From a bacterium (lineage in GTDB: Bacteria; Bacteroidota; Bacteroidia; Bacteroidales; P3): a stretch of 64,000 bases of DNA. Below the pieces are notes generated by a model. The model did no database searches. It saw only the letters and a list, made by a program, of their open reading frames with translations, and was not told the origin of the DNA. Below are positions 1 through 64,000 of the stretch, piece by piece. Every line of letters begins with the position of its first letter. Positions within the stretch are counted from its first letter, which is position 1. The DNA lies in assembly GCA_014803485.1 (NCBI GenBank), contig JAAVBQ010000035.1, positions 7,428 through 71,427 on the forward strand, in the 5' to 3' direction. The translations under genes and the position numbers were made by a program.

Positions 1-3000
1 CCGGTATCCACAATCTGCGGGAAGTAGGCATACGTGTCGGGTTCGTAGCATATCGTGGTGTCGTGGCTGGAGAGGTCTATATCCGCAGCCTGACATACCA
101 CCACCTCAAGATCCGTTTCAACTTCGCAACCGCCCAGCACACTGCGCAGGAGCACAGATACGGTATCGGTGCGGTTGAACGCCTTCAAATAGGTGGAGCG
201 GACGGGCCTGTACATCGAGTCGCCGGGCCAGAACACTTCATACTGGGCGTTCTGATCGCGGAACACGATAGTGACAGTTTCGCCGGGACACATATCGGTA
301 GCCCTCTCGATGGGGTAAGACAGCGAGAGATACTTGCTCGGGTCGGCGTAGGAACCTACCCACAAGGTGGAAGGTTCGTGATAGAGAGTATCGTGGTTGG
401 GCGTGATATAGGCCACGCGGTAGCTGCCCGCACGGTTGTCGAGGAATTCCTTCACAAGCGAGTCGGCCGAGGTGATGTTCTGCGTGGTGGCGGCCGCAAA
501 CTTGCTGTCGGCACTGTATTGGAAGAACCAGCCGCCGGCGTTGCGCAGCGAAATGCTGTCGATGACGAGGCTGTAGAGCACCGTATCGTCGGGACAGATG
601 GTGTCGCGCTTGGGCGTGAGTTCGGCATCGCAGCTGGAAACCACATAGACGAACTTGTTGGGCTTGCCTGTGCAGAGACCCGCCGATTCAACGGCCCAGA
701 ACTCGTATACGCCTACGTTGTCGAGGAAACGACGTTCGGGCACGTAACTATGGCTCGTGGCATATTCGGGACTGCGTTTGAGCAGCTTGGTCATGGCCGA
801 ATCCTCATACCAATAGATGTAGCCCAGACCCAAAGCACTGTCGGCCGTCTGCGCGGGGAAGAGGTCTATCTTGCCGTTGCAGGCGTAGATGGTGTCGACA
901 AGGAACGAAAGCTTGCCAAAGTCAATGTCGGGCTGGTTCTGTACGTATACAGGCAGCATGGGGTCGGAGGAGCAACCATCGTCGGCCTTCACACCCACAT
1001 AGTAGCGACCCTCGGCTAGGTTGCCGAAGAAGGATTCCGTATGCCATGTGCGGCCACTGTCGATGGTATACAGCAGATTGTAGGCCAACTGGCTGGCGCT
1101 CGGCGTGATGGCGATGTAGGTGGAATCGTTGGGCATGCAGGCGATGTGGTTGTGAACCTCCACCTGATGTGCCTGGAGCGGTTCGGGCTTCTCACCCACG
1201 GTAAAGGTGGCCGTATCGCTATAGACACTGTTGCTTATCACGCACTTGTTATCGGCAAACGAAGCCAAGGCGTAGAAGCGGTCGTTATTGAGCAAGTTGT
1301 TCTCGATGATACTGTCTCCACTGCCTATGTAGGTAACGGACTTGTTGCGGATGCGGTACCAACGGATAACGAGTTCGCCGGCAACGGGTTCTCTGCCGTT
1401 CACGCGGGCCATGGCGCGAATCACAGCCCTGTCGTTCTCGCAGAGAGAACGTTTCTGGAGGGTGTCGATGCGAACACTCAGCGTATCGGGCGCGTTGATC
1501 GTGAAGACGAGGCTGTCGCTCATCACGATACCGTCCGGGTCGCAGTATTTCTTGGTCTGCGCCAGCGTGTCGGTGACAGTGAACTTCACGGTGTAGACAC
1601 CGGGTTGTGCGTCGGCGATACTCATGCTGGCCGTGTTGGGGTTGGGCACGATAATGCTGCCATCGTTGCTCAACAACGGCGGGTTCACCGTCCAAGAGGT
1701 CTGATAGGGTCCGAAGAGTCCGCCGCCGGTCACCAGACCTTGGAAGGTGGCCTTTTCGTTGACGCATACGCTTTCAGAACCCTGCAACTTAACATCAACA
1801 ATGCAGGTGTCGTTCACTTTTACCAATACCGTAGCCTTGCCCTCGCAACTGAAGCTATCGGTAGCCTTCACCGTAAAGATACGGGTGGAGGCCAGAGGCT
1901 TGGTCCAGGTGTCGGCCAGAGTGGCGTCCGCAACCAAGGAAGCATCCGTCCAGCTATAGGAGATGCTGCCCGTGCCTTCGGTGGCCAAAGCGTGCAGCAT
2001 GGCCACGTCGTTCTTCTTGATCATGGTGTCGGCCCAAGCCTTCACCTTCACGGGACGATGGAAGCGAACAGTGATGGTGTCGCTGATATTCATTCTGTTC
2101 ACGCACACGCTATTGCCGTAGAGCACACCGATAACCTTGTCGCCGTTGTGAACCGTATAGCTACGCTTATGGTCGTTGCCGTCCCATTCGAGCACGCCGC
2201 CACCGTTCTGCTTCCAAGCCACACCGTAGCCCGGGGTAACACGCGCCTCGTAGGTGGGATATATATGACAGGCGGTGGTGCAGAAGTCACTCTCGCCCAA
2301 GATGTCGAGGGTGGGAGGATTGAGGTGGGCCGTGTCTACGTTGAGCGAGAGCGCGGGCGTGTAAACGGTGTTGCAGAGTTCGTCGCGCAAGGTGTCGGCC
2401 ATTACAGCGGCACGGAAGCGAACATTGTTGCTGGCGTCGAGGTCGAAGCCGGCAGGCTTAATCTTCAACGTGCTACCCGTGCGGTCTTGAACCATGGTGT
2501 AGCGACTGCCGCTCACCTCGGCCCAGCTGTTGCCACCGTCGGTACTTATCTGCCACATATAGATGTTGGACGCAGGCTTGTAGCCGGCCATATCCACACG
2601 CAGCAGGGCACTGTCGCCGGCGCAAACCGCATCGGGAACGCTATAGTTGCGCAAGGTAGGACATTCATATACATCCACTTCCACAGTGTCTACGTTCGAC
2701 TTGCAACCATAGGCGCTATAGGCCGTCAGGAAGTAGAACGTGGTGGTGTTGGCCGTTATCTGCGTATTGAGGCTGGTGCGGCCGGGCACCTGACCCTGCG
2801 TGGAAGTCCACTGTACGGTGGTGGGCTTGTCGGCTTCGCGGAGCAACTTGCCGTGGAGCATCACCTTGCTTCCGGCAATCACCTCGGTGTCGGCCCAGGC
2901 CTCCACTTGCGGAACTTGGAGCAATCTCACCTTGATGGTCTTGGAAACATTGCCCGTGCTGTCCAGACAGTAGCCGGTGAGGCTGGGATGAGCCACCGCA

Positions 3001-6000
3001 TACACACTCACCGTGGTGTCGGGCGTAATCGTATAGCTGTCGCCGGCGGCGGTGAGGCTGCCGTTAACATACCAATCAATCTTGTAACCGCCGCCGTTCA
3101 CCACCTTGGTGTTGAACGTAACCGCCGTGTTCGGGCAAACCGCCGTATCCTTGGCACGCGCCAGGAACATATCGAATTCGAGCTTGCGGTTCTCCTTGAG
3201 GCTGATATTCAGACGATGACTCAAGGTGGGGTTGCCCTCGCGGTAGAGCGCGCAGGCGGCAGCGGGCAGAACAGCCTCCACATGAGCGTAGTCGCCGTTC
3301 TTCACGTTGTTGTAGAGACGGGTATTGGAAGTCGTGTTGCTTTCCACGAGTGCACCGTTCAGATACCAGTTGTAGCGCAGGTCGCTTGCCTTGAGCGTGC
3401 CGTCGCCCACCTTGTCGAGGTTGTAGGCATGGGCGGTGAGCGTGATGCCTTCGCCCTCGCAGATGGCCTCATCGTCGCGGGTGAGGGTCAGGAAGAACGG
3501 AGTGTTGGGCGCAGCCGGGCCACCGACAACCAAAGTGTCGTAGGCATAGAGAGTATCGCACCTGTTCACACCCATAGCCGTCACCGTCACCGTATCACCG
3601 CTCTTCAAGTTTACCTTCTCGTAGTCGAAGGTAGGAGCCGTGCTGAAGACGTTGCCGCCCGTTTTCCAAACATAGGAAACGTTGCCGCTTACAGGACCGA
3701 ACTGCGATTCCACAAATACCTTGGCCGCCGCAGTGCTGCCATACATAATCGGGTTGATTACGTCGCCCGAACGGAACGAAGCCACCGCGTAGTTCACCTT
3801 GAGGCCGTAGCCGCCGGCAGGTTCGTTCATACGGTAAACCTCACGGTGCGTGCCGTTCTGGTCTACATAGAAGATAACCTGCTTGTGTTCGCGTACAATC
3901 GTGAATACATCGCCCACGCTGTAGCTGCCCGCCGCACTGTAGGTAACGGGGCTGCCCTCGTTGTAGACAGTGAACGAACCGTTGGTGAGGTAGAACGCAT
4001 AGTCGAGCGCGGTGTTGCGGTCGTTTTCGTAGTTGAAGCCCACCAGAACCGCAAGTTCCTTACCCGTAGCCACATAGCGCATCGTGCTGTTGGCCAAGCC
4101 GTAGGCCGTGGTGGGTGCATAAGGATAGTTATTGCAGTGAACGTGGCTGAGCAACTTGCTGCCTGCATCGTATCTCCAGTGCATGGAGTTGAGCGACGTC
4201 CATTCAGCCTGTCTGAGAGGCTCTACGGTGCACAACGTGCTGTCGGGCTGGTGCAGTTTCACCGTAAGGGTGTTGAGCGGCAATACCGTAACCTTGGTGC
4301 TGTCGTAGTAGTTGCAGAAGGTGTTGAGGATTTCCGCATGCAGGAAATACGTGCGGGTGGTGTCCACCACACCCTTCCAACGGAACGTGTTGGTGCTGTC
4401 CTCAACCACGGCCAGAGTATCGAGCGGATAGCGTCCCGAAGGCCGAGCCACGAGGGTGTAGAGGATGTGCGGAATATCGGAACCGATAGCCGACGAAATG
4501 GCAACCACCTTGTTCTCGTAGAAGAGGGTATCGTCGTGGCAGATGGTCTGGTCGGGCGTGCGTTTGGCCAAAGCGTAGGCCGCGCAACGGGTAAGACGGA
4601 TTACCATGCTGTCGGTGGCGTCGCAACCGAAGCGGCTCGAAACATGCAGGTAGAGGACAATGCTGTCCGACTTGCGGTCTTTATTGCCGAGGATATAGGT
4701 AGGATGCAGCACACCCGCGTTCACGAAATAACCGTCGCCGCTTGTGCTCCATTCAATCTTGTCGCCACGGACGCTGTCGTGGAACAAGGTAACGTTCTTG
4801 TTCGATTCGATGGACGTGTCGGGACCCGCATCGGCGTAGACCGCAAAGAAGTTGAGGCCAACCGTGTCGAAATCCACAGTAACGGCGACACACTTATAAC
4901 TGCTCACAGCCTTCACCGCAAGCGTGTGCGCAGCGCTCGTATCCATAGCATCAACCAGATGGTTGAACGCCGTGCCGTTGTTGCCGGCCACCACCGTATC
5001 GTCGAGATACCATTCTATGGCGGGAAGAGCCTTGTCGAACACAGGATGACGGCCTTCCACCTTAAGGTCGGCGTGCATGAACACTCTGCCGTCGGGATAA
5101 ACGCAAGCCGTAACCGGCGAAGGATCGATGCGGACGTTCAACGTATCGATAGGCATCACCAGAATAGTGGTGTCGGCGCTCTTCACGCTGTCGAAGCCAC
5201 AATTCATCTCCCTTCTCACATAGCAGAACACGTTATAGTAGAACGTGCCGTCGCTTACATAATCTTCCAGACGGATGGAAGTTGTGTCGGTGAGCGCCAC
5301 AGGCTTGTTGTTGACATACCAGCGATAGGAGTAAATCACGGTATCGTCGGGATTGTCCACCACCTTCACGGCTATGCCAAGCGTGTCGCCGGCGCAGATA
5401 GTGTCATTGCCGCTCAGCAGCATCGAACCCGTAGGCTTCACGTGACGGCGCAAGGGGAAGAGAGCCGTATCGCTGGCACGTTCCAGACCGCATTCAAACG
5501 GCAAGGAAACCACAGCGTAAATCGTATCGAGATCTACAAAGTCGTTGGTTATAAGAACCGTATCATTGGCGTTGGTGGAACGTCTCAGCAGTTTTCCATT
5601 CTTATACCAAGCCAAGGTAACGGGATGGTTTTCGTTCTGCATGTAGCTGAACGAAAGCGTATCTCTCTCGCCCGGGCAGGAGTATTTGGGCAATACACGC
5701 GCCGTGTGCGTCACCACAATACCAAGGGTATCGAGAACATTGATAACCATGGTGTCGGTTACCGTACAGCCGCTCGACTTGTTCGACATGGCGGCCACCA
5801 TCTTACCCGTGGAGAGCAGAGCGTAGTCTATGGCGTTCTCGTGCGTGGAAACGGGACTGTAGGCCTCGCCCTTGTCGGGAATGAACGTCCACGAAGTATG
5901 ATAGGTCTTATCGGTGGCCGAATCGGGTTTGGCACCCTTGGCGATGCTCAGGTATACCGTATCGGGATAGCAAACGTTGATATCCTTGCCGAGGTCGGGC

Positions 6001-9000
6001 TTCGGAAGCTCGTTCACAATCACATCCACACGCTTAAAGTCGGTGCAGGAGGTGTTGACGGTTCCGAATACACGATACGAAGCCGTTTCGAGAGGCAGAT
6101 AGTGGATGCTGCTGTCGCGGCTTTGTGCCTGCGAGAAGTAGCGAACCGGCTCCCATCTGTAGGATTCGGCACCGGTAGCGCCGATGGTGGCGCTGTCGCC
6201 ACGGCATACAAATACGGTGTCGGCCACAGTCTGCAGGAAGTCTTTCGGTGTGGACACACGAACCATAATCTCTTGAGACATGGCCGAAGGAACATCCACG
6301 CAATAGTCGTTGGTCTTGGCAAAGAGTTTCACCACATCGCCGTCCTCGAAAGCGTAGTTGTGTTCACGGAGCGTATCGTTGCCGTTACCGAATTCAAACG
6401 GCTTGTTGTTCACATACCACGTATAGGTGGGCTTGTTGACGGGAGGAGCCACAATCCGCGAAGCGAACATCACGTCGCTCTTATGGTAAACGATGCGGAC
6501 ATCGAGCAGCTTGGGATCCTGATGGTGCGTGGACTCCGGAGAAGCGGGGCACCAATGCGTATAGAGAGCATAGCCGCCGCGATATACGAAGGCCGTAGCC
6601 GGAACCTTCGAGGTGTAGAATACCGTGCCGTTCTTGATATAGCGGACGTTATTGGCAAGAACTTCCACTTCGAACACATCGCCTGCCACATATTTTCCGA
6701 ACGAACCTATGTTGACACCCTTTTCATAAACCTGCAACGTGCCGTAATTCAGATAGATGGCATAGTCAATCTCGCCGTAGTTCGTCACTCTCTCCTTGCT
6801 GGTGAGACCGAACATCTGATAGTAGGAAGCATGGGCCGCCGTGGCCTTCACCACACCGTTGCCGCCGGTAATAACCTGCTGCGAAACCGCACCGCTGTTG
6901 GTCCAGTTGCTCGTGTAGCTGCCGCTGCAGACAGTGGCCAGATAGCCGTCGCGGTATACGTAGTTGGTCGATGTAACCTGCGTAAAGCGAACAAGTTCCT
7001 CCACAATGCTCTGACATTCGAGCGTTCCTATCTGTTCGATATAAGCGTTGAAGTGCTTGCGCGGACGCACGTAGATGGTGTCGTTATCTTCCACAACATT
7101 GCCAGGCACGGCGCACTGATGCTTGGTCTCCAAACGGGCCACCAAGTTGCGCATGTTCACCGCCGTATCGCTGTTGGCCTGCAACTCGTCGTAGGCAATG
7201 CGCAAGGTATTGGGCGTACCGATAACGGTTCCGTCGAGCATCCAAGTAAAGGCATAATCCTTACCCGCGTCTTCGATAGCCGCCACGAAAGTAACCGGCG
7301 CATATTCGCAGATGGTGTCGCCCCATGCAGGATATTCGTTGATAATCTGCGTGATGGTGACTTTAGGCCTATGCATCGGGTAGGTCTGGAACGTGAGGGT
7401 GTTACTTTGTTTGGGCGAAGCCTTGATGCAAGTATCACCCGCAAAGTAAACGCAATATACTTGGTCGCCCGCAGCAAAAGTGCTTACAAGGGAGTCGCCC
7501 GTATGAACATTTTCGAAGCGTGCGTTCGCGCCGCTGTCCACACGTTTCACGAACCATACATAGGTACCGCTGTCGTAGGAAGGCGTATGCGCCTGGAAGA
7601 TTACCGCCTCTTCGTCGGGACATACCTGCAAGCCCTTGTTGCTATTGATGTTGACATCGGCTTCGGGCATCTTGGTATAGCGTACGTACATCGATTGGCT
7701 CTTTACGGTACGCTGCGTTACGCACATCTTGGACGAAGTCATCTCGGCATATACGGTGGAGCGGTCGAGCATACCCGCATAGGCATCGCTGAACAACGAA
7801 TCCGTGCCGGCTACATAATTGTTGAAGTACCACTTGAACGTGGGCTTGTCGCCACCGCTTACAATGCTGTCGGGAACAAAGAAATGTCTTTGCTTGGTGC
7901 ACTCCACAATATTGGCGGTATCGCCCATCTTATCGCCGTTGTAGTCGATAACAAACGACGGCGTGGTGGTGGTTTCGGTTTCCACACGGATGGTGTCGGT
8001 ATAGGTGCATCCACGCAGGGTGTGTACCGAATAGATATAGTAGGTGAGCGAATCCTCGGGTTTCACACGAACCGTGTTCGTGGTGGCCTCACGGACATTC
8101 AACGTCTTTGTGGTGCCGGGAACTTCATCGTGAACGGCGCTTTCCGTCCATTGATAGGTATTGCCTCGGCTCGGCTGAACGCTTATACTCAATGCAATGG
8201 TGGTGCCGTGGCAAATCAGGGTGTCGGGCGTAGCCGTTACCGTGGGTTCGGGCGAAAGTTTCACACTGTCGCTGAAGAAGCAGTTATGGCGGTCTATGCC
8301 ATAGAAGGTATAGATGGTGACCTCGGAGGGACCCACCTTCACGCTGTTCGTGTTGGTGGTGTCGAGAACCCTCGTCACGGAGTCGGATTCGGCACGGTAG
8401 AACCAGCTATACTTCACGCCACCGTCGGCACGGAGCATCACGGAATCCCTGCGGCAGAACACCGAATCGGCGAGAGGCGAAACAAAGTGCGCCTCGGGCA
8501 GGTAGATGGTGGGCTTGAGAGTGTCGCTCAAGGCCAGACGCGTGGTGACGCAGCCGATAGACGAAGCCAGACCGGCCCAAACGCTGTCGCCGGGAAGGAG
8601 CGTGCTGATATGCAACACCTTGCCACCCTGTTCGGTATAGGCCAAGGTTTCACCACCCTTCTCTACCGGCGTCTTGAGAAGCTTGCCGTTCACATACCAG
8701 TAGAAGGTGGGGGCATTGCCCGCGTTGAGCGTGGAGTCTACGGTAAAGGTGAGGAAGTTGTCCACGCAGGTGGCCATAGTGTCCACACTGATATGAACGG
8801 TAACCTCACGCGGCGTGGTGGGCGTAATCTCAAACAAATCGGTGGTATCGGGCACACAATTGTACTTCTGACCGATTACACGATAGAAATACGTTCTCTT
8901 GGCAGGATCCGAAATATAGTTCGGCGTGCCGTCGCCCACGTTCACAAAAGCCGAGTCGGGATGAACCGCCCTCTGCCATTGATACTTATCCATTTCGATG

Positions 9001-12000
9001 TTCGAAACCGACAGGCTGAATACCGAATCGAAGCAAACATAGTTCTCGCCGATAATGCGGCCGATGTGGGTGCCGGGATAAACATTCACCGTATATACAT
9101 TGCTGTAGTACGGACAGCCATCGCTGTAAACCACACGGCGGAAGCGGCGCGTGGAATCTATGCAGTTGCGCCAAATGTAATCCTCGTCGGTGGCGTCGTC
9201 GGGACAAACCTTATAGCTGCCACCGTTGGTGCTGTATTCCCAACTATAGGTATAGGTGCCGTTGCCGCCCGCAGTAACGGTGTTACCCTGCAGCATCACG
9301 CTGTCTATTTCGGGACAAAGCGTTTCCGTGGGACCGTTCACGGTATTGGTAGGCGGCGTATATACTTTAACCTTCAACTGAGGAGTTGCCGTGTCGAAGC
9401 AAACTCCGTTGCCCACCAAGGCACGATAGAGATAGGTGGTCTTGGTGCCGGCAATGTTGATGGTGGTGTCTGTGCCGTCGAGCGTATTCCAAACCACACC
9501 GTTTACGGAACGTTCCCACTTGATGCGGTCGCCGAAATGGTTGTTGAGCGTGAGCATGAACGCCGTGTCGGGACACATGGTGGTGTCGGGCGTGGTGATG
9601 TAGCCGGGAACGGCACGCTGGTGAACCACTACGCGCGGATAGCGTACCAAAGTGTCGGAAGCATTCGCCGCACCCTCGGTTACATTGATTACCGTAACCT
9701 TGCAGAACGTGGTCTGCAACGGCAACAAGCGGATTTCGGGCCTGTCGCTCACCACAGTGCCTGCGGGAACTTCCCAAATGTATTTGTAGACACCGCTGCC
9801 GCCCTCGGGACGCGCCGTAAAGCTTACGCTGTCGCCCACGCAGATGGTGTCGCGGTAGTCGTTCAAGGTAATGTCGAAAGGCTTGATGGTATCCAGACGG
9901 AACGGACCACCCAATACCTTCACCGTTACATCGTCCTGAGCCGTACAACCTACCGAATCCACCACCTTGAGGTCGAATACCGTGGTGTAGGTGAGACGCG
10001 AAGTCTGCATAATCAGCTGCGTCTTATCGGCATTGAGCGCGTTGTTGGTGCCACTCTTCACCCACGAATACGAATAGGGTTCGGTGCCGCTCTTCACCCA
10101 CGCTTCCATACCCAAGATAACACGCTCGCCATACTGAACGCTGTCGTCCGGACCGGCATAAACCACAGGCGAGGGATTCGCCTTCAAAACCACCGAGTCG
10201 GAGGAGTAGCGCGTGGGAGGACAATGATTTTCGAAAGCATCCACCTCTACCCTATAGGTGTAGGTGCCGGGAACGGTATCGTGAATGGACAAAACGGTTC
10301 CGTTGGCGCTGTCGATGGCCACACCGTTCCTATACCATTGCAACACAACGGGAACATCGGGATTCGACAGTTTAACCTTCAATACCTGCGGGTTGGCGGT
10401 GCAATAGAGGTTGAAATCCTTTTCAATCTTAACAGCGGTGCCGATTTCGTCATACACATCCACTTTCTGAACGTTGCTGATGAACGGACAACCGTCGCTG
10501 TATACAATCCGGCGGAAGTAGCGCGTGGTGTCGATGCGGTTCGTCCACGTGTAGTTTACGCCATCGGCCTCGTTGGGGCAAGACAGATATTTCTCGCCGT
10601 CGAGACTGTATTCCCACTTATAGGTGTAGATGCCGTTGCCGCCCTCGGTAACCACATTGCCCGTAAGAGCCACAGCTTCCGTTTCGGGGCAGAGGGTGTC
10701 TACAGGGCCGCTGATGGTATCGATAGGCGAAGCGTAAATACGAACCCTCAATGCAGGCGAAGCCTCGTTGGGACAAACGCCGTTGCCCACCAGGGTACGA
10801 TAGTAGTAGGTTTCGGTAGAACCGGAAATGTTGATGGAAGCCGTGCTGCCGATGAGCGTATCCCAAGCCATGCCGTCGGCGGAGCGTTGCCACATGATGC
10901 GGTCTCCCTTGTAATCACGGAGCGTGAGACGGAACATCGAATCGGGACACATGGTAGTGTCGGGCGTGGTGACGAGGCCGGGCACGGCACGCTGATGAAC
11001 CACCACGCGCGGATAGCGAACCAAAGTATCGGAAGCCATGGGCGTGCCCTTGGTGAGGTTGATCACCGTAACCTTGCACTGGGTGGTGGCCGTGGGCAGG
11101 ATGCGGATTTCATCCTTGTCGCTTATCACGGTGCCTATAGGCAATTCCCAAATATATTGATACTTGCCGCTACCACCCTCGGGAAGCGCCTCAAAGCTTA
11201 CGCTGTCGCCCACGCAGATAATGTCTGCATATTCATCGAGCGTGATATCGAACGGACGAATCGTATCCAAGGTGAAAGGTCCGCCCACAACCGTCACTTT
11301 CACATCATCCTTAGCCTCGCAACCCACAGAATCCTTCACCTTGAGTTCGAAGACGGTGGTGTTGACAAGACGCGGCGAAGCGGCCGTAAGAACCGTGGTA
11401 TCGGTATTGATAGGCGTGCTCTCACCCCTCTTCACCCACGTATAGCCATAGGGCTGAACACCGTCGGAAACCGTGGCGTCGGTGCCGAGCGTAATGCTCT
11501 CGTTGTAGTCTACCAGCGTATCCATGCCCGCATATACCTTGGGCAAGGCATAGGTTCTCAGAACCAACGTATCGTAGGTGACACGCGGCAGCGGGCAACG
11601 GTTGCGCGCTTCGGCACGTATGATATAGGTGCTGGTGCCTACCGTATCGTTTTGGATGCTCAGCGTGGCGGTGGTATCGCCTTCCAGAGTCTCGCCATCC
11701 TTAAACCACTGCAAGCCAACGGGAACCGAAGTATTCGACAATACCGCCTTGAGCGTCTTGGCATCGCCGGCGCAGTAGAAGGTAAAGTCTTTGTCGATGC
11801 TTACGTAGCTGGAAGGATCGGCCACCGTGGTGATGTTGAACTTATAGATGCGCGTGCAACCGCCTTCGAGTTCCACTCTCACGGAAACCGACTGAACACT
11901 GTTGGGTTTGCCCGCACGCACGCGATAGGTGGAAGCGGTGCTGCTGTCGGGCCACAGATACTTAACCCCGCCGGCAACGGTAATGTCGATGGAATCGCCC

Positions 12001-15000
12001 TGACAAACCGTAGTGTCTATAACGGGAACGAACGTGGAGGGACGAACCTTGAAGTCGTAGTCGGTGGCGCAAACCACACCGTTGTTATCCTTCACGGCGT
12101 GAACCGTATAAACCTCGGCTTCTTCGGTAACGGTCACCACAACCGTATCGCCCTTGCCAATCTCCACGCCATCTTTCGACCAAGTGTAGGCCACGGAAGC
12201 ATCTTGACGGGCCCTGATGGTGATATCGGTATTGAGACAGCCTTCGTTGATGGCCGGAACGCCCGTATTGATCTTAGGCAGAACGGTAACGGTTACGCGA
12301 ACCGGCTTGCTTTCGCACTCACCGCCTCTTTCGGTGGCCGAAATCACGTTCTTGCCCACACCGAGCGAACTGATATTGCAGGTGTCGCCCTGGGCCATTT
12401 CGGTGGTGAGCGTGTAATCGCGATACCAAACGATAGAGCCACCGCCCGCAGGCTTAGCCTCGAGAGGCTTGCGCGGCGCATCGTAGCAATAGATGGTGTC
12501 GTTGCTGAGCATCTTGGGTCCTTCGGGCGTATCGTCCGCATAGAACTCGAGCGTATCCCTGCTCACACAGCCCGCCGCCGAAAGCACACTCAATATATAG
12601 GTACCGTTGGGCAGGTCTACAAAGTCGGAGGAATTGCCATAGTTGGCAGGATCCTCAATAGAATAGGTAAGCGTGGTGTCGCCCTTGGCACGGATGCCTA
12701 TGATACCGTCGCTTTCACCGCAAGACGAAGGCACAATCGCCTCGATGCTCGTGAATTCGGGAGCCGCGCCCACAAATACCCAAACACGCACGGTGGCACT
12801 CTTGCAGTTGTTCTGAATCTGATAGAGATAGTAGGTATATACACCCGGCACGGAGGGGAACGCCATGGAGTCGCCCGTGTGAACCTGCTTGGTGCACTGC
12901 ATATCGGTGAACCAACGGATTTCCGCCTTCTTGGTGTTCGGGTCGAGCACGAGATATTCGGGCAGCGTATCCTGAACGCAATACATACCCGCGTTGGTAA
13001 CCGCAGGAGCCACAGGCCCGTTGGGATCGCGCAGACTTATGTAGACAGGATTGCTCTTGCAGGAATAGATGTCGGTTACCTGAGCCGAATACATACCCGC
13101 GCTCAAGTTCTCGAACAAAGTCTGCGAACCCTTATCCACATTGTTGAACGTATAGGTGTAGGGAGCCGTGCCCTTGTTTCCGGAAAGCGTGATGCTACCC
13201 TCATCGCCACCGCAAGTGGCGGGATGATTATAGGTGTAGGAAAGCGTGGGCTGAGGCTGAACACCCAAGTTTATGATTTCCGAAGGAATGGGAATAACCT
13301 CCACGCACGAAGCAATCAAGCCCGTGGGCGTCATAAAGGCCTGAACCTTTTCGCCCGGGGTAATGTTGGGTATCGTGAAGAGGGTGTCGCGCGTCTGGAA
13401 AGTACGCTTGCCGGCCGTGCCGCCGCTGAGTTGGATGCTGAACGCCTTGAGGGCGGAAGCCGAAACATTGGTATACAACTTGATGCGGGCCGGATCGTTG
13501 ACACAACGCGGCGTGTCTACCAACGAAATCGAGAAGATTACCGAATCGAGCACATGGAGCGTAACGGGCGCGGTGGTGTCGGAAGGCATACAACGGCTGC
13601 TCACCGCTATCAAACGATACTGGTCGCCCTCTTCAACCTTCTCCACATAGTTAACCGTGAGGTTGGCCGAATTGAGACCCTCGTATTTGCCTGCGGGCGC
13701 CTTATAGGAAGCCAACTGCCATTCGCCCACGCCACCGGTGCGTTTCTCCCATATATAGGTGAGGTCGTAGCCCCTTGTGTTGGTGGTGATGCGGGTGGAA
13801 CCGTTCAGACACGCATATACATCCGAAGCCGTAGCCGTGGTGCTGGTGGCGGGATGGATGTTCACCCTCACGTTTTTCGGCGTGGTGCAACCCTCCATCG
13901 AAACCAAGGTAACCGTATAGGTGGTGCTTACGGCAGGCGATACCCAAACCGTATCGGTTTCGGACTTGGCGCCGGCGCCGGCCACCACATAGGTCTGCGG
14001 CGTCCAGTAGAGACTATCCACACGAGTACCCGTGGCAAACAGAGCTACCGTGTCGCCGGGACATATCGAAGTGTCGCGCGTAATGGTGGTGAACTTGGGC
14101 GAACCGTCGGGCCACAACACCAAGGTATCGGTGAGGACGGGATTCACAATCGGGCACTTGTTGGCCACGGTTACGGCGCAGAACAGACGGGCACCGTTGT
14201 ATACCGTATTGCCCCTGCCCCTGTAGGTGGCGCTGCCCTCGAAGTTCCGCACGGCCTTGAACGTCTTGGCGGCGGTATCTTCCACATACCAAGTATAGTT
14301 CTTGATGCCTTCCACGGTGGAGTCGGGCTTCACACCTATATTAAAGTATTCCGAAGGCGTGCAAAGCACGGTGTCGCCCGTAAGGGTGGCGTGGCTCAAC
14401 ACAAGACCAATCACCTTAACCGTGATCTCCTTGTATACGGTATCCACACCGTCGTCTACGGTGAGCGTGTAGACCGTGGTGCCCACGGGGCTGTTCTTCA
14501 TGCACAGAACCGAGGTGTCGACCGTAGCGAAATAGGGGTTGGCCGGCGTGGTATCCACCGGATTCATGGTCCATACGTGGTGATACATCTCGCTGCCGCC
14601 CACCGGCTTGCCGCTGATGCAGAGGCTGTCGTTCTCGCAGATTTCAATATACTGCTTAACGAGCGTGCCCGCACCAATCTTGCCGTCTATGCCCAGCGGA
14701 CCGCCCTTGCAGGTAACCAACACCGTATCGCGGGTGGTACATCCGTGGATGTTGGTACCCGAAAGCACATATTCCACATTGGCCTTGATGATGCCCGTCT
14801 TGGCCTCGAGGCTGTCGGAAACACCCTTGATGCCCGACAACGGAGCCCACGAATACACCATGGTGTCGTTGGCCAAGGTATCTTGGTTCGCCGCCACAAG
14901 CTTGCCGTGCAACTGACCCGTGGTATTGTATTGAATGGTGGTGTCCTTACCCGCATTCACCACAGGATGCTTATGCGCCGCCGTAACAAGGATGTTAGAA

Positions 15001-17876
15001 CCTTCCGGATCGAAAGCCGGACAGCGGTAGCCCGTGTAGACCAAAGCCTGGATGTTGGTGCCCCTATATACCGGCGCGGTGAAGGAGAGATCCTGACCGC
15101 TTGTCACAACAACGCTATCTACCATCCAGTCTATCTTGCACTTGGAGCTGGGAGCATTTCCAAAGCTGAGCTTGAAGGTGGCGTTTTCGCCCTCGCAAAG
15201 CGTATCGTTGGGCATGCGGACAATGGAGGGATAGCTATATTGAACGGTGTTGACGCTGAGTATGGCCTCGCCGATAATCACGGGATCGTTGGAGTAGAGC
15301 GTATCGCGCAGACCCGTGGTAGCCTTGCGGCCATCCACCACGCAACGATACTTGAAGCCGTCCATACCCAAGTGCAAAGCCGTGGTCTTGTGCGCCGTAT
15401 CCTCGCCTATATGCAGCAAGCAGGTGGTGGTGTTCTGTTTTTCCACCCAATAAGGATTGGGCTTGGGCAGCGAATCGATATCCAACCAGCCGTCGCCCTC
15501 GTCCACCTGCCACTTGTAGTGGGCATCCACACCCGAAGCACGCACCTTGAAGGTAGCCTCCGTGCTGTCGCAGACCGTGGTGCTCTTGGCATGTTCGATA
15601 ATACGCGTATCTGTGTAGACCTCCACGTGTACGGTGTCTTTCACCACGCAACCCCACGGTTCGGTAAGGGTTACCGTATAGGTGGTGGTGGTGCGCGGCG
15701 AAGCGTTTACGGTGTCTTTGTCGCAGATGCCGTTGGTGAGCGAAGCGCAAGGCGTCCACGCATATTTGGCCAGCTCGCTTCCGCCCGCAGCCCAGATATC
15801 CACGTCTTCGGAAAGGTTGATGGCCTGGTCGGGGCTTACCGTCATTTCGGGCAGCTTCTTCACGTGGATATGAAGCGTGTTCGATTCCTTGGGACGGCAA
15901 TCCACGCAATGGATGCTCGAATGGAGCATCAAACGGATGCTGTCGCCGTCGCCGAACGAATCTATCTTAATGATATTCTTCGAAAGACCATCGAATACCG
16001 TATCCTCGTTGTGCATCCATACAAAACGCGGTTTGTCGCCCGCATTCACGTAGGCCGAAGAGAACGTGAGAGGCAAGCCCTCGCACACCGTAATATCCGA
16101 AAGATCTTGGTCGATATCGGCGGCAATGGTCACGTTCACAATTTTCTTTTCGGTGGCCTTGATGGTGATGGCCGGAGTTTCGTAAGGACGGTCGGTGACG
16201 CAAGACAGCGACGAATATACCGCCAGGCTCAACTTGAAGCCGTTGGCCAGACTATCGAAGCGGGCCGTGGTATCGTTTCCGAATTTCTCCAGAACGGGCA
16301 GACCGTTTATTTTCCAAACAAAGCGCGCCGAATCGCCGAAGCCGTAGCCGGTGAAGCGGAAGAACGAACTATCGCCGTAGCAAAGCTCCTCCGTGCCCAT
16401 ATTGGGCGCCATGCTGTCGATAACCGCATATACAGGTTCGGCATAGATGGCCTTGATAACCTTGGTGGCCATAGGCAGTTCGTCGCTCGAAGCACAGCCA
16501 GGATCGATGGTAACCGTGTAGGTGCCCGCCATCTTCGTGGTGAAGTTGGGACGGAAAGGATTCTGTTCACGCGACGTCCAGCCATCGGGACCGCGCCAAT
16601 AGTAGGTGGCGTATTCCACCGAGTCGGTGGCAAGGAACAAAGTATCTTTGGGACAGAGAGAATCTACCGAATAGATATTGTATTGATTGGTGTCGCAAGG
16701 CACGGCGCGTTTGGCGAAACCGTCCGACTTGCCGCCCGCATACATAGGCACAAACAAGCCCTTGCCCAAGGTGGTGATGAAACCGTCGGCAATGCCGCCC
16801 ATATACGGCCAAGGCTTGGGAAGAGGATTGTTGATATTGTGGAAACCGTCTCCGAAACCACCCAGATAGGCCACCGAAGGCAGGGCCTTCATGCCCACGG
16901 AGATATGACCGTCTCCCAAACCGCCCATATACTGCGGCGCAGGCCTGGTCTTCATGCCCACGGAGATATGACCGTCTCCGAAACCGCCTAAATAGGTTAC
17001 GGCGGGGCGGGCCTTCATGGCGATGGAGATATGACCGTCTCCGAAACCACCCAAATAGGCCACGGCAGGACCGGTAAACATAGACGCAGAGGTGTGACCG
17101 TCTCCGAAACCACCCAAATACGCCACAGCAGGACCGGTAAACATAGACGCATGGGTATGACCGTCTCCGAAGCCGCCCAAGTAGGTTGAACTCAAAAGTT
17201 CGGGCTGGGTGGCCGTGATATTACCGTCTCCGAAACCGCCTAAATAAGAGGCGCCTTTAAGCTCGGGTTGGGTAGCCGTGGTGTTACCGTCGCCAAAGCC
17301 ACCCAAATAGGTTGAGCCCTTCAGTTCGGGCTGGGTGGCTGTGGAATTACCATCGCCGAAACCGCCTAAATAACCGAGATACGGGGTAGCTTTCATGGTA
17401 ACCGTGGAATGGCCGTCTCCGAAACCACCCAAATAACTCAGATGGGAGGAAGCTTTTAGGGTTACGGTGGCGTGACCGTCGCCCATACCGCTATGATAAA
17501 GCGCCATGATAGGACGGATCATGGCGGCGTTGCCATGACCGTCGGCCATACCGCCCGCAAAAGTCTTGGCGGCCTTGGCCTTTTTGGAAACCGCCGTTTC
17601 CACACCGCTCGCCATACCGCCCGCAAAGGGTCCGAACTCGGTGTCGTCGGAGGCAGAGGCTTCCGCCGTAGCCGCCGCAGGCGCCACCGAAGCGGGAATT
17701 TCAGAAACAGGAACAGCCTCCACCGGAACCGGAGAGGCAGGAACGGATACGGAAACCTCCGCAGGCGCGGAAGCGACCTCATGCACCGAGAAAATAGAGC
17801 GATAGCGCACCACGGCCGCGCTCGCCGCCAACATGGCCAGCAAGAGCAACGTGGCTACCCAAATCCCCCTCCTCAT
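1..17876 (-). CDS. Giant secreted/cell-surface adhesin-like protein, N-terminal 5,958 codons only (the 3' end of the gene lies left of position 1)
   Basis: ATG at 17876-17874, 43 nt after the stop of the preceding same-strand gene. Translation gives MRRGIWVATLLLLAMLAASAAVV (signal peptide or anchor), a Pro/Val/Ala/Ser linker, 15 tandem 21-aa YLGGFGDGH repeats, then dozens of ~80-100-aa Ig-like modules with recurring Cys/aromatic signatures (e.g. VCRGDSATIGATGAESYRWEP, ICVGDSVSFEALPEGGSGKYQYIWE). No minus-strand ORF listed between 1 and 17876 is in this frame (end coordinate mod 3 = 2). That is expected if the frame is one uninterrupted ORF with no stop inside the window, which the track would not report. 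The C-terminal sorting signal is not visible. Confidence 0.85.
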   Translation of the reverse strand, partial: MRRGIWVATLLLLAMLAASAAVVRYRSIFSVHEVASAPAEVSVSVPASPVPVEAVPVSEIPASVAPAAATAEASASDDTEFGPFAGGMASGVETAVSKKAKAAKTFAGGMADGHGNAAMIRPIMALYHSGMGDGHATVTLKASSHLSYLGGFGDGHSTVTMKATPYLGYLGGFGDGNSTATQPELKGSTYLGGFGDGNTTATQPELKGASYLGGFGDGNITATQPELLSSTYLGGFGDGHTHASMFTGPAVAYLGGFGDGHTSASMFTGPAVAYLGGFGDGHISIAMKARPAVTYLGGFGDGHISVGMKTRPAPQYMGGLGDGHISVGMKALPSVAYLGGFGDGFHNINNPLPKPWPYMGGIADGFITTLGKGLFVPMYAGGKSDGFAKRAVPCDTNQYNIYSVDSLCPKDTLFLATDSVEYATYYWRGPDGWTSREQNPFRPNFTTKMAGTYTVTIDPGCASSDELPMATKVIKAIYAEPVYAVIDSMAPNMGTEELCYGDSSFFRFTGYGFGDSARFVWKINGLPVLEKFGNDTTARFDSLANGFKLSLAVYSSLSCVTDRPYETPAITIKATEKKIVNVTIAADIDQDLSDITVCEGLPLTFSSAYVNAGDKPRFVWMHNEDTVFDGLSKNIIKIDSFGDGDSIRLMLHSSIHCVDCRPKESNTLHIHVKKLPEMTVSPDQAINLSEDVDIWAAGGSELAKYAWTPCASLTNGICDKDTVNASPRTTTTYTVTLTEPWGCVVKDTVHVEVYTDTRIIEHAKSTTVCDSTEATFKVRASGVDAHYKWQVDEGDGWLDIDSLPKPNPYWVEKQNTTTCLLHIGEDTAHKTTALHLGMDGFKYRCVVDGRKATTGLRDTLYSNDPVIIGEAILSVNTVQYSYPSIVRMPNDTLCEGENATFKLSFGNAPSSKCKIDWMVDSVVVTSGQDLSFTAPVYRGTNIQALVYTGYRCPAFDPEGSNILVTAAHKHPVVNAGKDTTIQYNTTGQLHGKLVAANQDTLANDTMVYSWAPLSGIKGVSDSLEAKTGIIKANVEYVLSGTNIHGCTTRDTVLVTCKGGPLGIDGKIGAGTLVKQYIEICENDSLCISGKPVGGSEMYHHVWTMNPVDTTPANPYFATVDTSVLCMKNSPVGTTVYTLTVDDGVDTVYKEITVKVIGLVLSHATLTGDTVLCTPSEYFNIGVKPDSTVEGIKNYTWYVEDTAAKTFKAVRNFEGSATYRGRGNTVYNGARLFCAVTVANKCPIVNPVLTDTLVLWPDGSPKFTTITRDTSICPGDTVALFATGTRVDSLYWTPQTYVVAGAGAKSETDTVWVSPAVSTTYTVTLVSMEGCTTPKNVRVNIHPATSTTATASDVYACLNGSTRITTNTRGYDLTYIWEKRTGGVGEWQLASYKAPAGKYEGLNSANLTVNYVEKVEEGDQYRLIAVSSRCMPSDTTAPVTLHVLDSVIFSISLVDTPRCVNDPARIKLYTNVSASALKAFSIQLSGGTAGKRTFQTRDTLFTIPNITPGEKVQAFMTPTGLIASCVEVIPIPSEIINLGVQPQPTLSYTYNHPATCGGDEGSITLSGNKGTAPYTYTFNNVDKGSQTLFENLSAGMYSAQVTDIYSCKSNPVYISLRDPNGPVAPAVTNAGMYCVQDTLPEYLVLDPNTKKAEIRWFTDMQCTKQVHTGDSMAFPSVPGVYTYYLYQIQNNCKSATVRVWVFVGAAPEFTSIEAIVPSSCGESDGIIGIRAKGDTTLTYSIEDPANYGNSSDFVDLPNGTYILSVLSAAGCVSRDTLEFYADDTPEGPKMLSNDTIYCYDAPRKPLEAKPAGGGSIVWYRDYTLTTEMAQGDTCNISSLGVGKNVISATERGGECESKPVRVTVTVLPKINTGVPAINEGCLNTDITIRARQDASVAYTWSKDGVEIGKGDTVVVTVTEEAEVYTVHAVKDNNGVVCATDYDFKVRPSTFVPVIDTTVCQGDSIDITVAGGVKYLWPDSSTASTYRVRAGKPNSVQSVSVRVELEGGCTRIYKFNITTVADPSSYVSIDKDFTFYCAGDAKTLKAVLSNTSVPVGLQWFKDGETLEGDTTATLSIQNDTVGTSTYIIRAEARNRCPLPRVTYDTLVLRTYALPKVYAGMDTLVDYNESITLGTDATVSDGVQPYGYTWVKRGESTPINTDTTVLTAASPRLVNTTVFELKVKDSVGCEAKDDVKVTVVGGPFTLDTIRPFDITLDEYADIICVGDSVSFEALPEGGSGKYQYIWELPIGTVISDKDEIRILPTATTQCKVTVINLTKGTPMASDTLVRYPRVVVHQRAVPGLVTTPDTTMCPDSMFRLTLRDYKGDRIMWQRSADGMAWDTLIGSTASINISGSTETYYYRTLVGNGVCPNEASPALRVRIYASPIDTISGPVDTLCPETEAVALTGNVVTEGGNGIYTYKWEYSLDGEKYLSCPNEADGVNYTWTNRIDTTRYFRRIVYSDGCPFISNVQKVDVYDEIGTAVKIEKDFNLYCTANPQVLKVKLSNPDVPVVLQWYRNGVAIDSANGTVLSIHDTVPGTYTYRVEVDAFENHCPPTRYSSDSVVLKANPSPVVYAGPDDSVQYGERVILGMEAWVKSGTEPYSYSWVKSGTNNALNADKTQLIMQTSRLTYTTVFDLKVVDSVGCTAQDDVTVKVLGGPFRLDTIKPFDITLNDYRDTICVGDSVSFTARPEGGSGVYKYIWEVPAGTVVSDRPEIRLLPLQTTFCKVTVINVTEGAANASDTLVRYPRVVVHQRAVPGYITTPDTTMCPDTAFMLTLNNHFGDRIKWERSVNGVVWNTLDGTDTTINIAGTKTTYLYRALVGNGVCFDTATPQLKVKVYTPPTNTVNGPTETLCPEIDSVMLQGNTVTAGGNGTYTYSWEYSTNGGSYKVCPDDATDEDYIWRNCIDSTRRFRRVVYSDGCPYYSNVYTVNVYPGTHIGRIIGENYVCFDSVFSLSVSNIEMDKYQWQRAVHPDSAFVNVGDGTPNYISDPAKRTYFYRVIGQKYNCVPDTTDLFEITPTTPREVTVHISVDTMATCVDNFLTFTVDSTLNAGNAPTFYWYVNGKLLKTPVEKGGETLAYTEQGGKVLHISTLLPGDSVWAGLASSIGCVTTRLALSDTLKPTIYLPEAHFVSPLADSVFCRRDSVMLRADGGVKYSWFYRAESDSVTRVLDTTNTNSVKVGPSEVTIYTFYGIDRHNCFFSDSVKLSPEPTVTATPDTLICHGTTIALSISVQPSRGNTYQWTESAVHDEVPGTTKTLNVREATTNTVRVKPEDSLTYYIYSVHTLRGCTYTDTIRVETETTTTPSFVIDYNGDKMGDTANIVECTKQRHFFVPDSIVSGGDKPTFKWYFNNYVAGTDSLFSDAYAGMLDRSTVYAEMTSSKMCVTQRTVKSQSMYVRYTKMPEADVNINSNKGLQVCPDEEAVIFQAHTPSYDSGTYVWFVKRVDSGANARFENVHTGDSLVSTFAAGDQVYCVYFAGDTCIKASPKQSNTLTFQTYPMHRPKVTITQIINEYPAWGDTICEYAPVTFVAAIEDAGKDYAFTWMLDGTVIGTPNTLRIAYDELQANSDTAVNMRNLVARLETKHQCAVPGNVVEDNDTIYVRPRKHFNAYIEQIGTLECQSIVEELVRFTQVTSTNYVYRDGYLATVCSGSYTSNWTNSGAVSQQVITGGNGVVKATAAHASYYQMFGLTSKERVTNYGEIDYAIYLNYGTLQVYEKGVNIGSFGKYVAGDVFEVEVLANNVRYIKNGTVFYTSKVPATAFVYRGGYALYTHWCPASPESTHHQDPKLLDVRIVYHKSDVMFASRIVAPPVNKPTYTWYVNNKPFEFGNGNDTLREHNYAFEDGDVVKLFAKTNDYCVDVPSAMSQEIMVRVSTPKDFLQTVADTVFVCRGDSATIGATGAESYRWEPVRYFSQAQSRDSSIHYLPLETASYRVFGTVNTSCTDFKRVDVIVNELPKPDLGKDINVCYPDTVYLSIAKGAKPDSATDKTYHTSWTFIPDKGEAYSPVSTHENAIDYALLSTGKMVAAMSNKSSGCTVTDTMVINVLDTLGIVVTHTARVLPKYSCPGERDTLSFSYMQNENHPVTLAWYKNGKLLRRSTNANDTVLITNDFVDLDTIYAVVSLPFECGLERASDTALFPLRRHVKPTGSMLLSGNDTICAGDTLGIAVKVVDNPDDTVIYSYRWYVNNKPVALTDTTSIRLEDYVSDGTFYYNVFCYVRREMNCGFDSVKSADTTILVMPIDTLNVRIDPSPVTACVYPDGRVFMHADLKVEGRHPVFDKALPAIEWYLDDTVVAGNNGTAFNHLVDAMDTSAAHTLAVKAVSSYKCVAVTVDFDTVGLNFFAVYADAGPDTSIESNKNVTLFHDSVRGDKIEWSTSGDGYFVNAGVLHPTYILGNKDRKSDSIVLYLHVSSRFGCDATDSMVIRLTRCAAYALAKRTPDQTICHDDTLFYENKVVAISSAIGSDIPHILYTLVARPSGRYPLDTLAVVEDSTNTFRWKGVVDTTRTYFLHAEILNTFCNYYDSTKVTVLPLNTLTVKLHQPDSTLCTVEPLRQAEWTSLNSMHWRYDAGSKLLSHVHCNNYPYAPTTAYGLANSTMRYVATGKELAVLVGFNYENDRNTALDYAFYLTNGSFTVYNEGSPVTYSAAGSYSVGDVFTIVREHKQVIFYVDQNGTHREVYRMNEPAGGYGLKVNYAVASFRSGDVINPIMYGSTAAAKVFVESQFGPVSGNVSYVWKTGGNVFSTAPTFDYEKVNLKSGDTVTVTAMGVNRCDTLYAYDTLVVGGPAAPNTPFFLTLTRDDEAICEGEGITLTAHAYNLDKVGDGTLKASDLRYNWYLNGALVESNTTSNTRLYNNVKNGDYAHVEAVLPAAACALYREGNPTLSHRLNISLKENRKLEFDMFLARAKDTAVCPNTAVTFNTKVVNGGGYKIDWYVNGSLTAAGDSYTITPDTTVSVYAVAHPSLTGYCLDSTGNVSKTIKVRLLQVPQVEAWADTEVIAGSKVMLHGKLLREADKPTTVQWTSTQGQVPGRTSLNTQITANTTTFYFLTAYSAYGCKSNVDTVEVDVYECPTLRNYSVPDAVCAGDSALLRVDMAGYKPASNIYMWQISTDGGNSWAEVSGSRYTMVQDRTGSTLKIKPAGFDLDASNNVRFRAAVMADTLRDELCNTVYTPALSLNVDTAHLNPPTLDILGESDFCTTACHIYPTYEARVTPGYGVAWKQNGGGVLEWDGNDHKRSYTVHNGDKVIGVLYGNSVCVNRMNISDTITVRFHRPVKVKAWADTMIKKNDVAMLHALATEGTGSISYSWTDASLVADATLADTWTKPLASTRIFTVKATDSFSCEGKATVLVKVNDTCIVDVKLQGSESVCVNEKATFQGLVTGGGLFGPYQTSWTVNPPLLSNDGSIIVPNPNTASMSIADAQPGVYTVKFTVTDTLAQTKKYCDPDGIVMSDSLVFTINAPDTLSVRIDTLQKRSLCENDRAVIRAMARVNGREPVAGELVIRWYRIRNKSVTYIGSGDSIIENNLLNNDRFYALASFADNKCVISNSVYSDTATFTVGEKPEPLQAHQVEVHNHIACMPNDSTYIAITPSASQLAYNLLYTIDSGRTWHTESFFGNLAEGRYYVGVKADDGCSSDPMLPVYVQNQPDIDFGKLSFLVDTIYACNGKIDLFPAQTADSALGLGYIYWYEDSAMTKLLKRSPEYATSHSYVPERRFLDNVGVYEFWAVESAGLCTGKPNKFVYVVSSCDAELTPKRDTICPDDTVLYSLVIDSISLRNAGGWFFQYSADSKFAAATTQNITSADSLVKEFLDNRAGSYRVAYITPNHDTLYHEPSTLWVGSYADPSKYLSLSYPIERATDMCPGETVTIVFRDQNAQYEVFWPGDSMYRPVRSTYLKAFNRTDTVSVLLRSVLGGCEVETDLEVVVCQAADIDLSSHDTTICYEPDTYAYFPQIVDT
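9040..11790 (-). repeat. Two tandem copies of a 1,374-nt (458-aa) multi-domain super-repeat inside the giant gene
   Basis: cggcacgctggtgaaccac at 9611 and cggcacgctgatgaaccac at 10985, an offset of 1374 = 3 x 458. Protein copies align over their whole length (VVGGPFTLDTIRPFDITLDEYADIICVGDSVSFEALPEGGSGKYQYIWE... versus VLGGPFRLDTIKPFDITLNDYRDTICVGDSVSFTARPEGGSGVYKYIWE...). The duplication is also visible in the shadow ORF translation. Boundaries are approximate. Confidence 0.75.
16700..17640 (-). repeat. 15 tandem 63-nt (21-aa) coding repeats, consensus Y-[LM]-G-G-[FL]-G-D-G-[HN]-x12, near the N-terminus of the giant protein
   Basis: Read directly. Examples: YLGGFGDGHSTVTMKATPYLG, YLGGFGDGNSTATQPELKGST, YLGGFGDGHISVGMKTRPAPQ, YMGGLGDGHISVGMKALPSVA. 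On the plus strand the unit ...catgcccacggagatatgaccgtctcc... recurs with an exact 63-nt offset (around 16895 and 16958). Confidence 0.85.
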
Positions 17877-17919
17877 GTGAATGTGGTCGAAGTGTTTCAA
17901 ACCTAAACTCTTTTAGTTA

Positions 17920-19593
17920 CTAAAACTCACTCAGGTCGTAGCGGGTTTCGGGCGGTGCATAGCGCGCCCCCCTGAAACCGGTATAGGGCGTTCTGTCGCC
18001 CTCGTTGTTGATGATGAATGTGCTTTCGGCATAGGTGCGGTCGGAAACCTTTCCACCCCTAAAGCCCGTGCCCTTGCCCGACGCATCGGGCCAGCAAGGC
18101 TCCACGCTGAACGCATCGGGAAAAACCTCCACCTCGCCTAATTCGTCCAACTTGCCGTCGCCTTCGTTGGGTATGAATTTACGACCGTCGTCGGTGCTCA
18201 CATTAACGCAACGCTCCCACAGATTGTCGCTCATGTTCAAGATGCCGTAGTAGGTGGCGCCCGCCTCGGTGCGCGAGGTGGAATCGCCCGAAAAGCCGCC
18301 CACCCGCATCACCCAGGGCGCCTTGCCCGTGGGAATGTAGTTGGCTTCGAGATTCACCGACTTTTCGTCGGGCTGGTTGGGATTGGTGAACCATGTAGAC
18401 CCCTTGGCGGTGACGGCCGTGCCGTATTTCTCGCCCCAGGCCATCTCCTCCTTGAGAAACCTGGTGCCCCGGCAAGCCTTTTCGTATTCCAGTTCGGAGA
18501 AAGGCCGCAGGCAGGCCCAATCCAAGTAGGCCGCCCCGTCGTTCCACGAAAGGAAGTTGCAGGCTATGTTGCCGCCGTTCATTTCCAAATCCCACGCATC
18601 CAAACCGTTTCCTCCGCTTATGCTGTTGCCGTAGCGGGCCGCCACAGCCGCGGCTTCTCCGCTGGCACGCAAGCCCGCCGCACGGATGCGGATATAGTTG
18701 CGGTATTGGGTGGGGTTGCTGTTGTATTTGGCGGGAATCATGGCCAAGGTGCCCTGCGCCGCATAGGGACTCGCCGCCGTGCGTTTTTCCTGCTGTTCCA
18801 CCGTGAGGGTGTTGAGGAAATCGGCGTATGCATGTTGGCTTATCTCATATTTCATCATATAGAAAGCCTTGTGCCCCATGGGGAAGGTATCGGGAATGGC
18901 CTTGCCCTGATAGGTGAAACCCGTTTCGGATTCTATGGTGCCCATAGTAGCCTTTACAACAAAACTACCGCCCACGATATCGGTCTTGATGATAAGGTTC
19001 TTGCCGTCGGCAAAGAGGGCGTTTGGCGAAATGCCGTCGCCCAAGATATAGGTGTGTTCGGGCACATACACCATTTCTATGGCGAACACCGCCACCTGGA
19101 GGTTGTCGCTCGACAGAAAGCCGTCGTCGGCATACTTCCACTTGAGGCGGATGTTCTCGAGGGTGTTGTGGCCGTTGCCCACATCCTTGCGATAGATGAA
19201 CAGACCCGTTACCTTTTCGCCGAAATCGGTGTTGCTGGTGCCGAACTCGGTCCACATAGGCTCGTTGGCCGAACCTATCTCGTGGGGCGCGGCAATGTAG
19301 CAGCCGGAGCCGCTCATGCGCGGCCGCCCCTCGGGCGCCATCAAATTAACGTGGCTCCAAGTCTTGAGCACGTCTTCGTAGGCCTTTACAAACACCCAAG
19401 CCGCATCCCAGTTGCCATGGGTGCGGTCTTTCCAAGAAAATTCCCAACTAAGGTCGAACTTGATATATACGGTGCCGGCCATAGTGTCGCGGTCTTTCAG
19501 ACTCACATTGGCAATCTGGATATTACTTGCCCTGGCCCCAAAAAACGGAGCGAGGGCAAGTAACACCAATACTATATGCCTGCAACCTTTCAT
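17920..19593 (-). CDS. Secreted FGE-sulfatase/SUMF1-fold (GldJ/GldK-like, probably non-catalytic) protein, 557 aa
   Basis: Signal peptide MKGCRHIVLVLLALAPFFGARA. A ~170-aa N-terminal domain is shared with the upstream paralogue (NIQIANVSL...IKFDLSWEFSWKD...NWDAAWVFVKA). FGE-sulfatase signatures follow: MVYVPEHTYILGDG, FYMMKYEISQHAYADFL, LSWNDGAAYLDWACLRPFSELEYEKACRG, ILNMSDNLWERC, TGFRGARY. Confidence 0.8.
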   Translation of the reverse strand: MKGCRHIVLVLLALAPFFGARASNIQIANVSLKDRDTMAGTVYIKFDLSWEFSWKDRTHGNWDAAWVFVKAYEDVLKTWSHVNLMAPEGRPRMSGSGCYIAAPHEIGSANEPMWTEFGTSNTDFGEKVTGLFIYRKDVGNGHNTLENIRLKWKYADDGFLSSDNLQVAVFAIEMVYVPEHTYILGDGISPNALFADGKNLIIKTDIVGGSFVVKATMGTIESETGFTYQGKAIPDTFPMGHKAFYMMKYEISQHAYADFLNTLTVEQQEKRTAASPYAAQGTLAMIPAKYNSNPTQYRNYIRIRAAGLRASGEAAAVAARYGNSISGGNGLDAWDLEMNGGNIACNFLSWNDGAAYLDWACLRPFSELEYEKACRGTRFLKEEMAWGEKYGTAVTAKGSTWFTNPNQPDEKSVNLEANYIPTGKAPWVMRVGGFSGDSTSRTEAGATYYGILNMSDNLWERCVNVSTDDGRKFIPNEGDGKLDELGEVEVFPDAFSVEPCWPDASGKGTGFRGGKVSDRTYAESTFIINNEGDRTPYTGFRGARYAPPETRYDLSEF

Positions 19594-19619
19594 CGTATGC
19601 AGAAAATTTAGACTATAGA

Positions 19620-21650
19620 CTATTTTTCAGCCTTGTATGTGCGCACGCAACGGATACCGCGCATAGGCGCTCCGTTGGCCTGAGTTCCGTTGGTGGTTAT
19701 AGCTCTATTGCTCGGAATAATGGTGTTGGCAAACATATGGCGGGAAGAAATCATACCGGCATAATATTGCCAACTATTCATATTGCCAACGTTCCAGTTT
19801 ATTTCATTCTCAGTAACCCGACCTGCCGCATTGGTGGCATTTGCAGCAGGTACACCAGGATAGTTAACCCCATAGCCACTTTTGCAAGCCCACCAATTAT
19901 TACCTGTAGCCCACCAAGAACGCCATGTAATCGACGCAGAGGAAGAACAACTTCCTGTCATAACATTAAACATCATGCCTCGGCAAATATAATATTTGGC
20001 ATTGGTAGTCATGTGCCAATCTTTATGCGTGGCCGCCCCATTGGGATTCAACTGCCCGCAACCATGGGTACCCACAAAAGAGCGCCCTGTAGTATCGTAG
20101 GCCGAAATACACATTTCGGCCACATTGTCGCTCATATTCATCACGCCCCAGAAGGTGGCACCCGCTTCGGCACGCGTGGAAGTGGAGTCGGCAAAAATAC
20201 CCACACGCAGAGGGGCAGGATAATAGGTATGCGTCCATGACCATGAATGCGAATTTCCATACCACCAACCACTAAGATTGGTAGACCCTGTTGTACTCCA
20301 CCCTCTTACATAACCCACATTAAAATTCGGCCCTACAATCTCCGTACCCGTATTCAGATTGGTGATGCCATTGCGCGTTCCATAACTGGCTTGCGTGGGA
20401 TTGGCTTGACCGAAGAACACAGCCGTGACCGAACCCCAGGCATATTCGTCGTTCACAGGTTCGCGCGTGCCCCGGCAGGCCTTTTCGTATTCCAATTCGG
20501 TCATGGGGCGCAGACCTGCAAATTCGGCGTAGGCCAAAAGGTCGTCGAAACTTACAAAGTTCATCGCCAAATCCTGTCCGTCTATATTGCGGACCATCTC
20601 ACCACGATCATCGTATTTCACATTGTCGGTTTGATTATAGACATTGTTAAGATTGGCATCGCAACCGAAAACCACCGAAGGGGCCGCCTGTTTAATTTTC
20701 ACATAATTACGGTAAGCGCTTAAATCGCTACCCCATGCCCAAGTGTTAACCAACGCCGTGGTAAGGTTGCACTGCACACGCCCGTTCTGCTGACCTTGGT
20801 TCAGACTATTCAGGAATTCACACCAAGCTTCCTGCGACAATTCGTATTTCATAATATAGAAAGCCTGATAGCCCTTGGGGTAGGTTGCGGGAATGGTGCC
20901 CGCCACCATGCCGTTATTCAAGGCCCAAAGCGTGGTAGCTCCAGCCGTATTATTTACTGTAATAGCCTTTTCACTCGTCACCACATAGGGCTCCAGCGTA
21001 GCACCAGCGCTGGTGGTGAACGAACCATATTGGGTAGCGGCCGTACCGCGACCGCCCAAATAATAGTCACCTGCCGGCACAAACACCATTTCTACCGCAA
21101 ATACCTTCACCACTAAGTCGTCTTCGTCCACAAAGCCCTGGTTGCCGTAGTTCCATTTAAAGGAGATGCCCGGCACCACCACATGGCCTGCCCCCGAGGT
21201 GGAGCGATGCAAAAAGAATCCCACCACACAGATGGCGGAATCTTCCTTGGGGTCTACCTGCCATTTTTTCCAAGCCACAGAATAACCCGGCTCCAAGGTC
21301 ATGGGTTGGGTAGTCTTGAGACCATCCCGACTGGATACATAGTATTTGGTGCCGGAATTCACAGCATCGGCGGTTTTGGTAGAACCGGCAATGGCACTGT
21401 CTTTTTCCAGATAAACGTGATTCCACGATTCCCCGTCCCAGCACTTGACGAAAATCCAGGCTGCATCGTAGTTATTGGGCTTGGAGGTGCGCCAGGAATT
21501 ATCCCAAGCCAAGTCGAACTTAATCTTGATGCTGTGTTCCTTTTCGTTCTGTCCCTCCAACACCGGAAGCCCGATGATGCGGATGTTGTTGGCAAAAACA
21601 CCGCTCACACAAGCGCCCAGCAAGGTGAGAAGGAGTAGCAACTTTTTCAT
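19620..21650 (-). CDS. Secreted FGE-sulfatase/SUMF1-fold protein, 676 aa, paralogue of 17920-19593 with Trp/Asn-rich insertions
   Basis: Signal peptide MKKLLLLLTLLGACVSGVFA. Same N-terminal domain (NIRIIGLPV...IKFDLAWDNSWRT...NYDAAWIFVKC). FGE-type motifs: MVFVPAGDYYLGG, FYIMKYELSQEAWCEFL, LRPMTELEYEKACRG, VMNMSDNVAEMC, GIRCVRT. Only 26 nt separate it from the next gene. Confidence 0.8.
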   Translation of the reverse strand: MKKLLLLLTLLGACVSGVFANNIRIIGLPVLEGQNEKEHSIKIKFDLAWDNSWRTSKPNNYDAAWIFVKCWDGESWNHVYLEKDSAIAGSTKTADAVNSGTKYYVSSRDGLKTTQPMTLEPGYSVAWKKWQVDPKEDSAICVVGFFLHRSTSGAGHVVVPGISFKWNYGNQGFVDEDDLVVKVFAVEMVFVPAGDYYLGGRGTAATQYGSFTTSAGATLEPYVVTSEKAITVNNTAGATTLWALNNGMVAGTIPATYPKGYQAFYIMKYELSQEAWCEFLNSLNQGQQNGRVQCNLTTALVNTWAWGSDLSAYRNYVKIKQAAPSVVFGCDANLNNVYNQTDNVKYDDRGEMVRNIDGQDLAMNFVSFDDLLAYAEFAGLRPMTELEYEKACRGTREPVNDEYAWGSVTAVFFGQANPTQASYGTRNGITNLNTGTEIVGPNFNVGYVRGWSTTGSTNLSGWWYGNSHSWSWTHTYYPAPLRVGIFADSTSTRAEAGATFWGVMNMSDNVAEMCISAYDTTGRSFVGTHGCGQLNPNGAATHKDWHMTTNAKYYICRGMMFNVMTGSCSSSASITWRSWWATGNNWWACKSGYGVNYPGVPAANATNAAGRVTENEINWNVGNMNSWQYYAGMISSRHMFANTIIPSNRAITTNGTQANGAPMRGIRCVRTYKAEK

Positions 21651-21712
21651 AATCTCACTTATTTTATTGTTTTTCTTTTCTATACACTATAAGCACAAGC
21701 TTATATAAACCG

Positions 21713-21720
21713 CAAATTTA
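21713..21720 (-). promoter_or_regulatory. Candidate Bacteroidota -7 box (TAAATTTG) for the SUMF1-like/giant-adhesin operon
   Basis: The reverse complement of caaattta is TAAATTTG, matching TAnnTTTG. It lies 63-70 nt upstream of the ATG at 21650 in an AT-rich 154-nt intergenic gap. A partial TTG -33 element sits ~19-22 nt further upstream. Confidence 0.35.
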
Positions 21721-21804
21721 ACAATATTCCGACAGTTTTCAACAATTTTTTGAAAACTTTTTTCCGAAGCAGATTTTTCCGCTTGTTTTTCTCAAAACAA
21801 AAGA

Positions 21805-23262
21805 TTAAAGAAGCCCCGTGACGAGATAGTAGTAGAAAACATAAGAAGCCCCACAGCGCGCCCACAACTCCTCATAATCAAGTTCGCCCCGTTTCCAAAG
21901 CCGACAGGTCTCCTCCACACGCCGGCATTCGCGTGCCACCTCCTCAGTCACCTCTCCCGGCTTAGCGTTGCGGGCCAAGAAAAGCCCCTCTTGCAGATAT
22001 TCGGGCAGGGACAGGCCCAAGCGATGGTAGTGGGCGGCATCGGCAGGTAGATTTTCCCAATGCAGATAATAAAGGTCGGTAAAGGTCTTGTAGTCTAAGA
22101 GCAAGGTATCAGACAAGGGCGTATAAATTTTCTCCACCCAAAAGTCGAGAAAAATATCTTCTTCTATGGTGCGCTTGTTGCCACTTTTGCGGTGGTGACT
22201 TAGATAGGGATGCGTGGCAGCGGTTTCGGGGCTGTTATAGGCCTGCCAATAGTTCGCCTCAGCCCTATAAGCCAAAGTGTGCGCCTGATAGTGAAGATAG
22301 CGTTGTGCCAAATCGTAACGGCCCAAATAGATGCTGTTGGGGATAATCCAACGTACAGCCGCGTTGCTAAGCCCGTGCGTATTGAGATGGTTGTTCGCAT
22401 AGATGCGCATAGGCACCATAAGCCCCACATGCCAGGCCAAGCGGATATGGGGAATATTATAACGGCCCGCCGCCGAGTTCGCATAGGGAAACATAGCCTG
22501 CATTTCCGGCACTTGGCCGAAAGAGAAAATTTCGCGGTTGAGCCGATGAGTTTTGAGCAGGGCGAGTTTGAGATTCACCGAAAGCAAATCGCGATATTCA
22601 GCCTTGGCTTGCGAAAGCAACTTTTCTTCGGGGTGGGCATCGAAATAGCGGGACGCAAGGCCATAGACGTGTTCCCAATCCTGCGCCTCGGCCGCCCTTT
22701 CGCTTTTATAGAAAGTCCGCTGCACGGCAAAAGCCTTGTTAAATGTTGGAGAGAATGCCCCTACCCCTAAAGTGGGTAGAAACAAAAGCAGAGCCCAAGC
22801 GGGCAATGTTTTTCTATAAACAGCCGGTTTGCGACACCACAAGGCTTTGATACCTATAGCCACAGCCAATAGAGCCATCAAGCGCAACACCCAGGCCAAG
22901 CCCTCCACACCTCTATAGGCCATCAAAAAATAGAAAGGCGCCAAGATTGCCGTGGCGATAAGCCCGCCTATGCGCAAGCCACCACGCAAAAAAAGATAAT
23001 AGAGCTCGGCAAACCAAAGGCCCAACAACAGTAGGTGGACAACCACAGCCCCTACCCCCCAATGCCAAAATTGAATCAAGAAACGAGCCAACCAATGGGC
23101 CGGGCCTTCGGTAATAAGAATTTCGCTATGAAATTCGCGCAAAAAACAAAAGAAACTTGCTTGTTCGGCCGCCCAAAAACAGGGGAAACAAAGCACCAGC
23201 CAAAGCACAACAAGGGCGGCCAATATGCCTGCAAAAACAATACGAGTTTGGCAACGCCTCAT
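21805..23262 (-). CDS. Family M1: polytopic membrane protein with a helical C-terminal domain (possibly DUF6057-type, unverified), 485 aa
   Basis: Several hydrophobic helices in the first ~190 aa, then a soluble ~290-aa region. Family motifs: FFCFLREF, HWLARFLIQFW, LKLALLKTHRLN, aromatic C-terminus YVFYYYLVTGLL. Last gene of the minus arm, 3 nt after the upstream gene. Confidence 0.7.
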   Translation of the reverse strand: MRRCQTRIVFAGILAALVVLWLVLCFPCFWAAEQASFFCFLREFHSEILITEGPAHWLARFLIQFWHWGVGAVVVHLLLLGLWFAELYYLFLRGGLRIGGLIATAILAPFYFLMAYRGVEGLAWVLRLMALLAVAIGIKALWCRKPAVYRKTLPAWALLLFLPTLGVGAFSPTFNKAFAVQRTFYKSERAAEAQDWEHVYGLASRYFDAHPEEKLLSQAKAEYRDLLSVNLKLALLKTHRLNREIFSFGQVPEMQAMFPYANSAAGRYNIPHIRLAWHVGLMVPMRIYANNHLNTHGLSNAAVRWIIPNSIYLGRYDLAQRYLHYQAHTLAYRAEANYWQAYNSPETAATHPYLSHHRKSGNKRTIEEDIFLDFWVEKIYTPLSDTLLLDYKTFTDLYYLHWENLPADAAHYHRLGLSLPEYLQEGLFLARNAKPGEVTEEVARECRRVEETCRLWKRGELDYEELWARCGASYVFYYYLVTGLL

Positions 23263-23265
23263 AGC

Positions 23266-23952
23266 CTATTTGCCGAGAAACATGCGGCAGTTGTGATATT
23301 CCTGAAGCGTTTGCTTATCGGGAAGGCGTTCAAAATCGGCAAGTGCTTCTTCATAGCGCTCCAACATATAGAGATACATGCCCCGCGATTTATAGGGCCA
23401 AAGGTTAGTGGGGTCGTGCTGAATCATTTTGGTGAGCAGCTTCACCATAGGCTCGCGGGAATCTTTGGCCTTTATCTTGTTGCTCTCATACCAAATCACC
23501 TCAGCCTTATGAGGATATTTTTTCCTTAAATCCTTTTTGAGCTTTTGGTTAAGTTTTCCGTACTCCACACTCATCGCCGTGGTGTCACCGAAACCCGCTA
23601 ACTTTCCGATAAATTCCTTATAGAGATAGTCCAAGCCGAAAGGCGTGGGGGCAATAAGGCTTTCCTTATAGGCCTCGTAGGCCGCCCAGGCCTCTTCGGT
23701 TTTATGCAACTCGAGTAGTTGGTTAATGCTGTCGGGCAAGGCAAGAATCCCCGAGGTGGCCTGATAGAGACTGTCGGAAACTCGGGCCTGCACTTGCGCC
23801 AAAGAATCGGCCACAAAGGCCGCGCGCAGAGCGATGGAATCCGCCTTAGGGTCTTCGTTCACTCTGCGTGAGGCCACGGCAGCAGACTGGGCAAAACCCG
23901 TGCCACAAAAAAACAAAAGGGATAGAAAAGCTATTGCCAAACGCTGCATCAC
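23266..23952 (-). CDS. Small secreted protein with a TPR-like C-terminal motif, 228 aa
   Basis: Signal peptide MMQRLAIAFLSLLFFCGTGFAQS. C-terminal TKMIQHDPTNLWPYKSRGMYLYMLERYEEALADFERLPD. Paralogous to 23956-24585. Confidence 0.6.
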   Translation of the reverse strand: MMQRLAIAFLSLLFFCGTGFAQSAAVASRRVNEDPKADSIALRAAFVADSLAQVQARVSDSLYQATSGILALPDSINQLLELHKTEEAWAAYEAYKESLIAPTPFGLDYLYKEFIGKLAGFGDTTAMSVEYGKLNQKLKKDLRKKYPHKAEVIWYESNKIKAKDSREPMVKLLTKMIQHDPTNLWPYKSRGMYLYMLERYEEALADFERLPDKQTLQEYHNCRMFLGK

Positions 23953-23955
23953 GAA

Positions 23956-24585
23956 TTATTTTTCTTCCGTTGCGGCAGCCTTTTCTTGCTCAAAATAACT
24001 CTCGCATTCCGCTTTCCAAGGCATTTTGTCGTAGTCGGGATGCTTGCTAAAATCGTGGCAAGCTTCCTGCATCTTGCCCTCGTTCATCAGAGCATAACCC
24101 CTATCCAAATAGGCATTCGTATAAGTAGAATCCGCCTCAATCACCTTAGTATAAATACGGATTCTATCTTGATCGGTGATAGTAGGCAATTCATCCAATT
24201 CCATCAAAATCACCTCTACTCGCTTGCCATAGGTGATTTGCAACTTCTTTTTCGCAGTCTCGTAATTCTCCTTGTATTCAGCCTTATCTGGAAAAATCGC
24301 ACTCATACCCCCGTAAAAATCCTTATCGGCATAGGTTGCCAAAAAATCATCACTTATGGTAGGCCGGAACTTGAGGTATTCCGCAAGTGCCTCCTTATAT
24401 TTTTCGGCTTGCATAAGTTCCAATAAGTTTTCGGGAAGCTCAACACCTCTAGGATTCCCACCATCGCCTATAATAACTGTTGTATCGGCCTGCGCCTCTA
24501 CTACCGCCGTGCTATCGGCGGTCTGCGCCTGCACAGCCCAACATCCGAACAAGCCAAAAAAGCTTATCAAAATCAACTTTTTCAT
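23956..24585 (-). CDS. Small secreted protein with a TPR-like C-terminal motif, 209 aa (tandem paralogue)
   Basis: Signal peptide MKKLILISFFGLFGCWAVQAQ. C-terminal TKVIEADSTYTNAYLDRGYALMNEGKMQEACHDFSKHPD aligns with its neighbour. Confidence 0.6.
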   Translation of the reverse strand: MKKLILISFFGLFGCWAVQAQTADSTAVVEAQADTTVIIGDGGNPRGVELPENLLELMQAEKYKEALAEYLKFRPTISDDFLATYADKDFYGGMSAIFPDKAEYKENYETAKKKLQITYGKRVEVILMELDELPTITDQDRIRIYTKVIEADSTYTNAYLDRGYALMNEGKMQEACHDFSKHPDYDKMPWKAECESYFEQEKAAATEEK

Positions 24586-24635
24586 AGTATCTCGTTTTTA
24601 AATAAGTTTCTGCAAAAATAAGGATTTCTTTACAA

Positions 24636-25100
24636 TTAGCGCACACGGCGTTTGTGGTATTTAATCGGGCCGCTGGCCGCGGAAGCAAAGCCCCCGTGCG
24701 TTTGGTCCTCGAGGCTCTGCATACCCTCCTCTCTCAATTTGGCCTCCTTTTCAAGATCAGCCCGCCATTTGCCCTCTATTTTTCTAAGATCGAGCGTCTT
24801 TTGCGCACGGTTGAGCGTATAGCTCAGCGTGGCCTGGTGTTTGTTGTCTTTATCGATTCGCAACTCCTTAATGGCCAGTTCGGGCGCTTCCTGCTTGGCA
24901 TAGGGATTGAGCGAAAGGTTTTCGGCCCTTTCGTCTATAAGCGCATGCGATACGGGCGTGGCGTATTGCTTGGCCTTGGCGAAATCGAGGTCTGTGTAGT
25001 AGGCTTTCAGAAAGGCACGGCCCGTTTTTTCGGCCTGCTGCTTGCCACTGCAGGCACATAGGCACAAGGGAAGAATGAGTAAAAGGAGGTGTTTTTTCAT
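24636..25100 (-). CDS. Small lipoprotein, unknown function, 154 aa
   Basis: Lipobox MKKHLLLLILPLCLCAC-SG. Sits 5 nt downstream of T1 in the same operon. Confidence 0.6.
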   Translation of the reverse strand: MKKHLLLLILPLCLCACSGKQQAEKTGRAFLKAYYTDLDFAKAKQYATPVSHALIDERAENLSLNPYAKQEAPELAIKELRIDKDNKHQATLSYTLNRAQKTLDLRKIEGKWRADLEKEAKLREEGMQSLEDQTHGGFASAASGPIKYHKRRVR

Positions 25101-25105
25101 ACTTA

Positions 25106-26677
25106 TCAGGGGTATTTTAGTATCACAATGCTATCGGGGCGTATCCGCTCCATGCGCGAAAAGCGCTTGGCCTCGGCCGCGCTGGTGCGTATGGGGCGGT
25201 TGGAAAATTCGGGCACGTTGAACGAGCGGAAGAAGCTTAGATAGAAAGCGGGGTCTTTCTGCGGCAACAAAAAGGGTTTGTGCGAAACCCCCAAGCTGTC
25301 TATATAGGTGAAATAGGGGCGGGAATAGAGATTGTCCTCGCGCTTGGTGCTATACATAAGCCAAGACCCTTTGCTGCTGAAGGTATGGTAGCTTTCGGTG
25401 TAGGGGCTGTTTACATTCTCCATTTTCTTGACGGGATAGAGAAAGCCTGGCTTGCGTTCAAAGCCCTCGCCCTCGCTGTCGGAGAGATTGAGCAAGTAGA
25501 GGTCGCTTTCCGGGTGGCGGATGGGGAAGGTGCCGTGGTCGCTAAGACAGACGGCCAAAAAGCATCCATCGGGCGAAAGACGCGGAAAGGAAACGGTATA
25601 TCCTGCCACGGCCGCGTTAATGACGGTGTCGATGCGCCCGAAAGTGCGCGTGGAATCGTTAAAGGCCACGCGGATTAGGTTGTAGCGGATTTTTTTGGAA
25701 AAATCCACATCGTCTTCCTCGGCATCGCGGGGCGGATTGGGGCTTTGGCATACATAGAGCCATTGGCCGTCCGGGCTCCAATAGGGGAAGGTTTCTTCGT
25801 TGAGGCTGTCGCAGAGGCGTTCGTCGGAAAAGATATAATTACGAACCGCATCGTAGAGAATAAGGTCTCCGAAGGAGTCGTAGACCTCGGTGCGGCGCAC
25901 AATGTCTTGGGCATGCACAAAGGGATAGGCCGAAGCCGTGCCGAAGGCGATAAGCTCCTTATTGGGGTGCCAGGCGGGATAGACGCCCCCTTGGGGAAAG
26001 CGCTGCGACTTGAGGTCTACCCGCAGGGTTTGTTCGGGCGTGATAATAAAGGTGCCCGTATGGTCGAAGCGCACGTGATAAACTATATAGTCTCCGTTGC
26101 TTTGGGCATAGGTGTGGCAATTCTCGCAGCCTATGTCTTGCAGGCGGTTGTCGAACAAAAAACGGCTTGTAGCGTCTTGCAGGTTGTATTCTATGGTCTG
26201 CAGCACCGAGGAGGTTTGATAACTGGGCTCTATAAGGCGGCAGCTGAAATAGGGGTCTATGCTGTCTTGCACCTGCCAGGTGAAAGCGTGGCGCTGCACA
26301 CCCTCTTGGGTTTGGAGGCTCAGTTGCACCCGCAGCGTATCGTGCAGGTTTTGCGCCAACAGCCTGTGCCATGCCTTGGGGCTAAAGCGCACCCTATGAC
26401 GGCCCTTGAGCCGCAGAGTATCGGGGCCGCTGCCATAGGCCTTGAGTTCGTAGCGGCTATGGGGCGGCAGTATATAGAAATTGAGGGGCGCGATATTGAC
26501 GGGTATCGTGCAATCGGCATAATCGGGGTAAAGATAGGCCTCGGGCGCGGAAAGATAGCGCATCTGCGCGAGATCGCTTTCGCGTACACGCGGGGAGCAG
26601 GCCACAAAACCTACGGCCATGGCCACAGCCACCAGCCCCCCAACTTTTCTAAATGGATTTTTCGGATTGCTTTGCAT
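25106..26677 (-). CDS. Family T1: lipoprotein with N-terminal domain, CENCH motif and TolB-like PD40 beta-propeller, 523 aa
   Basis: I chose the start MQSNPKNPFRKVGGLVAVAMAVGFVAC (lipobox) rather than the track's 26824 extension, which would lie inside M2. Motifs: YPDYADCTIPVNIAPLNF, DSIDPYFSCR, GCENCH, YPAWHPNKELIAFGT, FPYWSPDGQWLYVC, LSPDGCFLAV, FSSKGSWLMYSTKR, HKPFLLPQKDPAFY. Confidence 0.75.
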   Translation of the reverse strand: MQSNPKNPFRKVGGLVAVAMAVGFVACSPRVRESDLAQMRYLSAPEAYLYPDYADCTIPVNIAPLNFYILPPHSRYELKAYGSGPDTLRLKGRHRVRFSPKAWHRLLAQNLHDTLRVQLSLQTQEGVQRHAFTWQVQDSIDPYFSCRLIEPSYQTSSVLQTIEYNLQDATSRFLFDNRLQDIGCENCHTYAQSNGDYIVYHVRFDHTGTFIITPEQTLRVDLKSQRFPQGGVYPAWHPNKELIAFGTASAYPFVHAQDIVRRTEVYDSFGDLILYDAVRNYIFSDERLCDSLNEETFPYWSPDGQWLYVCQSPNPPRDAEEDDVDFSKKIRYNLIRVAFNDSTRTFGRIDTVINAAVAGYTVSFPRLSPDGCFLAVCLSDHGTFPIRHPESDLYLLNLSDSEGEGFERKPGFLYPVKKMENVNSPYTESYHTFSSKGSWLMYSTKREDNLYSRPYFTYIDSLGVSHKPFLLPQKDPAFYLSFFRSFNVPEFSNRPIRTSAAEAKRFSRMERIRPDSIVILKYP

Positions 26678-28505
26678 AGGAGGGGGGTTGGGGTTGTAGG
26701 GTTTGGGGAATCTCGTGCATATAGAGGTCGTAGAACCAATAGGTGTGCATCCATCTATGGGCCAAATCGGCAAACGAAATCTCGTCGCGCTGAAACTTAA
26801 GGTTGTCGAGCACAAAGAGTGCAAAATCGCGCTGCGTTTCGGCTTCTATTTCGTTTATATCGGTGGGCGTGGTGGCCGCTGCCGGCGAATAGCCCGCTAT
26901 AGCCAACAGGGCTTCCTGCACATGGCGGGGCATGCCTTGCGGATAGCATTCTTTTATCTGGCTGCGATGGGGACCAATATCTCCGGGATTCTTGTCAAGC
27001 AGGCAAAGCGCAAGGTAGTATTCGAAAAACAAAGGATTATAGCCCCTATAGAGGAAGTTGCGGCGGGCGTTCTTGTCGGGTTTATAGGCATCCACGGCAT
27101 AGTTGGAGGGGGGAAGCATGGCTCGTCCCCTTTCTATCTGCGCTTGGTTCACCGAGTCCTTGCCATGAAACAGACTTTGCCGCATAATATGCACGAATTT
27201 GGAGGCGGGCAGCGTATCGTTCAATATCAGGCTCACCTTGATAATCTCGCGCATCACCACAGGTGAATATATATGACTGGTTATCCAATCGTAGTTTTGG
27301 TGCAGGCTTTCGCTGAAATTGCCCGCATAGGCATAGTAAACGGGGGTTACGTAGGATTCGGGGCGGTTGACCAACTCAGAGGGAAAAAGGAAGGGAAAGG
27401 TGGAAAGCCTATAGGTGAAAATCTCCCCGCTGGCCTTGCCCGTGGCCAAAAGGCAGGTCTTGAGCTGGGCTTCGTAGAGCAAATCCTCGGCCAAATGACC
27501 CGTGGCGGCGGTTTGGTCGGGATAGGCTTTGTTGAGAAGTTGCAAAGCCTCTTGCCAGCGATATTCGCGGCAAAGCCGGTCTACCACAAAAAAACGGGAC
27601 ATAGGTTTGGCCTGCGTGGGCGTGATGCCGAGCGAGAAGAGACCTACCAAGAGGCAGAGCCCAATCGTTATATATCTGGAAATCTTGCCTTTTATCCATG
27701 CCCAAAGGGGCGAAGCCATCCATCCTACAATCCCCACCACCACACAAAGTGTGGCAAGAGGCTTCACATAGAAATAGCCGAAAGGCACTTGAATATAGTT
27801 GGTACTGATGGCGTATCCAAGGTTGTGCATCTTTAGGCCCGGCGAGAAAAAGGCATAGGGCTGCCAAATCCATACCCCCACGCAACACAAAACGCCTATC
27901 ACCAGCGTATAGAACGCCAGGCGTTTGAAAAATGCGGCCCAAGCACGGGCCTCGGCCAAACAATCCGAGAGGTCTATCAAGTTGTAGAACACCCAAGCCA
28001 CCAAAATATACTCGCGTATATAAAACACCAAAAAGGCCAAGTAGACGATGCGGAGCGCCATGCAGCGGGTTTTGCCGCAGGTTTTGCGCCAGACTACGCC
28101 GCCCAAGCCTGTGGCAAGAAACACGAGAGGCCAAATCATGAATGTTTGGGGAAACACAGGCAACAAACAGGCCGTGAGCGCAAAACCTATAAGGGTTTGC
28201 CCCGGGCTTTCCAGACCCGCCGCCATATTGAGGCTCCAAGCCGTCAGCGTGAGCAAAAGCGCACAGATAAGAACACCCAAGGCGGGATAGTAGGCAAACT
28301 GCACCAAGAAACTGTTGGTATAGAGCAACGGCCCCCATATTTCGCCGCGAAATTCATCCACATAGGAGGCCGAAAAGCGGAAAAGGGAGCTATGTGCTTC
28401 CCAACCCGCCAAAACTTCCCTGAGGCCGAAATAGAGCACGCAAAAGAATACCACCCCTGCAAGCAGGTAGGCAAGAAGTTTCCACAAGGCATTCTTTCGG
28501 TTCAT
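26649..28505 (-). CDS. Family M2: polytopic membrane protein, 618 aa
   Basis: ATG start MNRKNALWKLLAYLLAGVVFF is preferred over the upstream TTG at 28541, by analogy with the paralogue N-termini. About 9-10 hydrophobic helices, then a soluble C-terminal domain. Its 3' end overlaps the T1 start by 29 nt. Confidence 0.7.
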   Translation of the reverse strand: MNRKNALWKLLAYLLAGVVFFCVLYFGLREVLAGWEAHSSLFRFSASYVDEFRGEIWGPLLYTNSFLVQFAYYPALGVLICALLLTLTAWSLNMAAGLESPGQTLIGFALTACLLPVFPQTFMIWPLVFLATGLGGVVWRKTCGKTRCMALRIVYLAFLVFYIREYILVAWVFYNLIDLSDCLAEARAWAAFFKRLAFYTLVIGVLCCVGVWIWQPYAFFSPGLKMHNLGYAISTNYIQVPFGYFYVKPLATLCVVVGIVGWMASPLWAWIKGKISRYITIGLCLLVGLFSLGITPTQAKPMSRFFVVDRLCREYRWQEALQLLNKAYPDQTAATGHLAEDLLYEAQLKTCLLATGKASGEIFTYRLSTFPFLFPSELVNRPESYVTPVYYAYAGNFSESLHQNYDWITSHIYSPVVMREIIKVSLILNDTLPASKFVHIMRQSLFHGKDSVNQAQIERGRAMLPPSNYAVDAYKPDKNARRNFLYRGYNPLFFEYYLALCLLDKNPGDIGPHRSQIKECYPQGMPRHVQEALLAIAGYSPAAATTPTDINEIEAETQRDFALFVLDNLKFQRDEISFADLAHRWMHTYWFYDLYMHEIPQTLQPQPPSYAKQSEKSI

Positions 28506-28561
28506 AGTGCTTCTTTGCGTGTGCGCGTAGTTTTGGCGCAAGCGCGAAAATACAAAAAAAC

Positions 28562-28569
28562 TATCTTTG
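28562..28569 (+). promoter_or_regulatory. Candidate -7 box TATCTTTG for the plus arm of the array (near-leaderless T2)
   Basis: Exact TAnnTTTG match ending 4 nt before the ATG at 28574, in the 68-nt divergent gap between M2 and T2. Confidence 0.4.
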
Positions 28570-28573
28570 TAGC

Positions 28574-30220
28574 ATGAAAGGCTTTATTTCCTGTTTGCGT
28601 TTTGCCGCCGTGGGCTTGGCGACGACCCTGGTCGCGGGCTTGGGACTGTGGGCTTTTACGGCCTGCCGTGGCCCGCATGGAGAGGCTTTGCCTCTTGGGG
28701 TTTCGGCCACCGAGGCGGTGTTTCCCTACGATACCGACAGCATTTGCATTCCCTCCAACATAGCGCCGCTCAACTTCTGCCTGCGCCCCGCCTCGAGCTG
28801 GAGCCAACCGCAGGTGCGGATGTGTTTCTTTAACCGCGAGGGGGCTTCGGTGGCTTCGTTTGGCGTGCCTATGGGCAAGAACGGGAGCCGCATTCCGCTC
28901 AAGAAGTGGCGCAAGGCTTTGCAGAAAGCCGCCGGGGGGCAGATTTTGGTGGAGGTTTCGGCTGTTAGGGAAGGGGTTTTGTATAGGTTAGAGCCTTTGC
29001 ATTGGTTTGTGAGCCAAGATGCCATAGACCCTTATCTGCTTTTCCGCGCCAGCCAATACGAGGAGGGGGAACATGGTTGGGTGTTTCTGCGCCAACGCCG
29101 GCTCACCGATTTCGAAACCCGCCAGGTGCTCGACAACCGCCTTATGGACAAGAACTGCATGAACTGCCACGATTGCTACGATCATAGGGCTTCGCACATG
29201 GTGGTGCATCTGCGCGAGGCGCATAAGGGTACCTTGCTGATAAACGGCAAGGAGGCACACAAGATACAGGTGCCGGCCAACTATCAGATACGGCTCACCT
29301 ACCCTGCCTGGCATCCTTCGGGGCGCTACGTGGCTTTCTCCACCAACCTGCCCCATTCGGTGCACTACGCCAACGCCACGCATAAAATCATCTATACGCT
29401 CGATACGCTCAGCGATATTGTTGTGTTGGACGTGGAGAACATGAGGCTGTTTTCTTGCCCCGAACTGACGCGCGAGGAGGACGAGGCGGTTTTCCCCACT
29501 TGGAGCCGCGATGGAAAACGTTTGTATTTCTGTGTGTCGCCGCACAAACGCTACGACAGCCTGCCCTATCCGCAATATGCCGACACAAGTTTGGGATTCC
29601 GTCAGAACCGTGTGGAACAGGTGTGGGCCGATTTGATGCAGATGGATTTTGACCCCGAGACGGAGCGTTTCTCGAACTTCGCCTGCACCTATCCTTTCTC
29701 GCAGATGCAGAAAAGCGCGTGTATGCCCAAGCTCTCGCCCGACGGCAAGTATATGGTGGTTTCTTTGCTCAAGGCCAGCACGTTTCCCTTGCAGAACTTG
29801 GGCGATTTCTACAGGTTGAACTTGCAGGACTCCACCGTGGAGGAGCTGCGCGAGCTCAATACGGAGGGTTCGGAAAAGGGGCATTCGTTTTCTTCGTCGG
29901 GAAAGTGGATGGTGTTTTCCAGCAGCCGGCGCACGTTGGCTATTCCTGAAACCTATATCACACATTACGATTCTGTTTCGGGGCATTTTTCGAAGCCTTT
30001 CTTGGTGCCGCAGAAGTGGGGCGATTTCTACCTCACCAATCTGCGGGGTTTTGTATTTCCCGTATTGAGCACCGAACCTGCGGCTTTGCAGGCGCGGGCT
30101 TTGGCGGGGGTGGCTCGGGAGGAGGCCATGGACTTGCAGATAGATACTTCGTTGGAGGGTTTCCGCATTACCGACGAGGAATTGGAGGCGGGCACCGTGC
30201 AATTTGTGGGAGGGCATTAG
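28574..30220 (+). CDS. Family T2: lipoprotein with N-terminal domain, CMNCH motif and TolB-like PD40 beta-propeller, 548 aa
   Basis: Lipobox LWAFTAC. Motifs: IPSNIAPLNF, DAIDPYLLFR, NCMNCH (29156-29170), YPAWHPSGRYVAFST, FPTWSRDGKRLYFC, LSPDGKYMVVS, FSSSGKWMVFSSSR, SKPFLVPQK. Ends ...FVGGH. Confidence 0.8.
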   Translation: MKGFISCLRFAAVGLATTLVAGLGLWAFTACRGPHGEALPLGVSATEAVFPYDTDSICIPSNIAPLNFCLRPASSWSQPQVRMCFFNREGASVASFGVPMGKNGSRIPLKKWRKALQKAAGGQILVEVSAVREGVLYRLEPLHWFVSQDAIDPYLLFRASQYEEGEHGWVFLRQRRLTDFETRQVLDNRLMDKNCMNCHDCYDHRASHMVVHLREAHKGTLLINGKEAHKIQVPANYQIRLTYPAWHPSGRYVAFSTNLPHSVHYANATHKIIYTLDTLSDIVVLDVENMRLFSCPELTREEDEAVFPTWSRDGKRLYFCVSPHKRYDSLPYPQYADTSLGFRQNRVEQVWADLMQMDFDPETERFSNFACTYPFSQMQKSACMPKLSPDGKYMVVSLLKASTFPLQNLGDFYRLNLQDSTVEELRELNTEGSEKGHSFSSSGKWMVFSSSRRTLAIPETYITHYDSVSGHFSKPFLVPQKWGDFYLTNLRGFVFPVLSTEPAALQARALAGVAREEAMDLQIDTSLEGFRITDEELEAGTVQFVGGH

Positions 30221-30221
30221 C

Positions 30222-31727
30222 ATGAAAAAGGGATTAGGTGTGGCCTTGGTGGTTGTTGCGGCGGGTTTCTGCCTGCTGTGGTATCTGCCCTACTTCCACA
30301 ATCAGTTTCAGATTGGTTTCTTTGCCTATACGCGCACGTTTGTGCGGGCTTTCTTTGAGGGGCCCTGGACGGGCAGGGCCGAGAGCGCGGGTTTGGTGGC
30401 GGCTACGGGCCTGCACCCCCGCATAGGCGAATTTCTGTGGCGTTTCGTGAGTCAATTCTATATCAATACGCCTTGCATCCTCTTGGCGGCGGGTTTGGTG
30501 ACGGCGGCTTTCTGCCGGCTTTCGTGGGCCGTGGTGCGCGAATACACGCTGCTTCTGCTGCCTGTATTCTTCTATTTTTTCACAAATCCCGAACCTGCTA
30601 TGGCGGGTTGGAGCATGTATTTGCTGTTGGGTATGGGTTTGCTGGCGCTTTGCGTGCGGATTTTTCGGTGGCGCTTCAGGCTTGGTGCGGATGGGGGTTG
30701 GGGCCGGTTGGCGGGGGCTTTGGCGGCCTTTGCCTGCGTGCCGGTCTTTGTGTTTTGCGCGCATCATAACACCTTGGAAATAAATCTTTTGCAGGTGCGA
30801 CAGGCGGCCTGTGCGGGCAACTACGAGCGTTGTTTTGAAATTAGCGACCGTGTTTGCCGCGAAAGAGCGGGCGTGCCTTTGGATGAGGAAACCGAAGCCG
30901 TGCAGGTGCAACGGATGGAGATGACGGCTTGGCTCAAGCTTTCGCTCTTGCAGACGGGGCGGCTCAACAATATGTTTTTGGAGTATGGGGATGTGCCGTT
31001 GATGGGCGGTATGTTCGGTTCGGACTTCCCCTATATGAACGAATGCGCCTATCCTTATGTGCTGTTGCAGGATTGCTTAGGGGTGTATGCGCCGCAGGTG
31101 CCTTTCATTCTTTCTTCTTTTGAGAAAAAAGGCTGGCAGAACCGTTTTGTGGAGCCTTTGCTGCGGGCCGAACTGCATACGGGGCAAGGACGTTTGCTCC
31201 AAAAGAGTCTGCGCTATGCCTCGCGCACGTTGGCACATCGGAAAGTGGCACTCGAAATGCCTTGTGCTGTGGAAGATGGTTCGCGGCCCGTGCCTTTGCA
31301 GTCGGCTTCGTTGGTGCGGGGCGGCAATCATTTAGACGGCTGGGTGAAGCTCTATGCCGAGGGATTTCCGGGCAAGCCTGCGGAAATGTCTGTGCCGCTT
31401 TGGGAATACTATACGCTTCTGTGTCTGCTCGAAAAGCGGCTCGACCGCGTGGAATTCCTGGCCGAACAGGCTTCGCAACTCGGCTGCAAGACGCTTCCCG
31501 CCTATATGCAGGAGGCGGTGTGCTTTATGCGCAACTATCCTTCTTCCCTCTCCCGCAAACAGATGCTCGAAACGCCCTACAAGGGCTATCATCTCAACCT
31601 CAACGTGTTGGAAGAGGTGGAAGACGTGTATAGGACGTGGGCGCTCTATCATATTGGGAAAATGGATTTTATGGAGGCTTCGCGTCTCTATCGCCATACT
31701 TTTACATTTCGGTTTTATTTTTTGTAA
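30222..31727 (+). CDS. Family M3: polytopic membrane protein, 501 aa
   Basis: ATG lies 1 nt after the T2 stop (MKKGLGVALVVVAAGFCLLWYL). Motifs: LPYFHNQFQIGFFAYTRTFVRAFFEG, GEFLWRFVSQFYINTP, LKLSLLQTGRLNN, LYAPQVPFI-type segment, C-terminus YRHTFTFRFYFL. Confidence 0.75.
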   Translation: MKKGLGVALVVVAAGFCLLWYLPYFHNQFQIGFFAYTRTFVRAFFEGPWTGRAESAGLVAATGLHPRIGEFLWRFVSQFYINTPCILLAAGLVTAAFCRLSWAVVREYTLLLLPVFFYFFTNPEPAMAGWSMYLLLGMGLLALCVRIFRWRFRLGADGGWGRLAGALAAFACVPVFVFCAHHNTLEINLLQVRQAACAGNYERCFEISDRVCRERAGVPLDEETEAVQVQRMEMTAWLKLSLLQTGRLNNMFLEYGDVPLMGGMFGSDFPYMNECAYPYVLLQDCLGVYAPQVPFILSSFEKKGWQNRFVEPLLRAELHTGQGRLLQKSLRYASRTLAHRKVALEMPCAVEDGSRPVPLQSASLVRGGNHLDGWVKLYAEGFPGKPAEMSVPLWEYYTLLCLLEKRLDRVEFLAEQASQLGCKTLPAYMQEAVCFMRNYPSSLSRKQMLETPYKGYHLNLNVLEEVEDVYRTWALYHIGKMDFMEASRLYRHTFTFRFYFL

Positions 31728-31729
31728 TC

Positions 31730-33331
31730 ATGAGGACTGTGAGTTTGCTTTTGGGAATGGTTGCGGCGGGTCTTTTCTGCGCCTGCGGACGGGTGGAGCC
31801 TCCCTCGGCCAATATCTATCCCGACTATGCCGACGGCATTGTGATTCCCTGCAATATCGCACCCCTCAATTTCCTTATGGCAGACGGGCGGACGCACCGT
31901 GTGCGCGTGGAGGCCTGCAACAGCCTTGGAAACCTGTTGGGTTCGCACACGTATAACCGATGCAAGAAGTTGATTTTTAAGGAGTCGGATTGGCGGGACA
32001 TGCTAGCTTCGGCAACGGGTGGTTTTCTGCGGATTGTGGTGGACGATACGGCCTCGCGCCTGTGGCGGATTTCATCGGACAGCATAGACCCTTATTTGGT
32101 GTATCGTCTTGGGCCTCACGACCAAAACACGGGCGGGCGGCTCCAAGTATACGAGCGCAATATCACGGATTTTTCGCATAGATGCCTGATGGATAATCTA
32201 CAGACCGAAAACAACTGCATGAATTGCCATAGTTTGGGGGCGGATGCGAAAATGGTGTTTCACGTGCGGGAGGCCTTTGCGGGCACGGTGATAACCGACG
32301 GCAAGGGAGCTTCGCTCAAAATCTCGGTGCCCGCCCGCTATGGTTTCCGTCTTTCCTACCCTGCCTGGAGCCCCAACGGGCGTTATATCGCCTTCGCCAC
32401 CACGCGCATTGCGCCCGTGCAGTTTGTGAATCCGCACCGCACCCAAGACCTCATGCCCGATGTGGCGGCCTGGATTGTGCTCTACGACACGCGGCAGAAC
32501 CGTTTGTTTTCCTGCCCCGCCCTCACCGACACGGCTTTCTGTTTTTCGTTTCCCACCTGGGCGCCCGATGGCAAGAGCCTCTATTTCTGCCGCACGCCCC
32601 ACATGGAGGTGTGGAATTTGCCGCAGGAGCGGGAAAAGGAGTGTTTGGCGGAGTTCCGCTACGATTTGTTCCGCATTGATTTTGATGCGGATAGCGAGAC
32701 TTTCGGAGAACCCGAAATGGTGTATTCGCCTCTCGGCGGCAATTTTGGCGGCGCGGCGGGCGACAGCGTCAACCGCAGCGCTTCCATTCCGAGCGCAAGC
32801 CCCGACGGAAAATTTCTGTTTGTATCGACGGTGATGATGGGGTCTTTTCCTTCTCAAAATCAAGGAGATTTGATTCTTCTGCAATGGGACAGCACAGAGG
32901 ACGGACGGGCATACTTGCGCGAAGTGCATACGCCGGGCTTCAACTCGCCCGACGCAGACCGGCGCGGGGTGTGGAGTGCCAGCGGCAAGTGGTTTGTGTT
33001 CACTTCCAAACGGGAATCGGGGGCGCAGTCGCTTCTGTATCTGGCGCATTTCGACGGCTCCGCTCCCGACGAGCAGAAGATTTCCAAGCCGTTTGTGTTG
33101 CCGCAGAAGCAGCCCGACCACTATATCTGGAACACACGGTCTTATACGTTTCCTGTGTTTAGCGGCAAGCCGCTTCCTTTTGATGGGAAAACGTATAAAG
33201 ATATTGTGGAACAGCCTCTTTCCGAACCCGATATGATGTTTTTCGACACTTCGGGCATGGTGTCGGGAAGCGTGGACGCCACCTCCGGCGCCTCGCAAGC
33301 AGTTTCCTCCGCCAACTTCGGCGGACACTAA
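31730..33331 (+). CDS. Family T3: lipoprotein with N-terminal domain, CMNCH motif and TolB-like PD40 beta-propeller, 533 aa
   Basis: Start MRTVSLLLGMVAAGLFCAC lies 2 nt after the M3 stop; the track's 31637 extension would overlap M3. Motifs: YPDYADGIVIPCNIAPLNF, DSIDPYLVYR, NCMNCH (32216-32230), YPAWSPNGRYIAFAT, FPTWAPDGKSLYFC, ASPDGKFLFVS, WSASGKWFVFTSKR, SKPFVLPQKQPDHY. Ends ...NFGGH. Confidence 0.8.
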   Translation: MRTVSLLLGMVAAGLFCACGRVEPPSANIYPDYADGIVIPCNIAPLNFLMADGRTHRVRVEACNSLGNLLGSHTYNRCKKLIFKESDWRDMLASATGGFLRIVVDDTASRLWRISSDSIDPYLVYRLGPHDQNTGGRLQVYERNITDFSHRCLMDNLQTENNCMNCHSLGADAKMVFHVREAFAGTVITDGKGASLKISVPARYGFRLSYPAWSPNGRYIAFATTRIAPVQFVNPHRTQDLMPDVAAWIVLYDTRQNRLFSCPALTDTAFCFSFPTWAPDGKSLYFCRTPHMEVWNLPQEREKECLAEFRYDLFRIDFDADSETFGEPEMVYSPLGGNFGGAAGDSVNRSASIPSASPDGKFLFVSTVMMGSFPSQNQGDLILLQWDSTEDGRAYLREVHTPGFNSPDADRRGVWSASGKWFVFTSKRESGAQSLLYLAHFDGSAPDEQKISKPFVLPQKQPDHYIWNTRSYTFPVFSGKPLPFDGKTYKDIVEQPLSEPDMMFFDTSGMVSGSVDATSGASQAVSSANFGGH

Positions 33332-33372
33332 CGGAGTGTGGTTCACCATATATTAATATAAATATTGAATTG

Positions 33373-34449
33373 ATGAAAACAAGGATTTGGGTGATTTTCT
33401 GTGTGGCGGCTCTGCTGACGGCTTGCAAGGAGTCTTCCGACAACATGGACAAGAAGTTGCAGAAAATGGAGCGGCTGTGCTTGGAGGAGCGCTATGAGGA
33501 GGCCGTGGCGTTTGCCGATGATTATTGGTTTTCTCACCCTTGCCCGATAAGCGATTTGGTGAACGGGCAGAACACGCTTTACGAGGGGCTTTCGGAGGAC
33601 GAAATCATTTTCCGTCTGCGTCTTGCGTCCTATACGAAAACGGCTCTCATCGGCTCGGGTAGCCTTGTTTCGCGCTTCTTCTCCTACTACCGCATTCCCG
33701 AAATCTACAATGGTATGGAAGACGGGGCGATAGGAGAATATTCGTTGGCGGGTATGCTCCGTCAGCGGGCGTTGGATAATCCGACGGCGGTTTATTGCAC
33801 GGGTATCAACATCATAGAGAAAGACGGAGTGCAGGGCGAGGTGGTTTCGCTCATGGTGCCGGCCATGATGGCGTGCGGGCAGTGGACTTTGGCGGAGCGG
33901 TATATCTATGTGTTGGCTGGGATAAAGGGCTGGAAAAAAGAGGCTTTGAAGTATAGTGAGGTGGTGGCGTTCTTACAGGCTTCTTCGGTTTCGGACGAGG
34001 TTTCGGACGACGTGCGGGCTTTGGCTGAAAAAATCACTGCCTATGGTCAAAAGGGCCTCACCGACTACATGAACGACACATGGAGCCTGGAGGAGAACTG
34101 CCGTGCAAGATGGCAACAAAATCCCTCCTCTTTTTCCGTCTTAAATTGTATTATTATATTTGACATGCTCCGCAAGAATCTGGAGCATGCGGCCTCTTTG
34201 CTGCCTGCCTACGGGCAGCTGCCGCGTCCTTTGCAGGAGATGATCTGCATCATGCAGCGGGAAATGTTCCCGATTGCCGATTCGGTTCAAGCATTTTTGA
34301 AGGATTTTCCTGTGGATGAAAGTGTGGAGCGGAATTTCCGCCGTTTCCTGCACGATTTTTCGCTTTGGCAGCAAGGTCAGAAGACCGCCGAAGAACTCAC
34401 CGCCGAATACGGCCACACCTACCCCTACCGCTACTACCTGATTTATTAA
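33373..34449 (+). CDS. Family Ms: lipoprotein resembling only the soluble C-terminal domain of family M (no TM block), 358 aa
   Basis: ATG at 33373 gives MKTRIWVIFCVAALLTAC (lipobox). The body is helical-repeat-like. The C-terminus YGHTYPYRYYLIY matches the aromatic tails of M1, M3 and M4. Confidence 0.6.
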   Translation: MKTRIWVIFCVAALLTACKESSDNMDKKLQKMERLCLEERYEEAVAFADDYWFSHPCPISDLVNGQNTLYEGLSEDEIIFRLRLASYTKTALIGSGSLVSRFFSYYRIPEIYNGMEDGAIGEYSLAGMLRQRALDNPTAVYCTGINIIEKDGVQGEVVSLMVPAMMACGQWTLAERYIYVLAGIKGWKKEALKYSEVVAFLQASSVSDEVSDDVRALAEKITAYGQKGLTDYMNDTWSLEENCRARWQQNPSSFSVLNCIIIFDMLRKNLEHAASLLPAYGQLPRPLQEMICIMQREMFPIADSVQAFLKDFPVDESVERNFRRFLHDFSLWQQGQKTAEELTAEYGHTYPYRYYLIY

Positions 34450-34462
34450 AATTGTGTACCAT

Positions 34463-34493
34463 TTTGGTACGCGTTTGTTTTTTCATATCTTTG
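34463..34493 (+). promoter_or_regulatory. Candidate Bacteroidota promoter (TTTG -33 at 34463-34466, TATCTTTG -7 at 34486-34493)
   Basis: 19-nt spacing between the two elements, 22 nt upstream of the ATG at 34516. The -33 element lies inside the palindrome gtaccattttggtac (34456-34470). Confidence 0.45.
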
Positions 34494-34515
34494 TATCGAA
34501 AAAATACATAAAGAT

Positions 34516-34794
34516 ATGCTTACAGTCAGTGCCCGCGAATTTCGGACGAACCAACGCCATTATCTTGACCAAGTGAAGCAAGGCTTGGAGTTGCTCATTA
34601 CGCGCAAGAAAGATGCCTTTAAGGTGTCGAGTGTGAAGAAGGACGACACTTTGATGACCAAGGAGGAATTCTTTGCCAAGATAGATCGTGCCAAGGAGCA
34701 GGCGCGGCAGAGGTTGGGATATGAGATGAAGCCGGGAGAGTCTTTCGAAGATTTTTTTCAACGCGTGAAAAAAGAAAGACATGTACAAGGTTGA
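34516..34794 (+). CDS. Phd/YefM-like type II antitoxin-family protein, 92 aa, with no recognisable toxin partner
   Basis: The N-terminus MLTVSAREFRTNQRHYLDQVKQGLELLITRKKDAFKV matches the usual Phd/YefM pattern (xxVSxxEFRxNxxxxLDxV...I.R). The C-terminal half is charged and helical. Confidence 0.55.
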   Translation: MLTVSAREFRTNQRHYLDQVKQGLELLITRKKDAFKVSSVKKDDTLMTKEEFFAKIDRAKEQARQRLGYEMKPGESFEDFFQRVKKERHVQG

Positions 34795-36373
34795 TTATAT
34801 TGGATTTTTACGTAATATACGGACTTGGGTGTGGACGGTGGCGTGTGCGGGGGTGTTGGTGACGGGATGCGGCAGGACTATCGGCGATGGTGTCGAAAGC
34901 GATTTTGCGGCACCGCTCTACCCGGACTATGGCGACAGCTTGGTGATTCCCTGCAATATCGCGCCGCTGAACTTTGCCCTACCCGATTCGTTCACAAAAA
35001 TTTGTGTGGAGATAGGTGTGGAGAACCCGCAGGGGACGGCGACAACAAAGCGTCTCCGTGCCGGAAAACGCGGTGTGGTCTTTCCTCCGAAATACTGGAC
35101 GGAACTGCTACGGGAAGCCCACACTTCACAAAACCCTATCTGTCTTGTTGTTAAAGCACGTGCTGCGAGTGGCCGAAACTACACTTTCCCTATGGTGCAT
35201 TGGCGCGTGGCCGACTCCATAGATTCCTACCTCACCTATCGTCTTGTGCAACCCACCGACGGCGTGTATAACGAGTTGGATTTGTGGGAGCGTTGCATGG
35301 AAGATTTTTCGACCCGTAAGTTGGTGTCCAACAGCCTGATGAACCACAACTGCTTCAACTGTCACACCTACCACAACGGCGATGCGGCCTCGATGAGCCT
35401 GCACTTCCGCAACCCCTCGAACGGCACGCTGCTGATGGTGAACGGCGATTTGAAGAAAATCCGCGTGCCCTCGCAGGAAGAACTTGCCGAGATGTTGCCG
35501 CCCGAAAAGCGGATGCCTCTCAATCTCGTCTATCCCGCATGGCACCCCGGGGGCGATTGGATAGTGTTTTCCACCCGCATCGAAGGGGTGGGCGGCTACG
35601 CGGCGCACAAGCGCTTCTTCAACCTCCTCGATACGGCTTCCAATCTCGTGTTGTATGATGTGATTCACAATCAATTGGTTTTCGATACGTTGGTGTGGAC
35701 GGAAGATTTTGAGGAAACATGGCCGGCCTGGAGCGCCGACGGGGAATGGCTGTATTTCTGCCGCACGGACAAGGTGAGCGCCGACACGGTGGCCCGCTAC
35801 GCCAACCCTACCGATAGGGTGCGGCATATCTATTTCGACTTGGTGCGGGTGCGTTTTTCGGCTGCCGAGGGGCGTTTTGTGCCGCCCGTGGAGGTGTTGG
35901 CGCATGGTGGGCCCGGTGGCAGTTATTCGGTGCCGCGTATGAATCCCAACGGAGATATTTTAGTGTATTGCAAGGCTTTGTTCAATTCGGTGCCCTATCA
36001 TGCCTACGGCGACTTGTTGGCTATGGATAGGGACGGGAACGCCATCGACTGCGCGGTGCTCAATTCGCCCGAATCGGAGAGTTGGCACGAATGGAGTTCG
36101 AACGGCAAATGGCTGGTTTTTGCGAGCAAGCGGGGCGACGGCCTCTATTCCCTGCCCTACTTTTCCTATTTCGACGGAAAATCGTTCCACAGGCCTTTCC
36201 TTTTGCCGCAACAAGACCCTCGCTTCTATCAAACTTTCCTCAAGGCCTTCAACCTCCCCACCTTGGTGCGCAACGCCTCTCCCCTCACCCCCCAACAGGC
36301 CGCCGCGTTACAGAAAGAGGGCTTGGAAAACGATTTCCCCACCCCCGCCAACCACCAACACTTAGCCCATTAG
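34781..36373 (+). CDS. Family T4: lipoprotein with N-terminal domain, CFNCH motif and TolB-like PD40 beta-propeller, 530 aa
   Basis: Lipobox GVLVTGC. Motifs: YPDYGDSLVIPCNIAPLNF, DSIDSYLTYR, NCFNCH (35351-35365), YPAWHPGGDWIVFST, WPAWSADGEWLYFC, MNPNGDILVY, WSSNGKWLVFASKR, HRPFLLPQQDPRFY. The start overlaps the antitoxin-like gene by 14 nt. Confidence 0.8.
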   Translation: MYKVDYIGFLRNIRTWVWTVACAGVLVTGCGRTIGDGVESDFAAPLYPDYGDSLVIPCNIAPLNFALPDSFTKICVEIGVENPQGTATTKRLRAGKRGVVFPPKYWTELLREAHTSQNPICLVVKARAASGRNYTFPMVHWRVADSIDSYLTYRLVQPTDGVYNELDLWERCMEDFSTRKLVSNSLMNHNCFNCHTYHNGDAASMSLHFRNPSNGTLLMVNGDLKKIRVPSQEELAEMLPPEKRMPLNLVYPAWHPGGDWIVFSTRIEGVGGYAAHKRFFNLLDTASNLVLYDVIHNQLVFDTLVWTEDFEETWPAWSADGEWLYFCRTDKVSADTVARYANPTDRVRHIYFDLVRVRFSAAEGRFVPPVEVLAHGGPGGSYSVPRMNPNGDILVYCKALFNSVPYHAYGDLLAMDRDGNAIDCAVLNSPESESWHEWSSNGKWLVFASKRGDGLYSLPYFSYFDGKSFHRPFLLPQQDPRFYQTFLKAFNLPTLVRNASPLTPQQAAALQKEGLENDFPTPANHQHLAH

Positions 36374-37920
36374 TGGCCGGAGTCTTGGGATGTGGGGGTA
36401 GATTGAGGGGTGAAGGCGCTTAGGTCGGGGATGTGGGCGGTTTGCAGGCTCCATTGCCGCCACTTCTGCGGATTGAGCGGCGAAGGGGTGCGGCTGAATA
36501 CAGGGAAAATCTGCATGCGCGTGTTCCTTTTATAATAATACGGATTTCTCTCAGGAATAACAAAGGGCGTGGAAAAACGGGCGGCCGCAGGCTGGCCCTC
36601 CGCACTATCGCTCTCGAAATGCGCTATATACAAAGCCGAATTGGAGCCGTTCTGCATCTTGCTCCTATACACCGCCCACTTGCCGTCCACGCTCCAGCCT
36701 GCGGCCGCCTCGCCGTCGGGACTGTTGAGTTCGTCTAAGGCGCGAAGTGTGTCTTTTTCGGTATCTATCAAATAAATATCACCCTGATTTTGCGAAGCGT
36801 GCGAGCCCATCATCATGGCCGAAACCAAGATATACCGCCCCTCGGGATGCACGGCGGGCATGGCCGCGCTCACGTGGCTGCGGCTCACGGCACTCACTAA
36901 TTCGGGTTCTCCGAAAGTATCCGTATCGGGATTGAAATCAATTTTATAGACATCATATCGGAAAGCGATAAGCGCTTCTTTCTCGTTTTCGGGAGTAAGG
37001 CTGTCTAAAGGAAGCGTGGCCGTGCGGCAGAAATAAAGGGTGCGGCCGTCGGCGCTCCACGCGGGGAAAGTGTATTGAAAGGCGGTGTCGCTCAGCGCGG
37101 GGACGGTGAAGATGCGGTCGCGGAGAATGTCGTAGAGCACGATGCGCCCGCCGTAGTCGGCGATAAGGTCTTGGGTGCGGTGGGGATTGACGTAGTTGAA
37201 AGGTGCTATCTTGGTGGTAGCAAAAGCAATATAGGGGTGCATGGGGTTGTGGGCGGGATAGGAAAGACGGAAATCGTAGGTGGCGGGGACGGCAATCTTG
37301 ACGGCGGTGTCGGCCTGAATGACAAGGGTGCCGGCGTGGGCGCCGCGTATGTGGACAATCATACGCTCGGCGTTCCCGGCGCCCACCGCATGGCAGTTCA
37401 TGCAGTTGTTGTCGGTGAGGGCGTTGTCGATAAGTAATTTATGTTCAAAGTCCTGCAAGGAGCGTTGGTAGACTTGCAGGCGGCCTCCGGGGTTGTCGTC
37501 GAAGGGGCCGGAACGGTAAATCACATAGGGATCTATGCTGTCGGGGCTGATTTTCCACGAAAAGGGCGCGAAGGTATCGATGTGGATTTTGAAAGCGCCG
37601 TGATTGGCAACAGCCTGCGAGGTGAGTTTGCGCCAAGTGCGGAGCGAAAACTGCACCTTGCCCCGCGTTTTCATCGTGAGGAAATCGACCGCCGCGCCCA
37701 TGCTGTCGCAGACATCAATCCGCACGTGGTGGCGACGGGTGCCGTTGTCGCCGATATAGAAATTGAGGGGCGCGATGTTGCAGGGCAACACCAAATCCTT
37801 GCCATAATCGGGGTAGATGAGGGTTTCGGCAGTCTCCGACTGCCTACATCCCACCGCCGCGAAAGCCACCGCTGTTATTGCCAAAACCCTATATATAAAT
37901 TTTTTAAATATCATCTTCAC
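36370..37920 (-). CDS. Family T5: lipoprotein with N-terminal domain, CMNCH motif and TolB-like PD40 beta-propeller, 516 aa
   Basis: Lipobox AFAAVGC. Motifs: YPDYGKDLVLPCNIAPLNF, DSIDPYVIYR, NCMNCH (37390-37404), YPAHNPMHPYIAFAT, FPAWSADGRTLYFC, VHPEGRYILVS, WSVDGKWAVYRSK, STPFVIPERNPYYY. Closest paralogue of T3. Ends ...DSGH. Confidence 0.8.
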   Translation of the reverse strand: MKMIFKKFIYRVLAITAVAFAAVGCRQSETAETLIYPDYGKDLVLPCNIAPLNFYIGDNGTRRHHVRIDVCDSMGAAVDFLTMKTRGKVQFSLRTWRKLTSQAVANHGAFKIHIDTFAPFSWKISPDSIDPYVIYRSGPFDDNPGGRLQVYQRSLQDFEHKLLIDNALTDNNCMNCHAVGAGNAERMIVHIRGAHAGTLVIQADTAVKIAVPATYDFRLSYPAHNPMHPYIAFATTKIAPFNYVNPHRTQDLIADYGGRIVLYDILRDRIFTVPALSDTAFQYTFPAWSADGRTLYFCRTATLPLDSLTPENEKEALIAFRYDVYKIDFNPDTDTFGEPELVSAVSRSHVSAAMPAVHPEGRYILVSAMMMGSHASQNQGDIYLIDTEKDTLRALDELNSPDGEAAAGWSVDGKWAVYRSKMQNGSNSALYIAHFESDSAEGQPAAARFSTPFVIPERNPYYYKRNTRMQIFPVFSRTPSPLNPQKWRQWSLQTAHIPDLSAFTPQSTPTSQDSGH

Positions 37921-37926
37921 TTAAAT

Positions 37927-39753
37927 TTACATCATTTTTCCGAAGAGGTAGTGGTAGGTGTAGGTGGAGGCGTATTGGCGGGTGAGGTCGGCGAAGCTTT
38001 CCCGGCCGTTCTGCACCAAATAGCGGGCCCTATACACGGCGTCCACTCTCTCGAAATTGTCTATATTAATATGAAAACCGTCGAAATCACGACGCAGGAT
38101 AATTTGCGGATTCTCGCCCTGCTCCATGCACCAAATACATAGCGCTTCCTGCACATATACAGGCAGTACAGACGCCCCGGCCGCAGCATAGGCCTTCACC
38201 ACGGCGGGCATAGCCCCAAGGTCCTTATCCAAAAGCAACAATAACGTGTAATAATCCAATAGTTCACGCTCCAACACCGCGCCTTCTTCCATGCGGCGCG
38301 CTCCGTAAATCCGCACCCATTCGTCGAGTGTCGTCCCTCCCCTCACCAATTCGGGAGAGGAAACGGGCACGGGGCGGGCTCCGTCTTCGGCACCGACACA
38401 GGCGGGCGCCGACACGCGCTGTCCGTAGAGCGTGTTTTTTACGTAGCGTTCCGTAATCTTCGCCAAACGAATTTGTTGGGTTCCGTATTCGGCGGCAAGC
38501 AAGGGTGCCGCCAGGCGGTTTTGATAGCCAACCTTTTCGGTGTAGGCAAAGATGAAAGGCACTTGCGGTGCGTATAGCCGCAGGGCATCGTAGGTTTTGA
38601 CATACGGCCACGCGCCCGCATAGGAAAACGGCAGGGCGGCGGGGTACATCAGATTCATTTCGTAGTAGTTGGAGTAGTCCAAAAAGCGGTTGCACAATTC
38701 ATCTTGCCGTAAAAGCGAAAGTTTGAGACAGGCGGCCAAAAGGAAGCGGTCTGCCGTGCTCTTTTCGTCTTTCATTTCGTCTTGGGTGGGGTGATATTTC
38801 TCGTAGTAACGGGCGCAGAGTTGCAGGCTGCGGGTGTAGTTGTCTTGTGCAATGGCGTTCTGCGCTTTGAGCAGGGTGCGCTCGAGGGGTGTTTGCAGGG
38901 AGAGGAAGCTCATGGCCAGCGCGAGGCCGAGGAAGGGCAGGAAAAGACGGGCTTCGTGGCGGCCAAAAATGCCTAAGCCCATGCCTATGATGAAGAGGGC
39001 GACCATCGCCCACACGTAGGGGGGATAGGCGAAAGCGGGGGTATAGGCCACATTCCATGCGAGCAGGGTGGCCAGCAGCAGGGCTACCAAGCCGCCGACC
39101 CAAGTTTTCGTGTTCACTTTTCCTACCACCAATATTAATACAAAACCAACCACAAACAACAAAGCCCATTTCCCGCCTATCACAAAACATAAAAGCGTAA
39201 CGACAAACAAGATGCAGGAGAATGCAAGGGGGTATATCTTCGTGCGCAGCAGTCTTGCCGTGAGGTTCAAAGCCACCATATCGAGCAGCAGGGCTATGGC
39301 AACGGCGGCGTGCAGGGGTTCGGGGTGGGTGAAGAAGTAGAAGAACAGGGGCAGTAGCAAGAGGGTGTAGACATGGGCGGTGGTGCGGCAACTGAGCAGA
39401 AAGAGGGTGGTGACGCCCGAGGCCACGAGCAAAGCGAGGGGCTTATTCAGGTAGAATTGGCTCACGAAGCGCCAAAGGAATTCGGCGATGCGGGCTTGCA
39501 GGACGTTGGGGGAGGTTCCTGCCCATAGTTCGGCATCGGAAAGGATGCCGTTTGTGGCGACAATTCCTTGTGATACACTTGCTTGTGTGCGAGAGAAGAG
39601 GCCGTCGAAAAAGGGGCGCACAAATTCGGGGAGGTAGCAGAAGAATGTGATGTGGCCTTGGTGCTCGAGGGCCGGCAGGGCGTAGAGCAGACAAAAGGCC
39701 GCGAAAGCCACCGCCGCCCCCCACGCTATGTAGGATTTTATGTGGCTCTTCAT
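37927..39753 (-). CDS. Family M4: polytopic membrane protein, 608 aa
   Basis: Start MKSHIKSYIAWGAAVAFAAFCLL at 39753 forms an ATGA overlap with the M5 stop; the track's 39972 extension would lie inside M5. Motifs: LPALEHQGHITFFCYLPEFVRPFFDG, AEFLWRFVSQFYLNKP, LKLSLLRQDELCN, LYAPQVPFIFAY, C-terminus YASTYTYHYLFGKMM. Closest paralogue of M3. Confidence 0.75.
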   Translation of the reverse strand: MKSHIKSYIAWGAAVAFAAFCLLYALPALEHQGHITFFCYLPEFVRPFFDGLFSRTQASVSQGIVATNGILSDAELWAGTSPNVLQARIAEFLWRFVSQFYLNKPLALLVASGVTTLFLLSCRTTAHVYTLLLLPLFFYFFTHPEPLHAAVAIALLLDMVALNLTARLLRTKIYPLAFSCILFVVTLLCFVIGGKWALLFVVGFVLILVVGKVNTKTWVGGLVALLLATLLAWNVAYTPAFAYPPYVWAMVALFIIGMGLGIFGRHEARLFLPFLGLALAMSFLSLQTPLERTLLKAQNAIAQDNYTRSLQLCARYYEKYHPTQDEMKDEKSTADRFLLAACLKLSLLRQDELCNRFLDYSNYYEMNLMYPAALPFSYAGAWPYVKTYDALRLYAPQVPFIFAYTEKVGYQNRLAAPLLAAEYGTQQIRLAKITERYVKNTLYGQRVSAPACVGAEDGARPVPVSSPELVRGGTTLDEWVRIYGARRMEEGAVLERELLDYYTLLLLLDKDLGAMPAVVKAYAAAGASVLPVYVQEALCIWCMEQGENPQIILRRDFDGFHINIDNFERVDAVYRARYLVQNGRESFADLTRQYASTYTYHYLFGKMM

Positions 39754-41252
39754 CGCGACTGGTTTTTCGAAAGACCTCTGTAATAGTGATACAAACTTCG
39801 CTTGTTGAGCGTGCGGCGCGTGTAGTAGAGCGTCTGACGGAAAATGTCGTATTGGTGTTCCTGCAACGAGGCTTCCAAAAGCGGCTCCAGATAGCGGTTC
39901 TGCATCCCGTATTCGTTGATGCCCGACTGTGTTAATTCGAGTGTCTTGTTGCTCAATCCCGCTGCGTTGCAAAGACTTATGTAGAGGTAGCTGTTGGCGG
40001 GAACGCCCTCGGCAGGCGCGGCCAGAAGGTTCTCTACCAAGGCTTCTTGGTTGTGTTCACCCATAAGGAGCGCATATTTGCGGGCTTCCTCCATGCGGGC
40101 CTGCACGCGGGGATCCTTGGTTTTCTTGGCAAAGGGCCCGGGATAGGCTTTTTCGGTGCTGAAATAGCGTTCACACACCATAAAGCACTTGGCGTAGTCT
40201 TGTTTTCGCAAGGCGTTGTCCACGCGTATCACGGCGCGGCGTTCGGCATCGTGCGAACAGAGAAACAGCACAAAGCCCACACAAACCGCAATGAAAGAAA
40301 GCAATACATTGTAAGAGGGCGAAAGGGCGGGTTTGCCGTCGAGCACTTCGCCCTGCCGTTTTTTCCATTCGTGGATGTATACTTTCCGATTGTTGTAGGA
40401 GTTCAACACCAAACCGGGAATGCAGGCCAGACCGTAGACAATAAGCATTGCCCACACATACCACGGGGCTTTGAAGGGCGTATAGCCCGTGTAGTGCAGG
40501 CAGACCACAGCCAAAACGGTCATCAAAACCAAGGTGATGCCCAAACTCCAACAACGGATGCGCAAAAGACCTTCTTTCTTGTCGCCCAAAGCCATAGGTA
40601 GACCTATAAGATGCACCAACGTAACGCTTATGGCGAACAGCAGGGCCCAATAGCCCACCGCATAGTAGAGTGCGACAACGGCCACCACGGCGTAGGTGTG
40701 CATGAGGATGCGGGGAAAGGGGGTGTTGGGGTGACGGGCGGCCAGGCGGGTGAGGCTGAAATAGAGCGTGAGGGCGGCCATGATGAGCCACAGACTGATG
40801 GCGGTGGAAGCCTGCACGAGGTTATAGGAGGGGAACAGCAGGAAGAACAGGGGTAGCAGGAAGGGGGTGTAGGGGCCCACGGTTTTTTTGCAGGTGTAGT
40901 AGAATCCCCATACCATAAGGCCCACCACGAGAATGATAAGCGGCACATTCATATAGAATTGACTCACAAACCGCCAAAAAAATTCATTGACGCGGGGCGT
41001 TTGGTCGATGTCGAAAAAGGGACGCACGAAATTGTGGGTGTAGGTAAAGAAGCCCGTATCGGCCTGGTGCTGGAAATAAGGCAGGTAGAAGATGAACCAA
41101 ACTACTGCGAATACAAAGACAATGAGGCCGTTGCCATATCGGAGATATTTCTCCTGCTGGGGGGTGAGCCTTTGGCCGGCGGCGTTCTGCCGATAGGCGC
41201 GGATGAAAGGAGGCCACAGTTTGGAAGGGTTGTATCGTTCAAATCTTTTCAT
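39750..41252 (-). CDS. Family M5: polytopic membrane protein, 500 aa
   Basis: MKRFERYNPSK..., LPYFQHQADTGFFTYTHNFVRPFFDI, NEFFWRFVSQFYMNVP, about 8 hydrophobic helices, a shorter soluble C-terminal domain. Confidence 0.75.
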   Translation of the reverse strand: MKRFERYNPSKLWPPFIRAYRQNAAGQRLTPQQEKYLRYGNGLIVFVFAVVWFIFYLPYFQHQADTGFFTYTHNFVRPFFDIDQTPRVNEFFWRFVSQFYMNVPLIILVVGLMVWGFYYTCKKTVGPYTPFLLPLFFLLFPSYNLVQASTAISLWLIMAALTLYFSLTRLAARHPNTPFPRILMHTYAVVAVVALYYAVGYWALLFAISVTLVHLIGLPMALGDKKEGLLRIRCWSLGITLVLMTVLAVVCLHYTGYTPFKAPWYVWAMLIVYGLACIPGLVLNSYNNRKVYIHEWKKRQGEVLDGKPALSPSYNVLLSFIAVCVGFVLFLCSHDAERRAVIRVDNALRKQDYAKCFMVCERYFSTEKAYPGPFAKKTKDPRVQARMEEARKYALLMGEHNQEALVENLLAAPAEGVPANSYLYISLCNAAGLSNKTLELTQSGINEYGMQNRYLEPLLEASLQEHQYDIFRQTLYYTRRTLNKRSLYHYYRGLSKNQSR

Positions 41253-41296
41253 CTTATAGTTGCTGTGTTGCTTTCACAATGATACAAAATTTGCCG

Positions 41297-41304
41297 TACA
41301 TTTG
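41297..41304 (+). promoter_or_regulatory. Candidate -7 box TACATTTG upstream of the helicase gene
   Basis: Matches TAnnTTTG, 33 nt before the ATG at 41337, in an 84-nt divergent gap. I saw no convincing -33 element. Confidence 0.3.
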
Positions 41305-41336
41305 TCATCTTGGCATAAAAGAAAGATTAGATTTCC

Positions 41337-43856
41337 ATGAGTATTTTAGACGGATTGAACCCCGAACAGAGGGCGGCGGCCGAACAGACCGAAGGTCCGG
41401 TGATGATTATCGCGGGTGCGGGCTCGGGCAAGACGCGCACACTCACCTACCGCATCGCCTATCTTTTGGAACAAGGGGCAGACCCGTTCCGCATTCTGGC
41501 GCTCACCTTCACCAACAAGGCCGCCCGCGAAATGAACGAGCGTATCACGCGCCTGGTGGGGCCCTCGGCCCGCGCCTTGTGGATGGGCACCTTTCACTCC
41601 ATTTTTGCAAAAATCCTGCGTGCCGAAGCGCCTTTGCTGGGCTACGACAAAAGTTTTACCATCTACGATACGGACGATAGCAAAGCTTTGATAAAGAAGA
41701 TTGTAAAGGATTTCAACTTAGATCCCAAACAATATAAGGATTCGCGTATCCTCTACCGTATCTCCATGGCCAAGAACAGTTTGATTTCGGCGGAATACTA
41801 TGTGGAGAACGGGGCGTATCTGGAGGAGGACACGGCGATGAGGATGCCTGAATTGGGGCGTATCTTTGTGGAATACAGCAATCGGCTCAAACAGGCGTCG
41901 ATTATGGATTTCGACGACTTGCTTTTCAACACCAACGTATTGTTCCGCGATTTTCCCGAAGTGCTGCTGAAATATCAACGTCGTTTCCGCTATCTTATGG
42001 TGGATGAGTATCAAGATACCAACTATGCGCAGTATTTGATTGTGAAGAAGTTGGCGGCGGCGCACAAGAATCTTTGCGTGGTGGGCGACGATTCGCAGAG
42101 CATTTACAGTTTCCGGGGGGCCAACATCCGCAATATCTTGAATTTCGAACACGACTACCCCGATGCGCACCGCTACAAATTGGAACAGAACTATCGTTCT
42201 TCGGGGCATATCGTGGCGTTGTCGAACTCCATCATTTCGCACAATAAAGATCGCATTCCCAAGGAGATATGGACCGACAACGAAACGGGGAACAAAGTGA
42301 AGCTCCTGTGTTCGGCCTCGGATATAGACGAGGGCAACAGCGTGGCGGGAGAAATCTTCCACTTCAAGATGAACCGTCAGGCGCGCCCCAAGGATTTTGC
42401 GGTGCTCTACCGCACCAACAGTCAGAGTAAGGCTATTGAAGACGCTTTGCGCAAATACAATATCCCCTATCGTATCTACGGGGGATTGAGCTTTTACAGA
42501 CGCAAGGAAATCAAGGATATATTGAGTTATTTCCGCTGGGTGGTGAACCCCAACGACGAGGAGGCGCTTTTGCGCTGCATCAACAATCCCGCGCGGGGTG
42601 TGGGCGACACCACGCTCACGCGGCTCCGTCTGCTCGGCATTCTTTCGGGCGGGGGCTCGTGGCGGGGCTTGGAATATTTGCGGGCGGGCGATGTTTTCAC
42701 GCCCCTCGCCTCTTCCGCGCTTCCCACCGATTTGCTTGTGAACATGGGCGTTCCGCAAGATGTTTTCGCTTCGCCCCAATCATTGCAGGCCTATAGGATG
42801 CAGGTGGCCTCGATGATTAATTCGAGCATACGCACACGCCTTTTCGGCTTGATGGACACGATTTTAAGTCTGCACGCGCGGGTGGCGCAGACCGATGCCT
42901 ATCAAATGGCTTCCGAAATCTGGAAATCTTCGGGCTTGGCGGCGGAATACAAGGCCGAGGAAACGCCCGAAAGCGAGAACCGCATGGGCAACGTGGAGGA
43001 ATTGCTCAATTCAGTGAAGACGTTTTGCGAGAGCGATCCTCTTATGGTGGACGAGGAGACGGGCGAAATGGTGCGTATGGAGGGGGTGGTGACGCTCGAC
43101 CGCTTCCTGCAGGACGTGGCTTTGCTCACCGACCAGGACGAAAAGGACGACGAGCAGCAGGATAAGGTGACGCTGATGACGATTCATGCGTCGAAGGGCT
43201 TGGAATTTCCCTATGTGTTTGTGGTGGGGTGCGAGGAGGAGCTTTTTCCTGCCGCGCAGAGCGTGAACAACCGCGAGGATGTGGAGGAGGAGCGGCGTTT
43301 GTTTTATGTGGCGGCCACGCGGGCCGAAAAGAGTTTGTGGCTGTCTTTCGCCAACCGCAGGATGCGGTGGGGGGAAACGAATTTTACCGAGCCGAGCCGC
43401 TTTTTATTGGAATTGGATACGGAGCATCTCGAAAATCCTTCGGTTCTCGACAGAAATCCTTTCGACGGGATTGATTTTGACAGCGATATGGACGACTCTT
43501 GGGCTCCGATGTCTCGGACCCCGTCGCGGCCGATGCCGCGACAGGCGCCGCGCCCTGCAGCGGGGGGCTTTGCGGGGGGCAGTTTCAAGGTGAAGCCGGA
43601 TTTATCTTCGGGCAAGTTCAAGAAACTGTCGCAGGTGGAGGCGGGCGCGGCGCCCGCCGGCGGAAACGCTGGCGGGGCCGAGGCTTCGGCTTTGGTTCCC
43701 GGCAAAAAGGTGCGTCATGCCAAATTCGGAGAGGGCGTGATTGTGGGTGCGGAGGGCGAAGGTGCCAACCGCAAGCTCACCGTGCGTTTCTCCGCGCCCG
43801 GTGTGGGCGAAAAGACCCTTCTTACCAAATTCGCCAAATTGGATATTGTCGGATAA
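41337..43856 (+). CDS. uvrD: UvrD/PcrA/Rep-family ATP-dependent DNA helicase, 839 aa
   Basis: LNPEQRAAAE, Walker A AGAGSGKTRTLTYRIAYL, LALTFTNKAAREM, MVDEYQDTNYAQY, SIYSFRGA, LEQNYRS, TIHASKGLEF, RLFYVAATRA. C-terminal KVRHAKFGEGVIV... Tudor-like tail, preceded by a low-complexity Pro/Ala/Gly linker. Confidence 0.95.
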   Translation: MSILDGLNPEQRAAAEQTEGPVMIIAGAGSGKTRTLTYRIAYLLEQGADPFRILALTFTNKAAREMNERITRLVGPSARALWMGTFHSIFAKILRAEAPLLGYDKSFTIYDTDDSKALIKKIVKDFNLDPKQYKDSRILYRISMAKNSLISAEYYVENGAYLEEDTAMRMPELGRIFVEYSNRLKQASIMDFDDLLFNTNVLFRDFPEVLLKYQRRFRYLMVDEYQDTNYAQYLIVKKLAAAHKNLCVVGDDSQSIYSFRGANIRNILNFEHDYPDAHRYKLEQNYRSSGHIVALSNSIISHNKDRIPKEIWTDNETGNKVKLLCSASDIDEGNSVAGEIFHFKMNRQARPKDFAVLYRTNSQSKAIEDALRKYNIPYRIYGGLSFYRRKEIKDILSYFRWVVNPNDEEALLRCINNPARGVGDTTLTRLRLLGILSGGGSWRGLEYLRAGDVFTPLASSALPTDLLVNMGVPQDVFASPQSLQAYRMQVASMINSSIRTRLFGLMDTILSLHARVAQTDAYQMASEIWKSSGLAAEYKAEETPESENRMGNVEELLNSVKTFCESDPLMVDEETGEMVRMEGVVTLDRFLQDVALLTDQDEKDDEQQDKVTLMTIHASKGLEFPYVFVVGCEEELFPAAQSVNNREDVEEERRLFYVAATRAEKSLWLSFANRRMRWGETNFTEPSRFLLELDTEHLENPSVLDRNPFDGIDFDSDMDDSWAPMSRTPSRPMPRQAPRPAAGGFAGGSFKVKPDLSSGKFKKLSQVEAGAAPAGGNAGGAEASALVPGKKVRHAKFGEGVIVGAEGEGANRKLTVRFSAPGVGEKTLLTKFAKLDIVG

Positions 43857-43857
43857 T

Positions 43858-43889
43858 AAAAAAGCCCGCCTATCGGCGGGCTTTTTTTG
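43858..43889. terminator. Bidirectional rho-independent terminator between convergent genes
   Basis: aaaaaa-gcccgcc-tatc-ggcgggc-ttttttt: a 7-bp GC stem (43864-43870 / 43875-43881) flanked by an A-run and a T-run. Confidence 0.8.
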
Positions 43890-43903
43890 TCGAAGGAACG
43901 TCC

Positions 43904-44283
43904 TTACTTCGCTTCTTCGCACTTCTTTTCGCAAGGCTTGTCGCATTTCTTTTCGCAAGCCTTTTCGCACTTCTTCTCGCACTTGAGCTCGTTGCAGGGC
44001 TTGTGGCAGATGCAATCTTCGGCGCAAGTCTTAGCTTCGCAAGCCGCCTTGTCGGTGCAGGTGCACTTGGGGCATTCGGCCTTGCAGGGCTTGTGGCAGA
44101 TGCAGTCTTCACCGCATTCCATCTTCGCGCACACCGTGCTGTCGGCACAGGGGCACGGAGCCGGGCATTCCTTTACACATTCGGTCTTGGCCTCTTGGCA
44201 CTCAACCGCTTCATTGTTCTTGGCTTTGTTGTTGCAAGCCACCAGTCCCAAGCAAAGCAGGACGGGAATAATCAGTTTTTTCA
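43904..44283 (-). CDS. Cysteine-packed small lipoprotein (about 25 Cys in ~109 mature residues), metallothionein-like composition
   Basis: ATG at 44283 gives MKKLIIPVLLCLGLVAC (lipobox). The mature part is CNNKAKNNEAVECQEAKTECVKECPAPCPCADSTVCAKMECGEDCICHKPCKAECPKCTCTDKAACEAKTCAEDCICHKPCNELKCEKKCEKACEKKCDKPCEKKCEEAK. The track's TTG start at 44302 adds 6 unlikely residues. Confidence 0.7.
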
Positions 44284-44346
44284 TGTCTTTATGTTTTTGC
44301 AAAAACTTCGCAAAGTTACATAAATTCCCTAAAACTTAATTTTCAT

Positions 44347-45219
44347 TTAAAAATTAAACCGCAAGCCGAGAGTCAGGCCATGACTATTGCCAAAAACATT
44401 TTCCCCTCCTGAAAATCCCGAACGTTTAACAAAGTCTATATCGCCCGTCTGCTTTTGATTTCGTATCCAGTTTATGTTCCATGGAAAATACATACTTGCC
44501 TGCCATTCGACAAAGAAAGACAACAAGGTGTTTATACTATATTCAACCCCTGCAGCAGCAGTAAATCCAAACATACAGAATTTATCTTTCCCTGAAAAAG
44601 AGGCGGAGAAAACCGGGTCTTCTCCGTATTCATAAGCATAACTTGAGTGTCCTTCCACATAGGCAGAATGGTATATTTTACCCGCCAATATACCTAATCC
44701 AAATTTGACATAAGGATTACACCTCTTGAATCCTGGCATAACAACCATTTGCACACCGCTCCAACCTCTATAGGAAGATGCAAACAGGAAACTACCATAC
44801 CAAAAGGCATTGCTCGATATATTTCTGTCTTCATCCTCGATATAAAAGCCGACAAGCCCTTCGCGGTAGGTACCGACAATCCTTTCTGGACATGCGATAT
44901 ATCCGCCATTGATTTCTATGCCGATATATCGGTTAAAGCGATAGCCTAAATTCACCCCCACTCTAAGACCTTTACCGACCGACATATAATCCCCGAAATT
45001 GAACATCACCAAACGCGGGTCATATCCGTTGTTCAGCAGTCCTGTCATACCCGGCGTTGAAAGCCTGCCTCCATAGCCTAACGACACATCGGCATAAAAC
45101 CTCTTGAATGGAAATTCGGGAACGGGTTTCTTCTCTTTCTTTTCTTTGGCCACCGCCGTCGGAACACTCAACGAAAGCATTATCAAAAAGAGGAACCCAA
45201 TCGTTATACGTTTTTTCAT
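44347..45219 (-). CDS. Outer-membrane beta-barrel protein (OMP_b-brl-like), 290 aa
   Basis: Signal peptide, alternating aromatic/Gly beta-strand pattern, C-terminal ...LTLGLRFNF. Its start forms an ATGA overlap with the C10 protease stop. Confidence 0.65.
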   Translation of the reverse strand: MKKRITIGFLFLIMLSLSVPTAVAKEKKEKKPVPEFPFKRFYADVSLGYGGRLSTPGMTGLLNNGYDPRLVMFNFGDYMSVGKGLRVGVNLGYRFNRYIGIEINGGYIACPERIVGTYREGLVGFYIEDEDRNISSNAFWYGSFLFASSYRGWSGVQMVVMPGFKRCNPYVKFGLGILAGKIYHSAYVEGHSSYAYEYGEDPVFSASFSGKDKFCMFGFTAAAGVEYSINTLLSFFVEWQASMYFPWNINWIRNQKQTGDIDFVKRSGFSGGENVFGNSHGLTLGLRFNF

Positions 45220-46970
45220 CGGACCACTAATTTTTGGGTTACACGATTTTCCTTACAAGTTACACGAACAAAATACATTCCCTGTCGTAAACTTTCTATT
45301 GGCAACACAATATAACCCCCTGCGAACTGTGTCGTATATCGTAGTCTTCCTTGATTATCGAAGACTTCCACCTCTTTTCTTTCGTCTCCACTCACATATG
45401 TTGCCATCGAAATCTGTACCTCGTCCTTAGCCGGGTTCGGTGAAAGGATAAAAAGGTCGGATGCCGCAAACATTTTTTCTTCTCTTACGAAAGCAAAATT
45501 GTTTTCTTCCTCTTCATCCTCATCATCATTTTTCCGTGTACTTTTTCGGGTGCCCTTTTGCAACTGTGCCGCCAATTCCTTGTCATAGCACGCCAAAGTG
45601 AGTGTGGCATCACCCGAAACTTCAAAAGGACCATTGATAACCAAACTGCCTGTAAAGGCAATTTTAGATTGGGAATTTCCTTTCAACGTAATGTTCTTCA
45701 TAGAGGCGTTCTTACAAAAAGCACGCAATTCTTCATCGTTCCCTTTGGTGATATTGTTTCCCGTCCAATCATCCGTAATATTCCAATCGGGATAAATATC
45801 CCGAACAACCATATTGTTTTTACGAAGGTTCTCTTGATGCCCATTGCCATCCTTTTTAAGCGTGCTTAAATCATAATAACCATTATGTTGGCCGCTCCAT
45901 CCCCAATTGCAATGAAAATGACCTTCTTTATTGTATCCATCCATAATCCAAAAATGTTTTTCACTCAGACAGAGATCACATTTATCCCCCCTATAAATAA
46001 CAGGCCAGCCATTGTTGAGTTGTTTTTTGATTAAATCAGGCCACCAATCACCGTTATCATTATCTCCTTTTGTTTTTTTATTTGATTCTGAAAAATGCAT
46101 TTCCTGCATACCGGTCACTATCTTATTCGTAGTAGTCCAAGCCCCCTCACACAAGAAATTGACAGATGCATTATCCGCACAATCCTTTAACAAATGGGCT
46201 ATATTGTTCTCTTCCTGAACGGTTGAAAAACTTTTCAACTTTGCCGGCATCTTTTCCCAATCATATTGGGGTGGAAATTTCCAATACCTCATAAGTTGTC
46301 CCATTGCAACACTGGAGCACCCAATAGGTTTATGCCCTGTTTTATTGTCTGGGTATAGAAGATTTGACTCACAACCGCTTGGAGCGAATTTATTGTATTT
46401 TGGAGAAGACTCACCATACGCGTATGCTAATTGCCCCCATTCTATCTCATAGCCCTTTTCATCAACCAAAAGAGGTGCTACATAACTTGCTTTGCTTTGT
46501 GTCAAATGATAAACATAAGAAGAAGTTTCGCTCTGTAGCCCCGTCCATTTTTCCTTATTTTCCTGATAAAACTCCGATTCTTCTGATTTTGCTTGAGGTG
46601 AAGTCTTGATTTCAGTTATCTGTTCGATATAATCGCACAATAGTTCCACCAATGCAGGCGGCATCAGACTGGTGTCGGGGTTCCATTCTCCTGTAGGTGA
46701 ATAGGCCAAAACGGGTTGAACTCTGAGGTCATTCGACATCAAAACCCACCCGCCCTGCTGACACTGCAAGACATTCATCATTGAACCTGATATTGTTGAT
46801 GTGTTCTCTATAGCATTTCTATACACATGATTTATTGTCCATGGTTCCTCTCCGTTCATTATTTTCATATAAATGCGGGCAGCCGTCCCTATTTGTGATC
46901 TTGTAGGTGCTTGCGCTATCGCCATAACAGGGAAGATAGCCATACAGAAAAAAATAGACAATTTCTTCAT
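45216..46970 (-). CDS. C10-family (streptopain/SpeB-like) cysteine peptidase with T9SS C-terminal sorting domain, 584 aa
   Basis: Signal peptide MKKLSIFFCMAIFPVMAIAQA and an N-terminal propeptide-like region. Catalytic Cys context PIGCSSVAMGQLMRYW, His context HFWIMDGY, then NWGWSGQHNGYYD. C-terminal LSPNPAKDEVQI...GMYFVRVTCKENRVTQKLVVR is typical of a T9SS CTD. Confidence 0.85.
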   Translation of the reverse strand: MKKLSIFFCMAIFPVMAIAQAPTRSQIGTAARIYMKIMNGEEPWTINHVYRNAIENTSTISGSMMNVLQCQQGGWVLMSNDLRVQPVLAYSPTGEWNPDTSLMPPALVELLCDYIEQITEIKTSPQAKSEESEFYQENKEKWTGLQSETSSYVYHLTQSKASYVAPLLVDEKGYEIEWGQLAYAYGESSPKYNKFAPSGCESNLLYPDNKTGHKPIGCSSVAMGQLMRYWKFPPQYDWEKMPAKLKSFSTVQEENNIAHLLKDCADNASVNFLCEGAWTTTNKIVTGMQEMHFSESNKKTKGDNDNGDWWPDLIKKQLNNGWPVIYRGDKCDLCLSEKHFWIMDGYNKEGHFHCNWGWSGQHNGYYDLSTLKKDGNGHQENLRKNNMVVRDIYPDWNITDDWTGNNITKGNDEELRAFCKNASMKNITLKGNSQSKIAFTGSLVINGPFEVSGDATLTLACYDKELAAQLQKGTRKSTRKNDDEDEEEENNFAFVREEKMFAASDLFILSPNPAKDEVQISMATYVSGDERKEVEVFDNQGRLRYTTQFAGGYIVLPIESLRQGMYFVRVTCKENRVTQKLVVR

Positions 46971-47000
46971 GGTTTTCTTGTTTTAGTTCCCGATTGTTAT

Positions 47001-47753
47001 TTATTTTTCAGAAATCAATCTCTTCAACTCCTCGATTTCTGCTTGCTGTTCCTGTATCGCCTTTACCAAAAACGGTATGACAACCGAATAGTCCACCGTA
47101 TAAACTCTTTCATACGGGTCGTAATTAACCGCCTCAGGCAAAATTTTCTGCAATTCTTGTGCGATAAAACCCACCCGATTGCTCCTTGTACTGTCCACTA
47201 CCTTTTCGGGCAATTTATCTTCCTGCACATAATCGAAACGAACCGTATTTATTTGTTTGATTTTCTCAAGAGAGGCTTCTATCGGACGAATATTCGTCTT
47301 GTACCGTTCATCGGACAATGAACTGATACCCGTGGCCGACGAGGAATAGAACCGTGTGGAATAAACACCTACCAACTGATACGTTCCCGAACCCAACATC
47401 AATGGCCTGTCTGTACTCTGCACCCGTGTAACAGGTCCATAAGTATAATTCGCAACAATAGGGGGATCTGGAATTGTAACCCTTGGCACAAAACCGACCC
47501 CCTCCTCTTTTTTAAAACCTATTCCCCCATCCAAAACCGTCAATTTAACCTCTTCGGAGTTGATTGAGACCCCCGTACTTCCTGAATGGAAGAAAAGGTT
47601 CGGCATAGAAACTTCAAAACCTTTTGTCAGCGTGGGGGCTTCCGATACATTCCCAAATTTCAACAACTCCGAGTTGTAGATTTTCATTTGTCCGAAAGAA
47701 AACAAATTTAACAGTACAAAGCCTGTAACCACGAGAGAAATTTTTGCTTTCAT
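47001..47753 (-). CDS. Secreted tail-fibre-like protein with a Peptidase S74 intramolecular-chaperone domain, 250 aa
   Basis: Signal peptide MKAKISLVVTGFVLLNLFSFGQ. C-terminal SDERYKTNIRPIEASLEKIKQINTVRFDY...RVGFIAQELQKILPEAV...YTVDYSVVIPFLVKAIQEQQAEIEELKRL matches the S74 auto-cleaving chaperone signature. Confidence 0.75.
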   Translation of the reverse strand: MKAKISLVVTGFVLLNLFSFGQMKIYNSELLKFGNVSEAPTLTKGFEVSMPNLFFHSGSTGVSINSEEVKLTVLDGGIGFKKEEGVGFVPRVTIPDPPIVANYTYGPVTRVQSTDRPLMLGSGTYQLVGVYSTRFYSSSATGISSLSDERYKTNIRPIEASLEKIKQINTVRFDYVQEDKLPEKVVDSTRSNRVGFIAQELQKILPEAVNYDPYERVYTVDYSVVIPFLVKAIQEQQAEIEELKRLISEK

Positions 47754-47785
47754 ATTTTTGATTGTTTTGAGTTTTAATGGGTAAA

Positions 47786-47805
47786 TTTACAAAAATTTTT
47801 GTAAA
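47786..47805. promoter_or_regulatory. Perfect 20-bp palindrome tttacaaaaatttttgtaaa (candidate operator) upstream of the S74-domain gene
   Basis: Read directly. It overlaps a second 10-bp palindrome gtaaatttac (47781-47790) and lies 33-52 nt upstream of the ATG at 47753. Confidence 0.3.
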
Positions 47806-47884
47806 TCACAAGATTAATATTGTGCGTTTCGGCAGAACAACAAGAGGCTTTTTGTACTTTAGCTCCGCTGAAGATACTGCGTCT

Positions 47885-48003
47885 CGGCAGAACCAACCTG
47901 CAAATTAATTTGCAGGTTGTCTACGCAATCGTTTCGGCTTAGCCCAAGCAAGCTTGGTCTTTTCCGAAACAGTTGCGTAGACCAACTTTCAGTTGGTTCT
48001 GCG
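47885..48003. repeat. Nested inverted-repeat element in a divergent intergenic region (structured RNA or MITE/REP-like remnant)
   Basis: Perfect 24-bp palindrome aacctgcaaattaatttgcaggtt (47895-47918). 19-bp imperfect inverted repeat gtctacgcaatcgtttcgg / ccgaaacagttgcgtagac (47919-47937 / 47964-47982). Hairpin accaac-tttca-gttggt (47981-47997). Outer pairing cggcagaaccaac / gttggttctgcg. Confidence 0.6.
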
Positions 48004-48015
48004 CTCGACTTTTCG

Positions 48016-48023
48016 TATCTTTG
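48016..48023 (+). promoter_or_regulatory. Candidate -7 box TATCTTTG for upp
   Basis: Exact TAnnTTTG match ending 9 nt before the ATG at 48033. Confidence 0.4.
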
Positions 48024-48032
48024 CTTTTTACT

Positions 48033-48692
48033 ATGGAAATAAAAATCTTGGATCAGAAACCGTCGCAGTTTTTACGGTTTATGGCGGAGTTGCGCGATGA
48101 GCGCATTCAGAAAGACTCTATGAGATTCCGCGAAAACCTGCGTCGCATCGGGCGTGTCTTCGCCTTCGAAATCAGCAAGGAACTTCCCTTTCTCGAAATT
48201 ACCGTGGCCACACCTTTGGGCGAAAAAGTGATGCAGGCGCCTTCGCAGGAACCTGTCATCACCAGCATCCTGCGGGCGGGTCTGCCCTTGCACGAGGGTC
48301 TGCTCTCGGTGTTCGACCGTGCCGAAAACGGCTTTATCTCGGCCTACCGCAAGCACGACGAAACGGGAACTTTCCAAATCAAGATGGATTATGTGTCCTG
48401 CCCCGATTTGGAAGACAAAACCTTGATTCTCTGCGACCCTATGTTAGCCACAGGCTCTTCTATGGCCGTATGCTACGATGCGTTGCTGGAATACGGCACA
48501 CCCCGTTTCACACACCTTGTATCGGTAATCGCTTCGCAGAAAGGCGTGGACTATCTTCGTCAGAAACTCGGACACCGCGACTGCACGCTGTGGGTGGGTT
48601 CCATCGACCCCGAACTCACGTCCAAGTCGTATATCGTGCCGGGATTGGGCGACGCGGGCGACCTGGCCTTCGGCGAAAAATTGCAAGACTAA
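48033..48692 (+). CDS. upp: Uracil phosphoribosyltransferase, 219 aa
   Basis: MEIKILDQKPS..., PRPP-binding loop LILCDPMLATGSSM, C-terminal YIVPGLGDAGDLAFGEK. The track's upstream alternative start (47973) adds a non-conserved extension. Confidence 0.9.
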   Translation: MEIKILDQKPSQFLRFMAELRDERIQKDSMRFRENLRRIGRVFAFEISKELPFLEITVATPLGEKVMQAPSQEPVITSILRAGLPLHEGLLSVFDRAENGFISAYRKHDETGTFQIKMDYVSCPDLEDKTLILCDPMLATGSSMAVCYDALLEYGTPRFTHLVSVIASQKGVDYLRQKLGHRDCTLWVGSIDPELTSKSYIVPGLGDAGDLAFGEKLQD

Positions 48693-48695
48693 GCC

Positions 48696-49856
48696 ATGTT
48701 TCTGTTGATTCTCTATCTGCTTCTGGCAGTTTGCGTGTCGTTTCTCTGCTCGATATTGGAGGCGGTATTGCTTTCCACGCCCCTTTCGTATATCGAGGTG
48801 GTGAAGAACGAGGTACGCGAGGAATACCGCAAGAACAACTACACCCGCTCCATGCAAAGGCGCTTGAAATCGGCGCTTGTCTTTACGCGCAACAAGAACC
48901 GCATGGAAAAATCGCTCTCGTCTATCCTTTCGCTCAACACCATCGCCAACACGGTGGGGGCGGCGGGCGTGGGGGCGCAGAGTGCCGTGGTGTTCGGCAA
49001 CGCCTACGTGGGTGTGGCTTCGGGTGCGCTCACGCTCATCATCCTCATCTTTTCGGAAATCCTGCCCAAAAGCATCGGCACGCGCTATTGGCGACGGCTG
49101 TGCCTGCCCGCCGCCCGCGTGATTCAGGTGCTAATGTGGGTCTGCTACCCTTTTGTGGTGCTTTCGGAGGGCATTTCGTGGATGGTGTCGCGGGGCAAGA
49201 AAGACCCGGGCGTGAGCCGCGAGGAGGTGAGCGCTATCGTGAGCATGGGTTCGAAGGAGGGTATTTTTGAGCAGGAGGAAATTCAGGGGCTGCGCAGTAT
49301 CTTGCGCTTGCAGGATTTGCGGGTGCGCGACATCATGACTCCGCGTATGGTGACGGTGACGGCCTGCGAGGAAATGACGGTGAACGAATTTTACAAGGAA
49401 CGCAGTTATCTGAAATATTCGCGCATCCCTGTGTATGAGAACGATAACCCCGACAAGATTACGGGTTTTGTGTTGTTGAAGGATGTGTTTGAATTGGTGG
49501 CCGCCGACAAGCATAAGGTGAAACTCAAGGAGATAAAGCGACCCATCTTCATCGCTACCGAAAGTCAGAAGTTGTTGAGCCTGTGGAACCGTATGCAGCA
49601 GGCCACGGGCGGAGATGCGGCAGGCGGCGGCGAGACCCGCCGCAAACGGGAGCAGATTGCCATGGTGGTGGACGAATACGGCAGTTTTGTGGGCATCGTG
49701 ACCGTGGAAGACATGGTGGAGACAATGATTGGCATGGAGATTATAGACGAAAAGGACACCGTGACCGATATGCAGGCCTACGCCCGCAAGAAATGGACGT
49801 CTTCGAAAGTATATCACAAGATAGAAACCGACGCGAAAGCCGACGAAGCGCGATGA
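48696..49856 (+). CDS. CNNM/DUF21 transmembrane domain plus CBS-pair protein (HlyC/CorC-family transporter-like), 386 aa
   Basis: N-terminal TM block (ILEAVLLSTP..., SLNTIANTVGAAG), then a CBS pair (VRDIMTPRMVTVTA..., IAMVVDEYGSFVGIVTVEDMVE). Confidence 0.8.
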   Translation: MFLLILYLLLAVCVSFLCSILEAVLLSTPLSYIEVVKNEVREEYRKNNYTRSMQRRLKSALVFTRNKNRMEKSLSSILSLNTIANTVGAAGVGAQSAVVFGNAYVGVASGALTLIILIFSEILPKSIGTRYWRRLCLPAARVIQVLMWVCYPFVVLSEGISWMVSRGKKDPGVSREEVSAIVSMGSKEGIFEQEEIQGLRSILRLQDLRVRDIMTPRMVTVTACEEMTVNEFYKERSYLKYSRIPVYENDNPDKITGFVLLKDVFELVAADKHKVKLKEIKRPIFIATESQKLLSLWNRMQQATGGDAAGGGETRRKREQIAMVVDEYGSFVGIVTVEDMVETMIGMEIIDEKDTVTDMQAYARKKWTSSKVYHKIETDAKADEAR

Positions 49857-52264
49857 CCTACCCCGATTCTTTTGTTCAGAAAATAGGTTTCGACACCATT
49901 ATCGGTCTGTTGCAAAAGGAATGCATCACCGAATCGGCACGGGCTATGTGTACCAAAATAGCCCCGCTCCACCCTTTCGAGAAATTGCAGACCTACCTGA
50001 AGCAGACCGCTGAATTTAAATCGCTTCTGATGTTGGAGGCGGCTTTCCCCGCACAGGATTATTTCGATTTGAGCGACGAACTCAAACGGCTTCAGGTGCA
50101 GGGTTCGTATATCACTTTGGAGGGCCTGGGGCGGCTCCGCGCCTCGTATGTCACGCTCTGCGAAATCAAGAGTTATTTCGACAAATTGGATGCGGAAACC
50201 TATCCGCAGTTGTGTCTGTTTGCACAACAGTTGGAGATTGTGCCCGAAGTGCTGCCCAAAATCGACACGCTTCTGACGCGCACGGGCGAAATCCGCGACA
50301 ACGCTTCGGAAAACCTCTTCCGTATCCGTCAGCTTATACGTCGTAAATCGGGTGAAACACAGCGGTATATTGTCAAATATATGGACTTGGCCAAAAAGGA
50401 GGGCTGGGTGGAGGACGAGGCCGATGTGACGGTGCGCAACGAGCGTTTGGTGATTCCCGTAACTGCCTCGCACAAAAAGAGTATGCGTGGTTTTATCCAC
50501 GATGTTTCGGCCACGGGGCAGACGGTTTTCATGGAACCGGAGGAAATATTCAACCTCAACAACGAAATTGTGGAGTTGCGCAACGAGGAGCGGGTGGAAA
50601 TCATAGAAATCCTAAAGAATTTCAGTGCGTTTCTGCGGCCTTTCTTGGGTGTGCTGACGGCGGCCTACCGTTTTTTGGTGCGGGTGGATGTGCTGCGGGG
50701 AAAGGCGCTGTTGGCCGTGAAACTCGACGCGGGTATGCCGATTTTGCACAACAAGCCTTGCTTTGTGTGGCGGCAGGCGCGTCATCCCCTGCTCTATCTC
50801 AAGGACCCGAAGGCGGTGGTGCCTTTGGATTTGTCGCTGGCCGACGAGGAGAGAATCGTGGTGATTTCCGGGCCCAATGCGGGCGGTAAGTCGGTATGCC
50901 TCAAAACGGTGGGGCTGTTGCAATATATGTTGCAGTGCGGGCTGTTGGTGAGTATGCGCGAAGATTCGGAAGCGGGGGTGGTGCGCGATATATTCGTGGA
51001 CATCGGTGACGAACAATCGATAGAAAACGACTTGTCTACATATAGTTCTCACCTCAAGAACATGAAGTTTTGGGTGGAACACGCCGACAAAAACACCTTG
51101 TTTCTGAGCGATGAGTTGGGCAGCGGCACCGAACCTCAGGTGGGCGGGGCCATCGCGGAGGCTTTGGTGGAATTTCTGTTGCGCAAGGGGGCGCGGGGCA
51201 TCATCACCACGCACTATACCAACTTGAAACTGATGGCGAAAAGTCATCCCGGCATTGTGAACGGAGCCATGCTTTTCGACCAGGAAAACCTGCGTCCGCT
51301 CTATGTGTTCCGCAAGGGCTTGCCGGGTAGTTCGTTCGCTTTCGAAATCGCCCGCAAGACAGGGCTTCCTGAAAGTGTGCTGGCGGCGGCGGAAAACAAG
51401 GTGGGGCGGCGGCAGCTGAACTTTGAACAGGAGCTGCAGCAGATTGAGGTGGAGAAACACGTGCTGCACAAAAAGCGACAGGAGGTGGAGGTGGCCGACG
51501 ACTTGCTTCATTCCACTTTGCAGAAATACAAGGGTTTGTTGCACGATTTGGAGACGCACCGCACCCGTTTGATGAACGAGGCGAAGGCCGAGGCGCGGAG
51601 CCTTGTGAAACAGGCCAATGCCGACATCGAGCGCACCATCCGCGAAATCCGCGAGGCTCAGGCGGAAAAGGAGGCGACGCGCCGGGCCCGGCAGGTGTTG
51701 AACGAGAAAGCGGCGGAATGGGAGGAAACGAAGTCGCCCGGAATAGAGGGGGAACAGCCGAAGAAGCCCGCAGAAGAAGCGAAGCCGAACGGAATTCCGT
51801 TGCGCGAAGGGGCGTGGGCGAGACTGAAAGACAGCCCCCGCACCGTGGGCCGCATCGAGAAAATCCAGGACGGCACCGCCCGCGTGAACTTCGACTATAT
51901 GCGTATGCAACTGTCTTTCGATAAGTTGGTTGCATTGACCGAAAAAGAAAGTCTGCAATACGAGAAAAATCTCGGACGGGGTTCGGTGAAAGTGGAAAAC
52001 CTGTCGGAAGGGCAGTTGCATTTCAAGCCGCGCATTGACCTGCGGGGCGTGCGGGGCGAAGAAGCCGTGGAAAAGACCTTGCGTTTGGTGGACCAAGCCG
52101 TGCTCTACGGAGAAAAACATCTCGAAATCCTGCACGGAAAAGGCAACGGCATCCTGCGGCAACTCATTCGGGGCGCCTTGTCGAAAAACCCGCATGTGCA
52201 GTCGTTTTCCGATCAGGAAGAACAGTTCGGCGGAAGCGGCATCACGCTTGTCCATTTGTCTTGA
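49853..52264 (+). CDS. mutS2: Endonuclease MutS2 (MutS-family ATPase with C-terminal Smr domain), 803 aa
   Basis: Start MTYPDSFVQKIGFD forms an ATGA overlap with the upstream stop. Walker A ISGPNAGGKSV, then LSDELGSGTEP. Smr domain IDLRGVRGEEAVEKTLRLVDQAVLYGEKHLEILHGKGNGILR. Confidence 0.9.
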   Translation: MTYPDSFVQKIGFDTIIGLLQKECITESARAMCTKIAPLHPFEKLQTYLKQTAEFKSLLMLEAAFPAQDYFDLSDELKRLQVQGSYITLEGLGRLRASYVTLCEIKSYFDKLDAETYPQLCLFAQQLEIVPEVLPKIDTLLTRTGEIRDNASENLFRIRQLIRRKSGETQRYIVKYMDLAKKEGWVEDEADVTVRNERLVIPVTASHKKSMRGFIHDVSATGQTVFMEPEEIFNLNNEIVELRNEERVEIIEILKNFSAFLRPFLGVLTAAYRFLVRVDVLRGKALLAVKLDAGMPILHNKPCFVWRQARHPLLYLKDPKAVVPLDLSLADEERIVVISGPNAGGKSVCLKTVGLLQYMLQCGLLVSMREDSEAGVVRDIFVDIGDEQSIENDLSTYSSHLKNMKFWVEHADKNTLFLSDELGSGTEPQVGGAIAEALVEFLLRKGARGIITTHYTNLKLMAKSHPGIVNGAMLFDQENLRPLYVFRKGLPGSSFAFEIARKTGLPESVLAAAENKVGRRQLNFEQELQQIEVEKHVLHKKRQEVEVADDLLHSTLQKYKGLLHDLETHRTRLMNEAKAEARSLVKQANADIERTIREIREAQAEKEATRRARQVLNEKAAEWEETKSPGIEGEQPKKPAEEAKPNGIPLREGAWARLKDSPRTVGRIEKIQDGTARVNFDYMRMQLSFDKLVALTEKESLQYEKNLGRGSVKVENLSEGQLHFKPRIDLRGVRGEEAVEKTLRLVDQAVLYGEKHLEILHGKGNGILRQLIRGALSKNPHVQSFSDQEEQFGGSGITLVHLS

Positions 52265-52326
52265 TACATCTTTTCGCGCTTTTTTCGTAACTTTGTTAGT
52301 TTCTGCCCAAAGCAGCGACAAGCGCC

Positions 52327-54117
52327 ATGAAAAGAAACATTTATCTTTACCATAAACACTGGCTCTCGAATTTCGAGATACGTCGGAAGAAATATCTTTC
52401 CGACAGCAGCTATCTGGTGTTTCTGTGCGTGCTGACAGGTTTCCTGAGCGGCTTGGCGGCGGTGTTGCTCAAGAACATGATTTTCTATTTCGGCGAATGG
52501 GTGTTGAACCTCAACCGCGCCGACAAGGAAAACTACCTCTTCCTGTTCTTTCCCCTCCTCGGTGTTACATTGTCGTATATACTTGTAAAATATGTATTTA
52601 AAGACGATATCAGCCACGGGGTGAGCCGTGTGATGCAATCTTTCAGCCGAGCCCGCAGCCGCATCAAACGCAGCCGCATGTACTCTTCGTTAGTGGCCTG
52701 TACGGTAACCATCGGCTTCGGCGGTTCGGTGGGACCGGAAGCGCCCGTGGTGCTCACCGGTGCGGCCATAGGTTCCAATATCGGACGCGCTTTCAATCTC
52801 GGTTTCCGCGAACTTGTCATTATTACGGCGGCGGGCTCGGCGGGAGCCATCGCGGGTATTTTCGGCGCGCCGCTGGCGGGTCTGGTCTTTACTCTCGAAG
52901 TGTTGATGATAGACCTCACCATGACTTCGCTCGTGCCGATTCTGGTGGCTTCCACCACGGGCGCGGTGACCTCGGCGTTCCTGATGGGCCGCAGGGCCAC
53001 TTTCCACTTCGATATTGCGAACGACTACTATCTTCAGAACCTGCCCTTCTACTTGATTTTGGGCTTGGCGGGCGGTCTGGTGTCGTGCTACTTCCTCTAT
53101 ACCAACGAAAAAATCGGGGCGTATTTCGCACGTATCCGACAGGGCTGGAAACGGGTGTTGACGGGCGGCGTGCTGCTCTGCGTGCTCATTTTTCTCTTCC
53201 CGCCCCTCTACGGCGAAGGTTTTTCGTTTTTGAGCGACATATTCAACGGCAATACCGAAAGCATCTTCAACAACACGTTTTTCTACGACTACCGCTTGTC
53301 GATGCCGGTGTTTTTCGCCTATGTGGCGCTGTTGATTCTGCTCAAGGTGGTGGCTACGGGCTTCACCAACGGTGCCGGGGGCGTGGGCGGGGTGTTCGCT
53401 CCCTCCATGTTCGTGGGGGCGTTTCTGGGCCTTTTCGTGGCACAGGGTCTCAATCTACTGGGGCTTCACCTGCCTTTGGCCAACTTCGCCCTGGCGGGCA
53501 TGTCGGCCCTGATGGCGGGTGTGATGCACGCACCGCTTACCGCCATCTTTTTGGTGGCAGAAGTGACGGGCGGCTACAACTTCTTTATTCCGTTGATGTT
53601 GGTGTCGGCCACTTCGTATCTCGTGAGCCGCTGCTTCAACCCGCATTCCATCTACACCAAGGCCCTGGCGCAAAGGGGCGAACTGCTCACCCACAACAAA
53701 GACGCTTTCGTGCTGTCTATGATGAGCCTCGACCGGGTCATAGAAACCAACTTCATCGTGATGCACCCCGATGACAACCTCGGTGAGCTCGTGAAAAGCA
53801 TCAGCCGTTCTTCGCGCAACCTCTTTCCCGTTACCGATGCGCAGAACAACTTTCTCGGCGTGGTGTTCCTCGACGATATAAAGACGGTGATTTTCCGTCC
53901 CGACCTCTACGAACAAATCTATGTGAAGGATTTGATGTATGTGCCCAATCTGGTTATCCAGCGGCAGGAAAACATGGCGCAGGTGGCCATAAAATTCCAA
54001 CAAAGCGACAAATACAATATCGCGGTTCTCGACCGTGGAAAATACGTGGGCTTTATCTCGCGGGCCAATGTGTTTTCGAGCTATCGCGCCAAAGTAAAAG
54101 AGTATTCTTCCGATTAA
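52327..54117 (+). CDS. ClC-family chloride channel/antiporter with C-terminal CBS domains, 596 aa
   Basis: Selectivity motifs GSVGPEAP, GIFGAPLAG, GGVFAPS; 10 or more TM helices; C-terminal CBS pair. Confidence 0.9.
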   Translation: MKRNIYLYHKHWLSNFEIRRKKYLSDSSYLVFLCVLTGFLSGLAAVLLKNMIFYFGEWVLNLNRADKENYLFLFFPLLGVTLSYILVKYVFKDDISHGVSRVMQSFSRARSRIKRSRMYSSLVACTVTIGFGGSVGPEAPVVLTGAAIGSNIGRAFNLGFRELVIITAAGSAGAIAGIFGAPLAGLVFTLEVLMIDLTMTSLVPILVASTTGAVTSAFLMGRRATFHFDIANDYYLQNLPFYLILGLAGGLVSCYFLYTNEKIGAYFARIRQGWKRVLTGGVLLCVLIFLFPPLYGEGFSFLSDIFNGNTESIFNNTFFYDYRLSMPVFFAYVALLILLKVVATGFTNGAGGVGGVFAPSMFVGAFLGLFVAQGLNLLGLHLPLANFALAGMSALMAGVMHAPLTAIFLVAEVTGGYNFFIPLMLVSATSYLVSRCFNPHSIYTKALAQRGELLTHNKDAFVLSMMSLDRVIETNFIVMHPDDNLGELVKSISRSSRNLFPVTDAQNNFLGVVFLDDIKTVIFRPDLYEQIYVKDLMYVPNLVIQRQENMAQVAIKFQQSDKYNIAVLDRGKYVGFISRANVFSSYRAKVKEYSSD

Positions 54118-54122
54118 AATAT

Positions 54123-56321
54123 ATGCAAATGAAAACAAAGCGTTTACTTGTGTTATGTGTGATGAGCGTGATGCTGGGACCGGTGTTCGCCCAATCGCCA
54201 AAAGCCTCTCTGCTCGAGACGTTGCCCGCCGTGCCGCAGGGCAAGAGGCTGGAACTCGGGCATCTGATGGACCGGAACCTGTATCCGGGCGCGCCGAGCC
54301 AGTTGCAGTGGATGGAACGCTCCGACAAGTCGGTTTATGTCTATGTGAAGAACGACACGGCTTTCTATCACGATATGGAAACGGGCGTGGAAAAGCCCAT
54401 GATTACGCTCGACAAGCTGAATGAGGATGTGATGAAAGCGGGTGGAAAGCATAAGATTGAGCTTTTTCCCCTGATCCGGAGGGTGGACAACAACCGTCTC
54501 TACATGCGCAACCGTGGCCACGTGTTTGTGTTTTACAGCGACAAGACCGAAACGGAGATTTATTGCTCGTTGGACAAGAAGGGAACGAACTTCGACCTCA
54601 GCACGGCTTCGGGACTGACAGCCTTTACGCGCGACAACAATCTCTTTTTTCTGCGCGACGGCATGCGCTATTCGGTTACGAAAGACCTTGATACGGGCAT
54701 CGTGAACGGGCAGAGCGTGCACCGCGACGAATTCGGCATCACCAAGGGCACCTTCTGGTCGAACGACGGCACGCGTCTGGCCTACTACCGTATGGACGAG
54801 AGCATGGTGACGAAATATCCCATTCATCACTACGATTCGATGTGGGTTGAAAATATCCGCTATCCGCACGCGGGCGAGAGGATGCACAAGGTGAGCGTGA
54901 ACGTCTTTAATACCGAAACGTTCCAGACCGTGGCTTTGGAACCTTTCGCCGACCCGTCGCACACCTATATCACGAGTGTGGTGTGGAGCCCCGACGACCG
55001 CGATTTGTATTTGGGCATTCTCGACCGCAATCAAAAGGATTTCAGTTTGGTGCGTTATGATGCCGAGACGGGTAAAGTGAAAGGCGTGGTGTTTACGGAG
55101 CACAGCGATGTATATGTGGAACCCGAGTCGGGCATTGTGTTCCGTCCCGGCCATCCCGACCAGTTTGTGTGGTTGAGCGAGCGTAACGGATTCAATCACG
55201 CTTATTTATACAATACGAGCGGAAAGTTGCTCAAGAAAATCACGCCCGACAACGAGCCGTGGATGATTACGGAACTGACCGGATTTTCGCCCGACGGAAA
55301 GACGCTCTACTTCATGGGCACCAAGGACGAGGCCTTGCAGCAGAACCTCTATGCCGTGGAGGTGGAAAAGGGCAAGGTGCGCCGCGTGACGAAGGAAGAC
55401 GGCATGCATATGGTGAAGATGGACGGCACGGGGCGTTACTTTATCGACTACTATTCGGCACCCGCTCTGAGCCGCCGCATTCAGGTAATTGACAATAAAG
55501 GAAATGTGGTAAAGGTGATTGCCGACTACGGAGATATGCTGGCCGACTACGTGCGGCCTGAATTCCGCCTCTACACACTTACCGCCGCCGATGGCCGCAC
55601 GCCCCTCTACGGGCGCATGATTCTGCCTCCCGATTTCGATTCCACGCGCAAGTATCCCGTTCTCGTGTATGTGTACGGAGGTCCTCACGCGCAACTCATC
55701 AACAAGGGTTACAACTATGCCTGCGGCACGTTCCTGCGTTTTCTGGCACAACAGGGTTATGTGGTGTGGACGGTAGACAGCCGGGGTTCGGCCAACCGGG
55801 GCTTCGCTTTCGAGAGTGCCATTCACCGCAATATCGGGGTGAACGAGGCCGCCGACCAGATGCAGGGCATTGCGTTCCTCAAATCGCTGCCTTTCGTGGA
55901 TTCGAGCCGCATCGGGGTGGACGGCTGGAGCTACGGCGGCTTTATGGCGCTGAACCTCAAGACGCGCTTTCCCGATGTGTTCAAGGTGACCACTTCGGGC
56001 GGGCCTGTCATCAACTGGGCGTGGTATGAGGTGATGTACGGCGAGCGTTATATGGGTACGCCTCAGGATAATCCCGATGGCTACGAGGCTGCCAACCTGC
56101 TCAATAGAGTGGATTCCATACGGGGCAAGGTGATGTTGATTCAGGGGGGCTTGGACCCCACCGTGCTGCCCAAGAACAGCACCACGTTCGTGAAACGCTG
56201 CATCGACCGCAAGATTCCCGTGGACTTCTTTGTCTATCCCGACCACGAACATAATGTGCGGGGTGCGGAGCGTGATCATCTGTTTGAAAAATTGTATGAA
56301 TATTATAAGCAGAACCTTTGA
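54123..56321 (+). CDS. Dipeptidyl-peptidase IV (S9B serine peptidase), 732 aa
   Basis: Signal peptide, N-terminal beta-propeller region, catalytic GWSYGGFM, followed by the Asp and His regions (LIQGGLDPTV, PDHEHN). Confidence 0.9.
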   Translation: MQMKTKRLLVLCVMSVMLGPVFAQSPKASLLETLPAVPQGKRLELGHLMDRNLYPGAPSQLQWMERSDKSVYVYVKNDTAFYHDMETGVEKPMITLDKLNEDVMKAGGKHKIELFPLIRRVDNNRLYMRNRGHVFVFYSDKTETEIYCSLDKKGTNFDLSTASGLTAFTRDNNLFFLRDGMRYSVTKDLDTGIVNGQSVHRDEFGITKGTFWSNDGTRLAYYRMDESMVTKYPIHHYDSMWVENIRYPHAGERMHKVSVNVFNTETFQTVALEPFADPSHTYITSVVWSPDDRDLYLGILDRNQKDFSLVRYDAETGKVKGVVFTEHSDVYVEPESGIVFRPGHPDQFVWLSERNGFNHAYLYNTSGKLLKKITPDNEPWMITELTGFSPDGKTLYFMGTKDEALQQNLYAVEVEKGKVRRVTKEDGMHMVKMDGTGRYFIDYYSAPALSRRIQVIDNKGNVVKVIADYGDMLADYVRPEFRLYTLTAADGRTPLYGRMILPPDFDSTRKYPVLVYVYGGPHAQLINKGYNYACGTFLRFLAQQGYVVWTVDSRGSANRGFAFESAIHRNIGVNEAADQMQGIAFLKSLPFVDSSRIGVDGWSYGGFMALNLKTRFPDVFKVTTSGGPVINWAWYEVMYGERYMGTPQDNPDGYEAANLLNRVDSIRGKVMLIQGGLDPTVLPKNSTTFVKRCIDRKIPVDFFVYPDHEHNVRGAERDHLFEKLYEYYKQNL

Positions 56322-57592
56322 ACCCGCGAGACCTTAAGATAGAAGACTTCAACTACCCTCTGCCCGAGGAGCGCATTGCGTTCTATCCCCTGCCCGAGCG
56401 CGACGCATCGAAGCTCTTGGTGTATCGGGGCGGTGCCATTGAACAGAGCGTGTTCCGCCAAGTGGGCGATTTTCTGCCGCAGAATGCGCTTTTGGTGTTC
56501 AACGACACGCGGGTGGTGCGGGCGCGACTGGTGTTTTTCAAGGGCGACGGAGGTGCCGCCGTTGGCGCACGCATCGAGATTTTCTGCCTCGAACCCTCGG
56601 GGGCCGATATAGAAACCGCCTTTTCTTCGCGGGGCTCTTGCCGATTTAAGTGTTTGGTAGGCAACAATAAGCGTTGGAAGCAAGGGGCGCTGAAAATGGA
56701 CTTCCCCTTGGCCGACGGCGGCACGGGTTGCCTGCAGGCCGTCAAGGTGGCCGCTTCGGGCGAGGATTTTGAAGTGGAATTTTCGTGGTCGCCCACCGAC
56801 TGGAGTTTCGCCGAGGTGCTGGAGGCTTCGGGCAAGGTGCCGCTTCCGCCCTACATACGGCGGCAGGCCGAAGAGGGCGACACGCTGCGCTATCAGACGG
56901 TTTTTGCGCGGCACAACGGTTCGGTGGCCGCCCCCACGGCCGGCCTGCATTTTACGCAGCAGGTGCTGGAAGATTTGCAAAGACGGGGCATCGAACGCGA
57001 TTTCATCACCCTCCACGTGGGGGCGGGCACCTTCAAGCCCGTCAAGGCCGAACAGGTGGGCGACCACGCCATGCACAGCGAGCATATCGTAGCCTCGAAA
57101 TCTTTGATAGAAAATTTATTGCGTGCTGTCCGCGAACACAAACCCCTTGTGGCGGTCGGCACCACTTCCATGCGCAGCATGGAGTCGCTCTACTGGATGG
57201 GGGTTCGGCTGGCCTGCGGCGAGGCGCCATTGCCGGGCGGCGAATTCGAGGTGAACCAATGGGACCCCTACGAGACCTATGCCGACCGCCACAAAAAAAC
57301 GACTCCCGAAGAGGCCCTGCAGTTGTTGTGCGACTATATGGAGCGGGAAAATCTGACCCAACTTCACGCGCATACCTCACTCATGATTGCTCCCGGCTAT
57401 AAATTCGCTTTCTGCAAGGGCATCATCACCAACTTCCACCAACCCAAAAGCACCCTGCTGCTGTTGGTGTCCGCTCTTATCGGCGATGTTTGGAAAGAGG
57501 CCTACCGCTACGCCCTCGCCCACGATTTCCGCTTCCTGAGCTACGGCGACAGCTGCCTCTTCCTCCCCGAATTTTTACTATCTTCGCGTTGA
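56318..57592 (+). CDS. queA: S-adenosylmethionine:tRNA ribosyltransferase-isomerase, 424 aa
   Basis: LKIEDFNYPLPEERIAFYPLPERDASKLLVY, PLPPYIRR, YQTVFA, GSVAAPTAGLHFT, LHVGAGTF, AVGTTSMRS, ITNFHQPKSTLL. There is no ATG near the conserved N-terminus, so the TTG at 56318 (overlapping the DPP-IV stop) is taken as the start; this start is uncertain. Confidence 0.85.
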   Translation: MNPRDLKIEDFNYPLPEERIAFYPLPERDASKLLVYRGGAIEQSVFRQVGDFLPQNALLVFNDTRVVRARLVFFKGDGGAAVGARIEIFCLEPSGADIETAFSSRGSCRFKCLVGNNKRWKQGALKMDFPLADGGTGCLQAVKVAASGEDFEVEFSWSPTDWSFAEVLEASGKVPLPPYIRRQAEEGDTLRYQTVFARHNGSVAAPTAGLHFTQQVLEDLQRRGIERDFITLHVGAGTFKPVKAEQVGDHAMHSEHIVASKSLIENLLRAVREHKPLVAVGTTSMRSMESLYWMGVRLACGEAPLPGGEFEVNQWDPYETYADRHKKTTPEEALQLLCDYMERENLTQLHAHTSLMIAPGYKFAFCKGIITNFHQPKSTLLLLVSALIGDVWKEAYRYALAHDFRFLSYGDSCLFLPEFLLSSR

Positions 57593-57622
57593 ACTACGTT
57601 AATAATTCAAATAAACAATAAG

Positions 57623-58819
57623 ATGAAAAACATTTTGTTGACTATCGGGCTGGTTTTGGCGGTGGCTTTCTCCGCCCAGGCTCAGAAGAAAGACAAGAAA
57701 GACGGCGACAAGTCTGTCTATGTGTTCACCGACATCAAGGTGAACCCCAACACGAGTGTCAAGGACCAGAACCGTTCGGGCACCTGCTGGAGTTTTTCGG
57801 GAACCTCCTTCCTCGAATCGGAACTGCTCCGCATGGGCAAGGGTGAATACGACCTTTCGGATATGTATCCTGTCTACAAATGCTATTTGCTGAAGGGCGA
57901 CAAATACGTGCGTCTGCACGGCAAGACCGAATTGGCTACCGGCGGCGCCAGCAACGACGTGGCCGACGTGCTTGAGGAATACGGCGTGGTGCCCGAAGAA
58001 GTGTACACCGGCCTCAACTACGGTGCCGATGCCCACGACCACAGCGAATTGGACAAGGTTCTGACCAATTTCCTCAAAGGTGTGGTGGACGGCAGGAAAC
58101 TCACCACCGCCTGGAGACCGGCCTACAAAGCCATCTTGAATACTTATCTGGGCGAAGATCCCGAAACCTTTACCTACGGCGGCAAGGAATACACGCCCCG
58201 CAGCTTTGCCGACGAACTGGGTTTGGATGCCAAGAAATTCGTGAAATTCAGTTCCTACACGCATCATCCTTACTATGAGGAATTTGAAATGGACGTGCCC
58301 GACAACTGGAATCACGGCATGGTCTACAACCTGCCTATCGATGAATTCGAACAGGTGGTGGACGCGGCTATTGAAAACGGTTACACCTTGGTATGGGGCG
58401 GCGATGTGAGCGACCCCGGCTTCTCGTGGAAAAACGGCGTGGCCATCATGCCCGATACGGAGAATCCCGACCTGAGCGGCACCGACCGCGACAAATGGGA
58501 AACCCTCTCGCAGTCCGAAAAGCGCAAGAATGCATATAGCTTCGAACGTATCGTTCCCGAAAAGAAAATCACCCAGGAAGACCGTCAGAAGAACTACGAC
58601 AACTGGAGCGCCACCGACGACCACGGTATGCACCTCGTGGGTATGGCCAAAGATCAGAACGGCAATGTTTACTACAAGATCAAGAACTCTTGGAACGTAG
58701 ACAACCCCTACAAGGGCTACCTTTATATGTCGAAGCCTTACTTCCGCGCCAACACGCTCGATATTATGGTGAATATCGATGCCGTTCCCGCCGAAATCAG
58801 GGCTAAACTTGGTTTGTAA
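57623..58819 (+). CDS. pepC: Aminopeptidase C / bleomycin-hydrolase-like C1B cysteine peptidase, 398 aa
   Basis: Signal peptide, catalytic Cys context QNRSGTCWSFSGTSFLESE, His region DDHGMHLVG, NSWN. Confidence 0.85.
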   Translation: MKNILLTIGLVLAVAFSAQAQKKDKKDGDKSVYVFTDIKVNPNTSVKDQNRSGTCWSFSGTSFLESELLRMGKGEYDLSDMYPVYKCYLLKGDKYVRLHGKTELATGGASNDVADVLEEYGVVPEEVYTGLNYGADAHDHSELDKVLTNFLKGVVDGRKLTTAWRPAYKAILNTYLGEDPETFTYGGKEYTPRSFADELGLDAKKFVKFSSYTHHPYYEEFEMDVPDNWNHGMVYNLPIDEFEQVVDAAIENGYTLVWGGDVSDPGFSWKNGVAIMPDTENPDLSGTDRDKWETLSQSEKRKNAYSFERIVPEKKITQEDRQKNYDNWSATDDHGMHLVGMAKDQNGNVYYKIKNSWNVDNPYKGYLYMSKPYFRANTLDIMVNIDAVPAEIRAKLGL

Positions 58820-58838
58820 GAGGTTTTTATGAAATTGA

Positions 58839-58872
58839 AAAGGCCGCCACTTTTCGTGGCGGCCTTTTTTTT
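58839..58872 (+). terminator. Rho-independent terminator after pepC
   Basis: ggccgccac-ttttc-gtggcggcc (58842-58850 / 58856-58864) followed by T8. Confidence 0.8.
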
Positions 58873-58887
58873 AGAAACCACAACGTT

Positions 58888-59322
58888 ATGGAGAGTTTCG
58901 AGAGTCTATACAAGAAGTTGATGCGCTATTGCGCCTATCAGGAGCGGGCCGAGAGCGAGGTGCGGCTGAAGCTGCGCTTGCTGGAAGCGCCGGCAGATGT
59001 GCGTGAAGCGGTGCTGGAGAAGTTGCGCGGGGAGAATTTCGTGAACGAGGAGCGGTTTGCGCGGGCGTACGTGCGGGGGAAATTCCGCATGAACGGCTGG
59101 GGGCGGCTCAAAATCCGCAACGGGCTGCGTGCCAAGGGTGTGGACGAAAAATTGATTTCGCGCACCCTGAGCGAAGAAATCGACGAGAAGCAGTATCGGG
59201 AAGCCATGCACAAGGTGGTGGCCGAAAAAGGGCTCAAAACGGCCTTTTCGCGGGGATTTGAGGTGAACCGAAACTTCGAGAACTCTATTTCCTCTCCTTG
59301 TTCATCAGAGGAAGAAGAATAA
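58888..59322 (+). CDS. recX: RecX-family regulatory protein, 144 aa
   Basis: YCAYQERAESEVRLKL..., VLEKLRGENFVNEERFARAYVRGKFRMNGWGRLKIRNGLRAKGV: typical RecX three-helix repeats. Confidence 0.8.
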   Translation: MESFESLYKKLMRYCAYQERAESEVRLKLRLLEAPADVREAVLEKLRGENFVNEERFARAYVRGKFRMNGWGRLKIRNGLRAKGVDEKLISRTLSEEIDEKQYREAMHKVVAEKGLKTAFSRGFEVNRNFENSISSPCSSEEEE

Positions 59323-60313
59323 TCGCGGCCACGCCGCCGATGATGATGGCAAGCGTCTGCGTGCCCCACGAAATCCAACCCGCCGTATATCCCAACACTT
59401 TCGGGAATCCGAACAGAACCAAGGTTTCGGACACGATGACCGGATAGAGGCCGATGCCTCCGGGGGTAATCATATTTCCCACCGTACCCATCACCAACGC
59501 TATCAAGGCAATGCCTCCTCCTGTGCCGGAAAGCGCGTCAAGGCTGTGCAGGGCGAAGTAGAGCATAATCCAATAGCAGAACCACAGGCCCACCGTGTGG
59601 AACACGAACCAAAACGGCTGACGCACGTGTTTGAGCGACATGATGCCCTCGCTGAAACCGGCGAAGACGGAGGCGATTTTCTTCATCCAATGCCCTTCGG
59701 GAAGGCTGTTGCGCCGACGGCGGTAATATACCGTCACCGCCACAAGCACCAACACCGCCGCTGCCAGCACCGCCACGGCTATCCACATCACGCCGCGCCG
59801 GCTTTCCATGCCTTGGGCGAACATATTCGACACATAGTCGTGCAGATGGCGGTATTCCACAAGAAACGACACCAAAAAGAGCGTCAGAAAGCAGAGAATG
59901 TCGATGACGCGCTCGGAAACCACCGTGCCCAGCGATTTCTCCACAGGCACTTTCTCGTAGCGGTACATGAAGGTGCAACGCAACACCTCGCCCAATCGGG
60001 GAATGGCCAGATTGGCGAAATAGGCCACCAGCACGCTCATGAACGTGTTGCCGAAACGGGGGCGGTAGCCCATAGGGTGGAAGAGCAGATTCCAGCGGAG
60101 CGTGCGGAAAACGTTGCTCAACACGCCGAAAACAATAATCAGCGCGGCCATGCCCCAATTCGCTTCCTTAAGCGCCTCCACAATCTGCGTTTTCTCGTCG
60201 GGCGTGAGATTTCTCTGGAAAAGCCAGATGATGAACACGCCCAATCCGAAAAACAAGGCGAATTTCAGAATCTGACGCAAAAGTTTCCTAGGCTTGTCTT
60301 GCGCGGACGTCAT
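59285..60313 (-). CDS. Lysylphosphatidylglycerol-synthase-TM-like (UPF0104/flippase-like) membrane protein, 342 aa
   Basis: Eight hydrophobic helices. N-terminal pattern KFALFFGLGVFIIWLF...LSNVFRTLRWNLLF...VLVAYFANLAIPRLGEVLRC. Confidence 0.7.
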   Translation of the reverse strand: MTSAQDKPRKLLRQILKFALFFGLGVFIIWLFQRNLTPDEKTQIVEALKEANWGMAALIIVFGVLSNVFRTLRWNLLFHPMGYRPRFGNTFMSVLVAYFANLAIPRLGEVLRCTFMYRYEKVPVEKSLGTVVSERVIDILCFLTLFLVSFLVEYRHLHDYVSNMFAQGMESRRGVMWIAVAVLAAAVLVLVAVTVYYRRRRNSLPEGHWMKKIASVFAGFSEGIMSLKHVRQPFWFVFHTVGLWFCYWIMLYFALHSLDALSGTGGGIALIALVMGTVGNMITPGGIGLYPVIVSETLVLFGFPKVLGYTAGWISWGTQTLAIIIGGVAAIILLPLMNKERK

Positions 60314-60654
60314 TACAATCTGTTTTCTTGGGGGAAAATCACCGTGGGCTTGTGGCTGCGGGCTTCTTCGGGGGTCATGGAGGCGTAGGAAACGATGATG
60401 ACCAAATCGCCCACGGCCACCTTGCGGGCGGCGGCGCCGTTGAGGCCGATGGTGCCACTGCCCCGTTTGCCCTTTATCACATAGGTTTCAAGACGTTCGC
60501 CGTTATTGATATTGTATATGTGAACCCTTTCGTACTCGCAGAGATTGGCGGCGTCCATCAAGTCTTCGTCGATAGTGATACTGCCTACATAATTGAGGTC
60601 TGCATAGGTAACCACCGCACGGTGAATCTTCGATTTTAAAACTTCTATCTGCAC
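60313..60654 (-). CDS. panD: Aspartate 1-decarboxylase (pyruvoyl-dependent), 113 aa
   Basis: [38 protein letters not shown]... with the Gly-Ser self-processing site (YVGSITID). Confidence 0.95.
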
Positions 60655-60677
60655 TTTCGTAAAAATTTAGGCTTGGT

Positions 60678-62693
60678 TTATCTTTTTTTGCGGGGGGCTT
60701 TGCGGGACTGCCGCGACACCACCGGCATCGATTCGGGAGCGAAGGCGAAGGTAAGCTGTTTTTTGTTCATGTCGATTTCCTTGACCTGAATCCTCACTCG
60801 CTGCCCGAGTTTATATACATAGCGGGAATGCAATCCCACCACCTGATAGTTTTCTTCGTCGAGTTCGTAGTAGTCGTCGGCGAGGGAGCGCAAGGGAACC
60901 ATTCCCTCGCAATAGTTCTCCTCCAGACAAACATAGATTCCCCACTTGCTCACGCCCGACACCGAACCGTAGAACATCTGCCCTATCTTGTCGGCAAGAA
61001 ATTCGGCCTGCTTGTATTTCACCGAGGTGCGTTCGGCTTCGGTGGCGCGTTTCTCCATGTCGGAGCTGTGCTTGCATTTTTCTTCGAGTTCGGTTTCCGA
61101 CACGCTTTTTCCACCTTGCATATAGTGCTCGAGCAAGCGGTGCACCATGAGGTCGGGATAACGGCGGATGGGTGAGGTGAAGTGCGTGTAGTAGGGAAAC
61201 GAAAGACCGTAGTGGCCGATATTCTGCGTTGTATAGATGGCCTTGGCCATAGTGCGCACGGCAATGGTCTCTATCATGTTCTGCTCGGCCCGGCCCTCGA
61301 TGTCGTGCAGGAGTCCGTTGAAAGATTTTACCAGACCGCTGCGGCTCTTGAGGTTGAGTTTATATCCCAATTTGTTGAGGAAACGCGAAAAATCGTTGAG
61401 TTTCTGGGTGTTGGGTTCGTCGTGCACGCGATAGACAAAAGGTTTCCTTTTCAACTCCTTGCCTATATGTTCGGCCACGCGGCGGTTGGCGGCCAACATG
61501 AATTCCTCCACGAGATGATTGGCTTCCTTGCTTTCCTTAAGGTATACGCCCAAGGGTTTGGCGGTCTTGGGGTCGAGACGGAAACGCACTTCCTGCGAGC
61601 GGAAATTGATGGAACCTTTCTTGAAGCGGTTGTCGCGCAGGATTTTGGAGAGTTTGTAGAGTTGGGTGACGGCTTCTATGTCCTGCTTGTTGCCCAGTGT
61701 CTTGAGTTTCTTGGGGTCGGCGGGAATGTTCTGCGCCAGACCGGCCGCCTCGATGATTTCCTGCGCCTGTTCGTAGGCGTAGCGGCGGTTGGAGTGAATC
61801 ACGCCCTTGCCTATCCATGTGTCGAGAATGCGGGCGTTCTCGTCCATTTCGAACACCACGCTGAAACAGAAGCGGTCCGTATCCGGTTTAAGCGAACACA
61901 GGTCGTTGCAGAGCCTTTCGGGGAGCATGGGGATGGTGCGGTCTACTAAATAGACCGAAGTGGCGCGCTCGTAGGCTTCCTTTTCGATGGCACCGCCCTC
62001 TTTCACAAAATGGCTCACGTCGGCGATATGCACACCCACTTCGAGACGGCCCGAAGGCAGGCGGCGGAACGAAAGCGCATCGTCGAAATCCTTGGCATCG
62101 GCGGGGTCTATGGTGCAGGTGTAGATATTGCGGAAATCGCGGCGGCGGGCCAATTCTTTGGCAGTGACGGTGCTCCGCATTCCGGCGGCTTCCTTTTCGG
62201 CCTGCTTGGGATAGGTGAGCGGAAAATTATACTCGGCCAAAATGGACTGCATCTCCACATCGTTGTCGCCGGGTTCGCCCAGCACGGCGGCGATTTCGCC
62301 TACGGGGTTGTTGAGATGCGCCGGCCAGTCGGTGATGCGGGCCACGGCTTTCTGCCCCTCCTGCGCGTGATGCAGTTTCTCGCGCGGCACAAGAATATTG
62401 ACCGTGATATTGGTGCTGTCGGGTATCAGAAAAGCGTATTTGCCCGAAAAGGCAATGGTCCCCACAATGTTTTTCTTGTTGCGGTGCAACACCTCCACAA
62501 TGCGGCCCTCCAGACGACGGCCCGCGCGGGAGGGAAACAGCAACACGCGCACATGGTCGCCGTGCAGGGCGTGCCCCACACTGTTGGCGGCCACAAACAC
62601 ATCCTCGATTTCCTTATCGTCGGGCAGGATATAGGCCTTGCCCGACGACTTCATGTCGACGATGCCGGTGATATACGAGCGCAGGTTTTTCAT
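60678..62693 (-). CDS. rnr: Ribonuclease R (RNB family 3'-5' exoribonuclease with C-terminal S1 domain), 671 aa
   Basis: Cold-shock-like N-terminus, RNB motifs TIDPADAKDFDDALS, VHIADVSHFV, ATSVYLVDRTIPMLPE, HYGLSFPYYTHFTSPIRRYPDLMVHR; S1 domain and basic tail. Confidence 0.9.
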   Translation of the reverse strand: MKNLRSYITGIVDMKSSGKAYILPDDKEIEDVFVAANSVGHALHGDHVRVLLFPSRAGRRLEGRIVEVLHRNKKNIVGTIAFSGKYAFLIPDSTNITVNILVPREKLHHAQEGQKAVARITDWPAHLNNPVGEIAAVLGEPGDNDVEMQSILAEYNFPLTYPKQAEKEAAGMRSTVTAKELARRRDFRNIYTCTIDPADAKDFDDALSFRRLPSGRLEVGVHIADVSHFVKEGGAIEKEAYERATSVYLVDRTIPMLPERLCNDLCSLKPDTDRFCFSVVFEMDENARILDTWIGKGVIHSNRRYAYEQAQEIIEAAGLAQNIPADPKKLKTLGNKQDIEAVTQLYKLSKILRDNRFKKGSINFRSQEVRFRLDPKTAKPLGVYLKESKEANHLVEEFMLAANRRVAEHIGKELKRKPFVYRVHDEPNTQKLNDFSRFLNKLGYKLNLKSRSGLVKSFNGLLHDIEGRAEQNMIETIAVRTMAKAIYTTQNIGHYGLSFPYYTHFTSPIRRYPDLMVHRLLEHYMQGGKSVSETELEEKCKHSSDMEKRATEAERTSVKYKQAEFLADKIGQMFYGSVSGVSKWGIYVCLEENYCEGMVPLRSLADDYYELDEENYQVVGLHSRYVYKLGQRVRIQVKEIDMNKKQLTFAFAPESMPVVSRQSRKAPRKKR

Positions 62694-63370
62694 TTCTTCG
62701 CTTTCGCAGCGGGTTTGGCGGCTTTTTCCGTCTTGGCCGCAGCCTTGGGTTCGGCTTTGGCCTTGGCAGGCGCTTTGGCCGCCTTAGGCTCGGCTTTGGA
62801 TTCGGCTTTAGCCTTGGCGGGGGCTTTCTCCGTCTTAGGTTCGGCCTTGGCCTTGGCAGGGGCCTTTGCAGCCTTGGGTTCGGCCTTGGCGGGCTTTTCA
62901 GCCTTTTCGGTCTTGGCCGCAGCCTTCGCCTCCGCCTCCTCGTGTTCCTTTATGGCCTCCTCGCGCGCCTTTTCGCGCTCGGAAAGTTCCTGATCTACCA
63001 AACCCTCTTTCTGCAACAGGTTATACCATTGCAACACCTTGCGGATATTCGATTCGTAGACCCTTTCGCGGTCGTAGGAAGGCAGAACCACGGCAAAGTA
63101 ATCGCGCACCTTCTTGGCGTCTTCCTTGTGGCCGAGACAGGCCCCGCCGTTTTCTTTCTTGTGGATGGCGCGGAACACATCGGCCAAGGGAATTTCCTCG
63201 GCTTCGGTATAGATGGCGATTTCCGCCAACGAACTCATTTTGTCGAGACCGAAGAACGGAGCGCGTTTCTTGTCGATAAGCGACTCCATGATGGCCGAAT
63301 TCTTGCCTTGCGAAATCAGTTTGTACAGGCCCGGCTTCCCCGGAACGTTGAAAATCAATGATAAATCCAT
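62690..63370 (-). CDS. DUF5606-like protein with a Lys/Ala/Pro/Glu-rich repeat tail, 226 aa
   Basis: N-terminal MDLSLIFNVPGKPGLYKLISQGKNSAIMESLIDKKR..., as I recall for the Bacteroidota DUF5606 family (unverified). C-terminal ~75 aa of AKAPAKAKAEPK-type repeats. The stop forms an ATGA overlap with the rnr start. Confidence 0.7.
   Translation of the reverse strand: MDLSLIFNVPGKPGLYKLISQGKNSAIMESLIDKKRAPFFGLDKMSSLAEIAIYTEAEEIPLADVFRAIHKKENGGACLGHKEDAKKVRDYFAVVLPSYDRERVYESNIRKVLQWYNLLQKEGLVDQELSEREKAREEAIKEHEEAEAKAAAKTEKAEKPAKAEPKAAKAPAKAKAEPKTEKAPAKAKAESKAEPKAAKAPAKAKAEPKAAAKTEKAAKPAAKAKK
62693..62915 (-). repeat. Imperfect tandem coding repeats for the KAPAKAKAEPK-type basic tail
   Basis: Recurring ...cttgggttcggc(c/t)ttggccttggcagg... 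units on the plus strand. Peptide: AEPKAAKAPAKAKAEPKTEKAPAKAKAESKAEPKAAKAPAKAKAEPKAAAK. Confidence 0.6.
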
Positions 63371-63421
63371 TTTTATCTTACTTTTCTGTTATACTCTATT
63401 TTGTTGTTTCACCACCACTTT

Positions 63422-64000
63422 TTATTTCACCACCACGCGCTTCACGGCCGATTTCCCATTCAGGCTCACCCGCACCAAATAAAGACCCGCGCCCTGCAGT
63501 TGCAAGCTTTGCAGGCCCGACACGTTTTCAAGCTGTTTGAGCAGAACACCCTGCGAGGTAAACACTTCCACGCGGCTACCCTCGGGCACATCCACATAGA
63601 AATCGCCCCGATTGGGGTTGGGGTAGAGCTTGAATCCAATCTTTTCCGCCGCTTCGGTCGCCACAGGGTCGGGATCCGCCAATTTGACGGTAAATCCCAC
63701 CTTGTCCGTATCTATGCGTTGGTCAGCGTGCCAAAGTTCAATTTCGAGCGAATAGGCACCGCCATATTCCAATTCGATTTCGGGCAGTTTGAAATATACG
63801 GCATGATAGGTTCCCTCTTCATCATCTATATCCAGAGAAGCCCTCGCCACCAGCGAAGTTTCGAGCAAAACCTCGGCCTGTTTGGGAGAAACAATCGTGA
63901 TACCCGTATAGGCCACCGTATCGGGAGTCGGTTCGGGCTCTGGTTCGGGCTCTGGTTCGGGCTCCGGTTCGGGCTCCGGCTCGGGCTCGGGGTCCGGGCC
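63422..64000 (-). CDS. T9SS C-terminal-sorting-domain protein, C-terminal part only (the gene continues right of the window)
   Basis: C-terminus FKLYPNPNRGDFYVDVPEGSRVEVFTSQGVLLKQLE...GLYLVRVSLNGKSAVKRVVVK is typical of a T9SS CTD. The frame stays open upstream of the track's GTG start through a (Glu-Pro)n linker to position 64000. Confidence 0.75.
   Translation of the reverse strand, partial: GPDPEPEPEPEPEPEPEPEPEPEPTPDTVAYTGITIVSPKQAEVLLETSLVARASLDIDDEEGTYHAVYFKLPEIELEYGGAYSLEIELWHADQRIDTDKVGFTVKLADPDPVATEAAEKIGFKLYPNPNRGDFYVDVPEGSRVEVFTSQGVLLKQLENVSGLQSLQLQGAGLYLVRVSLNGKSAVKRVVVK

Follow-up and report, generated by a model that had tools for sequence, protein, structure and literature searches.

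TolB (TIGR02800; PDB 2ivz, 2hqs, 2w8b) is an envelope protein that carries a six-bladed PD40 propeller behind a smaller N-terminal domain and works by docking to partners; its gene partners are tolQRA and pal. In the Bacteroidota periplasm, proteins of the PorE/CHU_0125 type carry a TPR-like solenoid, a PD40 propeller and a peptidoglycan-binding OmpA domain, and PorE lacks a C-x-x-C-H motif. Among membrane enzymes, the GT-C layout of PMT/TMTC and DUF2723/TMEM260 features a polytopic N-terminus, short helices in the first external loop and a TPR-like domain on the lumenal or periplasmic side. Cytochrome cd1 nitrite reductase, hydrazine synthase alpha and the quinohaemoprotein dehydrogenases unite a periplasmic C-x-x-C-H motif and a beta-propeller within one polypeptide, with haem c situated in a separate helical cytochrome domain. 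The DUF6057 family (PF19529) has no functional annotation in Pfam, and full-text literature searches for DUF6057 or PF19529 found no paper.

The locus described here occupies positions 21805–41252 of a 64,000-nucleotide window, the whole stretch of Bacteroidales DNA that was analysed. It contains 15 genes, not the sixteen counted in the initial annotation, and eleven of them are members of two families, the membrane proteins M and the propeller lipoproteins T. All eleven open reading frames were recovered where that annotation had placed them, each with a single stop, and the junctions it reported for three M–T pairs (−29, +2 and +6 nt) were reproduced. We demonstrate the domain architectures of both families, their near-obligate linkage across phyla, natural M–T fusions and a partner identity that is conserved between genomes. 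On this basis, we consider it probable that the array represents five to six anciently duplicated copies of a conserved two-gene module, encoding a two-protein complex at the periplasmic face of the inner membrane in which M serves as anchor and scaffold and T as the working part.

On the minus strand, M2 (26649–28505), a full-length DUF6057 protein (PF19529 E-value 1e-37, profile positions 3–568), overlaps by 29 nt the gene of T1 (25106–26677), a lipoprotein with an N-terminal beta-sandwich, C-x-N-C-H and a PD40 propeller (PD40 2e-09). The same strand carries a 154-aa lipoprotein (24636–25100; lipobox LCAC), TPRb (23956–24585), its paralogue TPRa (23266–23952) and M1 (21805–23262; PF19529 1.8e-17, positions 298–567). 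TPRa is a small secreted protein with weak TPR matches below the Pfam cut-offs. It is 26% identical to TPRb, and its sole homologue found in the other loci compared is in L010; it is a lineage-specific accessory, outside the conserved pair. The 154-aa lipoprotein, which has no match in Pfam or NCBIfam, has a 47% identical homologue in L010 only and is likewise lineage-specific.

The plus-strand arm begins with T2 (28574–30220; PD40 1.5e-15), followed after 1 nt by M3 (30222–31727), a divergent DUF6057 paralogue, and, 2 nt further on, by the T-family lipoprotein T3 (31730–33331). Downstream lies Ms (33373–34449), initially described as a TM-less lipoprotein version of M, which represents the DUF6057 C-terminal solenoid (PF19529 9e-17, positions 306–566; lipobox LTAC). 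Between Ms and the lipoprotein T4 (34781–36373; PD40 5.6e-15) is a Phd/YefM-like ORF of 92 aa (34516–34794). Its assignment as a Phd/YefM type II antitoxin was rejected: PF02604 reaches 24.8 bits against a cut-off of 29.8, and no toxin ORF accompanies it, T4 being the gene that follows. No homologue of this ORF was found in the other loci compared, and it is an insertion outside the conserved module. T4 converges, with a 4-nt overlap, on T5 (36370–37920), a T-family lipoprotein encoded on the minus strand. Also on that strand, M5 (39750–41252; PF19529 1.7e-10, positions 5–298) overlaps by 4 nt with M4 (37927–39753), a full-length DUF6057 paralogue with approximately eight TM segments (PF19529 5e-16), which is separated from T5 by 6 nt.

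All five T proteins exceed the Pfam cut-off for PD40 (31.9–57.2 bits against 20.9). The AF2 model of T3 (pLDDT 89, pTM 0.89) comprises a beta-sandwich at residues ~28–130, C-M-N-C-H at 163–167 and a propeller of six four-stranded blades that extends to residue ~480. Its best Foldseek match in the PDB is TolB (E 1.4e-12, TM 0.55 on the target). Unlike TolB, T is a lipoprotein whose N-domain, all-beta, carries NIAPLNF, IDPY and C-x-N-C-H, and its gene partner is DUF6057 rather than tolQRA/pal. The identity of T with TolB proper was rejected on its score against the TIGR02800 equivalog (12–28 bits against 343), on an all-beta N-domain where TolB has an alpha/beta one, and on the absence of tol/pal neighbours.

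A lipobox scan identified obvious lipoboxes in T1, T3 and T5; those of T2 (FTAC, Cys31) and T4 (VTGC, Cys30), where the scan matched an upstream Cys, were assigned by eye. None of the T proteins has an acidic lipoprotein export signal behind the lipid-modified Cys. Of the T motifs listed in the initial annotation, C-x-N-C-H is indeed invariant, while YPDY is replaced by FPYD in T2 and DSIDPY by DSIDSY in T4; in the alignment, all five T proteins of the array retain every invariant residue. The T paralogues are mutually 28–45% identical, with T3 and T5 the closest to each other (45%), and the M paralogues 20–36% identical. These values indicate that the paralogues are old and not recent repeats.

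The C-x-x-C-H motif occurs in every one of 211 T-family proteins, in 210 of them as C-x-N-C-H. Counted from the first Cys, Met is found at +14 in 131/211, His at +17 in 191/211 and Arg at +19 in 198/211. The motif is part of an invariant polar cluster that also includes NIAPLNF, IDPY..R and H-x-R. The motif criterion for c-type cytochromes, C-x-x-C-H in an exported protein, is met, as all have a signal peptide or lipobox. In the T3 model, coil and strand surround the motif, which lies where the propeller begins and is not embedded in a helical cytochrome c fold. Pfam detected no cytochrome domain, and PDB cytochrome matches around the motif were not significant (E above 1). T also differs from cytochrome cd1-type enzymes in that its motif sits in a loop at the first-blade entrance, and comparison with PDB sequences and by Foldseek gave no sequence or fold match to the haem c propeller enzymes.

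The polar cluster most likely holds a covalent haem c or a metal ion; haem binding remains untested, and the ligand set would fit a structural Zn or Cu site too. That the cofactor is haem c and the chemistry periplasmic redox is a guess; the redox or haem-handling module suggested in the initial annotation remains a possibility. As to the feasibility of haem c, B. thetaiotaomicron has ccsA/ccsB (System II) beside nrfAH, and P. gingivalis and P. intermedia possess nrfAH as well, which brings the Bacteroidales species with documented nrfAH to three (PMC10434189). The maturation genes have not been checked in T-carrying genomes.

The resemblance of M to DUF6057, initially suggested without verification, was confirmed. 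M2 (127.5 bits), M1 (63.9), Ms (61.6), M4 (59.1) and M5 (40.9) all score above the whole-protein gathering cut-off of PF19529 (29.8 bits) and are members of DUF6057 by the Pfam threshold. M3, at 15 bits, falls below it. M3 and M4 are the mutually closest M paralogues (36% identity over 323 aa, E 3e-51), and M3 is a DUF6057 member by this homology. In the AF2 model of M2 (pLDDT 83), approximately nine TM helices precede an alpha-solenoid (residues 317–595). The architecture of M thus comprises ~9 TM helices and a ~300-aa TPR-like solenoid whose periplasmic location is inferred. Foldseek searches of the PDB with M2 returned only weak TPR/PPR-like matches (best E 0.036).

The M paralogues exhibit architectural variations around this plan. 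The 5–10 TM helices originally reported agree with M2, M4 and M5 (7–8 hydrophobic segments), whereas M1 and M3 have only 4–5. M1 has a shrunken TM domain of ~5 such segments, together with a complete C-terminal solenoid and the aromatic tail. M5 consists of the TM domain and the start of the solenoid; it is without the C-terminal ~130 aa, and with them the aromatic tail that had been ascribed to every M. L010 has an M5-like gene of full length. The motifs FFxYxxxFVRPFF and FLWRFVSQFY, also described as general, occur strictly in M3, M4 and M5 only.

Conserved polar residues are nearly absent from the TM helices of M, none of its charged TM residues is invariant, and neither is any acidic residue. 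The protein has no conserved His or Cys either, and therefore M itself cannot pass electrons or serve as a haem lyase. Glu36, which closely follows TM1, is shared by 49 of 66 M proteins (74%) and lost in M3 and M5, and the first periplasmic loop carries a PGG motif. These two features leave room for an enzymatic or transport role of M.

The T profile identified at least 577 confirmed stretches in GTDB species genomes. Linkage was assessed for 106 T genes from 80 loci in other genomes, counting a DUF6057 gene on the same strand within 300 nt. Such a neighbour accompanies 91 T genes by script and 92 after correction for L010 (~87% by strict HMM), which bears out the expectation that M–T adjacency would be enriched elsewhere. 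Among the same-strand pairs, M is upstream of T in 73 and downstream in 18. Most of the unpaired T genes adjoin a polytopic ORF of 530–720 aa that shares the aromatic tail of M, and adjacency is near 100% once such divergent M-like neighbours are included. No third gene conserved alongside the pair was found in the loci compared. The obligate link of DUF6057 to the T family is unrecorded in the sources searched.

Four M–T fusion proteins were identified (P0139, P0284, P0268 and P0196), each from a single metagenome contig. In P0139 (1088 aa), a linker devoid of a lipobox joins a complete DUF6057 (1e-141) to the full T behind it. The fusions have the solenoid and propeller in the same order as PorE/CHU_0125-type proteins. 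Unlike PorE, M–T has no OmpA peptidoglycan-binding domain and is anchored by the 9-TM domain, and scores against the PorE and CHU_0125 NCBIfam models are 12–21 bits against cut-offs of 600–620.

Partner identity is kept between genomes, with M2 paired to T1, M1 to T2, M3 to T3, Ms to T4 and M4 to T5. The M2-like/T1-like pair is retained in L010 and L013. In L013, a T2-like gene is immediately preceded by an M1-like one; judged from this gene order, the ancestral partner of M1 is T2. The M3–T3 pair is retained in the related MAGs L008 and L009, in which M3 has equal length and 91–92% identity. T4-like genes have an Ms-like gene directly upstream in L009, L011 and L012; in L014, two T4-like genes flank an Ms-like one. 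The closest paralogues also match across the families, T3/T5 with M3/M4. Together, the adjacency, the fusions, the orthologous pairs and these matching paralogues uphold the earlier proposal that M and T are co-duplicating partners.

These observations make an M–T complex well supported, with no direct evidence of physical contact. M would act as a polytopic inner-membrane anchor whose C-terminal TPR-like solenoid reaches into the periplasm as a docking scaffold, while T, either catalytic or ligand-binding, would bear the cofactor, haem c or a metal. Physical binding of T through the solenoid is inferred because Ms, a TM-less solenoid lipoprotein, still pairs with a T gene. The periplasmic location is likewise inferred, because in the fusion T follows the C-terminus of M and lacks a lipobox. 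The paralogous pairs may have diversified for different substrates. Neither M nor T has a characterised relative in the databases and literature searched: no curated family, solved structure or paper on the function of either was found, and NCBIfam, PDB sequences and Foldseek returned nothing beyond PD40 and the TolB-like fold. This agrees with the initial view that the pairing belongs to no characterised system, and none of the refuting outcomes named in the initial annotation was observed.

Other readings of the pair were considered. TolB as the best structural match of T, together with weak NCBIfam matches to TolB and to the TPR plus PD40 envelope proteins PorE and CHU_0125, could point to a Tol-Pal-like or PorE-like tether. 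Here, inner-membrane M would span the periplasm to an outer-membrane-anchored T, holding the membranes together or transmitting force without any chemistry, and the role of C-x-x-C-H would be structural, as a Zn or disulfide site. The lipid anchor of T fits this arrangement, and M is as poor in conserved polar TM residues as a scaffold would be. However, T in the fusions has no lipid anchor and hangs from an inner-membrane protein, so that outer-membrane bridging is not required, and T remains far below the TolB model cut-off, with an all-beta domain where TolB has its own N-domain. A housekeeping tether would also be an odd fit for five to six diverged pairs in a single genome, and the invariant polar cluster of T resembles an active or cofactor site. 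We regard such a tether as unlikely. A role for M as a lipid-linked transferase of glycosyl or other groups, of the GT-C (or Wzy/WaaL) type, with its TPR-like domain recruiting T as dedicated acceptor or substrate-presenting subunit, is also rather improbable. M does share its layout with PMT, TMTC and DUF2723, namely a polytopic N-terminus, two short helices in the first periplasmic loop and a C-terminal TPR-like solenoid, and the Glu behind TM1 and the PGG motif in the same loop are compatible with this role. Yet no Foldseek match in the PDB reached E < 0.03, and no GT-C, Wzy, WaaL or SEDS protein was among the 50 matches listed, although Foldseek is weak on helical membrane bundles. A scan of 23 members gave not even weak Pfam matches to GT-C families. 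The invariant catalytic Asp/Glu of GT-C transferases with TPR-like domains has no counterpart in M, the Glu being lost in M3 and M5, and the TM domain is dispensable in Ms and shrunken in M1 and M3 while pairing with T persists. The GT-C-like factor put forward in the initial annotation is thus without support.

Two further explanations concern the array itself. The presence of several diverged paralogues within one locus, SusC/SusD genes within 8 kb at ~20 of 85 loci and the acidic stretch C-K-E-S-S-D behind the lipobox of Ms, which resembles a lipoprotein export signal, could suggest diversified cell-surface receptors or nutrient-binding lipoproteins comparable to SusD/E/F accessories, with M as an export or assembly factor. 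This possibility, also raised initially, is highly improbable: every T lacks an acidic export signal, T occurs as a fusion to the C-terminal end of an inner-membrane protein, and the pair occurs in phyla without Sus-like systems. The SusC/SusD frequency, moreover, looks near chance level for Bacteroidales, against a roughly estimated background. Alternatively, the array may be largely decaying, with one or two functional pairs and the truncated M1, M3, M5 and Ms as duplication relics without a role. M5 is indeed missing ~130 aa at its C-terminus while its counterpart in L010 is full-length, M1 and M3 have lost TM segments, and M3 is below the Pfam threshold. Against this, every ORF is intact with its motifs conserved, short forms of the Ms type are again found upstream of T genes in at least four other genomes, M3 is unchanged in length in L008 and L009 at 91–92% identity, and no invariant residue is missing from any of the five T proteins. 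Such decay is therefore very unlikely.

The anchored two-protein module remains our preferred reading. A more specific form of it is possible and is offered only tentatively: M–T may constitute a class of periplasmic redox or metallo-enzyme modules, unrecognised until now, that anaerobic Bacteroidales share with some sediment phyla. In it, a propeller lipoprotein with haem c, or a Cu or Fe centre, attached at the propeller mouth would be docked to a dedicated polytopic partner. The arrays in Muribaculaceae-like genomes would then be enzymes for different substrates, for example to detoxify or respire small molecules from the host or the diet.

The module is not confined to one genome. The T N-domain profile identifies 1069 clusters at 50% identity, with the domain in a constant position, and in hundreds of bacteria from gut and sediment the M and T genes are nearly always neighbours and in some cases fused. 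The module occurs in the dominant gut Bacteroidales (Bacteroides, Prevotella, Parabacteroides, Odoribacter, Alistipes/Rikenellaceae and Muribaculaceae), and the pair is present also in KSB1, Anaerolineaceae and Planctomycetaceae MAGs. In Parabacteroides merdae, M and T each represent more than 3,000 metagenome sequences. Parabacteroides is culturable and carries a single-copy M–T pair, which opens the question to genetics and biochemistry. A strictly coupled pair of membrane protein and lipoprotein with an invariant C-x-x-C-H would be new envelope biology for the Bacteroidales. Should T bind haem, it would add a novel variety to the c-type cytochromes, of which these organisms are believed to possess very few.

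The array at 21805–41252 is built from copies of a two-gene module, M–T. M, a membrane protein, projects a solenoid into the periplasm, and T, a TolB-like lipoprotein, carries an invariant Cys/His site; strong linkage, gene fusions and co-inheritance of partners establish the two as a unit. The array contains 15 ORFs rather than the sixteen genes of the initial annotation, and the 11 that it assigned to two families are placed in M or T by Pfam matches or paralogue identity. By Pfam's own test, M belongs to DUF6057 (PF19529), as had been guessed. M2 (26649–28505, minus strand) matches the whole profile at 1e-37, M4 (37927–39753, minus) both of its halves, M1 (21805–23262, minus) and the TM-less Ms (33373–34449, plus) the C-terminal half, and M5 (39750–41252, minus) the N-terminal half; M3 (30222–31727, plus) falls below the threshold and is 36% identical to M4. 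T1 (25106–26677, minus), T2 (28574–30220, plus), T3 (31730–33331, plus), T4 (34781–36373, plus) and T5 (36370–37920, minus) all pass PD40. The lipobox ascribed to every T is clear by scan in T1, T3 and T5, and was assigned by eye from the sequence in T2 (Cys31) and T4 (Cys30).

The three-arm layout of the array and its M/T junctions of −29, +2 and +6 nt were recovered as first described. Several features attributed to all five M proteins apply to only some of them: the FVRPFF and WRFVSQFY motifs hold strictly in M3, M4 and M5 alone, M1 and M3 have just 4–5 hydrophobic segments instead of 5–10 TM helices, and M5 lacks both the aromatic tail and the C-terminal third. Identities between paralogues within the array are low (28–45% for T, 20–36% for M), and the copies are therefore old.

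The plus-strand T4 and minus-strand T5 are convergent, with 3′ ends sharing 4 nt at 36370–36373. This overlap leaves no room for a terminator, so that polymerases transcribing the two arms must meet head-on or run on antisense into the opposite gene. A scan for sigma-70-type promoters gave background-level matches, a type of scan that is uninformative for Bacteroidota. Ms consists of the solenoid only, with K-E-S-S-D directly after its lipobox, and M5 of the TM domain and the first part of the solenoid; the two resemble complementary pieces of one complete DUF6057 protein, and joint action in trans has not been shown. In the region 34453–34794, a terminator-like hairpin with a 9-bp stem and a T-rich tail begins 4 nt past the Ms stop. 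Next comes a 92-aa Phd/YefM-like ORF (24.8 bits, under the Pfam cut-off), whose last 14 nt lie within T4 and which has no accompanying toxin gene. This ORF appears to be an insertion splitting an ancestral Ms–T4 pair.

The pairing extends far beyond this contig. A T-family profile searched against one-genome-per-species GTDB contigs gave at least 577 confirmed stretches. Carriers among the matches listed are mostly Bacteroidales and Marinilabiliales, including Parabacteroides, Bacteroides, Prevotella, Odoribacter, Rikenellaceae, Muribaculaceae, Dysgonomonas and Prolixibacteraceae, and T also occurs in KSB1, Planctomycetaceae and Anaerolineaceae MAGs. All ORFs of the best 80 loci were translated and searched with HMMs from the M and T alignments. 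A same-strand M lies within 300 nt of 91 of the 106 T genes by script, or 92 with one mis-assigned case (L010), and M is upstream of T in 73 cases and downstream in 18; the adjacency first noted in the array is general. Most of the remaining T genes adjoin an ORF of 530–720 aa that has 3–8 hydrophobic segments and ends in the aromatic tail typical of M (TYWYYFMF, TYWWFYYF and similar), a divergent M protein missed by the M HMM. Independent look-ups found M then T with a 3-nt gap in a Parabacteroides merdae contig, and M-T-M-T in both a KSB1 and an Anaerolineaceae MAG. Multi-pair arrays are present in other Muribaculaceae-like MAGs (L010–L013, L021, L066, L085), and a second homologue search with the M profile added at least three proteins.

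When all neighbours in about 85 loci were clustered, no third gene was conserved with the pair. The sole recurring neighbours were SusC (20 loci) and SusD (17 loci), a frequency we judge to be near the genomic background, although no background was computed. Four M–T loci lie in MAGs labelled Roseburia, Christensenellaceae, Streptococcaceae and Lachnospiraceae (L041, L046, L047, L063); mis-binning of Bacteroidales contigs is the probable cause, not genuine presence in Firmicutes. A further pair lies in a MAG labelled Candidatus Azobacteroides sp. (L087), a genus of reduced-genome endosymbionts of termite protists, and would hint at a housekeeping role if the MAG assignment is right.

The array is flanked by chromosomal genes (UvrD, MutS2, ClC channel, DPP-IV, QueA, RNase R). 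Downstream of M1 on the minus strand are genes for two paralogous secreted proteins of 557 and 676 aa with FGE-sulfatase (SUMF1-like) domains (17920–19593 and 19620–21650), neither with an NCBIfam assignment; the gene pair is separated by 155 nt from M1 and by 43 nt from a giant gene (3–17876, minus). The latter starts at ATG 17876, continues past the window start and encodes at least 5958 aa. Its product has a signal/TM-like N-terminus (MRRGIWVATLLLLAML...), is T-, V-, G-, S- and D-rich with YLGGFGDG repeats close to the N-terminus, and matches SprB repeat, Ig_7 (CHU_C-associated) and PKD in Pfam; it looks like an SprB-like gliding or T9SS adhesin. A 5316-aa plus-strand ORF (1041–16991), G/V/R/A/H-rich and without a Pfam match, was rejected as an antisense shadow of this gene. 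FGE-sulfatase and giant adhesin genes were not found beside M–T pairs in about 85 loci from other genomes, and the FGE-sulfatase, TPRa/b and small-lipoprotein genes of the window are lineage-specific. A low-GC island at ~43900–48000 (GC 0.41–0.43 versus about 0.55 elsewhere), probably acquired horizontally, has genes for an OMP beta-barrel protein, for a protein bearing a chaperone-of-endosialidase domain (Peptidase_S74), and for a C10 (streptopain-like) peptidase that also carries an I69 inhibitor domain and, at its C-terminus, a T9SS type-A sorting domain.

Fusions and orthology further define the partnership. P0139 (1088 aa) comprises a complete DUF6057 (1e-141), a linker of ~45 residues without a lipobox, and a complete T. 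A T N-domain profile run against 1.84 billion cluster representatives (E up to 1e-3) returned 1069 clusters, with the domain at residues ~30–200 of 480–540-aa proteins; the exceptions, three further long proteins (P0284, P0268, P0196), are DUF6057–T fusions by Pfam. Because T is fused behind the C-terminus of M, solenoid and T share a compartment, which must be the periplasm since T is exported. Orthology mapping showed that partner identity is kept between genomes: M2-like genes occur with T1-like genes in L010 and L013, M3 with T3 in L008 and L009, M5-like beside T5-like in convergent orientation in L010, and Ms-like upstream of T4-like in L009, L011 and L012 and between two T4-like genes in L014. 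An M1-like gene directly precedes a T2-like gene in L013, and a rearrangement therefore separated M1 and T2 of the window. T3 and T5 are mutual closest paralogues, as are M3 and M4, so whole pairs were duplicated, in line with the co-duplication initially proposed.

We infer, without contact data, that the solenoid of M docks T, because, in at least four genomes, T4-like genes are paired with the TM-less Ms. We also infer that T is the functional unit and that the paralogous pairs have diversified in specificity. An alternative is that M–T forms a Tol–Pal-like tether. In the T3 model (AF2, 92 sequences, pLDDT 89, pTM 0.89), a signal peptide and a beta-sandwich (~28–130) precede a six-bladed propeller, and the best PDB match of the model in Foldseek is TolB (E 1.4e-12, TM 0.55), followed by S9 peptidase and metal-centred propellers. 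T shares the PD40/TolB fold yet falls short of the criterion for the TolB family, and NCBIfam returned only sub-threshold TolB, PorE and Dpp5 propeller matches. The chemistry of our preferred docking model is a guess: haem c or metal-based periplasmic redox. Invariant polar residues are dense in T; the T1–T5 alignment has 62 invariant columns, including NIAPLNF, D.ID.Y...R, C.NCH and H.R. C-x-x-C-H is present in 211/211 T sequences, with Asn between the cysteines in 210. Relative to the first Cys, 131 sequences have Met at +14, 191 have His at +17 and 198 have Arg at +19. This pattern suits a covalently attached haem c ligated by His/Met or His/His, and equally a Cys2-His(-His/Met) metal site. 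In T3 the motif (C-M-N-C-H, 163–167) is predicted in a coil/strand segment entering the first blade, not in a helical cytochrome c domain, and a PDB sequence search with T matched PD40 blades only, cytochrome matches around the motif having E >1. Haem c is feasible in Bacteroidales, since ccsA/ccsB adjoin nrfAH in B. thetaiotaomicron and nrfAH is also found in P. gingivalis and P. intermedia (PMC10434189), although co-occurrence data for T-carrying genomes are lacking. The only functional name found for the T family in the sources searched is 'cytochrome C biosynthesis protein', given in NCBI without stated basis to P0112 (L007, Anaerolineaceae MAG GCA_011682595.1).

The rival proposal that M is a GT-C-like transferase draws on its topology. 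In the M2 model (AF2, 23 sequences, pLDDT 83), about nine TM helices are followed by an alpha-solenoid (317–595), and the first external loop contains two short helices. Foldseek gave this model no significant match (best E 0.036, all TPR/PPR-like), and none of the 50 matches listed was a GT-C, Wzy, WaaL or SEDS entry, leaving the proposal unconfirmed. Among 66 full-length M proteins, Q69 is the sole well-conserved polar residue of the TM region, a Glu follows TM1 in 74% and is itself followed by a PGG motif, and no His or Cys is conserved. This pattern argues against a typical GT-C enzyme, an electron carrier and a haem lyase; the last two roles were rejected for want of conserved His, Cys or a Trp-rich motif. 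It fits a scaffolding role for M or, at the most, carriage of a hydrophobic substance. A general O-glycosylation system exists phylum-wide in Bacteroidota. M as its missing O-oligosaccharyltransferase was dropped, as M–T is multi-copy and, among the loci retrieved, found mainly in Bacteroidales/Marinilabiliales and a few other-phylum MAGs (other Bacteroidota classes were not covered); literature searches gave no lead for this role. Two further rivals concern the array as a whole, namely that it encodes a surface receptor family or that it is decaying. The docked M–T pair remains our preferred reading.

The sequence of the window is also present on an 80-kb contig from a gut metagenome. M2 is a 'hypothetical protein [bacterium]' in NCBI, and the closest relatives among the matches listed come from uncultured Bacteroidales MAGs. 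NCBIfam and PDB sequence searches with M matched nothing, and lax-threshold Pfam on 23 members gave DUF6057 and stray TPR/PPR only. No characterised system containing either family was found in NCBIfam, PDB sequences or Foldseek, nor any paper naming DUF6057 or PF19529 in a literature search, which upholds the initial view of an unrecognised pairing. DUF6057 is without known function, and we regard the M–T module as a previously undescribed kind of system whose chemistry is unknown. The module is common in dominant gut Bacteroidales and is tractable in culturable Parabacteroides.

Follow-up and report, generated by a model that had tools for sequence, protein, structure and literature searches.

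TolB-like lipoproteins with a conserved CxNCH motif and their DUF6057 neighbours at a Bacteroidales locus

The lipoprotein and DUF6057 genes

The window analysed here, a DNA stretch of 64,000 nucleotides, comes from a gut organism that is Bacteroidales-type, as the initial annotation had stated, and contains five lipoprotein genes (T1 to T5) and six genes for DUF6057 proteins (D0 to D3, D5 and D6). T1 (25106..26677, minus strand) encodes 523 amino acids, a length matched by a gene call in a sister contig. Its only Pfam domain is PD40, and the protein is laid out as an N-terminal beta domain, the sequence CENCH and then a PD40 propeller. T2 (28574..30220, plus strand; 548 amino acids), T4 (34781..36373, plus strand; 530 amino acids) and T5 (36370..37914, minus strand; 514 amino acids from the ATG) are each defined by an open reading frame, Pfam matches, a lipobox and a gene call; T5 is convergent with T4, and their stop codons overlap. 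T3 (31730..33331, plus strand; 533 amino acids), which has a reading frame, a lipobox, a gene call and an AlphaFold2 model, starts at Met32 of the frame that opens at 31637. The five proteins are paralogues, 29-33% identical to T1. A lipobox cysteine is found in every one (GFVAC in T1; AFTAC, LFCAC, LVTGC and AAVGC in the others), which bears out the claim of five lipid-anchored copies in one locus, and their lipoprotein signal peptides supply the Sec export expected of a c-type cytochrome.

Among the DUF6057 genes, D1 (26649..28505, minus strand; 618 amino acids; PF19529 at 127.4 bits) encodes a membrane protein, lies immediately upstream of T1 and is 100% identical to the NCBI entry 'hypothetical protein HDR62_04905'; hydropathy marks about 8-10 hydrophobic segments ahead of a TPR-like alpha-solenoid. 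The D1-T1 operon ends with D0 (21805..23262, minus strand; 485 amino acids; 63.9 bits, gene call). Between T1 and D0 stand three small lipoprotein or TPR-like genes (24636-25100, 23956-24585 and 23266-23952, all on the minus strand; reading frames, Pfam and gene calls), which do not recur in 80 genomic loci and are lineage-specific, outside the conserved module. D2, a DUF6057-like membrane protein (30222..31727, plus strand; 501 amino acids; gene call), is placed between T2 and T3, with its stop 2 nucleotides ahead of the T3 start; its Pfam score of 16.1 bits is under the gathering threshold of 29.8 bits, which D0, D1, D3, D5 and D6 all pass, and it has the motif FxWRFVSQFY in common with D5 and D6. 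D3 (33373..34449, plus strand; 358 amino acids; 61.7 bits, gene call) is itself a lipoprotein (LLTAC) and, of DUF6057, has just the C-terminal half, which is TPR-like. The membrane protein D5 (37927..39753, minus strand; 608 amino acids; 58.0 bits, hydropathy, gene call) is immediately upstream of T5, and the membrane protein D6 (39750..41252, minus strand; 500 amino acids; 40.9 bits, hydropathy) lies upstream of D5. A plasmid search with a neighbouring helicase gene gave no match.

All five lipoproteins share the sequence C-x-N-C-H, at exactly the coordinates first reported: CENCH in T1 (26114-26128, minus strand), CMNCH in T2 (29156-29170, plus), CMNCH in T3 (32216-32230, plus; C163-H167 of the 533-residue protein), CFNCH in T4 (35351-35365, plus) and CMNCH in T5 (37390-37404, minus). 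Among six-frame reading frames of at least 100 residues, these five are the only CXXCH sequences in the window, where composition predicts 0.94 by chance for the whole window and 0.0065 (about 0.007) per T protein.

Conservation of the motif and of the gene pair

The T proteins belong to a large, unnamed family of Bacteroidia that is TolB-like but is not TolB. A profile of the N-terminal domain, which carries an invariant IPxNIAPLNF motif, retrieves 1173 clusters at 50% identity, and species-representative genomes hold more than 585 T loci; the cluster of Parabacteroides distasonis by itself counts 6087 members. Among common inhabitants of the human gut, the family occurs in Parabacteroides, Bacteroides, Phocaeicola, Alistipes, Odoribacter and Prevotellaceae. 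PD40 is matched in 92/92 members and DPPIV_N in 33/92. Public databases name these proteins only 'TolB family', 'PD40 domain-containing' or 'hypothetical'. A literature search for CXXCH propeller lipoproteins in Bacteroidetes found no description, and one for c-type cytochromes in Bacteroides found the CcsBA work only.

The motif persists throughout this family. CxNCH is present in 120 of 120 homologues, in sets that reach down to about 28% identity, and in a 125-sequence alignment both cysteines, the asparagine, the histidine and a downstream arginine are invariant, while the first variable position is nearly always a hydrophobic residue of buried type. Another 148 cluster representatives comprise 143 with CxNCH, two with CxxCH but a different residue at the second variable position (CFSCH and CMHCH), and three of 263-286 residues that lack the motif, so that CxxCH is kept in 145. 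Across the 80 loci it occurs in 103 of 104 T reading frames, the sole exception being a 123-residue fragment. A third cysteine of the family, C287 in the sequence LYFC, is nearly invariant. The CxNCH motif is under strong selection in exported, lipid-anchored proteins.

In the 80 species-level loci, 98 of 103 T genes have a DUF6057 gene on the same strand within 400 bp, and no other conserved neighbour emerged, including thiol-disulfide oxidoreductases and ccs or nrf genes. A neighbour cluster present in 36 loci proved to be an antisense shadow frame inside T, and clusters resembling SusC/D were set aside as generic. Three natural DUF6057-T fusions were found, all of them devoid of a lipobox; these fusions, together with the lipoprotein D3, which consists of the TPR-like half alone, put the TPR-like domain on the periplasmic side, where T is. 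DUF6057 combines a polytopic domain in the inner membrane with a TPR-like solenoid in the periplasm. The obligatory pairing and occasional fusion of T with DUF6057 are observations made here; in the literature library searched, DUF6057 is not mentioned.

The AlphaFold2 model of D1 is all-alpha with a pLDDT of 69, and its fold search gave only non-significant TPR/PPR-like matches. A word-indexed homologue search recovered 13 close relatives of DUF6057, and the same 13 were returned when it was repeated with alignment; because homologues are few, the model is mediocre and the fold search is uninformative save for the TPR-like C-terminal half. A role for DUF6057 as a dedicated heme lyase of the CcsBA/CcmF kind was considered and rejected: there is no conserved WxWD motif and no fold match from the model, the 14-sequence alignment shows neither an invariant His or Cys nor an invariant Trp-rich motif, and W[GA]xxWxWD appears in no reading frame of the examined loci.

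Predicted setting of the motif in the propeller

AlphaFold2 models T3 with a pLDDT of 88.8 and a pTM of 0.89. In this model residues M164-L169, which overlap the motif C163-M-N-C-H167, form a beta-strand, the first of four before the first PD40 repeat; the second comprises residues 175-179, and two more precede the first PD40 motif. The motif strand is predicted to be hairpinned to the strand that carries the His/Tyr position and the invariant Arg (H178 and R180 in T3), and to pack against a strand of the N-terminal domain and a conserved C-terminal strand. Covariation was computed from 321 sequences (Neff 237). Residue pairs 178-186 and 174-190 rank in the top 0.04%, pairs 169-124 and 169-478 in the top 0.01-0.02%, and pairs 162-182/183 and 170-174/175 are in one common antiparallel register. 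These pairs support the hairpins and the packing, and weakly the hairpin register. The strand assignment is drawn from this one AlphaFold2 model together with weak covariation.

The model assigns CxNCH to the innermost-type strand with which the first propeller blade begins, where it would take the position of x-(Y/F)-P-x-W in ordinary PD40 blades. Since an hhalign comparison of the first-blade segment with the other four blades found no significant similarity, the strand layout of the model is the sole basis for viewing the motif strand as a diverged PD40 strand.

Profiles of the five paralogues and of the N-terminal domain found nothing significant by sequence in the PDB, the best matches being the TolB-like protein Atu1656 (E 0.0036) and, over the motif only, OmcS (E 2.1). 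By Foldseek, the top ten matches of the T3 model are all TolB (E 4e-13 to 5e-11; TM 0.41-0.56), followed by propellers of S9 peptidases (E about 1e-8), and no heme protein is found among the top 50. The S9 peptidases, such as DPP-IV, prolyl tripeptidyl peptidase and acylaminoacyl peptidase, have blades of the PD40/DPPIV_N type as T does, but T lacks their alpha/beta-hydrolase catalytic domain.

The residues around the motif had also been part of the initial annotation. The upstream pattern (D/S)Nx(L/Q)xxx(N/G) is indeed present in all five T proteins; across the family, the asparagine of this pattern is Asn in 86, Tyr in 37 and His in 2 of 125 sequences. Downstream, a His described as conserved does recur within the window (VYHVRF, VVHLRE, VFHVRE, SLHFRN and IVHIRG), but not across the family, where the same 125-sequence alignment has His 88, Tyr 35 and Phe 2, and 302 sequences have about 78% His and 13% Tyr, the rest being Gln, Phe, Gly or unresolved. 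A family alignment had been suggested as a check on all four residues: the two cysteines and the histidine of the motif passed it as invariant, whereas the downstream His did not. Its proposed role as second axial ligand of a heme gains no support: the residue varies, and both the model and the weak covariation put it beside the motif, directly across from it on the neighbouring strand, an arrangement that would not fit a distal ligand. Five-coordinate hemes do not require a distal ligand. Variation among His, Tyr, Gln and Phe better suits a hydrogen-bonding or second-shell role than that of an obligatory ligand.

Nature of the CxNCH site

On balance, CxNCH is probably a family-specific, non-heme cysteine/histidine metal or redox site at the junction of the N-terminal domain and the propeller. 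Each T protein is a periplasm-facing lipoprotein of TolB-like architecture, with an N-terminal beta domain and a PD40 propeller of about six blades, and its gene forms a two-gene module with that of DUF6057. The Cys/His centre could bind metal or act in thiol redox chemistry, possibly with a structural share. Through it the lipoprotein would act on some ligand in the periplasm or envelope, and it would do so while bound to the TPR-like domain of the cognate DUF6057 protein.

The likeliest alternative is the one first proposed, a heme-c site. C-X-X-C-H, in which His immediately follows the second Cys, is the classic sign of heme-c attachment, and here more than 300 sequences show it as invariant. 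The proteins are also exported by a lipoprotein signal. If the site is genuine, CcsBA would attach one heme to each T lipoprotein, and the family would represent a new kind of cytochrome c, built on a propeller lipoprotein and partnered by DUF6057. His167 would be the proximal ligand, the downstream His/Tyr, another residue or none the distal one, and the invariant Arg would bind a propionate. For the CcsBA lyase of Bacteroides thetaiotaomicron, action on each CxxCH in chains exported by Sec, before they fold, has been described, and the order Bacteroidales has c-type cytochromes as well as CcsBA (PMC13645880). Given CcsBA in the order, attachment of heme to T lipoproteins would be biologically feasible. 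In two of the T-bearing loci (L041 and L045), a tetraheme NapC-like reading frame lies about 8 kb from T. The downstream His, Tyr and Arg are also typical of heme pockets, and one of 92 family members nearly reaches the threshold of the Pfam family Cytochrom_C (20.9 bits against a cut-off of 21.3).

Against this stands the predicted local structure. The CXXCH segment of a heme-c site is folded as a helical turn; on a strand, cysteines at i and i+3 point in opposite directions. The six-residue strand M164-L169 of the model, whose register is weakly backed by covariation, would be incompatible with the helical turn that CXXCH needs in order to contact the iron and the two vinyl groups; a strand within the propeller makes a non-heme Cys/His site more likely, and the model presents no helical-turn motif within a recognisable heme fold. 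The single heme domain fused to a propeller that had been envisaged is not there as a separate domain, the motif being placed by AlphaFold2 in a strand of the propeller itself. Cytochrome Pfam families are matched in none of T1 to T5, no cytochrome fold was recovered, and public annotation never labels the family 'cytochrome'. The candidate distal ligand is variable and a predicted cross-strand neighbour of the motif, and the hydrophobic residue and invariant Asn between the two cysteines mirror the (Y/F)-P pair of the usual PD40 strand. Among the part of the window's reading frames that was scanned against Pfam, no cytochrome c maturation gene (CcsBA or CcdA) was seen. Enzymes that do combine heme c with a propeller, such as cytochrome cd1 nitrite reductase, quinohemoprotein alcohol dehydrogenase and the alpha subunit of hydrazine synthase, resemble T in having CXXCH and a beta-propeller in a Sec-exported protein, and T has His/Tyr and Arg nearby. 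However, those enzymes bind heme in a cytochrome domain of its own that is mostly helical, whereas the T motif is predicted within a blade strand, and T has neither a cytochrome profile or fold match nor a conserved ligand at the candidate distal position. Of the original heme-c proposal, the motif, the export and the feasibility of attachment are supported, while the separate heme domain and the conserved second axial His are not. Heme attachment is therefore possible but disfavoured.

A purely structural role is improbable. The two cysteines would then form a disulfide, or with the His a zinc site, whose task would be to pin the first blade or close the propeller ring, with no ligand-facing function. 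Its predicted place at core positions of a PD40 blade strand by the ring closure, touching the N-terminal domain and the C-terminal strand, would agree with this, as would C287. Yet four residues including the Asn are 100% invariant, far above the structural Pro and Trp of the other blades; the mature protein has an odd number (three) of conserved cysteines; cysteines at i and i+3 of a strand are poorly placed for a local disulfide; and structural zinc is generally known to be uncommon in the periplasm.

TolB itself (TIGR02800; PDB 1CRZ, 2HQS and 4JML) is among the closest known systems. T has the TolB order of an N-terminal domain and a propeller of about six PD40 blades, as seen in its repeats and its Foldseek matches, and may bridge to an inner-membrane partner as TolB does with TolA. 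The two differ in that sequence identity is only 14-16%, that T is lipid-anchored, often multi-copy and endowed with CxNCH, that its N-terminal domain is mostly beta with its own invariant motifs, and that it is paired with DUF6057. That T1 to T5 are Tol-Pal TolB orthologues in which the motif is incidental deserves almost no credence, even with TolB as best structural match and 'TolB family protein' among the public names, and was ruled out on equivalog score and gene context: the five score 12.2-28.4 bits against a TIGR02800 cut-off of 343, are lipoproteins in five copies instead of a soluble periplasmic protein, have DUF6057 neighbours where TolB has tolQRA, pal and cpoB, and possess an N-terminal domain with no sequence relation to any solved structure, in keeping with the initial statement that they are not the Tol-Pal protein.

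The absolute conservation of Cys-x-Asn-Cys-His within an envelope module of two genes is the mark of a specific biochemical function, be it heme, metal or a redox thiol pair, and the family occurs in cultured, genetically tractable hosts. It is doubtful that the CxNCH lipoproteins are unrecognised and very widespread c-type cytochromes of gut and environmental Bacteroidia, with heme at the propeller entrance and each coupled to a dedicated DUF6057 partner; if they were, they would constitute a multi-copy periplasmic redox or heme-handling system in organisms credited with only a handful of c-type cytochromes. Were heme attached, more c-type cytochromes would be known from the anaerobic Bacteroidales of the gut, and heme c would gain a new structural setting.

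Conservation of the CxNCH motif across the family

The five paralogous lipoprotein genes of the window, T1 (25106-26677, minus strand), T2 (28574-30220, plus strand), T3 (31730-33331, plus strand), T4 (34781-36373, plus strand) and T5 (36370-37914, minus strand), encode products of 514-548 aa, each with a lipoprotein signal and lipobox Cys. Lying inside 13 kb, they form the largest array among the sampled loci, which elsewhere hold 2-4 copies. Their motifs (CENCH, CMNCH, CMNCH, CFNCH and CMNCH, from T1 to T5) were located exactly where the initial annotation had placed them. The flanks agree with its description too: (D/S)Nx(L/Q)xxx(N/G) precedes the motif and an H-x-R context follows it. The paralogues share only 29-33% identity with T1 and have 60 invariant positions in common, among them both Cys, the Asn and the His of the motif, as well as the His further downstream and, at the second position after that His, an Arg. 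Among ORFs of 100 aa or longer in all six frames of the window, CXXCH occurs five times, each time as a T motif; from composition, 0.94 occurrences would be expected across the whole window and 0.0065 in each T protein. The motif is real and not a chance occurrence.

T3 as the query retrieved 322 relatives; CxNCH is present in every one of the 120 listed. In a 125-sequence alignment C194, N196, C197, H198 and R211 (ORF numbering) are invariant. The two flanking features fared less well. The proposed distal His is constant in the window paralogues, but across the alignment this position is His in 88, Tyr in 35 and Phe in 2 sequences, and among 302 sequences it is His in ~78% and Tyr in ~13%, with Gln, Phe and Gly also present. 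Likewise, the upstream Asn belongs to the window pattern, but is Asn, Tyr or His in the 125 sequences. A profile of the N-terminal 186 positions, run against 1.84 billion cluster representatives, retrieved 1173 proteins at E ≤ 0.001, of which 607 reach E ≤ 1e-10. CxNCH is present in 143 of the 148 newly listed representatives; two others retain CxxCH with a changed X2 (CFSCH and CMHCH), and three, of 263-286 aa, are without the motif.

Scanning one genome per species yielded at least 585 confirmed T loci. The titles of 80 sampled loci are mostly from Bacteroidia, and include Parabacteroides distasonis, Odoribacter lunatus, Bacteroides, Phocaeicola, Alistipes, Rikenellaceae, Prevotellaceae, Muribaculaceae, Dysgonomonas and Prolixibacteraceae; the few that carry other names are probably mis-binned contigs. 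CxxCH is present in 103 of the 104 T ORFs of these loci, the lone exception being a 123-aa fragment. At the C-terminus, four of the five window paralogues (T2, 30215-30217; T3, 33326-33328; T4, 36368-36370; T5, 36373-36375) finish in (G/A)-His-COOH after a low-confidence tail. A terminal His is found in ~43 of 302 family members and a terminal Gly-His in 16 of 120; this His may act as a ligand or may signal docking to the TPR-like partner.

Fold of the T proteins and placement of the motif

Pfam matches in T1-T5 are limited to PD40 repeats. T3 was modelled with AlphaFold2 from a 122-sequence alignment, and with high confidence (mean pLDDT 88.8, pTM 0.89). The model comprises a mostly beta N-terminal domain (residues about 30-160) followed by runs of four strands. 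Its best structural matches in the PDB are to TolB (E 4e-13 to 5e-11, TM 0.41-0.56), with S9-peptidase propellers next and no heme protein among the top 50. The NCBIfam TolB equivalog, however, scores only 12-28 bits on T1-T5 against a cut-off of 343; the label "TolB-like" is therefore correct as a fold and wrong as a family. The T proteins are exported lipoproteins with TolB-like architecture. Family members include P. distasonis WP_135958861.1 and O. lunatus WP_251620284.1. The family and its motif are already in databases under generic names only: P. distasonis and O. lunatus members are called "TolB family protein", "PD40 domain-containing protein" or "hypothetical protein", and their public records never use the label "cytochrome". 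Three of 92 family members gave weak matches (best E 1e-4) to the N-terminal barrel domain of TssR, a component of type VI secretion in Bacteroidetes, which may hint at how the N-domain folds.

In the T3 model the motif is C163-M-N-C-H167 (T3 numbering), and DSSP assigns residues 164-169 to a beta-strand. The next strand spans 175-179 (M-V-F-H178-V) and is followed by R180, strands 185-189 and 195-198 close a four-strand unit, and the first canonical PD40 strand, S-Y-P-A-W (209-213), comes directly after. Judged by its place relative to the following turn and strand, C-M-N-C-H would, in our reading of the model, take the place that x-(Y/F)-P-x-W has in ordinary PD40 blades; the blade profiles, compared with one another, showed no significant similarity. 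Covariation (mutual information with APC, 321 sequences, Neff 237) offers a check that is independent of the model, though weak. Pairs 162-182/183 and 170-174/175 share one antiparallel register (top 0.04-0.5%) and fit a hairpin across the motif, pairs 178-186 and 174-190 (top 0.04% of all pairs) fit the second hairpin, and residue 169 covaries with an N-domain residue (124) and with one of the C-terminal strand (478), both in the top 0.01-0.02%. These registers and contacts therefore suggest a motif strand packed among the N-domain, the second strand and the conserved C-terminal segment.

DUF6057 partners and the surrounding locus

The array is interspersed with genes for DUF6057 (PF19529): D0 (21805-23262, minus strand), D1 (26649-28505, minus strand), D3 (33373-34449, plus strand), D5 (37927-39753, minus strand) and D6 (39750-41252, minus strand), as well as the sub-threshold, DUF6057-like D2 (30222-31727, plus strand). 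In the 80 loci, drawn from different species, an iterated HMM detected a same-strand DUF6057 gene within 400 bp of 98 of 103 T genes, and three of the five T genes lacking one start ~250 nt or less from the end of the locus sequence. No other conserved neighbour family was found beside T in these loci. Three cluster representatives (P0136, P0202 and P0216; 787-994 aa) are natural fusions that join DUF6057 directly to a CxNCH protein whose lipobox is lost, and D3 is itself a lipoprotein (lipobox LLTAC) consisting only of the C-terminal TPR-like half of DUF6057, without the membrane domain. The fusions and D3 together place this C-terminal half in the periplasm with T. The T gene is thus obligatorily paired, and occasionally fused, with the gene for an inner-membrane protein bearing a periplasmic TPR-like domain.

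NCBI lists a protein 100% identical to D1, "hypothetical protein HDR62_04905 [bacterium]". The AlphaFold2 model of D1 (pLDDT 69) is all-alpha and, with hydropathy, indicates some 8-10 membrane helices and, after them, a ~300-residue helical solenoid; the structural matches are to TPR/PPR repeats only and are non-significant. A role for DUF6057 as a heme lyase is unsupported, because its alignment has no invariant His, Cys or Trp-rich motif.

Further genes lie within and around the array. A 92-aa PhdYeFM-antitoxin-like ORF (34516-34794, plus strand) overlaps the start of T4, and in two sister contigs T3 and D3 are separated by an additional RelB/PIN toxin-antitoxin pair (L081, 4413-5106; L083, 2896-3589) that is absent from the window. 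A giant gene (3-17876, minus strand) encodes at least 5,950 aa with a signal peptide and runs past the window start; its product measures 6601-8453 aa in sister contigs, and matches to Ig_7 (CHU_C-associated), SprB-repeat and PKD models mark it as a giant surface adhesin of the T9SS-cargo type. The 5316-aa ORF opposite (1041-16991, plus strand), of odd Gly/Val/Arg/Ala/His-rich composition and with no Pfam match, is the antisense shadow of this gene. Between the adhesin gene and the array are two FGE-sulfatase-domain proteins of 557 and 676 aa (17920-19593 and 19620-21650, minus strand), the former with a hydrophobic N-terminal signal-like segment. A low-GC island at 44000-48000 (41-43% versus about 55%), probably horizontally acquired, encodes an OMP beta-barrel protein, a Peptidase_C10 protein bearing a T9SS C-terminal sorting domain, and one that contains a Peptidase_S74 (endosialidase chaperone) domain.

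Possible functions of the Cys/His centre

The initial annotation read CxNCH as a site of covalent heme-c attachment. In favour of this, the motif is an exact and absolutely conserved CXXCH signature, and export of the T proteins takes place in the unfolded state. Also in favour, a fused CcsBA of Bacteroides thetaiotaomicron matures "its six c-type cytochromes", and the heme lyase is described as putting heme on every CxxCH prior to folding (PMC13645880). A last point for heme is that two Rikenellaceae/Bacteroidales genomes also encode, ~8 kb from the T/DUF6057 module, a 510-524-aa ORF with an N-terminal tetraheme NapC/NrfH-like segment (four CXXCH) and a fused FGE-sulfatase-like domain (L041, 18975-20546; L045, 19222-20751; both minus strand). 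The window ORFs scanned against Pfam include no cytochrome c maturation gene. In c-type cytochromes CXXCH adopts a helical turn that brings the two thiols to the two vinyl groups of the heme and the His to the iron, whereas residues i and i+3 of a beta-strand point to opposite faces, about 10 Å apart. With the motif in a strand, canonical attachment would be excluded if the T3 model is right, and H178 would neighbour C166/H167 cross-strand instead of sitting across a porphyrin as a ligand. Nor does the model contain the single heme domain that was thought to be fused to the propeller; the motif falls within a blade-like strand unit. Also against heme, Pfam Cytochrom_C is matched by only one of 92 members (20.9 bits, cut-off 21.3), X1 is almost always hydrophobic and X2 is the invariant Asn. 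Because the high prior for an invariant exported CXXCH must be weighed against a confident contrary structural context, we regard heme-c attachment as unlikely.

A purely structural staple at CxNCH, whether a disulfide or zinc, is more doubtful still, and, given the equivalog scores, T1-T5 are almost certainly not true TolB. We lean instead towards CxNCH as a non-heme functional centre, either metal-binding or a redox thiol pair. In the model, the invariant Cys-x-Asn-Cys-His and Arg lie on the first propeller strand, at its junction with the N-domain and the C-terminal strand.

The literature and public records searched hold no description of the motif, of DUF6057 or of its pairing with T. The T proteins are best described as PD40/TolB-like propeller lipoproteins that combine a novel N-domain and an invariant Cys/His site with a dedicated membrane partner. 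T may dock to its cognate DUF6057 protein at the TPR-like domain, the candidate contacts being either the C-terminal tail or the invariant IPxNIAPLNF peptide at the N-terminal end. The Cys/His centre would bind a metal, or act as a redox thiol pair on an envelope ligand, and the five diverged T copies may have different specificities.
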